In this document: piece by piece, positions 1 through 64,000 of the stretch
Position numbering within the stretch: the stretch's first letter is position 1
How the letters are laid out: each line of letters begins with the position of its first letter
Assembly: GCA_047495785.1 (NCBI GenBank)
Contig: JBLDXI010000064.1
Coordinates: 868,001 to 932,000, forward strand
Source: Lepidodermella squamata
Lineage: Eukaryota; Animalia; Gastrotricha
Length of the DNA: 64,000 bases
Direction: 5' to 3'
Translations under genes and position numbers: made by a program
The notes under the pieces: generated by a model
What the model was told of the DNA's origin: nothing
Seen by the model: the letters and a program-made list of their open reading frames with translations, nothing else
The model's database searches: none

Positions 1-2552
1 CCTGGATTCAGAATGCGACCATCCGGAATAACATTCTCTTCGGCAGTGAATTCGAGAAGAATCGCTACGACCAAGTTATCGAGGCGTGTGCCATGAACCC
101 TGACCTTCAGATCCTGGACGATGGGGATGCGACTGAAATCGGCGAGAAGGGTATCAATTTGTCGGGTGGGCAGAAACAGCGAGTGTCGTTGGCTAGGGCT
201 GTCTACGCGGATCGGGACATCTACCTGCTAGACGACCCGCTCTCGGCCGTCGATGCCCATGTTGGCAAGCACATTTTCGACAATATCGTCGGGCCGAATG
301 GGATGCTGCGCAACAAGACTCGCGTTCTGGTCACGCACGGCCTGCAGTGGCTGCCGCGGTGCGATGAAATCATCGTCATGCAGAATGGCACCATTTCGAA
401 CATTGGCTCCTTCCGAGACTTGATAGCCACCGATGCGACATTTGCTGCGCTGATTAAAGAGCATTTGGCCGAGGCTGGTGGGGCGGAGGCACTGGCGGAG
501 GCTGAGCTGCCTCAACAGGCGCTAGAACTACTGCGACAAATCAGCAACGAAGACGCTAAGAAACAGCCATTTGAGGAGGCTAAATCTTTAACAGCCTCAG
601 CTAATCTCACGTCTTCGATCAGATCTCGGAAGGCTAGTAAAGCTGCCGAGATTAAGAAGCCGTCAATCAAAGGCCCTCCACCAACTAAATTGATCGCCGA
701 TGAGAAGCAACTGACAGGCGGGGTTAAAATCGCTGTCTATTGGTCGTTTTTCAAGGCGTTGAATCTGGTTTTCTTCGCCTGCTGGGTCGGCTTCTTCCTC
801 GGCAGCCAGGGCTTTTCGACGTTTGGCAGCATTTGGCTGACAACTTGGACTTCGGACCCGCTCCTAAACAATGCAACGCTAGCTAATACAACGGAGTACA
901 TGGATAAGTCGAACATGTACCTGGGCGTGTATGGTGCGGCTGCGGCCGGCCAGGCTTTCTGCATCCTCATGCAGTCGCTGTTTTTCGCAACTTCGTCGAC
1001 CCAGGCAGCGAGAACTATGCACCAGGCCATGTTGGTGCGCGTCATGCGATGCGCGACCGCCTTTTTCGATACAACCCCCATCGGCCGCATCCTCACACGA
1101 TTTGGGCGAGATACTGACGTTGTCGATAACTCGATTCCTCAAGTCATGCGATCTTGGATGACATCGCTGGTAAGTTGATTGCAAATTCGAAAATCAGATT
1201 TAAATCATTTTTACTTGCAGTTTCAAATCCTGATGTCGATTTTCATTGTGATCTACGGCTTTCCGTTGTTCGCAATCGCAGCCGTGGTCATGGGCGCTTT
1301 CTACTACTTTGTACAGCGGTTCTACATCCCGACAACGCGGCAGCTGAAGCGTATCGAATCCGTGACTCGAGCCCCGATCTACAACTACCTGGCCGAGACA
1401 GTCACCGGTGCGGCGACGATTCGAGCTTTCAACGCCCAGGGCCGATTTCAGGACGAATTGACGAAGCGCATCGACACGAATCAAATGAGCTACCTGCCGA
1501 GTTCGTCTTGCAACCGCTGGCTTGCGATTCGTTTGCAACTCATCGGAAATCTTACGGTTTTCGCAGTATCGATGCTTGCGATTTTCTACCGAAGCACGAC
1601 AAACAGCTCGATAGTCGGTTTGGTTCTGTCCTCGTCACTGCAAGTCACCAATTCACTGACGATGTTCGTTAGGCTATCCTCCGACTTGGAAGCGAATATC
1701 GTTTCGGTTGAGCGAGTTCAAGAGTACGCTGTCCTGCCAAGTGAAGCTGAGTGGGAAGTGCCGGAGAGGTCGCAAGGCCGAGATTGGCCTAAATCAGGAC
1801 GAATCGCCTTCGAAAAGTACGAAACCCGCTACAGGCCGGGGTTGAAGCTGGTCCTCAACGGCATTTCATGCGAGATTAAGCCCGGCGAGAAGGTGGGCAT
1901 CGTCGGCCGAACCGGGGCTGGCAAATCATCGCTTACCCTTGCGTTATTCCGGCTGATCGAGGCAGCAGGCGGGCGTATTCTGATCGATGGCGTTGATATC
2001 GCACAGTTGGGGCTGCATCAACTGCGGTCGAGATTGACGATTCTACCACAGGATCCTGTTGTGTTCTCGGGCACGATCCGCCACAACCTGGACCCGTTCG
2101 ACCGGCACAGCGATGCGACGCTGTGGGAGGCGCTCGATCACGCCGGCCTGAAAGATTTCGTCGCCGGTTGCGAGAAGGGCCTGTCGCACGAGTGTGGCGA
2201 GAACGGCGAGTCGTTGTCCGTCGGCCAGCGGCAGTTGTTGTGCCTGGCGAGGGCGTTGCTGAACAAGACGAAAGTGCTGGTGCTGGACGAGGCGACGGCG
2301 GCGGTCGACGTGGAGACGGACGAGCACATCATGAGCACGATCCGGCGCGAGTTCGCCGACTGCACGGTGCTGACGATCGCGCACCGCCTGCACACCGTCA
2401 TGGACTCGGACCGCATCCTCGTGCTGGACCAGGGCCGCGTCGTAGAGTTCGACTCACCCGCTGCCCTGCTCGCGAATGCGGACTCCGTGTTCGCCGGCAT
2501 GGCTCGATCGGCGAAGGCTCGGCCCGGTGGTGATGATGAACTTAAAGGTTAA
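1..2552 (+). CDS. ABCC1: ABC transporter subfamily C, multidrug resistance-associated protein (MRP1/ABCC1-like), 5'-partial; exons <1-1169 and 1221-2552
   Basis: Frame open from base 3 (WIQNATIRNNILFG). NBD1 signature LSGGQKQR and ABCC-type Walker B YLLDD; TMD2 motifs FFDTTPIGRILTRF, RQLKRIESVTRAPIY, NRWLAIRL; NBD2 Walker A GRTGAGKS, signature LSVGQRQ, Walker B VLDEATA, H-loop IAHRL. One 51-bp phase-0 intron 1170-1220 (GTAAGT...TTGCAG) joins the two ORFs. Subfamily is secure; exact orthology among ABCC1/2/3 is not. Confidence 0.93.
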
Positions 2553-2596
2553 TTAGACTGTACTGAACTGTGATCATTGTATGTATTTGAGATTCC

Positions 2597-2602
2597 AATA
2601 AA
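2597..2602 (+). promoter_or_regulatory. polyadenylation signal of the ABCC gene
   Basis: AATAAA 45 bp after the TAA stop, followed by T-rich sequence. Confidence 0.7.
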
Positions 2603-3014
2603 AGCAATTTTTTCATGATACTGCAAGATTGTCACTGCTTGTTCAAAGCCTAATAAGAGCTGTGGAAAGATAGAAAAATACTATGATAGAAGCCTGCTTT
2701 ATTTTGGCAACAGCATCTTGCAAAAGATCGGACGCTGTATAGACTATTTGAGTGTGTCAACATGCTGGTTTTGCTTTCATCAAGAGGTTTTGCTTTCTTG
2801 TTTGCGCGACTGCAGTTTTTCACTTGTCTAGAGCTGTAGGAGAAGTACGGTCAAAGCTAGACAACTGACAAGTAAAAACGGGCTACTATTTCTTAAATCA
2901 GCCCATAACCCATCTAAATAAACCCATGTCGAGTAACCTTTAAGTAATTAAGCCTTTTTCCAATTATGCACCTTGTTATAAGCTTCCTTAGAAATTTCGT
3001 TGTTCTGGTATCAT

Positions 3015-3105
3015 GGAATCGCCGAAACAGTTTTTTCAAAAACTGAATCCTGTATATGACGTATAAACAGGATTCAGTTTTGGAAACAACTTTTTCGGTG
3101 ATTCC
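3015..3105. repeat. 91-nt inverted repeat/hairpin (pre-miRNA-like or small fold-back element)
   Basis: Left arm GGAATCGCCGAAACAGTTTTTTCAAAAACTGAATCCTGTATAT pairs with right arm ATAAACAGGATTCAGTTTTGGAAACAACTTTTTCGGTGATTCC; ~43-bp stem with 5 non-Watson-Crick positions (one G-U) and a ~5-nt loop. Confidence 0.8.
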
Positions 3106-3500
3106 CGCAATTGTCAAAGAAACTAAGAGCTAAGCACATTTTGTGGAGATCAGGGATCGACATTTTAGGCCAAGCTCGGCGGATTGAAAACACATTGAAA
3201 ATCCTATATTCGACTCAATTTACCTCGCGGGATTTCAGAACGTTGATATGTTTCCAGCTATGTATTTGAGCTATGTATTAGATTAAAAAAATCTATCACT
3301 GATCAAAAATCAACACGGCTTCGCAACACGGTTAAGTTGAGCTGTTGCTCGTCTAAATGGAATAACTTTTCAAACAAACGGGGAATTTAAGGCATGAAAG
3401 GTCTCACTGGAATTACTTCTTGGCATTTTCAAGTAAAACCAAAGATATAGAGGCGATACAGGTATATTCAGCTTTAGATGCGAATCATGCGAGATAAGGT

Positions 3501-3506
3501 TTTATT
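3501..3506 (-). promoter_or_regulatory. polyadenylation signal of the minus-strand Cys-rich gene
   Basis: AATAAA on the minus strand ~87 bp after the predicted TAA (3595-3593). Confidence 0.55.
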
Positions 3507-3592
3507 AGCAGATATATCATTTACCACGGGTCATTCATTTGGCGTTTTGCAATAATAATATTGCCCGGCGTTGAATTTGCTGAACTTGAGAG

Positions 3593-4519
3593 TTAGCCTC
3601 TGCCAGCCGCGGCCGCGCAGTTTTTCTCGTTGTTGTTCTTGCTGTTAAGGAAAAACAATCAACCTTTTAAGATCTCTTGATTGCTATTAGCTGCAGTTAC
3701 TCACGTCATGCATGCTTGCTGGTTTTCGCAAGTGCTGTTGCGGGATCAATCAATCCATCAATCAGTAAATCATTAAATGAGGGTGCGATGGAAGCTTACT
3801 CGTAAAAGTTGCACTTTTCGCCGAGGCACGCAAAGCACCTGGCGCTGCGCATAAAGTCGAATGCACCTCCTCCGTTGGACGATGACGCGCCCATGCAGAT
3901 GGTTTTGGCGTTCGCCTCGACGGTTAGGCACCTCTCCGGCAGCTTGCAAACCTGCATAATGTGAAGATTCAAAATTCAAAACTCGGCCTCACGTAAGAAA
4001 ACGGTCTCATGAAGACGTCAAGAAAGTGAAAAATGAAAGAAATGAATAGCACACCGTAGGCTGCTGTGTGACGTAAGTGATCATCAGCTGGCATGCAGTT
4101 TCGTTGGTTTTGTACGTTGTCCTATAATTTCGTAAACAAATCACTTGTGAAAAATTGATTGATTCTGCGACCTTTCGACTCACTTGATAGCTTCGGGCGT
4201 ATCCTTCCACAAGCAACTGCGGGTTTCAAAACAAAACGTTGTTGATACTTGTTCTCGTTTTTTTGTAGCAATTTCTCACCGGTGGCAGTTATTGAACGTT
4301 TCATTCTTTGCGCGCTCAGCCCACGATCCAGCGGGGGTCGGGCATTTCGTCCTGAAATCGATAGATTCGAATATGGTGAAAAGTAGCGATGAGAACTCAC
4401 TCGATGACGGGCTTGAGGCGGGCTGTGCAAATGTCATTCGTAGATGGGCGATTCGGCCAGTCAGCCGATGCGACGGCAACGAGCAGGCACATCAAGGCAG
4501 CAGAAACTCCGGTGATCAT
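3593..4519 (-). CDS. small secreted cysteine-rich protein, 173 aa, 7 exons: 4519-4401, 4351-4280, 4216-4184, 4121-4055, 3951-3800, 3734-3705, 3641-3593
   Basis: Six GT-AG introns (49, 63, 62, 103, 65, 63 bp) with compatible phases give MITGVSAALMCLLVAVASA-DWPNRPSTNDICTARLKPVIETKCPTPAGSWAERAKNETFNNCHRCLWKDTPEAIKTTYKTNETACQLMITYVTQQPTVCKLPERCLTVEANAKTICMGASSSNGGGAFDFMRSARCFACLGEKCNFYDTCENQQACMTKNNNEKNCAAAAGRG*. Clear signal peptide, 14 Cys in the mature part, upstream TATA box and downstream AATAAA. The last two exons are least certain. Confidence 0.8.
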
Positions 4520-4587
4520 TTTTTTAAACAATATCAAACTTGATGTAAGATTTCGATGATGTGAACAAGCTGCAGTACGCGCCTGTA

Positions 4588-4593
4588 TTTATA
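4588..4593 (-). promoter_or_regulatory. TATA box of the minus-strand Cys-rich gene
   Basis: CTATAAATAC on the minus strand, ~70 bp upstream of the ATG at 4519. Confidence 0.5.
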
Positions 4594-5675
4594 GCCTGCC
4601 TGTGTCGACATGTCTCAGCAACTGGGTCGCTGTTTTTTTCCCTGCTGCTGCTTGCATCCCTGCCCTGGTTGCTGCTCGAACGCAGCGATGGCGGCGGTGT
4701 GTGAAGCCACACCACGCATGCCGAAATTTCTCGGCAAACACAAAAGAAGAACAAACTTATTGCATGAACAGGTCGCCGTCGTCGTCTTTGTTTTTTTCTA
4801 AAACACATCATCCCGATGCTCACAAGGCCTGCGTCAAATCCATCAGCTGTATCAAATATTAAAATAATAGCAGTAGCAGCAGCATCAGCGGCAAAAAAAC
4901 AAATAGTCGTGCTCGAGTGACAACTGGGAGAAACTGGTTCTTGGTAACAATGAAGACGCGCGTGCAACTACATGGGGTGACGTGGAACTTCATCAATTGA
5001 TCATCAATTCTCTGATCGGCCTTCGCGTGTTTCGTCAACGACTATCATCCTGCGTCATTCTGTGAAGCAAACGCACGAATGTACTTCCAACCGTGCGAAA
5101 ATCAATATATGTTCCGTGTTCCAAGGTTGGAGGTTGGGCTAAGATTTGTTTTTCCCGAAAAATCTGGCTCAACCACAATGGCTAATTTCTCATCCTCGAA
5201 GCCAAGAAAGCATTATAAATGGAAATAGTCCCACTCTCGCTGGAGTTCTTTTTGATTTACTGCAGCGTGCTTACACTCCTGAAAGGATGAGAGCTTTCAC
5301 TCAAATCGCGTAGGAACATTTTTCTAACGAAAACATTGCACTATCGGAAAATTGCCATGCCGGCATATTATTTTTATTTTTCAATTCTAGGCAACGAACT
5401 GGCTGGCTATCCGATGCTGCCTGCTGTCTGAAAGCTAACTTGACCGAAATTGATTAAAAATGAGTAAATAAGTATCAGTGATGCAAAGTGTCCTGGAAAA
5501 CAAGATTATTGCCCCTGTATGCTAATTTATCATCGATTTTTTGCCCTACATTCTTGCAAGGCTGCTTGTAGCTAAACTTAAGGACGGCGCCCATTTTTTA
5601 TTACAGCTGACGGCAGCAATATTCAAAATAAAGTGAATCATTTTTTCTCATTAGAATATTCTCGTGTATAGAAAC

Positions 5676-5854
5676 TTACTACATACATGCGAAGTGCTGG
5701 CATGGGTGCGTAGTATTGGCTATGTGTAGTAAAAGCACACACATACACACATACACATATGTGCCAATACTACAACTACGATATATGGAATGTGCGCAGA
5801 TAAGGCTAATACACACACACACATATTACGCATGCGTACGCACACATGTGTAGT
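5676..5854. repeat. CA/TG-rich low-complexity patch with nested inverted repeats (possible degenerate MITE)
   Basis: GTAGTATTGGC (5710-5720) / GCCAATACTAC (5763-5773) perfect 11-bp IR; TTACTACA (5676) / TGTAGTAA (5725-5732); ACTACA.../...TGTAGT at the outer ends; (CA)n/(CATA)n runs. Confidence 0.4.
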
Positions 5855-6121
5855 GCGATATACGATATCGCAGCGAGTCTGCTTTTACGAGGCCATAATG
5901 CATGCCGCCGTATCGAGAGCAGTCGCAGTCGCAGCTGCTTATCAATAGGCGAGTCTTCTTAAAACAGAGCAAACTCTATTCAGTTGAAGCGATTTCAATA
6001 AAACAGTAACAAGGTTACGCCATCACAATCATCAGCCTGCTTTAGCCGGACATCACATCGCATAAATAGCGGGTGAAATACACTTCTCGCAAGATCATAT
6101 TCAATCACTACTACTAGAAAA

Positions 6122-7591
6122 ATGCCACTCTTTAACGATACAGACAGCATACCCATATATTTGGGCATCACAGCCGGTGTGACAGTCGTCATGCAACTGT
6201 CGTTCTTCGCCGTTGCTTACTGCTTCAAATTCGACAAGGTGAATACTTAAAACTTTGATGATGATTAACCTTGACTCATTGATCTCTTAGGTAACTGACC
6301 TTGCTGGCTCGCTCAACTTCCTCGTGCTCGCCATTCTCGTTCTGCTGATGCAGCGCACGTTCCACGTGCGGCAGATCGTCATGACGTGCCTCGTCGCCGT
6401 GTGGGCCCTCCGCCTCGGCGGCTTCCTGCTCAACCGCGTGCTGCGCCGCCAGAAGGACGCGCGCTTCGACGAGATTCGCGAACACTTCGGCAAGTTCCTT
6501 GCTTTCTGGATCGGCCAGATGGTGTGGGTGTGGATTGTCTCGCTGCCTATGAGCATGACCAACGCCGCGACCATCGATGCCGAACTGTCGCCGTTCGACT
6601 ACGTCGGCTGGTCATTATGGACCATCGGATTTCTCATCGAAACCATCGCAGATCAGCAAAAGTATGAACAGGTGAGCATTCACGTCGATTTACGTTTTTC
6701 CGACGAGTTATCGTAAAATTTCCTCTTAATGGGACTAATAAGAAGGACATTTCTGAGCTTGAAATTTCTTCGGGAAAATGTAGCTTGAAAACCTTTAGTT
6801 TAGCAGCTAATTTTGAAGAAAATGGGACAGCTGGATCGGTTTTAAATTTCATGAGAGGTCTCGACACATTTTCCTCTAGAAAAGAGATTGCTGTTACCGG
6901 AAACGGAGTTTGCCGTGGGAATTCATAGGAAACTAGGTTAAGAGTTAAGATTCTCGAGCCTCTCTAGTTAAATTTCCAAAGCCTCTCTAATACTCTGAAT
7001 TTCTGTAGCTAATAACTAATTTTATTTCTCGATATCCAGGTGAAAAAGCGCGAGGAAGCTGTAGCAGCTGCTGAAGCGGTGCAACCGACCGGGCAGTCGA
7101 GACCAGCCGGGCAACAGCGTCGTGGATTCGAGGCGCCTGGCGGTGTGTGGCTTGCCTCTCGCCATCCAAACTACTTTGGCGAGATCCTGGTGTGGATCGG
7201 CATATTCCTCGGCTCGTGCCCGGTGTACCCGACGAACAACTTCCCAGCCGGCTACATCTCGGTGCTCTCGCCCGTGTTCACGTTCGTGCTGCTCATGTTC
7301 TTGTCGGGCATGCCGGCGGCGGAGGCGGGCTCGAACAAGCGGTACGCAGACGACGATGCGTACCTGGCGTACCGGGCGCGGACGAGCCCGCTCGTGCCGC
7401 TGCCGACGTGCTGCTACGGCGCCATGCCGCGCGTCATCAAGGCCGTTTTCTGCTTCGAGTACCCGCTCTACCGCAAAAACCTCGGCAGTCGGTCGCAGCT
7501 GCTCGAGGACGGCAACCGCTCGCCCTCGCTCGACAGCGCCGACCTAGCAAAGAAGCAGCAGCAACAGCAACCTCCGGCGATCAAGCAGTAG
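6122..7591 (+). CDS. DUF1295-family integral membrane protein (steroid 5-alpha-reductase/ICMT-like superfamily), 349 aa; exons 6122-6238, 6291-6671, 7040-7591
   Basis: Spliced product MPLFNDTDSIPIYLGITAGVTVVMQLSFFAVAYCFKFDK|VTDLAGSLNF...WALRLGGFLLNRV...KDARFDEIR...FWIGQMVWVWIVSLP...ETIADQQKYEQ|VKK...WLASRHPNYFGEILVW...LSGMP. FDKVTD, D-x-RF, ADxQK and SRHPNYFGE are the characteristic DUF1295 motifs. Phase-0 GT-AG introns 6239-6290 and 6672-7039. Confidence 0.92.
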
Positions 7592-7714
7592 CCAGCCGTC
7601 AATGTTGATACTCGATACGATACTATTCAGCTCTATTCTACGAACTCTGTCCATGCCTATTTATAACAGTCATTTTTTCTTTTTATATCACAACTGCTTT
7701 TGACGCGCGATCAA

Positions 7715-7720
7715 AATAAA
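7715..7720 (+). promoter_or_regulatory. polyadenylation signal of the DUF1295 gene
   Basis: AATAAA ~124 bp after the TAG stop. Confidence 0.65.
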
Positions 7721-8903
7721 AGCAAATTTTTGAATGAGTCGCCCTACTAAATCGAGCGTTTCAAGTCGTCAACTTCACTGAACTAGAGAGACGTGCTGCA
7801 ACTGGAGTTGAGATTTACAGACTTTAATCGAGTAATTTCAATCCTCAGGTTTGAAGGAACAGAATGGTCCTGAAAAAAGTGGTACCTAGAGTTCTAGTTT
7901 GTATTGAATGGTATCAGTGGTAAAGTTGAAATATGCGGCTGTTGTTATACGATAACGTATCATGGTTGATAGCCATTTGTAGCGCAAATGGAGGTCGAAA
8001 TAGATGCCCGTAGGTGAAAGTCGCATCGAAAATCGGATTAAGCAATTCTAATCTGCAATGACGCTATGCGGCAGATAAATGCTGTCAAACTCGGTAAACT
8101 ACCCCATTTCACTTGATAAGGGGTCCTGCTATCACTGTAGGGAGACACACGAAACTACCAAAATGTATTCAAGTGAAAAAGGGGCACAAAGCGATGTACA
8201 ATGAATCGCCACACTGTGCAAAGCGTTGCACTAGACCTGAGGGGCTTAGCCTTCCCAATGACCATTAGCCAACACCCCAAAAATGCTTCGACTCCGATTG
8301 ATCAAGCTAACTCGACAAAATTCGCCGATAGTTTAGATTGCTGGCTGGCGTTCCACTTGCCACGGTGTGGCCACAGTGAATAAGCGCGGAACAAAGTCTT
8401 GCTGATTTTGATGCACGGCTGTGAAAGCGGGAAGTGGGAAAAGAGAAGCGGTGTTTATGTGCTGAGAATGCGGCGTGCGCGTGACGAAGCAGGTCATGGA
8501 GTTCTCATGAAGAACTCATGAAGTTGACGACGACGCGCGGTTTGGCTCTCTGTGTGAATCTGATGTAATAAGAATAACTATTAACTAGTAATACACTAAT
8601 CGAATAACAAAGTTAGTTGAGTTGCCGCGTGTGTTTTGTTAGTTGTTAACTTTCTGCGGCATGTTCGCGCGTGGGCCGGCCGGTTCCACGGCAGCTATTC
8701 ATGCTCGCCTCGGCCTCTACTATAACCATGCGCGCATTGTTCTCGCTTGTACGCTCTCACGCCCTTCAACACTAAGTGACGATGCAAATACTCTGATGAA
8801 ATACAGATGATTAACGTGTGATGCCAATTTAAGACATCGTTTCACATAAAATAAACAATAAGAATATCCTATTTTTACTACGAATCAGATTGTTATAAAA
8901 ACT

Positions 8904-11900
8904 ATGACGAATAGATCGATGGCTCTGCGGTTTGTGAGCTCAACTCTAGCAGTCCTCGTCGTAGCGGTGATGCCTATCGCTCGGGTCAACGCCTGTGGCT
9001 CAACGCTGACACTTGTAAGTTCCTTGAAATTACTCCGCTGGCCCCCTTTTTAATTAATGTTCGATGGATTTTTTGCGTCATAGACAACACCATCGTGGGC
9101 GACTACGACTGAAATTCCGAAATACGTGCGTTGCGTTACCACCGGCTCAGCGACATGCCGCCTCGGTTCCTGCAGCTCCGGCGAGACACAGGTTAGTCCT
9201 GTTTATAAAACGTCCAGCCTGATCACGCCAAAAATCCAGGCTTTTCGCACTGATTTGACTTAGTTTTCGCCAAATTTTCAAAATCACGATGCGACAATGG
9301 CGATTTTATGAAGCTCAGCAGCTTTACAACAATTATTTTCGTGTAGCTTATATTACGGCAATATATGCGACGAATTTACGCAAAACAGTTAGCATTCTCG
9401 CAAAAGAGATGATTCACCCCATTCGATTTTATTCAAAGTTGGTCCTTTTCCTTACTCTTAGTACCCGGCAGTGGGCTATGCGACGCAGGCGCTTTGCCAA
9501 GCCGTCGTCGCGTACAAGATCTGCTACGACTACTCGACGGACACGACGGGCCGCGGGTCGTGCGTCGCCGACACGACGGCATGTTCCGGTACCACCAAGT
9601 ACGAGTACTCGGCCCGCTTCACCGATGCGGCGTGCACCGGCTACGTAGGTAAGTATTAGACTTTCCATTCGACACTCCTATGACTTACCTACTATCAATA
9701 CTGACAGTTGCCGCGTGGATGCGATGTGTCACGACCTCGGGCACAGCCGCGCGTACGTGCCGCCCGTACGCGTACGGCTGCGCGTCGACGGAGCGGCAGT
9801 CGCCGAACGCGACGCAGGCTCGCGCCAACCTCGCCACCTTCGTCGTCTCGTCCACCGACTCCACCGACTGCCTCGCCATGACGGTAACAGCAGATTCACC
9901 TGCTTTCCTTTAATTGAAGCAATAGTTCCATCCAATACCATTCGTGATACATATTTATGCCAATATTTTCTTAATATGACTTCACCTCACATACATCCCT
10001 CTCGGACTTTCTGACGGGATACGCAGTATATATGAGCAGTACTACAAATGCTTTTGAATTACTGAAAACAGCCGACGGTGAAGTGTTACGATACTTCGGT
10101 GACGCCTGCCGACCAAACGACCGGCATGTCATGCGCGAACGACTACACCGGCTGCGGAACAGGCCGCCAAGTCGCTTCGCAGTACCTGTTCCCATCAACA
10201 GCAGCATGCACTGCTTACTTGATCGTAAGCTGGTTATTTTTACATATCAATCCGATTGTTCATTTGCTTCTTGGTGTTCAGCCGCAATGGATGCGCTGCG
10301 TGAACGGGGGAACGACGAAATGCGTGCCTTACGACGCCATCAACCTGGCAACGTGCCCGTCCGGAACCCAGACGCCCGCTTCTACGTATTTCATGAGCTA
10401 CGACACGTGTACCGCCTACGTCACGGTAAGAACACCTATCTATTGTGCCTTGATGTTTCAATTTGGAGCTGGCCTAAGCAGAAAGGTAGAGATCATTCGC
10501 CTAGTAAAATGAGATAATAGTCATTCAAGCTCTAGAAAATGGTAAATGGATTCATTTTGAGACATCCCATTCGTTGAATGGATGGGCGGAAGCCATGGGT
10601 CTCGAATGAGCGCTCTTAGGGTCGCTTGTTGGGGTGTCTTCAGTCAGACAGCTAGGTAGCGATTAGCGCAGTCTCACTGACACTCCTAATCTACCATTTT
10701 TCACTTTTGTAACACGATTGACGACTACGTAAATGCTAGACTAGGCCTGCTCTGAACTTGAGATACTGTCTCTAACTACCCTATGATTGTTGTTGTGATG
10801 ATTGCAGCCTTACATCAAGTGCTGGAACCCGTCGACCAACGCCGACGTAACGACGTGCCCGGACATGGTGACCGGGTGCACGGCGCCGGCGATCCGCATC
10901 GGCTCGACGTTCACGTTCCCGACACAGGCGACGTGCCAGAGCAACTACGTCCACGTAAGACACCACAGCCTCATGACTATTTTGTTTTATTCTGCTCGGT
11001 TAATATTTACTAACAGAACGATTGGCTGCGCTGCCGACCGGCATCTGGCACTGACAACTGTCGCCCGTACGACCTGTCGACGTATCCAACTTGTGCCACA
11101 GGAGAGACACAGGTTCTTTGATTTTTACAAAGCTTGAGCATTTTACGTCACTAATTGGGTTTTGGGATCTATTAGGTGCCGGATACGTCTACACGTTACC
11201 AGTCGCAGGCCGCATGTACGAATGCTGTCATTGTAAGTCAGCTAATGATTTTCATAGCTAAGCCGATAACCTCAACCTCCAGACCGAGTACGTGCTGTGC
11301 ATGTCAACTAGCACTTACGTTGTTTCGTGCCTATCGACGTCGAGCAGTTCTTGCGCCGATGGAACCGTGCGTTTGTACTAACAACCGTGGAATCACATTG
11401 CCAGTGTTATGTTTTATGACAGAAACTGACCCCGGCTGACGGCTCCAAGTTCTATTCTCTTTCGGCGTGCAATTCATGGAGCGGACTCGTAAGTGCCTCG
11501 CCTGTCTAATTCTCATGGCTACATCTGATTTTTTCGCGAAATCTACAGCAATACGTGCGGTGTCTGCTGGCGAGCAACCCACGGCGCTGCATCCCATCGA
11601 TATACACGTCAGGCGGCAACACCGGCTGCACGGCACTCGGCGCGTCTTACACCCAGGTTCGTATTACATAGACGCTTCCCCTGAGCAATATCTTGAACTC
11701 GAGTTGATGCTATTTCAGTCTCCTGCAAGCACAACTTTCTCGACGTTAGCAGCGTGCCTGCTCGACGAACGACAGGTTTGCATTAAAAACACCGTGCAAC
11801 CCATGTTGAATTATTGCGCCCTGTTATCATAAAAGGTTACATGCTACTCGTTCGACTACAACTCGTTCCAGTGCCAGACGGACGTTATCGGCTGCTCGCA

Positions 11901-12998
11901 ACTGCCTGCCGGGCCGTCCGGCGCCACGAACGGTGCGTGGACCCGCTTACCAGCCGCCGCTACGTACGCCTCACTCGCCTCCTGCACGTCCTACGCCCCG
12001 TCGGCGTACAAACGATGCACCCGCCGTGCAACAGGTCAGCCATTTTTCATCATTCAAGCGTACACCTGCGTTATTCAGAGCAGCAGAAATCCGCTGTTTA
12101 AACTCAGATTTTGAGTTGGATGAGCCTCGTTTTCACTGACGAAATCTCGGGGTTTTCAAAGATTTGATATCAAGGGGAGCAGGGAAAGGTTCAATACAAA
12201 GCGCGAAGTACCGTCAGGGATAGTATGGATCACTTAAGGGGAAGGGGGAGGGGCATTCTATTGATTTTCGTTATCGTCGCCAGTTCTGCTGTCCTAGTTC
12301 ACTCTCTGGTTCAGAAGATAGCATCATACGTCTGAAAATCATTCAAAATCATCGCCATGAGGCTGTCTCGGAAATATTCTAGTGGAAATGTTCTTGAAAA
12401 TCGCCTTTTCTTATTCTAATAAATACCTACAGTTCGACATTTGAACGTTAGATATCAAGGAGAATTACAAAGCCTTGAAAACACATCTCACGTTTCTATC
12501 TACGTGTATTGACACTAGGTACGATCACGTGCCGTCCGGACGTGGCCGACTGCTGGTCGCCGACTGACCAGACGCTGCGCGAGTACTCGGTGACCGGGGC
12601 GACGTACGCTTCGACGACGCTGTGCACGGCTGTCGTCGAGTACTACTACTGCTACGACACGGCGAATCCGACGACGGTGACGTGCCGCGACGCGAGCATC
12701 GGCTGCGGCACGCTCAAGCCCCTGCGCGACTTCTCGTCCAACGTCGCCAACATCCGCGTGTTCTCCGACCAATCGTCGTGCCTCGCCTACAACCCCGGCA
12801 CGTGGTACAAGTGCACGGTCAACGGCGTCACCGTGTGCCGCCCGCTCAACGCCGAGATGGACTACACCGCGCCCACCACCTCCGTCAAGTGCCTCGCCAC
12901 TGAAACCGTGAGTGACATCTCAACTTCTTAAGGTTTTAATTTAGTTTGCTTTTTTCCAGGCAAGCGCTTCATCGTACTCAACATCGGCGTGCACTTAG
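8904..12998 (+). CDS. secreted Thr/Ser/Cys-rich tandem-repeat protein, ~706 aa, 13 four-Cys modules; 16 exons: 8904-9014, 9084-9191, 9462-9648, 9708-9883, 10072-10224, 10282-10425, 10808-10954, 11017-11112, 11176-11232, 11283-11366, 11423-11488, 11549-11656, 11719-11775, 11836-12034, 12519-12907, 12960-12998
   Basis: All 15 introns are GT-AG with consistent phase (13 phase 0, 2 phase 1) and give one stop-free frame ending ...SYSTSACT*. Signal peptide (M)ALRFVSSTLAVLVVAVMPIARVNA|C (alternative ATG at 8919). A regular [YW]xxC...C...C...[YF]xxxxxC repeat is preserved across exon junctions. Confidence 0.88.
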
Positions 12999-13163
12999 TG
13001 CTAGCTGTTGGCTTCAACGATTCGGCAAGACTTTTGAATCCAAGCAATGTGGCCGGTGTTTAATATTCCGCATTTTAGTTGATTTAGATTATGTCGCAGG
13101 AGTGTCTTCTCTATTTTTTATTTCCACGGATTTTGAGCGATTAACGAGTTTACTTCTTGTTGA

Positions 13164-13169
13164 AATAAA
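13164..13169 (+). promoter_or_regulatory. polyadenylation signal of the Cys-repeat gene
   Basis: AATAAA ~166 bp after the TAG stop. Confidence 0.6.
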
Positions 13170-14201
13170 AGTAACTAAATGTTCATGAAAAACGCTTTCA
13201 AGCAACGAAAAACATCCAAAAAAGCTACTATTGCAATCGGCATGTATCATATAGGCGAGTAACTAGTTCCAACACTTTGTTATGAATGTAGTTTTGGGTT
13301 TAGGGATCAAACACGTCTTTTGGGGGAAGCAAAGCCTGTCTCCCTTAATGAAAAATGTGGCAGCCTAAAGTAATCAGAAGTTCACTTCGATAGTTTTACG
13401 CGGCTATAATGCGCAGACGTGGAAGAAAAAAATTCTATACAGAGTACTGCGCGCGCACTACATACACCATGCTCATAGCTTATTACATGCTATGTAGCAT
13501 AATAAATGCTCCGGAGAAATGACCAAGGAGAAATGAAATGGTCATTCCATATTCTTTGTGAAGGAATAATCTCCGATTCACATAAGGGACAACTGTCCTG
13601 CGATATTCAATGGGCTGATGAATGATAAATCAATTTGTCTCCTCAAGAAACCTCAAGAAAATCGCAGTTGGAAGTTAGATGGAAGTTGGTTTTATTGATT
13701 TTGAAATTGTTCACGAGAATCATCGAAAGGATTTCAAATTGCAAGTCTTAATTAGAAGGTTTAGCGTCAATGATACATGCAGCAGGTTTGTCGGCTACTT
13801 CCTCGAAAGCCATGAGAATGAGATCTTTCTTGAGGCTTGATTCGATCGGCAATCGCTTTTCGTATTTGTGAACAAGTTGACAAGGAAATAAAATCACGTC
13901 TTTGTTACAGCGCTTGGCGACGAAAGTATGAAAGGCCAATAAGTCGAAAGCTTTTTGGTTTGAAGATAATTAGTTTAGTCTTTCTCGTATCTGAACCTAC
14001 ATGGCTCCGACGATTTTACTTCGTTTTTCTGTTCGTCCTGCAAATAATGAGCGAACTTTGGGGACTTGTCAAAGCTGTAGAAACTGGAAAATTGCATCTC
14101 AGTTATGCAGTATGGCTTCACTTTCGAGCGGTTTGGTGTTTCTGCGCCGTATACTTCGAGTCTCAGCTGCATAGCTGGCTGTTTTGCTGTTTTGGCTAAT
14201 A

Positions 14202-17200
14202 TGGCTGGCAGCGAAATATCGGTCATCCGAAATGTTAGCGAATCGCCTGCAAACGAGTTTGCCCGTGTTGCCACTATCAAATGAAGCAAGAATATGCGTG
14301 ATTTGCCTGGGTACAGCACGATTCCGCATAGCTGCGATGCGTACAAGGGTTGGAAACAGCGTTACAGCCTGTTTGGGCTGGCAGCGAAATATCGGTCATC
14401 CGAAATGTTAGCGAATCGCCTGCAAACGTGTTTGCCCGTGTTGCCACTATCAAATGAAGCAAGAATATGCGTGATTTGCCTGGGTACAGCACGATTCCGC
14501 ATAGCTGCGATGCGTACAAGGGTTGGAAACAGCGTTCCAGCCTGTTTTGGCTGGCAGCGAAATATCGGTCATCCGAAATGTTAGCGAATCGCCTGCAAAC
14601 GAGTTTGCCCGTGTTGCCACTATCAAATGAAGCAAGAATATGCGTGATTTGCCTGGGTTCAGCACGATTCCGCATAGCTGCGATGCGTACAAGGGTTGAA
14701 AACAGCGTTACAGCCTGTTTTGGCTGGCAGCGAAATATCGGTCATCCGAAATGTTAGCGAATCGCCTGCAAACGAGTTTGCCCGTGTTGCCATTATCAAA
14801 TGAAGCAAGAATATGCGTGATTTACCTGGGTTCAGCACGATTCCGCATAGCTGCGATGCGTACAAGGGTTGGAAACAGCGTTCCAGCCTGTTTTGGCTGG
14901 CAGCGAAATATCGGTCATCCGAAATGTTAGCGAATCGCCTGCAAACGAGTTTGCCCGTGTTGCCACTATCAAATGAAGCAAGAATATGCGTGATTTGCCT
15001 GGGTACAGCACGATTCCGCATAGCTGCGATGCGTACAAGGGTTGGAAACAGCGTTACAGCCTGTTTGGGCTGGCAGCGAAATATCGGTCATCCGAAATGT
15101 TAGCGAATCGCCTGCAAACGTGTTTGCCCGTGTTGCCACTATCAAATGAAGCAAGAATATGCGTGATTTGCCTGGGTTCAGCACGATTCCGCATAGCTGC
15201 GATGCGTACAAGGGTTGGAAACAGCGTTCCAGCCTGTTTTGGCTGGCAGCGAAATATCGGTCATCCGAAATGTTGGCGAATCGCCTGCAAACGAGTTTGC
15301 CCGTGTTGCCACTATCAAATGAAGCAAGAATATGCGTGATTTGCCTGGGTTCAGCACGATTCCGCATAGCTGCGATGCGTACAAGGGTTGAAAACAGCGT
15401 TACAGCCTGTTTTGGCTGGCAGCGAAATATCGGTCATCCGAAATGTTAGCGAATCGCCTGCAAACGAGTTTGCCCGTGTTGCCACTATCAAATGAAGCAA
15501 GAATATGCGTGATTTGCCTGGGTTCAGCACGATTCCGCATAGCTGCGATGCGTACAAGGGTTGGAAACAGCGTTACAGCCTGTTTTGGCTGGCAGCGAAA
15601 TATCGGTCATCCGAAATGTTAGCGAATCGCCTGCAAACGAGTTTGCCCGTGTTGCCATTATCAAATGAAGCAAGAATATGCGTGATTTACCTGGGTTCAG
15701 CACGATTCCGCATAGCTGCGATGCGTACAAGGGTTGGAAACAGCGTTCCAGCCTGTTTTGGCTGGCAGCGAAATATCGGTCATCCGAAATGTTAGCGAAT
15801 CGCCTGCAAACGAGTTTGCCCGTGTTGCCACTATCAAATGAAGCAAGAATATGCGTGATTTGCCTGGGTTCAGCACGATTCCGCATAGCTGCGATGCGTA
15901 CAAGGGTTGAAAACAGCGTTACAGCCTGTTTTGGCTGGCAGCGAAATATCGGTCATCCGAAATGTTAGCGAATCGCCTGCAAACGAGTTTGCCCGTGTTG
16001 CCATTATCAAATGAAGCAAGAATATGCGTGATTTACCTGGGTTCAGCACGATTCCGCATAGCTGCGATGCGTACAAGGGTTGGAAACAGCGTTCCAGCCT
16101 GTTTTGGCTGGCAGCGAAATATCGGTCATCCGAAATGTTAGCGAATCGCCTGCAAACGAGTTTGCCCGTGTTGCCACTATCAAATGAAGCAAGAATATGC
16201 GTGATTTGCCTGGGTTCAGCACGATTCCGCATAGCTGCGATGCGTACAAGGGTTGGAAACAGCGTTCCAGCCTGTTTTGGCTGGCAGCGAAATATCGGTC
16301 ATCCGAAATGTTAGCGAATCGCCTGCAAACGAGTTTGCCCGTGTTGCCATTATCAAATGAAGCAAGAATATGCGTGATTTACCTGGGTTCAGCACGATTC
16401 CGCATAGCTGCGATGCGTACAAGGGTTGGAAACAGCGTTCCAGCCTGTTTTGGCTGGCAGCGAAATATCGGTCATCCGAAATGTTAGCGAATCGCCTGCA
16501 AACGAGTTTGCCCGTGTTGCCACTATCAAATGAAGCAAGAATATGCGTGATTTGCCTGGGTACAGCACGATTCCGCATAGCTGCGATGCGTACAAGGGTT
16601 GAAAACAGCGTTACAGCCTGTTTTGGCTGGCAGCGAAATATCGGTCATCCGAAATGTTAGCGAATCGCCTGCAAACGAGTTTGCCCGTGTTGCCACTATC
16701 AAATGAAGCAAGAATATGCGTGATTTGCCTGGGTACAGCACGATTCCGCATAGCTGCGATGCGTACAAGGGTTGGAAACAGCGTTACAGCCTGTTTGGGC
16801 TGGCAGCGAAATATCGGTCATCCGAAATGTTAGCGAATCGCCTGCAAACGTGTTTGCCCGTGTTGCCACTATCAAATGAAGCAAGAATATGCGTGATTTG
16901 CCTGGGTACAGCACGATTCCGCATAGCTGCGATGCGTACAAGGGTTGGAAACAGCGTTCCAGCCTGTTTTGGCTGGCAGCGAAATATCGGTCATCCGAAA
17001 TGTTAGCGAATCGCCTGCAAACGAGTTTGCCCGTGTTGCCACTATCAAATGAAGCAAGAATATGCGTGATTTGCCTGGGTTCAGCACGATTCCGCATAGC
17101 TGCGATGCGTACAAGGGTTGAAAACAGCGTTACAGCCTGTTTTGGCTGGCAGCGAAATATCGGTCATCCGAAATGTTAGCAAATCGCCTGCAAACGAGTT

Positions 17201-20200
17201 TGCCCGTGTTGCCACTATCAAATGAAGCAAGAATATGCGTGATTTGCCTGGGTACAGCACGATTCCGCATAGCTGCGATGCGTACAAGGGTTGGAAACAG
17301 CGTTACAGCCTGTTTGGGCTGGCAGCGAAATATCGGTCATCCGAAATGTTAGCGAATCGCCTGCAAACGAGTTTGCCCGTGTTGCCACTATCAAATGAAG
17401 CAAGAATATGCGTGATTTGCCTGGGTTCAGCACGATTCCGCATAGCTGCGATGCGTACAAGGGTTGGAAACAGCGTTCCAGCCTGTTTTGGCTGGCAGCG
17501 AAATATCGGTCATCCGAAATGTTAGCGAATCGCCTGCAAACGAGTTTGCCCGTGTTGCCACTATCAAATGAAGCAAGAATATGCGTGATTTGCCTGGGTA
17601 CAGCACGATTCCGCATAGCTGCGATGCGTACAAGGGTTGAAAACAGCGTTACAGCCTGTTTTGGCTGGCAGCGAAATATCGGTCATCCGAAATGTTAGCG
17701 AATCGCCTGCAAACGAGTTTGCCCGTGTTGCCACTATCAAATGAAGCAAGAATATGCGTGATTTGCCTGGGTACAGCACGATTCCGCATAGCTGCGATGC
17801 GTACAAGGGTTGGAAACAGCGTTACAGCCTGTTTGGGCTGGCAGCGAAATATCGGTCATCCGAAATGTTAGCGAATCGCCTGCAAACGTGTTTGCCCGTG
17901 TTGCCACTATCAAATGAAGCAAGAATATGCGTGATTTGCCTGGGTACAGCACGATTCCGCATAGCTGCGATGCGTACAAGGGTTGGAAACAGCGTTCCAG
18001 CCTGTTTTGGCTGGCAGCGAAATATCGGTCATCCGAAATGTTAGCGAATCGCCTGCAAACGAGTTTGCCCGTGTTGCCACTATCAAATGAAGCAAGAATA
18101 TGCGTGATTTACCTGGGTTCAGCACGATTCCGCATAGCTGCGATGCGTACAAGGGTTGGAAACAGCGTTCCAGCCTGTTTTGGCTGGCAGCGAAATATCG
18201 GTCATCCGAAATGTTGGCGAATCGCCTGCAAACGAGTTTGCCCGTGTTGCCACTATCAAATGAAGCAAGAATATGCGTGATTTGCCTGGGTTCAGCACGA
18301 TTCCGCATAGCTGCGATGCGTACAAGGGTTGAAAACAGCGTTACAGCCTGTTTTGGCTGGCAGCGAAATATCGGTCATCCGAAATGTTAGCGAATCGCCT
18401 GCAAACGAGTTTGCCCGTGTTGCCACTATCAAATGAAGCAAGAATATGCGTGATTTGCCTGGGTACAGCACGATTCCGCATAGCTGCGATGCGTACAAGG
18501 GTTGGAAACAGCGTTACAGCCTGTTTGGGCTGGCAGCGAAATATCGGTCATCCGAAATGTTAGCGAATCGCCTGCAAACGAGTTTGCCCGTGTTGCCACT
18601 ATCAAATGAAGCAAGAATATGCGTGATTTACCTGGGTTCAGCACGATTCCGCATAGCTGCGATGCGTACAAGGGTTGGAAACAGCGTTCCAGCCTGTTTT
18701 GGCTGGCAGCGAAATATCGGTCATCCGAAATGTTGGCGAATCGCCTGCAAACGAGTTTGCCCGTGTTGCCACTATCAAATGAAGCAAGAATATGCGTGAT
18801 TTGCCTGGGTTCAGCACGATTCCGCATAGCTGCGATGCGTACAAGGGTTGAAAACAGCGTTACAGCCTGTTTTGGCTGGCAGCGAAATATCGGTCATCCG
18901 AAATGTTAGCGAATCGCCTGCAAACGAGTTTGCCCGTGTTGCCACTATCAAATGAAGCAAGAATATGCGTGATTTGCCTGGGTACAGCACGATTCCGCAT
19001 AGCTGCGATGCGTACAAGGGTTGGAAACAGCGTTACAGCCTGTTTGGGCTGGCAGCGAAATATCGGTCATCCGAAATGTTAGCGAATCGCCTGCAAACGT
19101 GTTTGCCCGTGTTGCCACTATCAAATGAAGCAAGAATATGCGTGATTTGCCTGGGTACAGCACGATTCCGCATAGCTGCGATGCGTACAAGGGTTGGAAA
19201 CAGCGTTCCAGCCTGTTTGGGCTGGCAGCGAAATATCGGTCATCCGAAATGTTAGCGAATCGCCTGCAAACGAGTTTGCCCGTGTTGCCACTATCAAATG
19301 AAGCAAGAATATGCGTGATTTGCCTGGGTTCAGCACGATTCCGCATAGCTGCGATGCGTACAAGGGTTGAAAACAGCGTTCCAGCCTGTTTTGGCTGGCA
19401 GCGAAATATCGGTCATCCGAAATGTTAGCGAATCGCCTGCAAACGAGTTTGCCCGTGTTGCCATTATCAAATGAAGCAAGAATATGCGTGATTTACCTGG
19501 GTTCAGCACGATTCCGCATAGCTGCGATGCGTACAAGGGTTGGAAACAGCGTTCCAGCCTGTTTTGGCTGGCAGCGAAATATCGGTCATCCGAAATGTTA
19601 GCGAATCGCCTGCAAACGAGTTTGCCCGTGTTGCCACTATCAAATGAAGCAAGAATATGCGTGATTTGCCTGGGTACAGCACGATTCCGCATAGCTGCGA
19701 TGCGTACAAGGGTTGAAAACAGCGTTACAGCCTGTTTTGGCTGGCAGCGAAATATCGGTCATCCGAAATGTTAGCGAATCGCCTGCAAACGAGTTTGCCC
19801 GTGTTGCCACTATCAAATAAAGCAAGAATATGCGTGATTTGCCTGGGTACAGCACGATTCCGCATAGCTGCGATGCGTACAAGGGTTGGAAACAGCGTTA
19901 CAGCCTGTTTGGGCTGGCAGCGAAATATCGGTCATCCGAAATGTTAGCGAATCGCCTGCAAACGTGTTTGCCCGTGTTGCCACTATCAAATGAAGCAAGA
20001 ATATGCGTGATTTGCCTGGGTACAGCACGATTCTGCATAGCTGCGATGCGTACAAGGGTTGGAAACAGCGTTCCAGCCTGTTTTGGCTGGCAGCGAAATA
20101 TCGGTCATCCGAAATGTTAGCGAATCGCCTGCAAACGAGTTTGCCCGTGTTGCCACTATCAAATGAAGCAAGAATATGCGTGATTTGCCTGGGTTCAGCA

Positions 20201-23200
20201 CGATTCCGCATAGCTGCGATGCGTACAAGGGTTGAAAACAGCGTTACAGCCTGTTTTGGCTGGCAGCGAAATATCGGTCATCCGAAATGTTAGCGAATCG
20301 CCTGCAAACGAGTTTGCCCGTGTTGCCATTATCAAATGAAGCAAGAATATGCGTGATTTACCTGGGTTCAGCACGATTCCGCATAGCTGCGATGCGTACA
20401 AGGGTTGGAAACAGCGTTCCAGCCTGTTTTGGCTGGCAGCGAAATATCGGTCATCCGAAATGTTAGCGAATCGCCTGCAAACGAGTTTGCCCGTGTTGCC
20501 ACTATCAAATGAAGCAAGAATATGCGTGATTTGCCTGGGTACAGCACGATTCCGCATAGCTGCGATGCGTACAAGGGTTGGAAACAGCGTTACAGCCTGT
20601 TTTGGCTGGCAGCGAAATATCGGTCATCTGAAATGTTAGCGAATCGCCTGCAAACGAGTTTCCCCGTGTTGCCACTATCAAATGAAGCAAGAATATGCGT
20701 GATTTGCCTGGGTTCAGCACGATTCCGCATAGCTGCGATGCGTACAAGGGTTGAAAACAGCGTTCCAGCCTGTTTTGGCTGGCAGCGAAATATCGGTCAT
20801 CCGAAATGTTAGCGAATCGCCTGCAAACGTGTTTGCCCGTGTTGCCACTATCAAATGAAGCAAGAATATGCGTGATTTGCCTGGGTTCAGCACGATTCCG
20901 CATAGCTGCGATGCGTACAAGGGTTGGAAACAGCGTTCCAGCCTGTTTTGGCTGGCAGCGAAATATCGGTCATCCGAAATGTTAGCGAATCGCCTGCAAA
21001 CGTGTTTGCCCGTGTTGCCACTATCAAATGAAGCAAGAATATGCGTGATTTGCCTGGGTTCAGCACGATTCCGCATAGCTGCGATGCGTACAAGGGTTTG
21101 AAACAGCGTTACAGCCTGTTTTGGCTGGCAGCGAAATATCGGTCATCCGAAATGTTAGCAAATCGCCTGCAAACGAGTTTGCCCGTGTTGCCACTATCAA
21201 ATGAAGCAAGAATATGCGTGATTTGCCTGGGTACAGCACGATTCCGCATAGCTGCGATGCGTACAAGGGTTGGAAACAGCGTTACAGCCTGTTTGGGCTG
21301 GCAGCGAAATATCGGTCATCCGAAATGTTAGCGAATCGCCTGCAAACGAGTTTGCCCGTGTTGCCACTATCAAATGAAGCAAGAATATGCGTGATTTGCC
21401 TGGGTTCAGCACGATTCCGCATAGCTGCGATGCGTACAAGGGTTGGAAACAGCGTTCCAGCCTGTTTTGGCTGGCAGCGAAATATCGGTCATCCGAAATG
21501 TTAGCGAATCGCCTGCAAACGAGTTTGCCCGTGTTGCCACTATCAAATGAAGCAAGAATATGCGTGATTTGCCTGGGTACAGCACGATTCCGCATAGCTG
21601 CGATGCGTACAAGGGTTGAAAACAGCGTTACAGCCTGTTTTGGCTGGCAGCGAAATATCGGTCATCCGAAATGTTAGCGAATCGCCTGCAAACGAGTTTG
21701 CCCGTGTTGCCACTATCAAATGAAGCAAGAATATGCGTGATTTGCCTGGGTACAGCACGATTCCGCATAGCTGCGATGCGTACAAGGGTTGGAAACAGCG
21801 TTACAGCCTGTTTGGGCTGGCAGCGAAATATCGGTCATCCGAAATGTTAGCGAATCGCCTGCAAACGTGTTTGCCCGTGTTGCCACTATCAAATGAAGCA
21901 AGAATATGCGTGATTTGCCTGGGTACAGCACGATTCCGCATAGCTGCGATGCGTACAAGGGTTGGAAACAGCGTTCCAGCCTGTTTTGGCTGGCAGCGAA
22001 ATATCGGTCATCCGAAATGTTAGCGAATCGCCTGCAAACGAGTTTGCCCGTGTTGCCACTATCAAATGAAGCAAGAATATGCGTGATTTACCTGGGTTCA
22101 GCACGATTCCGCATAGCTGCGATGCGTACAAGGGTTGGAAACAGCGTTCCAGCCTGTTTTGGCTGGCAGCGAAATATCGGTCATCCGAAATGTTGGCGAA
22201 TCGCCTGCAAACGAGTTTGCCCGTGTTGCCACTATCAAATGAAGCAAGAATATGCGTGATTTGCCTGGGTTCAGCACGATTCCGCATAGCTGCGATGCGT
22301 ACAAGGGTTGAAAACAGCGTTACAGCCTGTTTTGGCTGGCAGCGAAATATCGGTCATCCGAAATGTTAGCGAATCGCCTGCAAACGAGTTTGCCCGTGTT
22401 GCCACTATCAAATGAAGCAAGAATATGCGTGATTTGCCTGGGTACAGCACGATTCCGCATAGCTGCGATGCGTACAAGGGTTGGAAACAGCGTTACAGCC
22501 TGTTTGGGCTGGCAGCGAAATATCGGTCATCCGAAATGTTAGCGAATCGCCTGCAAACGAGTTTGCCCGTGTTGCCACTATCAAATGAAGCAAGAATATG
22601 CGTGATTTACCTGGGTTCAGCACGATTCCGCATAGCTGCGATGCGTACAAGGGTTGGAAACAGCGTTCCAGCCTGTTTTGGCTGGCAGCGAAATATCGGT
22701 CATCCGAAATGTTGGCGAATCGCCTGCAAACGAGTTTGCCCGTGTTGCCACTATCAAATGAAGCAAGAATATGCGTGATTTGCCTGGGTTCAGCACGATT
22801 CCGCATAGCTGCGATGCGTACAAGGGTTGAAAACAGCGTTACAGCCTGTTTTGGCTGGCAGCGAAATATCGGTCATCCGAAATGTTAGCGAATCGCCTGC
22901 AAACGAGTTTGCCCGTGTTGCCACTATCAAATGAAGCAAGAATATGCGTGATTTGCCTGGGTACAGCACGATTCCGCATAGCTGCGATGCGTACAAGGGT
23001 TGGAAACAGCGTTACAGCCTGTTTGGGCTGGCAGCGAAATATCGGTCATCCGAAATGTTAGCGAATCGCCTGCAAACGTGTTTGCCCGTGTTGCCACTAT
23101 CAAATGAAGCAAGAATATGCGTGATTTGCCTGGGTACAGCACGATTCCGCATAGCTGCGATGCGTACAAGGGTTGGAAACAGCGTTCCAGCCTGTTTTGG

Positions 23201-26200
23201 CTGGCAGCGAAATATCGGTCATCCGAAATGTTAGCAAATCGCCTGCAAACGAGTTTGCCCGTGTTGCCACTATCAAATGAAGCAAGAATATGCGTGATTT
23301 GCCTGGGTTCAGCACGATTCCGCATAGCTGCGATGCGTACAAGGGTTGAAAACAGCGTTACAGCCTGTTTTGGCTGGCAGCGAAATATCGTTCATCCGAA
23401 ATGTTAGCGAATCGCCTGCAAACGAGTTTGCCCGTGTTGCCACTATCAAATGAAGCAAGAATATGCGTGATTTGCCTGGGTACAGCACGATTCCGCATAG
23501 CTGCGATGCGTACAAGGGTTGAAAACAGCGTTCCAGCCTGTTTGGGCTGGCAGCGAAATATCGGTCATCCGAAATGTTAGCGAATCGCCTGCAAACGAGT
23601 TTGCCCGTGTTGCCACTATCAAATGAAGCAAGAATATGCGTGATTTGCCTGGGTTCAGCACGATTCCGCATAGCTGCGATGCGTACAAGGGTTGAAAACA
23701 GCGTTCCAGCCTGTTTTGGCTGGCAGCGAAATATCGGTCATTCGAAATGTTAGCGAATCGCCTGCAAACGAGTTTGCCCGTGTTGCCATTATCAAATGAA
23801 GCAAGAATATGCGTGATTTACCTGGGTTCAGCACGATTCCGCATAGCTGCGATGCGTACAAGGGTTGGAAACAGCGTTCCAGCCTGTTTTGGCTGGCAGC
23901 GAAATATCGGTCATCCGAAATGTTAGCGAATCGCCTGCAAACGAGTTTGCCCGTGTTGCCACTATCAAATGAAGCAAGAATATGCGTGATTTGCCTGGGT
24001 ACAGCACGATTCCGCATAGCTGCGATGCGTACAAGGGTTGAAAACAGCGTTACAGCCTGTTTTGGCTGGCAGCGAAATATCGGTCATCCGAAATGTTAGC
24101 GAATCGCCTGCAAACGAGTTTGCCCGTGTTGCCACTATCAAATAAAGCAAGAATATGCGTGATTTGCCTGGGTACAGCACGATTCCGCATAGCTGCGATG
24201 CGTACAAGGGTTGGAAACAGCGTTACAGCCTGTTTGGGCTGGCAGCGAAATATCGGTCATCCGAAATGTTAGCGAATCGCCTGCAAACGTGTTTGCCCGT
24301 GTTGCCACTATCAAATGAAGCAAGAATATGCGTGATTTGCCTGGGTACAGCACGATTCTGCATAGCTGCGATGCGTACAAGGGTTGGAAACAGCGTTCCA
24401 GCCTGTTTTGGCTGGCAGCGAAATATCGGTCATCCGAAATGTTAGCGAATCGCCTGCAAACGAGTTTGCCCGTGTTGCCACTATCAAATGAAGCAAGAAT
24501 ATGCGTGATTTGCCTGGGTTCAGCACGATTCCGCATAGCTGCGATGCGTACAAGGGTTGAAAACAGCGTTACAGCCTGTTTTGGCTGGCAGCGAAATATC
24601 GGTCATCCGAAATGTTAGCGAATCGCCTGCAAACGAGTTTGCCCGTGTTGCCATTATCAAATGAAGCAAGAATATGCGTGATTTACCTGGGTTCAGCACG
24701 ATTCCGCATAGCTGCGATGCGTACAAGGGTTGGAAACAGCGTTCCAGCCTGTTTTGGCTGGCAGCGAAATATCGGTCATCCGAAATGTTAGCGAATCGCC
24801 TGCAAACGAGTTTGCCCGTGTTGCCACTATCAAATGAAGCAAGAATATGCGTGATTTGCCTGGGTACAGCACGATTCCGCATAGCTGCGATGCGTACAAG
24901 GGTTGGAAACAGCGTTACAGCCTGTTTTGGCTGGCAGCGAAATATCGGTCATCTGAAATGTTAGCGAATCGCCTGCAAACGAGTTTCCCCGTGTTGCCAC
25001 TATCAAATGAAGCAAGAATATGCGTGATTTGCCTGGGTTCAGCACGATTCCGCATAGCTGCGATGCGTACAAGGGTTGAAAACAGCGTTCCAGCCTGTTT
25101 TAGCTGGCAGCGAAATATCGGTCATCCGAAATGTTAGCGAATCGCCTGCAAACGTGTTTGCCCGTGTTGCCACTATCAAATGAAGCAAGAATATGCGTGA
25201 TTTGCCTGGGTTCAGCACGATTCCGCATAGCTGCGATGCGTACAAGGGTTGAAAACAGCGTTCCAGCCTGTTTTGGCTGGCAGCGAAATATCGGTCATCC
25301 GAAATGTTAGCGAATCGCCTGCAAACGTGTTTGCCCGTGTTGCCACTATCAAATGAAGCAAGAATATGCGTGATTTGCCTGGGTTCAGCACGATTCCGCA
25401 TAGCTGCGATGCGTACAAGGGTTTGAAACAGCGTTACAGCCTGTTTTGGCTGGCAGCGAAATATCGGTCATCCGAAATGTTAGCAAATCGCCTGCAAACG
25501 AGTTTGCCCGTGTTGCCACTATCAAATGAAGCAAGAATATGCGTGATTTGCCTGGGTACAGCACGATTCCGCATAGCTGCGATGCGTACAAGGGTTGAAA
25601 ACAGCGTTACAGCCTGTTTTGGCTGGCAGCGAAATATCGGTCATCCGAAATATTAGCGAATCGCCTGCAAACGAGTTTCCCCGTGTTGCCACTATCAAAT
25701 GAAGCAAGAATATGCGTGATTTGCCTGGGTTCAGCACGATTCCGCATAGCTGCGATGCGTACAAGGGTTGAAAACAGCGTTCCAGCCTGTTTTGGCTGGC
25801 AGCGAAATATCGGTCATCCGAAATGTTAGCGAATCGCCTGCAAACGAGTTTCCCCGTGTTGCCACTATCAAATGAAGCAAGAATATGCGTGATTTGCCTG
25901 GGTTCAGCACGATTCCGCATAGCTGCGATGCGTACAAGGGTTGAAAACAGCGTTCCAGCCTGTTTTGGCTGGCAGCGAAATATCGGTCATCTGAAATGTT
26001 AGCGAATCGCCTGCAAACGAGTTTCCCCGTGTTGCCACTATCAAATGAAGCAAGAATATGCGTGATTTGCCTGGGTTCAGCACGATTCCGCATAGCTGCG
26101 ATGCGTACAAGGGTTGAAAACAGCGTTCCAGCCTGTTTTGGCTGGCAGCGAAATATCGGTCATCCGAAATGTTAGCGAATCGCCTGCAAACGTGTTTGCC

Positions 26201-29200
26201 CGTGTTGCCACTATCAAATGAAGCAAGAATATGCGTGAATTGCCTGGGTTCAGCACGATTCCGCATAGCTGCGATGCGTACAAGGGTTGAAAACAGCGTT
26301 CCAGCCTGTTTTGGCTGGCAGCGAAATATCGGTCATCCGAAATGTTAGCAAATCGCCTGCAAACGAGTTTGCCCGTGTTGCCACTATCAAATGAAGCAAG
26401 AATATGCGTGATTTGCCTGGGTACAGCACGATTCCGCATAGCTGCGATGCGTACAAGGGTTGAAAACAGCGTTACAGCCTGTTTTGGCTGGCAGCGAAAT
26501 ATCGGTCATCCGAAATGTTAGCGAATCGCCTGCAAACGAGTTTCCCCGTGTTGCCACTATCAAATGAAGCAAGAATATGCGTGATTTGCCTGGGTACAGC
26601 ACGATTCCGCATAGCTGCGATGCGTACAAGGGTTGGAAACAGCGTTACAGCCTGTTTTGGCTGGCAGCGAAATATCGGTCATCTGAAATGTTAGCGAATC
26701 GCCTGCAAACGAGTTTCCCCGTGTTGCCACTATCAAATGAAGCAAGAATATGCGTGATTTGCCTGGGTTCAGCACGATTCCGCATAGCTGCGATGCGTAC
26801 AAGGGTTGAAAACAGCGTTCCAGCCTGTTTTAGCTGGCAGCGAAATATCGGTCATCCGAAATGTTAGCGAATCGCCTGCAAACGTGTTTGCCCGTGTTGC
26901 CACTATCAAATGAAGCAAGAATATGCGTGATTTGCCTGGGTTCAGCACGATTCCGCATAGCTGCGATGCGTACAAGGGTTGAAAACAGCGTTCCAGCCTG
27001 TTTTGGCTGGCAGCGAAATATCGGTCATCCGAAATGTTAGCGAATCGCCTGCAAACGTGTTTGCCCGTGTTGCCACTATCAAATGAAGCAAGAATATGCG
27101 TGATTTGCCTGGGTTCAGCACGATTCCGCATAGCTGCGATGCGTACAAGGGTTTGAAACAGCGTTACAGCCTGTTTTGGCTGGCAGCGAAATATCGGTCA
27201 TCCGAAATGTTAGCAAATCGCCTGCAAACGAGTTTGCCCGTGTTGCCACTATCAAATGAAGCAAGAATATGCGTGATTTGCCTGGGTACAGCACGATTCC
27301 GCATAGCTGCGATGCGTACAAGGGTTGAAAACAGCGTTACAGCCTGTTTTGGCTGGCAGCGAAATATCGGTCATCCGAAATATTAGCGAATCGCCTGCAA
27401 ACGAGTTTCCCCGTGTTGCCACTATCAAATGAAGCAAGAATATGCGTGATTTGCCTGGGTTCAGCACGATTCCGCATAGCTGCGATGCGTACAAGGGTTG
27501 AAAACAGCGTTCCAGCCTGTTTTGGCTGGCAGCGAAATATCGGTCATCCGAAATGTTAGCGAATCGCCTGCAAACGAGTTTCCCCGTGTTGCCACTATCA
27601 AATGAAGCAAGAATATGCGTGATTTGCCTGGGTTCAGCACGATTCCGCATAGCTGCGATGCGTACAAGGGTTGAAAACAGCGTTCCAGCCTGTTTTGGCT
27701 GGCAGCGAAATATCGGTCATCTGAAATGTTAGCGAATCGCCTGCAAACGAGTTTCCCCGTGTTGCCACTATCAAATGAAGCAAGAATATGCGTGATTTGC
27801 CTGGGTTCAGCACGATTCCGCATAGCTGCGATGCGTACAAGGGTTGAAAACAGCGTTCCAGCCTGTTTTGGCTGGCAGCGAAATATCGGTCATCCGAAAT
27901 GTTAGCGAATCGCCTGCAAACGTGTTTGCCCGTGTTGCCACTATCAAATGAAGCAAGAATATGCGTGAATTGCCTGGGTTCAGCACGATTCCGCATAGCT
28001 GCGATGCGTACAAGGGTTGAAAACAGCGTTCCAGCCTGTTTTGGCTGGCAGCGAAATATCGGTCATCCGAAATGTTAGCAAATCGCCTGCAAACGAGTTT
28101 GCCCGTGTTGCCACTATCAAATGAAGCAAGAATATGCGTGATTTGCCTGGGTACAGCACGATTCCGCATAGCTGCGATGCGTACAAGGGTTGAAAACAGC
28201 GTTACAGCCTGTTTTGGCTGGCAGCGAAATATCGGTCATCCGAAATGTTAGCGAATCGCCTGCAAACGAGTTTCCCCGTGTTGCCACTATCAAATGAAGC
28301 AAGAATATGCGTGATTTGCCTGGGTTCAGCACGATTCCGCATAGCTGCGATGCGTACAAGGGTTGAAAACAGCGTTCCAGCCTGTTTTGGCTGGCAGCGA
28401 AATATCGGTCATCCGAAATGTTAGCGAATCGCCTGCAAACGAGTTTGCCCGTGTTGCCACTATCAAATGAAGCAAGAATATGCGTGATTTGCCTGGGTTC
28501 AGCACGATTCCGCATAGCTGCGATGCGTACAAGGGTTGAAAACAGCGTTCCAGCCTGTTTTGGCTGGCAGCGAAATATCGGTCATCTGAAATGTTAGCGA
28601 ATCGCCTGCAAACGAGTTTCCCCGTGTTGCCACTATCAAATGAAGCAAGAATATGCGTGATTTGCCTGGGTTCAGCACGATTCCGCATAGCTGCGATGCG
28701 TACAAGGGTTGAAAACAGCGTTCCAGCCTGTTTTGGCTGGCAGCGAAATATCGGTCATCCGAAATGTTAGCGAATCGCCTGCAAACGTGTTTGCCCGTGT
28801 TGCCACTATCAAATGAAGCAAGAATATACGTGATTTATCTGGGTTCAGCACGATTCCGTATAGCTGCGATGCGTACATGGGTTGAAAACAGCGTTACAGC
28901 CTGTTTTGGCTGGCAGCGAAATATCGGTCATCTGAAATGTTAGCGAATCGCCTGCAAACGAGTTTCCCCGTGTTGCCACTATCAAATGAAGCAAGAATAT
29001 GCGTGATTTGCCTGGGTTCAGCACGATTCCGCATAGCTGCGATGCGTACAAGGGTTGAAAACAGCGTTCCAGCCTGTTTTGGCTGGCAGCGAAATATCGG
29101 TCATCCGAAATGTTAGCGAATCGCCTGCAAACGTGTTTGCCCGTGTTGCCACTATCAAATGAAGCAAGAATATACGTGATTTATCTGGGTTCAGCACGAT

Positions 29201-32200
29201 TCCGCATAGCTGCGATGCGTAAAAGGGTTTGAAACAGCGTTACAGCCTGTTTTGGCTGGCAGCGAAATATCGGTCATCTGAAATGTTAGCAAATCGCCTG
29301 CAAACGAGTTTGCCCGTGTTGCCACTATCAAATGAAGCAAGAATATGCGTGAATTGCCTGGGTACAGCACGATTCCGCATAGCTGCGATGCGTACAAGGG
29401 TTGAAAACAGCGTTACAGCCTGTTTTGGCTGGCAGCGAAATATCGGTCATCCGAAATATTAGCGAATCGCCTGCAAACGTGTTTGCCCGTGTTGCCACTA
29501 TCAAATGAAGCAAGAATATGCGTGATTTGCCTGGGTTCAGCACGATTCCGCATAGCTGCGATGCGTAAAAGGGTTTGAAACAGCGTTACAGCCTGTTTTG
29601 GCTGGCAGCGAAATATCGGTCATCCGAAATGTTAGCAAATCGCCTGCAAACGAGTTTGCCCGTGTTGCCACTATCAAATGAAGCAAGAATATGCGTGATT
29701 TGCCTGGGTACAGCACGATTCCGCATAGCTGCGATGCGTACAAGGGTTGAAAACAGCGTTACAGCCTGTTTTGGCTGGCAGTGAAATATCGGTCATCCGA
29801 AATATTAGCGAATCGCCTGCAAACGAGTTTCCCCGTGTTGCCACTATCAAATGAAGCAAGAATATGCGTGATTTGCCTGGGTTCAGCACGATTCCGCATA
29901 GCTGCGATGCGTACAAGGGTTGAAAACAGCGTTCCAGCCTGTTTTGGCTGGCAGCGAAATATCGGTCATCCGAAATGTTAGCGAATCGCCTGCAAACGAG
30001 TTTGCCCGTGTTGCCACTATCAAATGAAGCAAGAATATGCGTGATTTGCCTGGGTTCAGCACGATTCCGCATAGCTGCGATGCGTACAAGGGTTGAAAAC
30101 AGCGTTCCAGCCTGTTTTGGCTGGCAGCGAAATATCGGTCATCCGAAATGTTAGCAAATCGCCTGCAAACGAGTTTGCCCGTGTTGCCACTATCAAATGA
30201 AGCAAGAATATGCGTGATTTGCCTGGGTACAGCACGATTCCGCATAGCTGCGATGCGTACAAGGGTTGAAAACAGCGTTACAGCCTGTTTTGGCTGGCAG
30301 CGAAATATCGGTCATCCGAAATATTAGCGAATCGCCTGCAAACGAGTTTCCCCGTGTTGCCACTATCAAATGAAGCAAGAATATGCGTGATTTGCCTGGG
30401 TTCAGCACGATTCCGCATAGCTGCGATGCGTACAAGGGTTGAAAACAGCGTTCCAGCCTGTTTTGGCTGGCAGCGAAATATCGGTCATCCGAAATGTTAG
30501 CGAATCGCCTGCAAACGAGTTTGCCCGTGTTGCCACTATCAAATGAAGCAAGAATATGCGTGATTTGCCTGGGTTCAGCACGATTCCGCATAGCTGCGAT
30601 GCGTACAAGGGTTGAAAACAGCGTTCCAGCCTGTTTTGGCTGGCAGCGAAATATCGGTCATCCGAAATGTTAGCGAATCGCCTGCAAACGTGTTTGCCCG
30701 TGTTGCCACTATCAAATGAAGCAAGAATATGCGTGATTTATCTGGGTTCAGCACGATTCCGTATAGCTGCGATGCGTACAAGGGTTGAAAACAGCGTTAC
30801 AGCCTGTTTTGGCTGGCAGCGAAATATCGGTCATCCGAAATGTTAGCGAATCGCCTGCAAACGAGTTTCCCCGTGTTGCCACTATCAAATGAAGCAAGAA
30901 TATGCGTGATTTGCCTGGGTTCAGCACGATTCCGCATAGCTGCGATGCGTACAAGGGTTGAAAACAGCGTTCCAGCCTGTTTTGGCTGGCAGCGAAATAT
31001 CGGTCATCCGAAATGTTAGCGAATCGCCTGCAAACGTGTTTGCCCGTGTTGCCACTATCAAATGAAGCAAGAATATACGTGATTTATCTGGGTTCAGCAC
31101 GATTCCGTATAGCTGCGATGCGTACATGGGTTGAAAACAGGGTTACAGCCTGTTTTGGCTGGCAGCGAAATATCGGTCATCTGAAATGTTAGCGAATCGC
31201 CTGCAAACGAGTTTCCCCGTGTTGCCACTATCAAATGAAGCAAGAATATGCGTGATTTGCCTGGGTTCAGCACGATTCCGCATAGCTGCGATGCGTACAA
31301 GGGTTGAAAACAGCGTTCCAGCCTGTTTTGGCTGGCAGCGAAATATCGGTCATCCGAAATGTTAGCGAATCGCCTGCAAACGTGTTTGCCCGTGTTGCCA
31401 CTATCAAATGAAGCAAGAATATACGTGATTTATCTGGGTTCAGCACGATTCCGCATAGCTGCGATGCGTAAAAGGGTTTGAAACAGCGTTACAGCCTGTT
31501 TTGGCTGGCAGCGAAATATCGGTCATCTGAAATGTTAGCAAATCGCCTGCAAACGAGTTTGCCCGTGTTGCCACTATCAAATGAAGCAAGAATATGCGTG
31601 AATTGCCTGGGTACAGCACGATTCCGCATAGCTGCGATGCGTACAAGGGTTGAAAACAGCGTTACAGCCTGTTTTGGCTGGCAGCGAAATATCGGTCATC
31701 CGAAATATTAGCGAATCGCCTGCAAACGTGTTTGCCCGTGTTGCCACTATCAAATGAAGCAAGAATATGCGTGATTTGCCTGGGTTCAGCACGATTCCGC
31801 ATAGCTGCGATGCGTAAAAGGGTTTGAAACAGCGTTACAGCCTGTTTTGGCTGGCAGCGAAATATCGGTCATCCGAAATGTTAGCAAATCGCCTGCAAAC
31901 GAGTTTGCCCGTGTTGCCACTATCAAATGAAGCAAGAATATGCGTGATTTGCCTGGGTACAGCACGATTCCGCATAGCTGCGATGCGTACAAGGGTTGAA
32001 AACAGCGTTACAGCCTGTTTTGGCTGGCAGTGAAATATCGGTCATCCGAAATATTAGCGAATCGCCTGCAAACGAGTTTCCCCGTGTTGCCACTATCAAA
32101 TGAAGCAAGAATATGCGTGATTTGCCTGGGTTCAGCACGATTCCGCATAGCTGCGATGCGTACAAGGGTTGAAAACAGCGTTCCAGCCTGTTTTGGCTGG

Positions 32201-35200
32201 CAGCGAAATATCGGTCATCCGAAATGTTAGCGAATCGCCTGCAAACGAGTTTGCCCGTGTTGCCACTATCAAATGAAGCAAGAATATGCGTGATTTGCCT
32301 GGGTTCAGCACGATTCCGCATAGCTGCGATGCGTACAAGGGTTGAAAACAGCGTTCCAGCCTGTTTTGGCTGGCAGCGAAATATCGGTCATCCGAAATGT
32401 TAGCGAATCGCCTGCAAACGTGTTTGCCCGTGTTGCCACTATCAAATGAAGCAAGAATATGCGTGATTTATCTGGGTTCAGCACGATTCCGTATAGCTGC
32501 GATGCGTACAAGGGTTGAAAACAGCGTTACAGCCTGTTTTGGCTGGCAGCGAAATATCGGTCATCCGAAATGTTAGCGAATCGCCTGCAAACGAGTTTCC
32601 CCGTGTTGCCACTATCAAATGAAGCAAGAATATGCGTGATATGCCTGGGTTCAGCACGATTCCGCATAGCTGCGATGCGTACAAGGGTTGAAAACAGCGT
32701 TCCAGCCTGTTTTGGCTGGCAGCGAAATATCGGTCATCCGAAATGTTAGCGAATCGCCTGCAAACGTGTTTGCCCGTGTTGCCACTATCAAATGAAGCAA
32801 GAATATGCGTGATTTGCCTGGGTTCAGCACGATTCCGCATAGCTGCGATGCGTACAAGGGTTGAAAACAGCGTTCCAGCCTGTTTTGGCTGGCAGCGAAA
32901 TATCGGTCATCCGAAATGTTAGCGAATCGCCTGCAAACGAGTTTGCCCGTGTTGCCACTATCAAATGAAGCAAGAATATGCGTGAATTGCCTGGGTACAG
33001 CACGATTCCGCATAGCTGCGATGCGTACAAGGGTTGAAAACAGCGTTCCAGCCTGTTTTGGCTGGCAGCGAAATATCGGTCATCCGAAATGTTAGCGAAT
33101 CGCCTGCAAACGAGTTTGCCCGTGTTGCCACTATCAAATGAAGCAAGAATATGCGTGATTTGCCTGGGTTCAGCACGATTCCGCATAGCTGCGATGCGTA
33201 CAAGGGTTGAAAACAGCGTTCCAGCCTGTTTTGGCTGGCAGCGAAATATCGGTCATCCGAAATGTTGCGAATCGCCTGCAAACGAGTTTGCCCGTGTTGC
33301 CACTATCAAATGAAGCAAGAATATGCGTGATATGCCTGGGTTCAGCACGATTCCGCATAGCTGCGATGCGTACAAGGGTTGGAAACAGCGTTACAGCCTG
33401 TTTGGGCTGGCAGCGAAATATCGGTCATCCGAAATGTTAGCGAATCGCCTGCAAACGTGTTTGCCCGTGTTGCCACTATCAAATAAAGCAAGAATATGCG
33501 TGATTTGCCTGGGTTCAGCACGATTCCGCATAGCTGCGATGCGTACAAGGGTTGAAAACAGCGTTCCAGCCTGTTTTGGCTGGCAGCGAAATATCGGTCA
33601 TCCGAAATGTTAGCAAATCGCCTGCAAACGAGTTTCCCCGTGTTGCCACTATCAAATGAAGCAAGAATATGCGTGATTTGCCTGGGTTCAGCACGATTCC
33701 GCATAGCTGCGATGCGTACAAGGGTTGAAAACAGCGTTCCAGCCTGTTTTGGCTGGCAGCGAAATATCGGTCATCCGAAATGTTAGCGAATCGCCTGCAA
33801 ACGTGTTTGCCCGTGTTGCCACTATCAAATGAAGCAAGAATATGCGTGAATTGCCTGGGTTCAGCACGATTCCGCATAGCTGCGATGCGTACAAGGGTTG
33901 AAAACAGCGTTCCAGCCTGTATTGGCTGGCAGCGAAATATCGGTCATCCGAAATGTTAGCAAATCGCCTGCAAACGAGTTTGCCCGTGTTGCCACTATCA
34001 AATGAAGCAAGAATATGCGTGATTTGCCTGGGTACAGCACGATTCCGCATAGCTGCGATGCGTACAAGGGTTGAAAACAGCGTTACAGCCTGTTTTGGCT
34101 GGCAGCGAAATATCGGTCATCCGAAATGTTAGCGAATCGCCTGCAAACGAGTTTCCCCGTGTTGCCACTATCAAATGAAGCAAGAATATGCGTGATTTGC
34201 CTGGGTTCAGCACGATTCCGCATAGCTGCGATGCGTACAAGGGTTGAAAACAGCGTTCCAGCCTGTTTTGGCTGGCAGCGAAATATCGGTCATCCGAAAT
34301 GTTAGCGAATCGCCTGCAAACGAGTTTGCCCGTGTTGCCACTATCAAATGAAGCAAGAATATGCGTGATTTGCCTGGGTTCAGCACGATTCCGCATAGCT
34401 GCGATGCGTACAAGGGTGGAAAACAGCGTTCCAGCCTGTTTTGGCTGGCAGCGAAATATCGGTCATCTGAAATGTTAGCGAATCGCCTGCAAACGAGTTT
34501 CCCCGTGTTGCCACTATCAAATGAAGCAAGAATATGCGTGATTTGCCTGGGTTCAGCACGATTCCGCATAGCTGCGATGCGTACAAGGGTTGAAAACAGC
34601 GTTCCAGCCTGTTTTGGCTGGCAGCGAAATATCGGTCATCCGAAATGTTAGCGAATCGCCTGCAAACGTGTTTGCCCGTGTTGCCACTATCAAATGAAGC
34701 AAGAATATGCGTGATTTGCCTGGGTTCAGCACGATTCCGCATAGCTGCGATGCGTACAAGGGTTGAAAACAGCGTTCCAGCCTGTTTTGGCTGGCAGCGA
34801 AATATCGGTCATCCGAAATGTTAGCGAATCGCCTGCAAACGTGTTTGCCCGTGTTGCCACTATCAAATGAAGCAAGAATATGCGTGATTTGCCTGGGTTC
34901 AGCACGATTCCGCATAGCTGCGATGCGTACAAGGGTTTGAAACAGCGTTACAGCCTGTTTTGGCTGGCAGCGAAATATCGGTCATCCGAAATGTTAGCAA
35001 ATCGCCTGCAAACGAGTTTGCCCGTGTTGCCACTATCAAATGAAGCAAGAATATGCGTGATTTGCCTGGGTACAGCACGATTCCGCATAGCTGCGATGCG
35101 TACAAGGGTTGAAAACAGCGTTACAGCCTGTTTTGGCTGGCAGCGAAATATCGGTCATTCGAAATATTAGCGAATCGCCTGCAAACGTGTTTGCCCGTGT

Positions 35201-38200
35201 TGCCACTATCAAATGAAGCAAGAATATGCGTGATTTGCCTGGGTACAGCACGATTCCGCATAGCTGCGATGCGTACAAGGGTTGAAAACAGCGTTCCAGC
35301 CTGTTTTGGCTGGCAGCGAAATATCGGTCATCCGAAATGTTAGCGAATCGCCTGCAAACGAGTTTCCCCGTGTTGCCACTATCAAATGAAGCAAGAATAT
35401 GCGTGATTTGCCTGGGTTCAGCACGATTCCGCATAGCTGCGATGCGTACAAGGGTTGAAAACAGCGTTACAGCCTGTTTTGGCTGGCAGCGAAATATCGG
35501 TCATCCGAAATGTTAGCAAATCGCCTGCAAACGAGTTTCCCCGTGTTGCCACTATCAAATGAAGCAAGAATATGCGTGATTTGCCTGGGTTCAGCACGAT
35601 TCCGCATAGCTGCGATGCGTACAAGGGTTGAAAACAGCGTTCCAGCCTGTTTTGGCTGGCAGCGAAATATCGGTCATCCGAAATGTTAGCGAATCGCCTG
35701 CAAACGTGTTTGCCCGTGTTGCCACTATCAAATGAAGCAAGAATATGCGTGAATTGCCTGGGTTCAGCACGATTCCGCATAGCTGCGATGCGTACAAGGG
35801 TTGAAAACAGCGTTCCAGCCTGTTTTGGCTGGCAGCGAAATATCGGTCATCCGAAATGTTAGCAAATCGCCTGCAAACGAGTTTGCCCGTGTTGCCACTA
35901 TCAAATGAAGCAAGAATATGCGTGATTTGCCTGGGTACAGCACGATTCCGCATAGCTGCGATGCGTACAAGGGTTGAAAACAGCGTTACAGCCTGTTTTG
36001 GCTGGCAGCGAAATATCGGTCATCCGAAATGTTAGCGAATCGCCTGCAAACGAGTTTCCCCGTGTTGCCACTATCAAATGAAGCAAGAATATGCGTGATT
36101 TGCCTGGGTTCAGCACGATTCCGCATAGCTGCGATGCGTACAAGGGTTGAAAACAGCGTTCCAGCCTGTTTTGGCTGGCAGCGAAATATCGGTCATCCGA
36201 AATGTTAGCGAATCGCCTGCAAACGAGTTTGCCCGTGTTGCCACTATCAAATGAAGCAAGAATATGCGTGATTTGCCTGGGTTCAGCACGATTCCGCATA
36301 GCTGCGATGCGTACAAGGGTTGAAAACAGCGTTCCAGCCTGTTTTGGCTGGCAGCGAAATATCGGTCATCCGAAATGTTAGCAAATCGCCTGCAAACGAG
36401 TTTGCCCGTGTTGCCACTATCAAATGAAGCAAGAATATGCGTGATTTGCCTGGGTTCAGCACGATTCCGCATAGCTGCGATGCGTACAAGGGTTGAAAAC
36501 AGCGTTCCAGCCTGTTTTGGCTGGCAGCGAAATATCGGTCATCTGAAATGTTAACGAATCGCCTGCAAACGAGTTTGCCCGTGTTGCCACTATCAAATGA
36601 AGCAAGAATATGCGTGAATTGCCTGGGTACAGCACGATTCCGCATAGCTGCGATGCGTACAAGGGTTGAAAACAGCGTTCCAGCCTGTTTTGGCTGGCAG
36701 CGAAATATCGGTCATCCGAAATGTTAGCGAATCGCCTGCAAACGTGTTTGCCCGTGTTGCCACTATCAAATGAAGCAAGAATATGCGTGATTTGCCTGGG
36801 TTCAGCACGATTCCGCATAGCTGCGATGCGTACAAGGGTTTGAAACAGCGTTACAGCCTGTTTTGGCTGGCAGCGAAATATCGGTCATCCGAAATGTTAG
36901 CAAATCGCCTGCAAACGAGTTTGCCCGTGTTGCCACTATCAAATGAAGCAAGAATATGCGTGATTTGCCTGGGTACAGCACGATTCCGCATAGCTGCGAT
37001 GCGTACAAGGGTTGAAAACAGCGTTACAGCCTGTTTTGGCTGGCAGCGAAATATCGGTCATCCGAAATATTAGCGAATCGCCTGCAAACGAGTTTCCCCG
37101 TGTTGCCACTATCAAATGAAGCAAGAATATGCGTGATTTGCCTGGGTTCAGCACGATTCCGCATAGCTGCGATGCGTACAAGGGTTGAAAACAGCGTTCC
37201 AGCCTGTTTTGGCTGGCAGCGAAATATCGGTCATCCGAAATGTTAGCGAATCGCCTGCAAACGAGTTTCCCCGTGTTGCCACTATCAAATGAAGCAAGAA
37301 TATGCGTGATTTGCCTGGGTTCAGCACGATTCCGCATAGCTGCGATGCGTACAAGGGTTGAAAACAGCGTTCCAGCCTGTTTTGGCTGGCAGCGAAATAT
37401 CGGTCATCCGAAATGTTAACGAATCGCCTGCAAACGAGTTTGCCCGTGTTGCCACTATCAAATGAAGCAAGAATATGCGTGAATTGCCTGGGTTCAGCAC
37501 GATTCCGCATAGCTGCGATGCGTACAAGGGTTGAAAACAGCGTTCCAGCCTGTTTTGGCTGGCAGCGAAATATCGGTCATCCGAAATGTTAGCGAATCGC
37601 CTGCAAACGAGTTTGCCCGTGTTGCCACTATCAAATGAAGCAAGAATATGCGTGATTTGCCTGGGTACAGCACGATTCCGTATAGCTGCGATGCGTACAA
37701 GGGTTGAAAACAGCGTTACAGCCTGTTTTGGCTGGCAGCGAAATATCGGTCATCCGAAATGTTAGCGAATCGCCTGCAAACGAGTTTCCCCGTGTTGCCA
37801 CTATCAAATGAAGCAAGAATATGCGTGATTTGCCTGGGTTCAGCACGATTCCGCAAAGCTGCGATGCGTACAAGGGTTGAAAATAGCGTTCCAGCCTGTT
37901 TTGGCTGGCAGCGAAATATCGGTCATCCGAAATGTTAGCGAATCGCCTGCAAACGAGTTTCCCCGTGTTGCCACTATCAAATGAAGCAAGAATATGCGTG
38001 ATTTGCCTGGGTTCAGCACGATTCCGCAAAGCTGCGATGCGTACAAGGGTTGAAAATAGCGTTCCAGCCTGTTTTGGCTGGCAGCGAAATATCGGTCATC
38101 CGAAATGTTAGCGAATCGCCTGCAAACGTGTTTGCCCGTGTTGCCACTATCAAATGAAGCAAGAATATGCGTGATTTATCTGGGTTCAGCACGATTCCGT

Positions 38201-41200
38201 ATAGCTGCGATGCGTACAAGGGTTGAAAACAGCGTTACAGCCTGTTTTGGCTGGCAGCGAAATATCGGTCATCCGAAATGTTAGCGAATCGCCTGCAAAC
38301 GTGTTTGCCCGTGTTGCCACTATCAAATGAAGCAAGAATATACGTGATTTATCTGGGTTCAGCACGATTCCGTATAGCTGCGATGCGTACAAGGGTTGAA
38401 AACAGCGTTACAGCCTGTTTTGGCTGGCAGCGAAATATCGGTCATCTGAAATGTTAACGAATCGCCTGCAAACGAGTTTGCCCGTGTTGCCACTATCAAA
38501 TGAAGCAAGAATATGCGTGAATTGCCTGGGTACAGCACGATTCCGCATAGCTGCGATGCGTACAAGGGTTGAAAACAGCGTTCCAGCCTGTTTTGGCTGG
38601 CAGCGAAATATCGGTCATCCGAAATATTAGCGAATCGCCTGCAAACGTGTTTGCCCGTGTTGCCACTATCAAATGAAGCAAGAATATGCGTGATTTGCCT
38701 GGGTTCAGCACGATTCCGCATAGCTGCGATGCGTAAAAGGGTTTGAAACAGCGTTACAGCCTGTTTTGGCTGGCAGCGAAATATCGGTCATCCGAAATGT
38801 TAGCAAATCGCCTGCAAACGAGTTTGCCCGTGTTGCCACTATCAAATGAAGCAAGAATATGCGTGATTTGCCTGGGTACAGCACGATTCCGCATAGCTGC
38901 GATGCGTACAAGGGTTGAAAACAGCGTTACAGCCTGTTTTGGCTGGCAGTGAAATATCGGTCATCCGAAATATTAGCGAATCGCCTGCAAACGAGTTTCC
39001 CCGTGTTGCCACTATCAAATGAAGCAAGAATATGCGTGATTTGCCTGGGTTCAGCACGATTCCGCATAGCTGCGATGCGTACAAGGGTTGAAAACAGCGT
39101 TCCAGCCTGTTTTGGCTGGCAGCGAAATATCGGTCATCCGAAATGTTAGCGAATCGCCTGCAAACGAGTTTCCCCGTGTTGCCACTATCAAATGAAGCAA
39201 GAATATGCGTGATTTGCCTGGGTTCAGCACGATTCCGCATAGCTGCGATGCGTACAAGGGTTGAAAACAGCGTTCCAGCCTGTTTTGGCTGGCAGCGAAA
39301 TATCGGTCATCCGAAATGTTAACGAATCGCCTGCAAACGAGTTTGCCCGTGTTGCCACTATCAAATGAAGCGAGAATATGCGTGAATTGCCTGGGTTCAG
39401 CACGATTCCGCATAGCTGCGATGCGTACAAGGGTTGAAAACAGCGTTCCAGCCTGTTTTGGCTGGCAGCGAAATATCGGTCATCCGAAATGTTAGCGAAT
39501 CGCCTGCAAACGAGTTTGCCCGTGTTGCCACTATCAAATGAAGCAAGAATATGCGTGATTTGCCTGGGTTCAGCACGATTCCGCATAGCTGCGATGCGTA
39601 CAAGGGTTGAAAACAGCGTTCCAGCCTGTTTTGGCTGGCAGCGAAATATCGGTCATCCGAAATGTTAGCGAATCGCCTGCAAACGTGTTTGCCCGTGTTG
39701 CCACTATCAAATGAAGCAAGAATATGCGTGATTTATCTGGGTTCAGCACGATTCCGTATAGCTGCGATGCGTACAAGGGTTGAAAACAGCGTTACAGCCT
39801 GTTTTGGCTGGCAGCGAAATATCGGTCATCCGAAATGTTAGCGAATCGCCTGCAAACGAGTTTCCCCGTGTTGCCACTATCAAATGAAGCAAGAATATGC
39901 GTGATTTGCCTGGGTTCAGCACGATTCCGCATAGCTGCGATGCGTACAAGGGTTGAAAACAGCGTTCCAGCCTGTTTTGGCTGGCAGCGAAATATCGGTC
40001 ATCCGAAATGTTAGCGAATCGCCTGCAAACGTGTTTGCCCGTGTTGCCACTATCAAATGAAGCAAGAATATGCGTGATTTATCTGGGTTCAGCACGATTC
40101 CGTATAGCTGCGATGCGTACAAGGGTTGAAAACAGCGTTACAGCCTGTTTTGGCTGGCAGCGAAATATCGGTCATCCGAAATGTTAGCGAATCGCCTGCA
40201 AACGAGTTTCCCCGTGTTGCCACTATCAAATGAAGCAAGAATATGCGTGATTTGCCTGGGTTCAGCACGATTCCGCATAGCTGCGATGCGTACAAGGGTT
40301 GAAAACAGCGTTCCAGCCTGTTTTGGCTGGCAGCGAAATATCGGTCATCCGAAATGTTAGCGAATCGCCTGCAAACGTGTTTGCCCGTGTTGCCACTATC
40401 AAATGAAGCAAGAATATGCGTGATTTATCTGGGTTCAGCACGATTCCGTATAGCTGCGATGCGTACAAGGGTTGAAAACAGCGTTACAGCCTGTTTTGGC
40501 TGGCAGCGAAATATCGGTCATCCGAAATGTTAGCGAATCGCCTGCAAACGTGTTTGCCCGTGTTGCCACTATCAAATGAAGCAAGAATATGCGTGATTTG
40601 CCTGGGTACAGCACGATTCCGCATAGCTGCGATGCGTACAAGGGTTGAAAACAGCGTTCCAGCCTGTTTTGGCTGGCAGCGAAATATCGGTCATCCGAAA
40701 TGTTAGCGAATCGCCTGCAAACGTGTTTGCCCGTGTTGCCACTATCAAATGAAGCAAGAATATGCGTGATTTGCCTGGGTTCAGCACGATTCCGCATAGC
40801 TGCGATGCGTACAAGGGTTGGAAACAGCGTTACAGCCTGTTTTGGCTGGCAGCGAAATATCGGTCATCCGAAATGTTAGCGAATCGCCTGCAAACGAGTT
40901 TGCCCGTGTTGCCACGATCAAATGAAGCAAGAATATGCGTGATTTGCCTGGGTTCAGCACGATTCCGCATAGCTGCGATGCGTACAAGGGTTGGAAACAG
41001 CGTTACAGCCTGTTTTGGCTGGCAGCGTAATATCGGTCATCCGAAATGTTGCGAATCGCCTGCAAACGAGTTTGCCCGTGTTGCCACTATCAAATGAAGC
41101 AAGAATATGCGTGATTTCCCTGGGTTCAGCACGATTCCGCATAGCTGCGATGCGTACAAGGGTTGAAAACAACGTTCCAGCCTGTTTTGGCTAGCAGCGA

Positions 41201-44200
41201 AATATCGGTCATCCGAAATGTTAGCGAATCGCCTGCAAACGAGTTTCCCCGTGTTGCCACTATCAAATGAAGCAAGAATATGCGTGATTTGCCTGGGTTC
41301 AGCACGATTCCGCATAGCTGCGATGCGTACAAGGGTTGAAAACAGCGTTCCAGCCTGTTTTGGCTGGCAGCGAAATATCGGTCATCCGAAATGTTAGCGA
41401 ATCGCCTGCAAACGTGTTTGCCCGTGTTGCCACTATCAAATGAAGCAAGAATATGCGTGATTTATCTGGGTTCAGCACGATTCCGTATAGCTGCGATGCG
41501 TACAAGGGTTGAAAACAGCGTTACAGCCTGTTTTGGCTGGCAGCGAAATATCGGTCATCCGAAATGTTAGCGAATCGCCTGCAAACGAGTTTCCCCGTGT
41601 TGCCACTATCAAATGAAGCAAGAATATGCGTGATTTGCCTGGGTTCAGCACGATTCCGCATAGCTGCGATGCGTACAAGGGTTGAAAACAGCGTTCCAGC
41701 CTGTTTTGGCTGGCAGCGAAATATCGGTCATCCGAAATGTTAGCGAATCGCCTGCAAACGTGTTTGCCCGTGTTGCCACTATCAAATGAAGCAAGAATAT
41801 ACGTGATTTATCTGGGTTCAGCACGATTCCGTATAGCTGCGATGCGTACAAGGGTTGAAAACAGCGTTACAGCCTGTTTTGGCTGGCAGCGAAATATCGG
41901 TCATCTGAAATGTTAACGAATCGCCTGCAAACGAGTTTGCCCGTGTTGCCACTATCAAATGAAGCAAGAATATGCGTGAATTGCCTGGGTACAGCACGAT
42001 TCCGCATAGCTGCGATGCGTACAAGGGTTGAAAACAGCGTTCCAGCCTGTTTTGGCTGGCAGCGAAATATCGGTCATCCGAAATATTAGCGAATCGCCTG
42101 CAAACGTGTTTGCCCGTGTTGCCACTATCAAATGAAGCAAGAATATGCGTGATTTGCCTGGGTTCAGCACGATTCCGCATAGCTGCGATGCGTAAAAGGG
42201 TTTGAAACAGCGTTACAGCCTGTTTTGGCTGGCAGCGAAATATCGGTCATCCGAAATGTTAGCAAATCGCCTGCAAACGAGTTTGCCCGTGTTGCCACTA
42301 TCAAATGAAGCAAGAATATGCGTGATTTGCCTGGGTACAGCACGATTCCGCATAGCTGCGATGCGTACAAGGGTTGAAAACAGCGTTACAGCCTGTTTTG
42401 GCTGGCAGCGAAATATCGGTCATCCGAAATATTAGCGAATCGCCTGCAAACGAGTTTCCCCGTGTTGCCACTATCAAATGAAGCAAGAATATGCGTGATT
42501 TGCCTGGGTTCAGCACGATTCCGCATAGCTGCGATGCGTACAAGGGTTGAAAACAGCGTTCCAGCCTGTTTTGGCTGGCAGCGAAATATCGGTCATCCGA
42601 AATGTTAGCGAATCGCCTGCAAACGAGTTTGCCCGTGTTGCCACTATCAAATGAAGCAAGAATATGCGTGATTTGCCTGGGTTCAGCACGATTCCGCATA
42701 GCTGCGATGCGTACAAGGGTTGAAAACAGCGTTCCAGCCTGTTTTGGCTGGCAGCGAAATATCGGTCATCCGAAATGTTAACGAATCGCCTGCAAACGAG
42801 TTTGCCCGTGTTGCCACTATCAAATGAAGCAAGAATATGCGTGAATTGCCTGGGTTCAGCACGATTCCGCATAGCTGCGATGCGTACAAGGGTTGAAAAC
42901 AGCGTTCCAGCCTGTTTTGGCTGGCAGCGAAATATCGGTCATCCGAAATGTTAGCGAATCGCCTGCAAACGAGTTTGCCCGTGTTGCCACTATCAAATGA
43001 AGCAAGAATATGCGTGATTTGCCTGGGTTCAGCACGATTCCGCATAGCTGCGATGCGTACAAGGGTTGAAAACAGCGTTCCAGCCTGTTTTGGCTGGCAG
43101 CGAAATATCGGTCATCCGAAATGTTAGCGAATCGCCTGCAAACGTGTTTGCCCGTGTTGCCACTATCAAATGAAGCAAGAATATGCGTGATTTATCTGGG
43201 TTCAGCACGATTCCGTATAGCTGCGATGCGTACAAGGGTTGAAAACAGCGTTACAGCCTGTTTTGGCTGGCAGCGAAATATCGGTCATCCGAAATGTTAG
43301 CGAATCGCCTGCAAACGAGTTTCCCCGTGTTGCCACTATCAAATGAAGCAAGAATATGCGTGATTTGCCTGGGTTCAGCACGATTCCGCATAGCTGCGAG
43401 GCGTACAAGGGTTGAAAACAGCGTTCCAGCCTGTTTTGGCTGGCAGCGAAATATCGGTCATCCGAAATGTTAGCGAATCGCCTGCAAACGAGTTTGCCCG
43501 TGTTGCCACTATCAAATGAAGCAAGAATATGCGTGATTTGCCTGGGTTCAGCACGATTCCGCATAGCTGCGATGCGTACAAGGGTTGAAAACAGCGTTCC
43601 AGCCTGTTTTGGCTGGCAGCGAAATATCGGTCATCCGAAATGTTAACGAATCGCCTGCAAACGAGTTTGCCCGTGTTGCCACTATCAAATGAAGCAAGAA
43701 TATGCGTGAATTGCCTGGGTTCAGCACGATTCCGCATAGCTGCGATGCGTACAAGGGTTGAAAACAGCGTTCCAGCCTGTTTTGGCTGGCAGCGAAATAT
43801 CGGTCATCCGAAATGTTAGCGAATCGCCTGCAAACGAGTTTGCCCGTGTTGCCACTATCAAATGAAGCAAGAATATGCGTGATTTATCTGGGTTCAGCAC
43901 GATTCCGTATAGCTGCGATGCGTACAAGGGTTGAAAACAGCGTTACAGCCTGTTTTGGCTGGCAGCGAAATATCGGTCATCCGAAATGTTAGCGAATCGC
44001 CTGCAAACGTGTTTGCCCGTGTTGCCACTATCAAATGAAGCAAGAATATGCGTGATTTGCCTGGGTACAGCACGATTCCGCATAGCTGCGATGCGTACAA
44101 GGGTTGAAAACAGCGTTCCAGCCTGTTTTGGCTGGCAGCGAAATATCGGTCATCCGAAATGTTAGCGAATCGCCTGCAAACGTGTTTGCCCGTGTTGCCA

Positions 44201-47200
44201 CTATCAAATGAAGCAAGAATATGCGTGATTTGCCTGGGTTCAGCACGATTCCGCATAGCTGCGATGCGTACAAGGGTTGGAAACAGCGTTACAGCCTGTT
44301 TTGGCTGGCAGCGAAATATCGGTCATCCGAAATGTTAGCGAATCGCCTGCAAACGAGTTTGCCCGTGTTGCCACGATCAAATGAAGCAAGAATATGCGTG
44401 ATTTGCCTGGGTTCAGCACGATTCCGCATAGCTGCGATGCGTACAAGGGTTGGAAACAGCGTTACAGCCTGTTTTGGCTGGCAGCGAAATATCGGTCATC
44501 CGAAATATTAGCGAATCGCCTGCAAACGAGTTTCCCCGTGTTGCCACTATCAAATGAAGCAAGAATATGCGTGATTTGCCTGGGTTCAGCACGATTCCGC
44601 ATAGCTGCGAGGCGTACAAGGGTTGAAAACAGCGTTCCAGCCTGTTTTGGCTGGCAGCGAAATATCGGTCATCCGAAATGTTAGCGAATCGCCTGCAAAC
44701 GTGTTTGCCCGTGTTGCCACTATCAAATGAAGCAAGAATATGCGTGATTTATCTGGGTTCAGCACGATTCCGTATAGCTGCGATGCGTACAAGGGTTGAA
44801 AACAGCGTTACAGCCTGTTTTGGCTGGCAGCGAAATATCGGTCATCCGAAATGTTAGCGAATCGCCTGCAAACGAGTTTCCCCGTGTTGCCACTATCAAA
44901 TGAAGCAAGAATATGCGTGATTTGCCTGGGTTCAGCACGATTCCGCATAGCTGCGATGCGTACAAGGGTTGAAAACAGCGTTCCAGCCTGTTTTGGCTGG
45001 CAGCGAAATATCGGTCATCCGAAATGTTAGCGAATCGCCTGCAAACGAGTTTGCCCGTGTTGCCACGATCAAATGAAGCAAGAATATGCGTGATTTGCCT
45101 GGGTACAGCACGATTCCGCATAGCTGCGATGCGTACAAGGGTTGAAAACAGCGTTACAGCCTGTTTTGGCTGGCAGCGAAATATCGGTCATCCGAAATAT
45201 TAGCGAATCGCCTGCAAACGAGTTTCCCCGTGTTGCCACTATCAAATGAAGCAAGAATATGCGTGATTTGCCTGGGTTCAGCACGATTCCGCATAGCTGC
45301 GATGCGTACAAGGGTTGAAAACAGCGTTCCAGCCTGTTTTGGCTGGCAGCGAAATATCGGTCATCCGAAATGTTAGCGAATCGCCTGCAAACGAGTTTGC
45401 CCGTGTTGCCACTATCAAATGAAGCAAGAATATGCGTGATTTGCCTGGGTTCAGCACGATTCCGCATAGCTGCGATGCGTACAAGGGTTGAAAACAGCGT
45501 TCCAGCCTGTTTTGGCTGGCAGCGAAATATCGGTCATCCGAAATGTTAACGAATCGCCTGCAAACGAGTTTGCCCGTGTTGCCACTATCAAATGAAGCAA
45601 GAATATGCGTGAATTGCCTGGGTTCAGCACGATTCCGCATAGCTGCGATGCGTACAAGGGTTGAAAACAGCGTTCCAGCCTGTTTTGGCTGGCAGCGAAA
45701 TATCGGTCATCCGAAATGTTAGCGAATCGCCTGCAAACGAGTTTGCCCGTGTTGCCACTATCAAATGAAGCAAGAATATGCGTGATTTGCCTGGGTTCAG
45801 CACGATTCCGCATAGCTGCGATGCGTACAAGGGTTGAAAACAGCGTTCCAGCCTGTTTTGGCTGGCAGCGAAATATCGGTCATCCGAAATGTTAGCGAAT
45901 CGCCTGCAAACGTGTTTGCCCGTGTTGCCACTATCAAATGAAGCAAGAATATGCGTGATTTATCTGGGTTCAGCACGATTCCGTATAGCTGCGATGCGTA
46001 CAAGGGTTGAAAACAGCGTTACAGCCTGTTTTGGCTGGCAGCGAAATATCGGTCATCCGAAATGTTAGCGAATCGCCTGCAAACGAGTTTCCCCGTGTTG
46101 CCACTATCAAATGAAGCAAGAATATGCGTGATTTGCCTGGGTTCAGCACGATTCCGCATAGCTGCGAGGCGTACAAGGGTTGAAAACAGCGTTCCAGCCT
46201 GTTTTGGCTGGCAGCGAAATATCGGTCATCCGAAATGTTAGCGAATCGCCTGCAAACGTGTTTGCCCGTGTTGCCACTATCAAATGAAGCAAGAATATGC
46301 GTGATTTATCTGGGTTCAGCACGATTCCGTATAGCTGCGATGCGTACAAGGGTTGAAAACAGCGTTACAGCCTGTTTTGGCTGGCAGCGAAATATCGGTC
46401 ATCCGAAATGTTAGCGAATCGCCTGCAAACGAGTTTCCCCGTGTTGCCACTATCAAATGAAGCAAGAATATGCGTGATTTGCCTGGGTTCAGCACGATTC
46501 CGCATAGCTGCGATGCGTACAAGGGTTGAAAACAGCGTTCCAGCCTGTTTTGGCTGGCAGCGAAATATCGGTCATCCGAAATGTTAGCGAATCGCCTGCA
46601 AACGTGTTTGCCCGTGTTGCCACTATCAAATGAAGCAAGAATATGCGTGATTTGCCTGGGTTCAGCACGATTCCGCATAGCTGCGATGCGTACAAGGGTT
46701 GGAAACAGCGTTACAGCCTGTTTTGGCTGGCAGCGAAATATCGGTCATCCGAAATGTTAGCGAATCGCCTGCAAACGAGTTTGCCCGTGTTGCCACGATC
46801 AAATGAAGCAAGAATATGCGTGATTTGCCTGGGTTCAGCACGATTCCGCATAGCTGCGATGCGTACAAGGGTTGGAAACAGCGTTACAGCCTGTTTTGGC
46901 TGGCAGCGTAATATCGGTCATCCGAAATGTTGCGAATCGCCTGCAAACGAGTTTGCCCGTGTTGCCACTATCAAATGAAGCAAGAATATGCGTGATTTCC
47001 CTGGGTTCAGCACGATTCCGCATAGCTGCGATGCGTACAAGGGTTGAAAACAACGTTCCAGCCTGTTTTGGCTAGCAGCGAAATATCGGTCATCCGAAAT
47101 GTTAGCGAATCGCCTGCAAACGAGTTTCCCCGTGTTGCCACTATCAAATGAAGCAAGAATATGCGTGATTTGCCTGGGTTCAGCACGATTCCGCATAGCT

Positions 47201-50200
47201 GCGATGCGTACAAGGGTTGAAAACAACGTTCCAGCCTGTTTTGGCTGGCAGCGTAATATCGGTCATCCGAAATGTTGCGAATCGCCTGCAAACGAGTTTG
47301 CCCGTGTTGCCACTATCAAATGAAGCAAGAATATGCGTGATTTCCCTGGGTTCAGCACGATTCCGCATAGCTGCGATGCGTACAAGGGTTGAAAACAACG
47401 TTCCAGCCTGTTTTGGCTGGCAGCGAAATATCGGTCATCCGAAATGTTAGCGAATCGCCTGCAAACGTGTTTCCCCGTGTTGCCACTATCAAATGAAGCA
47501 AGAATATGCGTGATTTGCCTGGGTTCAGCACGATTCCGCATAGCTGCGATGCGTACAAGGGTTGGAAACAGCGTTACAGCCTGTTTTGGCTGGCAGCGTA
47601 ATATCGGTCATCCGAAATGTTGCGAATCGCCTGCAAACGAGTTTGCCCGTGTTGCCACTATCAAATGAAGCAAGAATATGCGTGATTTCCCTGGGTTCAG
47701 CACGATTCCGCATAGCTGCGATGCGTACAAGGGTTGAAAACAACGTTCCAGCCTGTTTTGGCTGGCAGCGAAATATCGGTCATCCGAAATGTTAGCGAAT
47801 CGCCTGCAAACGAGTTTCCCCGTGTTGCCACTATCAAATGAAGCAAGAATATGCGTGAATTGCCTGGGTACAGCACGATTCCGCATAGCTGCGATGCGTA
47901 CAAGGGTTGAAAACAGCGTTCCAGCCTGTTTTGGCTGGCAGCGAAATATCGGTCATCCGAAATGTTAGCGAATCGCCTGCAAACGAGTTTGCCCGTGTTG
48001 CCACTATCAAATGAAGCAAGAATATGCGTGATTTGCCTGGGTTCAGCACGATTCCGCATAGCTGCGATGCGTACAAGGGTTGAAAACAGCGTTCCAGTTT
48101 GTTTTGGCTGGCAGCGAAATATCGGTCATCCGAAATGTTAACGAATCGCCTGCAAACGAGTTTGCCCGTGTTGCCACTATCAAATGAAGCAAGAATATGC
48201 GTGATTTGCCTGGGTTCAGCACGATTCCGCATAGCTGCGATGCGTACAAGGGTTGAAAACAGAGTTCCAGCCTGTTTTGGCTGGCAGCGAAATATCGGTC
48301 ATCCGAAATGTTAGCAAATCGCCTGCAAACGAGTTTGCCCGTGTTGCCACTATCAAATGAAGCAAGAATATGCGTGAATTGCCTGGGTACAGCACGATTC
48401 CGCATAGCTGCGATGCGTACAAGGGTTGAAAACAGCGTTCCAGCCTGTTTTGGCTGGCAGCGAAATATCGGTCATCCGAAATGTTAGCAAATCGCCTGCA
48501 AACGAGTTTCCCCGTGTTGCCACTATCAAATGAAGCAAGAATATGCGTGATTTGCCTGGGTTCAGCACGATTCCGCATAGCTGCGATGCGTACAAGGGTT
48601 GAAAACAGCGTTTCAGCCTGTTTTGGCTGGCAGCGAAATATCGGTCATCCGAAATGTTAGCAAATCGCCTGCAAACGAGTTTCCCCGTGTTGCACTATCA
48701 AATGAAGCAAGAATATGCGTGATTTGCCTGGGTTCAGCACGATTCCGTATAGCTGCGATGCGTACAAGGGTTGAAAACAGCGTTACAGCCTGTTTTGGCT
48801 GGCAGCGAAATATCGGTCATCCGAAATGTTAGCGAATCGCCTGCAAACGTGTTTGCCCGTGTTGCCACTATCAAATGAAGCAAGAATATGCGTGAATTGC
48901 CTGGGTACAGCACGATTCCGCATAGCTGCGATGCGTACAAGGGTTGAAAACAGCGTTCCAGCCTGTTTTGGCTGGCAGCGAAATATCGGTCATCCGAAAT
49001 GTTGCGAATCGCCTGCAAACGAGTTTGACCGTGTTGCCACTATCAAATGAAGCAAGAATATGCGTGATTTGCCTGGGTTTCAGCACGATTCCGCATAGCT
49101 GCGATGCGTACAAGGGTTGAAAACAGCGTTCCAGCCTGTTTTGGCTGGCAGCGAAATATCGGTCATCCGAAATGTTAGCGAATCGCCTGCAAACGTGTTT
49201 GCCCGTGTTGCCACTATCAAATGAAGCAAGAATATGCGTGAATTGCCTGGGTACAGCACGATTCCGCATAGCTGCGATGCGTACAAGGGTTGAAAACAGC
49301 GTTCCAGCCTGTTTTGGCTGGCAGCGAAATATCGGTCATCCGAAATGTTAGCGAATCGCCTGCAAACGTGTTTGCCCGTGTTGCCACTATCAAATGAAGC
49401 AAGAATATGCGTGAATTGCCTGGGTACAGCACGATTCCGCATAGCTGCGATGCGTACAAGGGTTGAAAACAGCGTTCCAGCCTGTTTTGGCTGGCAGCGA
49501 AATATCGGTCATCCGAAATGTTGCGAATCGCCTGCAAACGAGTTTGACCGTGTTGCCACTATCAAATGAAGCAAGAATATGCGTGATTTGCCTGGGTTCA
49601 GCACGATTACGCATAGCTGCGATGCGTACAAGGGTTGAAAACAGCGTTCCAGCCTGTTTTGGCTGGCAGCGAAATATCGGTCATCCGAAATGTTGCGAAT
49701 CGCCTGCAAACGAGTTTGACCGTGTTGCCACTATCAAATGAAGCAAGAATATGCGTGAATTGCCTGGGTACAGCACGATTCCGCATAGCTGCGATGCGTA
49801 CAAGGGTTGAAAAACAGCGTTCCAGCCTGTTTTGGCTGGCAGCGAAATATCGGTCATCCGAAATGTTGCGAATCGCCTGCAAACGAGTTTGACCGTGTTG
49901 CCACTATCAAATGAAGCAAGAATATGCGTGATTTGCCTGGGTTCAGCACGATTCCGCATAGCTGCGATGCGTACAAGGGTTGAAAACAGCGTTCCAGCCT
50001 GTTTTGGCTGGCAGCGAAATATCGGTCATCCGAAATGTTAGCGAATCGCCTGCAAACGAGTTTGCTCGTGTTGCCACTATCAAATGAAGCAAGAATATGA
50101 GTGATTTGCCTGGGTTCAGCACGATTCCGCATAGCTGCGATGCGTACAAGGGTTGAAAACAGCGTTCCAGCCTGTTTTGGCTGGCAGCGAAATATCGGTC

Positions 50201-50818
50201 ATCCGAAATGTTAGCAAATCGCCTGCAAACGAGTTTCCCCGTGTTGCCACTATCAAATGAAGCAAGAATATGCGTGATTTGCCTGGGTTCAGCACGATTC
50301 CGCATAGCTGCGATGCGTACAAGGGTTGAAAACAGCGTTTCAGCCTGTTTTGGCTGGCAGCGAAATATCGGTCATCCGAAATGTTAGCGAATCGCCTGCA
50401 AACGTGTTTGCCCGTGTTGCCACTATCAAATGAAGCAAGAATATGCGTGAATTGCCTGGGTACAGCACGATTCCGCATAGCTGCGATGCGTACAAGGGTT
50501 GAAAACAGCGTTCCAGCCCTGTTTTGGCTGGCAGCGAAATATCGGTCATCCGAAATGTTAGCGAATCGCCTGCAAACGTGTTTGCCCGTGTTGCCACTAT
50601 CAAATGAAGCAAGAATATGCGTGAATTGCCTGGGTACAGCACGATTCCGCATAGCTGCGATGCGTACAAGGGTTGAAAACAGCGTTCCAGCCTGTTTTGG
50701 CTGGCAGCGAAATATCGGTCATCCGAAATGTTGCGAATCGCCTGCAAACGAGTTTGACCGTGTTGCCACTATCAAATGAAGCAAGAATATGCGTGATTTG
50801 CCTGGGTTCAGCACGATT
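14202..50818 (+). repeat. 173-bp tandem satellite array, forward orientation, ~212 monomers (candidate centromeric/pericentromeric satellite)
   Basis: Consensus TGGCTGGCAGCGAAATATCGGTCATCCGAAATGTTAGCGAATCGCCTGCAAACGAGTTTGCCCGTGTTGCCACTATCAAATGAAGCAAGAATATGCGTGATTTGCCTGGGTWCAGCACGATTCCGCATAGCTGCGATGCGTACAAGGGTTGRAAACAGCGTTMCAGCCTGTTT. Uninterrupted head-to-tail copies differ at only a few recurrent sites; ORF starts recur every 173 bp. Confidence 0.99.
50795..50818. other. fold-back (inversion) junction; 24-nt spacer between palindrome arms
   Basis: ...AAGAATATGCGT [GATTTGCCTGGGTTCAGCACGATT] ACGCATATTCTT...; the left arm ends at 50794 and the right arm starts at 50819. Confidence 0.95.
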
Positions 50819-53800
50819 ACGCATATTCTTGCTTCATTTGATAGTGGCAACACGGTCAAACTCGTTTGCAGGCGATTCGCAACATTTCGGATGACCGATA
50901 TTTCGCTGCCAGCCAAAACAGGCTGGAACGCTGTTTTCAACCCTTGTACGCATCGCAGCTATGCGGAATCGTGCTGTACCCAGGCAATTCACGCATATTC
51001 TTGCTTCATTTGATAGTGGCAACACGGGCAAACACGTTTGCAGGCGATTCGCTAACATTTCGGATGACCGATATTTCGCTGCCAGCCAAAACAGGCTGGA
51101 ACGCTGTTTTCAACCCTTGTACGCATCGCAGCTATGCGGAATCGTGCTGTACCCAGGCAATTCACGCATATTCTTGCTTCATTTGATAGTGGCAACACGG
51201 GCAAACACGTTTGCAGGCGATTCGCTAACATTTCGGATGACCGATATTTCGCTGCCAGCCAAAACAGGCTGAAACGCTGTTTTCAACCCTTGTACGCATC
51301 GCAGCTATGCGGAATCGTGCTGAACCCAGGCAAATCACGCATATTCTTGCTTCATTTGATAGTGGCAACACGGGGAAACTCGTTTGCAGGCGATTTGCTA
51401 ACATTTCGGATGACCGATATTTCGCTGCCAGCCAAAACAGGCTGGAACGCTGTTTTCAACCCTTGTACGCATCGCAGCTATGCGAATCGTGCTGACACCA
51501 GGCAAATCACTCATATTCTTGCTTCATTTGATAGTGGCAACACGAGCAAACTCGTTTGCAGGCGATTCGCTAACATTTCGGATGACCGATATTTCGCTGC
51601 CAGCCAAAACAGGCTGGAACGCTGTTTTCAACCCTTGTACGCATCGCAGCTATGCGGAATCGTGCTGAACCCAGGCAAATCACGCATATTCTTGCTTCAT
51701 TTGATAGTGGCAACACGGTCAAACTCGTTTGCAGGCGATCGCAACATTTCGGATGACCGATATTTCGCTGCCAGCCAAAACAGGCTGGAACGCTGTTTTC
51801 AACCCTTGTACGCATCGCAGCTATGCGGAATCGTGCTGTACCCAGGCAATTCACGCATATTCTTGCTTCATTTGATAGTGGCAACACGGTCAAACTCGTT
51901 TGCAGGCGATTCGCAACATTTCGGATGACCGATATTTCGCTGCCAGCCAAAACAGGCTGGAACGCTGTTTTCAACCCTTGTACGCATCGCAGCTATGCGT
52001 AATCGTGCTGAACCCAGGCAAATCACGCATATTCTTGCTTCATTTGATAGTGGCAACACGGTCAAACTCGTTTGCAGGCGATTCGCAACATTTCGGATGA
52101 CCGATATTTCGCTGCCAGCCAAAACAGGCTGGAACGCTGTTTTCAACCCTTGTACGCATCGCAGCTATGCGGAATCGTGCTGTACCCAGGCAATTCACGC
52201 ATATTCTTGCTTCATTTGATAGTGGCAACACGGGCAAACACGTTTGCAGGCGATTCGCTAACATTTCGGATGACCGATATTTCGCTGCCAGCCAAAACAG
52301 GCTGGAACGCTGTTTTCAACCCTTGTACGCATCGCAGCTATGCGGAATCGTGCTGTACCCAGGCAATTCACGCATATTCTTGCTTCATTGATAGTGGCAA
52401 CACGGGCAAACACGTTTGCAGGCGATTCGCTAACATTTCGGATGACCGATATTTCGCTGCCAGCCAAAACAGGCTGGAACGCTGTTTTCAACCCTTGTAC
52501 GCATCGCAGCTATGCGGAATCGTGCTGAACCCAGGCAAATCACGCATATTCTTGCTTCATTTGATAGTGGCAACACGGTTCAAACTCGTTTGCAGGCGAT
52601 TCGCAACATTTCGGATGACCGATATTTCGCTGCCAGCCAAAACAGGCTGGAACGCTGTTTTCAACCCTTGTACGCATCGCAGCTATGCGGAATCGTGCTG
52701 TACCCAGGCAATTCACGCATATTCTTGCTTCATTTGATAGTGGCAACACGGGCAAACACGTTTGCAGGCGATTCGCTAACATTTCGGATGACCGATATTT
52801 CGCTGCCCAGCCAAAACAGGCTGTAACGCTGTTTTCAACCCTTGTACGCATCGCAGCTATACGGAATCGTGCTGAACCCAGGCAAATCACGCATATTCTT
52901 GCTTCATTTGATAGTGGCAACACGGGGAAACTCGTTTGCAGGCGATTTGCTAACATTTCGGATGACCGATATTTCGCTGCCAGCCAAAACAGGCTGAAAC
53001 GCTGTTTTCAACCCTTGTACGCATCGCAGCTATGCGGAATCGTGCTGAACCCAGGCAAATCACGCATATTCTTGCTTCATTTGATAGTGGCAACACGGGG
53101 AAACTCGTTTGCAGGCGATTTGCTAACATTTCGGATGACCGATATTTCGCTGCCAGCCAAAACAGGCTGGAACGCTGTTTTCAACCCTTGTACGCATCGC
53201 AGCTATGCGGAATCGTGCTGTACCCAGGCAATTCACGCATATTCTTGCTTCATTTGATAGTGCAACACGGGCAAACTCGTTTGCAGGCGATTTGCTAACA
53301 TTTCGGATGACCGATATTTCGCTGCCAGCCAAAACAGGCTGGAACTCTGTTTTCAACCCTTGTACGCATCGCAGCTATGCGGAATCGTGCTGAACCCAGG
53401 CAAATCACGCATATTCTTGCTTCATTTGATAGTGGCAACACGGGCAAACTCGTTTGCAGGCGATTCGTTAACATTTCGGATGACCGATATTTCGCTGCAG
53501 CCAAACAAACTGGAACGCTGTTTTCAACCCTTGTACGCATCGCAGCTATGCGGAATCGTGCTGAACCCAGGCAAATCACGCATATTCTTGCTTCATTTGA
53601 TAGTGGCAACACGGGCAAACTCGTTTGCAGGCGATTCGCTAACATTTCGGATGACCGATATTTCGCTGCCAGCCAAAACAGGCTGGAACGCTGTTTTCAA
53701 CCCTTGTACGCATCGCAGCTATGCGGAATCGTGCTGTACCCAGGCAATTCACGCATATTCTTGCTTCATTTGATAGTGGCAACACGGGGAAACTCGTTTG

Positions 53801-56800
53801 CAGGCGATTCGCTAACATTTCGGATGACCGATATTTCGCTGCCAGCCAAAACAGGCTGGAACGTTGTTTTCAACCCTTGTACGCATCGCAGCTATGCGGA
53901 ATCGTGCTGAACCCAGGGAAATCACGCATATTCTTGCTTCATTTGATAGTGGCAACACGGGCAAACTCGTTTGCAGGCGATTCGCAACATTTCGGATGAC
54001 CGATATTACGCTGCCAGCCAAAACAGGCTGTAACGCTGTTTCCAACCCTTGTACGCATCGCAGCTATGCGGAATCGTGCTGAACCCAGGCAAATCACGCA
54101 TATTCTTGCTTCATTTGATAGTGGCAACACGGGGAAACACGTTTGCAGGCGATTCGCTAACATTTCGGATGACCGATATTTCGCTGCCAGCCAAAACAGG
54201 CTGGAACGTTGTTTTCAACCCTTGTACGCATCGCAGCTATGCGGAATCGTGCTGAACCCCAGGGAAATCACGCATATTCTTGCTTCATTTGATAGTGGCA
54301 ACACGGGCAAACTCGTTTGCAGGCGATTCGCAACATTTCGGATGACCGATATTACGCTGCCAGCCAAAACAGGCTGGAACGTTGTTTTCAACCCTTGTAC
54401 GCATCGCAGCTATGCGGATCGTGCTGAACCCAGGCAAATCACGCATATTCTTGCTTCATTTGATAGTGGCAACACGGGGAAACTCGTTTTGCAGGCGATT
54501 CGCTAACATTTCGGATGACCGATATTTCGCTGCTAGCCAAAACAGGCTGGAACGTTGTTTTCAACCCTTGTACGCATCGCAGCTATGCGGAATCGTGCTG
54601 AACCCAGGGAAATCACGCATATTCTTGCTTCATTTGATAGTGGCAACACGGGCAAACTCGTTTGCAGGCGATTCGCAACATTTCGGATGACCGATATTAC
54701 GCTGCCAGCCAAAACAGGCTGTAACGCTGTTTCCAACCCTTGTACGCATCGCAGCTATGCGGAATCGTGCTGAACCCAGGCAAATCACGCATATTCTTGC
54801 TTCATTTGATCGTGGCAACACGGGCAAACTCGTTTGCAGGCGATTCGCTAACATTTCGGATGACCGATATTTCGCTGCCAGCCAAAACAGGCTGTAACGC
54901 TGTTTCCAACCCTTGTACGCATCGCAGCTATGCGGAATCGTGCTGAACCCAGGCAAATCACGCATATTCTTGCTTCATTTGATAGTGGCAACACGGGCAA
55001 ACACGTTTGCAGGCGATTCGCTAACATTTCGGATGACCGATATTTCGCTGCCAGCCAAAACAGGCTGGAACGCTGTTTTCAACCCTTGTACGCATCGCAG
55101 CTATGCGGAATCGTGCTGAACCCAGGCAAATCACGCATATTCTTGCTTCATTTGATAGTGGCAACACGGGGAAACTCGTTTGCAGGCGATTCGCTAACAT
55201 TTCGGATGACCGATATTTCGCTGCCAGCCAAAACAGGCTGTAACGCTGTTTTCAACCCCTTGTACGCATCGCAGCTATACGGAATCGTGCTGAACCCAGA
55301 TAAATCACGCATATTCTTGCTTCATTTGATAGTGGCAACACGGGCAAACACGTTTGCAGGCGATTCGCTAACATTTCGGATGACCGATATTTCGCTGCCA
55401 GCCAAAACAGGCTGGAACGCTGTTTTCAACCCTTGTACGCCTCGCAGCTATGCGGAATCGTGCTGAACCCAGGCAAATCACGCATATTCTTGCTTCATTT
55501 GATAGTGGCAACACGGGGAAACTCGTTTGCAGGCGATTCGCTAACATTTCGGATGACCGATATTTCGCTGCCAGCCAAAACAGGCTGTAACGCTGTTTTC
55601 AACCCTTGTACGCATCGCAGCTATACGGAATCGTGCTGAACCCAGATAAATCACGCATATTCTTGCTTCATTTGATAGTGGCAACACGGGCAAACACGTT
55701 TGCAGGCGATTCGCTAACATTTCGGATGACCGATATTTCGCTGCCAGCCAAAAACAGGCTGGAACGCTGTTTTCAACCCTTGTACGCATCGCAGCTATGC
55801 GGAATCGTGCTGAACCCAGGCAAATCACGCATATTCTTGCTTCATTTGATAGTGGCAACACGGGCAAACTCGTTTGCAGGCGATTCGCTAACATTTCGGA
55901 TGACCGATATTTCGCTGCCAGCCAAAACAGGCTGGAACGCTGTTTTCAACCCTTGTACGCATCGCAGCTATGCGGAATCGTGCTGAACCCAGGCAATTCA
56001 CGCATATTCTTGCTTCATTTGATAGTGGCAACACGGGCAAACTCGTTTGCAGGCGATTCGTTAACATTTCGGATGACCGATATTTCGCTGCCAGCCAAAA
56101 CAGGCTGGAACGCTGTTTTCAACCCTTGTACGCATCGCAGCTATGCGGAATCGTGCTGAACCCAGGCAAATCACGCATATTCTTGCTTCATTTGATAGTG
56201 GCAACACGGGCAAACTCGTTTGCAGGCGATTCGCTAACATTTCGGATGACCGATATTTCGCTGCCAGCCAAAACAGGCTGGAACGCTGTTTTCAACCCTT
56301 GTACGCATCGCAGCTATGCGGAATCGTGCTGAACCCAGGCAAATCACGCATATTCTTGCTTCATTTGATAGTGGCAACACGGGGAAACTCGTTTGCAGGC
56401 GATTCGCTAATATTTCGGATGACCGATATTTCGCTGCCAGCCAAAACAGGCTGTAACGCTGTTTTCAACCCTTGTACGCATCGCAGCTATGCGGAATCGT
56501 GCTGTACCCAGGCAAATCACGCATATTCTTGCTTCATTTGATCGTGGACAACACGGGCAAACTCGTTTGCAGGCGATTCGCTAACATTTCGGATGACCGA
56601 TATTTCGCTGCCAGCCAAAACAGGCTGGAACGCTGTTTTCAACCCTTGTACGCATCGCAGCTATGCGGAATCGTGCTGAACCCAGGCAAATCACGCATAT
56701 TCTTGCTTCATTTGATAGTGGCAACACGGGGAAACTCGTTTGCAGGCGATTCGCTAACATTTCGGATGACCGATATTTCGCTGCCAGCCAAAACAGGCTG

Positions 56801-59800
56801 TAACGCTGTTTTCAACCCTTGTACGCATCGCAGCTATACGGAATCGTGCTGAACCCAGATAAATCACGCATATTCTTGCTTCATTTGATAGTGGCAACAC
56901 GGGCAAACACGTTTGCAGGCGATTCGCTAACATTTCGGATGACCGATATTTCGCTGCCAGCCAAAACAGGCTGGAACGCTGTTTTCAACCCCTTGTACGC
57001 CTCGCAGCTATGCGGAATCGTGCTGAACCCAGGCAAATCACGCATATTCTTGCTTCATTTGATAGTGGCAACACGGGGAAACTCGTTTGCAGGCGATTCG
57101 CTAATATTTCGGATGACCGATATTTCGCTGCCAGCCAAAACAGGCTGTAACGCTGTTTCCAACCCTTGTACGCATCGCAGCTATGCGGAATCGTGCTGAA
57201 CCCAGGCAAATCACGCATATTCTTGCTTCATTTGATCGTGGCAACACGGGCAAACTCGTTTGCAGGCGATTCGCTAACATTTCGGATGACCGATATTTCG
57301 CTGCCAGCCAAAACAGGCTGTAACGCTGTTTCCAACCCTTGTACGCATCGCAGCTATGCGGAATCGTGCTGAACCCAGGCAAATCACGCATATTCTTGCT
57401 TCATTTGATAGTGGCAACACGGGCAAAACACGTTTGCAGGCGATTCGCTAACATTTCGGATGACCGATATTTCGCTGCCAGCCAAAACAGGCTGGAACGC
57501 TGTTTTCAACCCTTGTACGCATCGCAGCTATGCGGAATCGTGCTGTACCCAGGCAAATCACGCATATTCTTGCTTCATTTGATAGTGGCAACACGGGCAA
57601 ACACGTTTGCAGGCGATTCGCTAACATTTCGGATGACCGATATTTCGCTGCCAGCCAAAACAGGCTGTAACGCTGTTTTCAACCCTTGTACGCATCGCAG
57701 CTATACGGAATCGTGCTGAACCCAGATAAATCACGCATATTCTTGCTTCATTTGATAGTGGCAACACGGGCAAACTCGTTTGCAGGCGATTCGCTAACAT
57801 TTCGGATGACCGATATTTCGCTGCAGCCAAAACAGGCTGGAACGCTGTTTTCAACCCTTGTACGCATCGCAGCTATGCGGAATCGTGCTGAACCCAGGCA
57901 ATTCACGCATATTCTTGCTTCATTTGATAGTGGCAACACGGGCAAACTCGTTTGCAGGCGATTCGTTAACATTTCGGATGACCGATATTTCGCTGCCAGC
58001 CAAAACAGGCTGGAACGCTGTTTTCAACCCTTGTACGCATCGCAGCTATGCGGAATCGTGCTGAACCCAGGCAAATCACGCATATTCTTGCTTCATTTGA
58101 TAGTGGCAACACGGGCAAACTCGTTTGCAGGCGATTCGCTAACATTTCGGATGACCGATATTTCGCTGCCAGCCAAAACAGGCTGGAACGCTGTTTTCAA
58201 CCCTTGTACGCCTCGCAGCTATGCGGAATCGTGCTGAACCCAGGCAAATCACGCATATTCTTGCTTCATTTGATAGTGGCAACACGGGGAAACTCGTTTG
58301 CAGGCGATTCGCTAACATTTCGGATGACCGATATTTCGCTGCCAGCCAAAACAGGCTGTAACGCTGTTTTCAACCCTTGTACGCATCGCAGCTATACGGA
58401 ATCGTGCTGAACCCAGATAAATCACGCATATTCTTGCTTCATTTGATAGTGGCAACACGGGCAAACACGTTTGCAGGCGATTCGCTAACATTTCGGATGA
58501 CCGATATTTCGCTGCCAGCCAAAACAGGCTGGAACGCTGTTTTCAACCCTTGTACGCATCGCAGCTATGCGGAATCGTGCTGAACCCAGGCAAATCACGC
58601 ATATTCTTGCTTCATTTGATAGTGGCAACACGGGCAAACTCGTTTGCAGGCGATTCGCTAACATTTCGGATGACCGATATTTCGCTGCCAGCCAAAACAG
58701 GCTGGAAACGCTGTTTTCAACCTTGTACGCATCGCAGCTATGCGGAATCGTGCTGAACCCAGGCAATTCACGCATATTCTTGCTTCATTTGATAGTGGCA
58801 ACACGGGCAAACTCGTTTGCAGGCGATTCGTTAACATTTCGGATGACCGATATTTCGCTGCCAGCCAAAACAGGCTGGAACGCTGTTTTCAACCCTTGTA
58901 CGCATCGCAGCTATGCGGAATCGTGCTGAACCCAGGCAAATCACGCATATTCTTGCTTCATTTGATAGTGGCAACACGGGCAAACTCGTTTGCAGGCGAT
59001 TCGCTAACATTTCGGATGACCGATATTTCGCTGCCAGCCAAAACAGGCTGGAACGCTGTTTTCAACCCTTGTACGCATCGCAGCTATGCGGAATCGTGCT
59101 GAACCCAGGCAAATCACGCATATTCTTGCTTCATTTGATAGTGGCAACACGGGGAAACTCGTTTGCAGGCGATTCGCTAATATTTCGGATGACCGATATT
59201 TCGCTGCCAGCCAAAACAGGCTGTAACGCTGTTTTCAACCCTTGTACGCATCGCAGCTATGCGGAATCGTGCTGTACCCAGGCAAATCACGCATATTCTT
59301 GCTTCATTTGATAGTGGCAACACGGGCAAACTCGTTTGCAGGCGATTTGCTAACATTTCGGATGACGATATTTCGCTGCCAGCCAAAACAGGCTGTAACG
59401 CTGTTTCAAACCCTTTTACGCATCGCAGCTATGCGGAATCGTGCTGAACCCAGGCAAATCACGCATATTCTTGCTTCATTTGATAGTGGCAACACGGGCA
59501 AACACGTTTGCAGGCGATTCGCTAATATTTCGGATGACCGATATTTCGCTGCCAGCCAAAACAGGCTGGAACGCTGTTTTCAACCCTTGTACGCATCGCA
59601 GCTATGCGGAATCGTGCTGTACCCAGACAATTCACGCATATTCTTGCTTCATTTGATAGTGGCAACACGGGCAAACTCGTTTGCAGGCGATTCGTTAACA
59701 TTTCAGATGACCGATATTTCGCTGCCAGCCAAAACAGGCTGTAACGCTGTTTCAACCCTTGTACGCATCGCAGCTATACGGAATCGTGCTGAACCCAGAT

Positions 59801-62800
59801 AAATCACGTATATTCTTGCTTCATTTGATAGTGGCAACACGGGCAAACACGTTTGCAGGCGATTCGCTAACATTTCGGATGACCGATATTTCGCTGCCAG
59901 CCAAAACAGGCTGGAACGCTGTTTTCAACCTTGTACGCATCGCAGCTATGCGGAATCGTGCTGAACCCAGGCAAATCACGCATATTCTTGCTTCATTTGA
60001 TAGTGGCAACACGGGGAAACTCGTTTGCAGGCGATTCGCTAACATTTCGGATGACCGATATTTCGCTGCCAGCCAAAACAGGCTGTAACGCTGTTTTCAA
60101 CCCTTGTACGCATCGCAGCTATACGGAATCGTGCTGAACCCAGATAAATCACGCATATTCTTGCTTCATTTGATAGTGGCAACACGGGCAAACACGTTTG
60201 CAGGCGATTCGCTAACATTTCGGATGACCGATATTTCGCTGCCAGCCAAAACAGGCTGGAACGCTGTTTTCAACCCTTGTACGCATCGCAGCTATGCGGA
60301 ATCGTGCTGAACCCAGGCAAATCACGCATATTCTTGCTTCATTTGATAGTGGCAACACGGGGAAACTCGTTTGCAGGCGATTCGCTAACATTTCGGATGA
60401 CCGATATTTCGCTGCTAGCCAAAACAGGCTGGAACGTTGTTTTCAACCCTTGTACGCATCGCAGCTATGCGGAATCGTGCTGAACCCAGGAAATCACGCA
60501 TATTCTTGCTTCATTTGATAGTGGCAACACGGGCAAACTCGTTTGCAGGCGATTCGCAACATTTCGGATGACCGATATTACGCTGCCAGCCAAAACAGGC
60601 TGTAACGCTGTTTCCAACCCTTGTACGCATCGCAGCTATGCGGAATCGTGCTGAACCCAGGCAAATCACGCATATTCTTGCTTCATTTGATCGTGGCAAC
60701 ACGGGCAAACTCGTTTGCAGGCGATTCGCTAACATTTCGGATGACCGATATTTCGCTGCCAGCCAAAACAGGCTGTAACGCTGTTTCCAACCCTTGTACG
60801 CATCGCAGCTATGCGGAATCGTGCTGAACCCAGGCAAATCACGCATATTCTTGCTTCATTTGATAGTGGCAACACGGGCAAACACGTTTGCAGGCGATTC
60901 GCTAACATTTCGGATGACCGATATTTCGCTGCCAGCCAAAACAGGCTGGAACGCTGTTTTCAACCCTTGTACGCATCGCAGCTATGCGGAATCGTGCTGT
61001 ACCAGGCAAATCACGCATATTCTTGCTTCATTTGATAGTGGCAACACGGGCAAACACGTTTGCAGGCGATTCGCTAACATTTCGGATGACCGATATTTCG
61101 CTGCCAGCCAAAACAGGCTGTAACGCTGTTTTCAACCCTTGTACGCATCGCAGCTATACGGAATCGTGCTGAACCCAGATAAATCACGCATATTCTTGCT
61201 TCATTTGATAGTGGCAACACGGGCAAACACGTTTGCAGGCGATTCGCTAACATTTCGGATGACCGATATTTCGCTGCCAGCCAAAACAGGCTGGAACGCT
61301 GTTTTCAACCCTTGTACGCATCGCAGCTATGCGGAATCGTGCTGAACCCAGGCAAATCACGCATATTCTTGCTTCATTTGATAGTGGCAACACGGGGAAA
61401 CTCGTTTGCAGGCGATTCGCTAACATTTCGGATGACCGATATTTCGCTGCCAGCCAAACAGGCTGTAACGCTGTTTTCAACCCTTGTACGCATCGCAGCT
61501 ATACGGAATCGTGCTGAACCCAGATAAATCACGCATATTCTTGCTTCATTTGATAGTGGCAACACGGGCAAACACGTTTGCAGGCGATTCGCTAACATTT
61601 CGGATGACCGATATTTCGCTGCCAGCCAAAACAGGCTGGAACGCTGTTTTCAACCCTTGTACGCATCGCAGCTATGCGGAATCGTGCTGAACCCAGGCAA
61701 ATCACGCATATTCTTGCTTCATTTGATAGTGGCAACACGGGGAAACTCGTTTGCAGGCGATTCGCTAACATTTCGGATGACCGATATTTCGCTGCCAGCC
61801 AAAACAGGCTGTAACGCTGTTTTCAACCCTTGTACGCATCGCAGCTATACGGAATCGTGCTGAACCCAGATAAATCACGCATATTCTTGCTTCATTTGAT
61901 AGTGGCAACACGGGCAAACACGTTTGCAGGCGATTCGCTAACATTTCGGATGACCGATATTTCGCTGCCAGCCAAAACAGGCTGGAACGCTGTTTTCAAC
62001 CCTTGTACGCATCGCAGCTATGCGGAATCGTGCTGAACCAGGCAAATCACGCATATTCTTGCTTCATTTGATAGTGGCAACACGGGCAAACTCGTTTGCA
62101 GGCGATTCGCTAACATTTCGGATGACCGATATTTCGCTGCCAGCCAAAACAGGCTGGAACGCTGTTTTCAACCCTTGTACGCATCGCAGCTATGCGGAAT
62201 CGTGCTGAACCCAGGCAATTCACGCATATTCTCGCTTCATTTGATAGTGGCAACACGGGCAAACTCGTTTGCAGGCGATTCGTTAACATTTCGGATGACC
62301 GATATTTCGCTGCCAGCCAAAACAGGCTGGAACGCTGTTTTCAACCCTTGTACGCATCGCAGCTATGCGGAATCGTGCTGAACCCAGGCAAATCACGCAT
62401 ATTCTTGCTTCATTTGATAGTGGCAACACGGGGAAACTCGTTTGCAGGCGATTCGCTAACATTTCGGATGACCGATATTTCGCTGCCAGCCAAAACAGGC
62501 TGGAACGCTGTTTTCAACCCTTGTACGCATCGCAGCTATGCGGAATCGTGCTGAACCCAGGCAAATCACGCATATTCTTGCTTCATTTGATAGTGGCAAC
62601 ACGGGGAAACTCGTTTGCAGGCGATTCGCTAATATTTCGGATGACCGATATTTCACTGCCAGCCAAAAACAGGCTGTAACGCTGTTTTCAACCCTTGTAC
62701 GCATCGCAGCTATGCGGAATCGTGCTGTACCCAGGCAAATCACGCATATTCTTGCTTCATTTGATAGTGGCAACACGGGCAAACTCGTTTGCAGGCGATT

Positions 62801-64000
62801 TGCTAACATTTCGGATGACCGATATTTCGCTGCCAGCCAAAACAGGCTGTAACGCTGTTTCAAACCCTTTTACGCATCGCAGCTATGCGGAATCGTGCTG
62901 AACCCAGGCAAATCACGCATATTCTTGCTTCATTTGATAGTGGCAACACGGGCAAACACGTTTGCAGGCGATTCGCTAATATTTCGGATGACCGATATTT
63001 CGCTGCCAGCCAAAACAGGCTGGAACGCTGTTTTCAACCCTTGTACGCATCGCAGCTATGCGGAATCGTGCTGTACCCAGGCAATTCACGCATATTCTTG
63101 CTTCATTTGATAAGTGGCAACACGGGCAAACTCGTTTGCAGGCGATTCGTTAACATTTCAGATGACCGATATTTCGCTGCCAGCCAAAACAGGCTGTAAC
63201 GCTGTTTTCAACCCTTGTACGCATCGCAGCTATACGGAATCGTGCTGAACCCAGATAAATCACGTATATTCTTGCTTCATTTGATAGTGGCAACACGGGC
63301 AAACACGTTTGCAGGCGATTCGCTAACATTTCGGATGACCGATATTTCGCTGCCAGCCAAAACAGGCTGTAACGCTGTTTTCAACCCTTGTACGCATCGC
63401 AGCTATACGGAATCGTGCTGAACCCAGATAAATCACGCATATTCTTGCTTCATTTGATAGTGGCAACACGGGCAAACACGTTTGCAGGCGATTCGCTAAC
63501 ATTTCGGATGACCGATATTTCGCTGCCAGCCAAAACAGGCTGGAACGCTATTTTCAACCCTTGTACGCATCGCAGCTTTGCGGAATCGTGCTGAACCCAG
63601 GCAAATCACGCATATTCTTGCTTCATTTGATAGTGGCAACACGGGGAAACTCGTTTGCAGGCGATTCGCTAACATTTCGGATGACCGATATTTCGCTGCC
63701 AGCCAAAACAGGCTGGAACGCTATTTTCAACCCTTGTACGCATCGCAGCTTTGCGGAATCGTGCTGAACCCAGGCAAATCACGCATATTCTTGCTTCATT
63801 TGATAGTGGCAACACGGGGAAACTCGTTTGCAGGCGATTCGCTAACATTTCGGATGACCGATATTTCGCTGCCAGCCAAAACAGGCTGTAACGCTGTTTT
63901 CAACCCTTGTACGCATCGCAGCTATACGGAATCGTGCTGTACCCAGGCAAATCACGCATATTCTTGCTTCATTTGATAGTGGCAACACGGGCAAACTCGT
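50819..64000 (-). repeat. same 173-bp satellite in inverted orientation, ~76 monomers; mirror copy of ~37610-50794
   Basis: Reverse complement of the monomer; rare variants recur at mirror coordinates summing to ~101610. Confidence 0.98.

Follow-up and report, generated by a model that had tools for sequence, protein, structure and literature searches.

An inverted duplication in a 173-bp satellite array of Lepidodermella squamata and its probable origin in a fold-back long read

Several routes lead to fold-back palindromes in chromosomes: guidance by a short inverted repeat, as in Tetrahymena rDNA, hairpin-capped breaks, and the fold-back inversions of breakage-fusion-bridge cycles. Since no copy of the chromosome lacks a palindrome of this kind, many reads cross it and its arms are assembled at equal quality. 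Like such palindromes, the locus described here has a spacer-containing short inverted repeat at its centre, and its arms are identical, as is expected of young palindromes. It differs from them in quality, which is very unequal between the arms and low across the centre.

Palindromic reads, and the inverted duplications that result from them in assemblies, have also been documented, with whole-genome amplification, missed SMRTbell adapters and ONT ligation libraries as sources (PMC6218980, PMC13265396, PMC12870357, bioRxiv 10.64898/2026.06.11.730069). Like the chimeras produced by whole-genome amplification (PMC6218980; PMC13265396; bioRxiv 10.64898/2026.06.11.730069), the present palindrome has arms that represent a single locus on opposite strands and that are identical except for read errors. 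In both, a short inverted repeat marks the switch, and a chimeric node loops the assembly path back. The mean length of HiFi reads reported for MDA libraries is 7–8 kb, whereas the arm found here is longer, at least 13 kb. The locus is also similar to the fold-back reads of the Breakinator paper (PMC12870357), in which one read covers the same place on both strands and little sequence, if any, separates the two segments. In that study fold-back reads amounted to 0.55–0.6% for ONT genomic DNA, and virtually none were present in standard unamplified HiFi data, which would speak against a fold-back read here if the library was of that type. Reads with a missed SMRTbell adapter (PMC6218980) have a palindromic structure as well.

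In the present work a window of 64,000 nucleotides (the whole stretch of DNA that was analysed) was examined. Judging from the sequence, an inverted-chimera long read was likely incorporated at the contig end, and the palindrome probably does not correspond to any structure of the chromosome.

Mirror symmetry of the satellite array

Tandem Repeats Finder detected a 173-bp array in forward orientation at 14202–50825 (211.7 copies) and its reverse complement at 50819–64000 (76.3 copies). The sign of the GC skew flips at ~50.8 kb. An ungapped symmetry scan placed the centre of symmetry at 50806/50807, in agreement with the preliminary description of this DNA, according to which the array folds back at 50806. 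The array and the two arms are as follows.

14202..50794, forward strand: forward 173-bp satellite array, ~212 monomers, 97.5–98.2% identity at every lag
37607..50794, forward strand: left arm of the palindrome, its extent being what the window allows to be matched
50819..64000, reverse strand: right arm, the reverse complement of 37607–50794, in which 28 one-base indels and 3 substitutions are private

The reverse-complemented right arm was compared with the left part by BLAST. The in-register match extends over 37607–50794 at 99.735% identity, with 3 mismatches and 32 gaps, whereas no other register exceeds 97.4%, each having 306–340 mismatches and 37–45 gaps. The claim that the right arm repeats the monomer variants of the left arm in reverse order is thus borne out by the register comparison. 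Since the number of gaps is nearly constant between registers while the number of mismatches changes about a hundredfold, the indels are noise over an identical sequence. In a global alignment the 13.2-kb arms differ by 3 substitutions and by 32 indels of one base each, in keeping with the earlier statement that substitution differences between them are nearly absent.

A comparison of rare-variant k-mers, which the preliminary description had proposed, was carried out with 25-mers unique in the forward array. For 167 of the 278 the right arm contains the reverse complement; the coordinates of the pairs sum to a median of 101609, with a single pair (101955) lying apart. Of the missing ones, about 100 are words created by four errors in the left arm. 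In the control, unique 25-mers from 14202–37606, the corresponding value was 1 of 153. Register comparison and unique 25-mers agree that one locus is represented twice, the second time as its reverse complement, as in fold-back reads. The mirrored part measures at least 26.4 kb and fills the window up to its end at 64000, so that the earlier estimate of at least 26 kb, with an arm running off the window end, also holds. Among the indels of the satellite a single one is a genuine variant, delA at monomer position 169. Of its 10 copies, nine are mirrored in the right arm; the tenth (33267) has its mirror position beyond 64000.

A higher-order repeat was considered as a source of the mirrored variants and rejected, the identity between monomers being flat (97.5–98.2%) over lags of 1–40 monomers. 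The change of array orientation at one point is a feature shared with the ordinary strand switches of centromeric satellites. At those, however, the two sides are independent sets of monomers, whereas here the right side consists of the left-side variants in reverse order, and the flanking arrays are mirror images of each other. A mirror-image duplication of the 173-bp satellite is truly present in the assembled sequence.

Sequence at the turn

The turn is made up of a short inverted repeat and its loop, and the base change that completes the repeat occurs once more in the forward array.

50789..50794, forward strand: ATGCGT, left half of the 6-bp inverted repeat closing the stem
50795..50818, forward strand: asymmetric 24-nt loop of ordinary monomer sequence (positions 60–83), with no adapter or foreign letters
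50819..50824, forward strand: ACGCAT, right half of the 6-bp inverted repeat
49605..49614, forward strand: C>A variant GATTACGCAT, in the only other monomer that has the variant in normal forward context

The first departure from the normal monomer is the A at 50819, where the normal monomer has C. The same variant at 49605..49614 is mirrored at 51995, which shows that the C>A change arises naturally, 7 monomers upstream of the turn. With its 24-nt spacer the 6-bp inverted repeat folds very stably. A short inverted repeat at the switch point, as found here, is a property both of MDA-type template switches and of genuine chromosomal palindromes; real fold-back events are equally expected to turn at such a repeat.

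Searches of the window gave no match to the query sequences used for the SMRTbell adapter (up to 3 mismatches) and for the barcode bc1003 (up to 2 mismatches). In reads with a missed SMRTbell adapter the adapter is expected at the centre, whereas there is none at or near the turn. A read of this type was excluded as the source, the loop being plain monomer sequence. As neither adapter nor foreign sequence is present at the turn, a physical hairpin-like molecule must have existed.

Distribution of errors between the arms

The 32 arm-private indels are all single-base, nearly all of them lie in runs of 2–5 identical bases, and insertions and deletions are roughly balanced. Such a profile, consisting almost only of balanced indels in short runs, is one that we take to be more HiFi-like. 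In the right arm 28 of the 32 are found, evenly spaced at ~2.1 per kb. The remaining four, in the left arm, all fall at 48693–50517, within the final 2.1 kb ahead of the turn. No such indel is present in the earlier 34.4 kb of array (14202–48600; P ~6e-32 at the same rate). The three substitutions between the arms are without exception deviations of the right arm. Leaving out the last 2.1 kb, the same is true of all 24 differences in the mirrored part (binomial 6e-8). On either side of the centre, errors were found within 300–700 nt of it. One region of reduced accuracy can thus be delimited.

48693..64000, no strand assigned: continuous low-accuracy stretch with ~2.1 private indels per kb, which begins 2.1 kb before the turn and spans it

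The confinement of read-type indels to the right arm and the last 2.1 kb of the left arm points to a single uncorrected read across the junction, and the sequence from 48.69 to 64.0 kb appears to be the contribution of one such long read. Errors this close to the centre argue against several spanning reads, because those reads would have corrected them. The right arm is therefore presumably weakly supported by reads. The arms differ only by errors of sequencing type, and the chimeric part has the accuracy of a single read, as expected for a fold-back read.

The same pattern bears on the possibility of a real germline palindrome, in which the satellite array would have undergone inverted duplication by fold-back very recently and been assembled correctly. 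Such a duplication could go back to a hairpin-capped break or a breakage-fusion-bridge cycle, to an isochromosome-type centre, or to guidance by the short inverted repeat. The mirror structure is exact, the turn lies on a very stably folding inverted repeat with its spacer, and the enabling C>A variant is a natural one; all three would be in its favour. Normal coverage, however, predicts that both arms are equally corrected, and that correction works best at the centre because reads can be placed there unambiguously. What is observed is ~2.1 read-type errors per kb in the right arm and at the centre, against none in the mirrored left arm before 48.6 kb, and, judged from sequence quality, the arms and the centre are of unequal consensus quality. 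A germline palindrome is therefore very unlikely. Biased polishing of a real palindrome was rejected as a cause of the asymmetry; it would leave the centre clean, since spanning reads map uniquely there, yet the centre has errors. Of the two readings offered in the preliminary description, the technical chimera is the one favoured by the near restriction of read-type indels to the right arm and the last 2.1 kb, and the real inverted duplication or hairpin end is much the less likely.

A pure software error, in which the contig was joined to its own reverse complement and the turn exists in no read, could account for the near identity of the arms and for their location within a repeat. But overlap joins require long overlaps, for which a 6-bp inverted repeat is too short, and the error-rich stretch starts 2.1 kb before the turn and continues unbroken across it, like one physical read. 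This explanation is hardly credible.

Most likely, then, both the right arm and the turn itself stem from one fold-back (inverted-chimera) long read, with which the assembler lengthened the contig within the satellite array. A strand ending in ...GATTACGCAT may have paired with the ATGCGT located 24 nt upstream in the same monomer, after which synthesis, or the read, would have returned over at least 13 kb of the complementary strand. Such an event probably took place in vitro, during amplification, by template switching in the library, or by snap-back and fill-in. The true chromosome probably goes on past 50.8 kb with forward monomers (...GATTCCGCATAGC...).

Public runs and the nature of the fold-back molecule

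For a 60-mer all of whose 31-mers cross the junction, no public run was listed; 4 words were sampled, and Logan contigs drop rare words. The lack of a listed run for these junction words would also count against a germline palindrome. In X1, the one run listed for the organism and available as contigs, 0.88 of the sampled words from 1–6000 (the nearby genes) are present, and satellite variants are kept at a depth of 4–10. An ABCC exon gave best homologue hits of about 58% identity, scattered across many animal phyla. Over 49900–51720, none of the pieces listed for X1 (8 of 280) spans the turn; the contigs in the satellite are 58–81 nt long, too short to reveal read support there, and rare words are dropped. 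At 51270 one X1 contig suggests an extra G; the site is a substitution variant common to both arms and is uninformative.

X1 does contain another fold-back-type joint of this satellite, distinct from the present one but likewise located at GATT|ACGCAT, at a depth of 8.7. Turns of this kind may recur, and to that extent the joint speaks for a germline palindrome. It also bears on a further possibility, namely that a real but rare molecule was caught in one read and wrongly promoted to consensus. Such a molecule might be a somatic fold-back rearrangement, the intermediate of a hairpin-ended break, or extrachromosomal satellite DNA. It would leave the same single-read signature as a fold-back artefact, the loop is natural sequence free of adapter, and the depth of the X1 joint is low relative to the satellite. 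Nothing, however, distinguishes a rare molecule from an in-vitro origin; in very abundant satellites, template switching in vitro will also recur at whichever inverted repeat is best, and technical fold-backs are well documented. A rare molecule is an unlikely source. That the satellite, a candidate centromeric one, contains a real zero-age palindrome or hairpin-type turn at the ATGCGT/ACGCAT of its monomer is similarly doubtful.

With a fold-back read as the preferred reading, these observations are of value mainly for quality control, in that 15 kb or more at the end of the contig should not be taken as evidence of chromosome structure, centromere architecture or recent duplication. For the triage of giant palindromes where reads are not at hand, the question to be asked is whether one arm, together with a short stretch ahead of the turn, contains all of the private read-type errors. 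Were the structure nevertheless real, the satellite monomer would carry its own fold-back site, and the X1 joint at GATT|ACGCAT would mark a recurrent, sequence-programmed fold-back hotspot in the satellite.

The satellite array and its mirrored end

The sequence to the left of the palindrome carries genes followed by a tandem array.

Features from the left end of the window
93-2552: parts of an ABCC/MRP-type ABC transporter; two long open frames with transmembrane and ATPase domains (Pfam)
7040-7591: DUF1295 open frame (PF06966, E = 1e-19)
14202 to window end: 173-bp satellite array filling the remainder (Tandem Repeats Finder)

In a homologue search, the closest database relatives of the ABCC/MRP protein showed ~58% identity and came from molluscs, insects and other phyla. 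Best relatives this distant, and scattered across so many animal phyla, suggest that the host animal belongs to a poorly sampled lineage. Onset of the array at ~14202 is abrupt, with unique sequence before it (14150-14260 inspected); the first satellite unit is entered at ...TGGCTGGCAGCG, and short degenerate TGTTTTG(G)CT motifs lie just before. Monomer-to-monomer identity was 97.5-98.2% and flat over lags 1 to 40, and therefore no higher-order repeat is present in the satellite over the lags compared.

The preliminary description had proposed a giant palindrome of at least 26 kb, centred near 50806, in which the right arm repeats the variants of the left arm in mirrored order with almost no substitutions between them. 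This structure was confirmed. The sign of GC skew reverses at ~50.8 kb, Tandem Repeats Finder followed the forward array up to 50825 and an inverted array starting at 50819, and a symmetry scan located the centre at 50806/50807. As the arms fill the window to 64000, the palindrome size of 26.4 kb is a lower bound. Comparison of 37607-50794 with the reverse complement of 50819-64000 gave 3 mismatches and 32 gaps in 13.2 kb, against 306-340 mismatches and 37-45 gaps in all other registers. Unique 25-mers of the left arm recurred as reverse complements in 167 of 278 cases (median coordinate sum 101609, one outlier), compared to 1 of 153 control 25-mers from 14202-37606; about 100 of the unmirrored words arise from four left-arm errors.

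Anatomy of the turn

Features at the turn
50789-50794: stem-closing ATGCGT, left half of the inverted repeat
50795-50818: 24-nt loop of plain satellite monomer (monomer positions 60-83)
50819-50824: stem-closing ACGCAT, right half of the inverted repeat

The earliest deviation from the normal monomer falls at 50819, an A in place of the consensus C. This A gives an inverted repeat of 6 bp, and the consensus C would give one of 5 bp; the rare variant thus perfects an inverted repeat intrinsic to the satellite monomer. The same C>A variant is found in a single ordinary forward copy at 49605, seven monomers upstream of the turn, and has its mirror at 51995. The predicted DNA fold of the region is a perfect hairpin (-49.3 kcal/mol, z = -15).

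No match to the SMRTbell adapter, at up to 3 mismatches, or to the bc1003 barcode, at up to 2, was seen across the whole window. Since the loop is also plain monomer, a simple missed adapter was ruled out as the cause of the turn. The turn is a physical fold-back of some molecule. At the junction, ACGCAT would have paired with ATGCGT over the 24-nt loop, after which the complementary strand would have been copied. This pairing mechanism fits a technical event, a rare molecule and a real palindrome alike and does not discriminate among them.

The junction in public sequencing data

Run X1, the only public sequencing run of the organism listed, is available as contigs. It contains 0.88 of the words of the gene region (1-6000), so the organism is represented among the searchable runs. 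A junction 60-mer (50789-50848), in which every 31-mer spans the junction, was listed in none of the public runs; the search sampled 4 words only, and such absence is not proof of none. X1 contigs were also compared with 49900-51720. The satellite contigs were 58-81 nt long, and rare variants were retained, as some contigs had depths down to 4-10; none of the 8 pieces listed, out of 280, spanned the turn. If X1 is the library of the assembly itself, the missing words fit a junction too rare for the contig builder; if it is an independent library, they argue against a germline junction. The test is weak whichever library X1 is.

One X1 contig, at a depth of 8.7, links 50819 to 50949. Its left side, ...CAGCACGATTA, is as at the turn, but it enters the inverted monomer elsewhere than the turn of the window does (CGCATCGCAGCTATGCGG...), in a form absent from the window. 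It represents a second joint of fold-back type with unchanged polarity, made at the monomer's other ATGCG copy (position 97 versus 54). Summed word depth of the satellite reaches 10^5. The joint may be a real fold-back hotspot or a second real turn, and may equally reflect recurrent template switching in a very abundant satellite.

Two further X1 contigs (loose ends at 50004 and 50884) join satellite to non-satellite sequence that the window lacks; in one, 255 letters precede an inverted-orientation monomer. The genome therefore has further array borders at other places, in both orientations.

Differences between the arms and the origin of the palindrome

On moving from a wrong to the right register, substitutions fell from ~310 to 3 (99% removed), while gaps hardly altered (~38 to 32). 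This disparity shows the gaps to be noise over two copies of one sequence. An indel survey, in which each monomer was aligned to the satellite consensus, gave exactly one genuine indel variant, delA at monomer position 169 (TTAGCG to TTGCG), producing a 172-bp monomer.

Forward-array copies of the delA 172-bp monomer
33267, 41051, 46932, 47277, 47622, 49004, 49523, 49695, 49868, 50733

Nine copies have their mirror position within the window, and the right arm carries the variant at each of the nine; that of the tenth (33267) would fall past 64000. Eight of the ten sit within the final 4 kb before the turn, and the character of the array therefore shifts towards 50 kb.

All remaining indels are private to one arm and one base each, nearly all in homopolymer runs of 2-5 bases, with insertions about as frequent as deletions. 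Context counts in the array's clean part placed 22 of them in the right arm, and monomer length and consensus assigned 6 more to it. Four are left-arm deviations, all within 48693-50517. All three substitutions are right-arm departures from consensus. No private indel occurs in 14202-48600 (34.4 kb), whereas from 48693 across the turn to the window end they run even and unbroken at ~2.1 per kb, a rate at which an empty 34.4 kb has a probability of ~6e-32. Within the mirrored part that precedes 48.6 kb, 24 of 24 differences lie in the right arm (binomial 6e-8).

The low-accuracy stretch thus starts 2.1 kb left of the turn and runs across it. Judged by its errors, 48.69-64.0 kb (at least 15.3 kb) is about as accurate as one long read left uncorrected (about Q27), and the profile of nearly absent substitutions and balanced short-run indels looks HiFi-like.

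The preliminary description had left a recent inverted duplication or hairpin end beside a technical chimera, and the private indels favour the chimera, with the thin read evidence leaning likewise. A real chromosomal palindrome is unlikely: at the depth that gave 34 kb of error-free array both arms would be equally clean, and unique read mapping would make the centre the cleanest part, yet private errors lie within 300-700 nt of it on both sides. Polishing of a real palindrome on one arm only, through multi-mapping, likewise predicts a clean centre and was rejected. A genuine molecule of low abundance that was picked up by a single read is improbable.

Whole-genome amplification yields many palindromic reads when a displaced 3′ end pairs with a displaced strand close by, and such reads lead to false inverted duplications in assemblies (PMC6218980; PMC13265396). 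Chimeric reads reach 60-70% with MDA and HiFi, and inverted chimeras show up in assembly graphs as nodes that loop back the wrong way (bioRxiv 10.64898/2026.06.11.730069). Fold-back reads make up 0.55-0.6% of unamplified ONT genomic libraries and are virtually absent from standard HiFi (PMC12870357).

Another sequence window, shifted by +1705, overlaps with this one, and the contig seems to run at least 1.7 kb past 64000. It may end at about that point, ~14.9 kb after the turn.

The palindrome is most likely a technical fold-back read built into the contig end. In the simplest account, this read would be the last in the assembler path; its left part would have overlapped the true array, and the read would then have turned the contig back on itself. 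Presumably the true array goes on forward, and would be placed elsewhere in the assembly or omitted.
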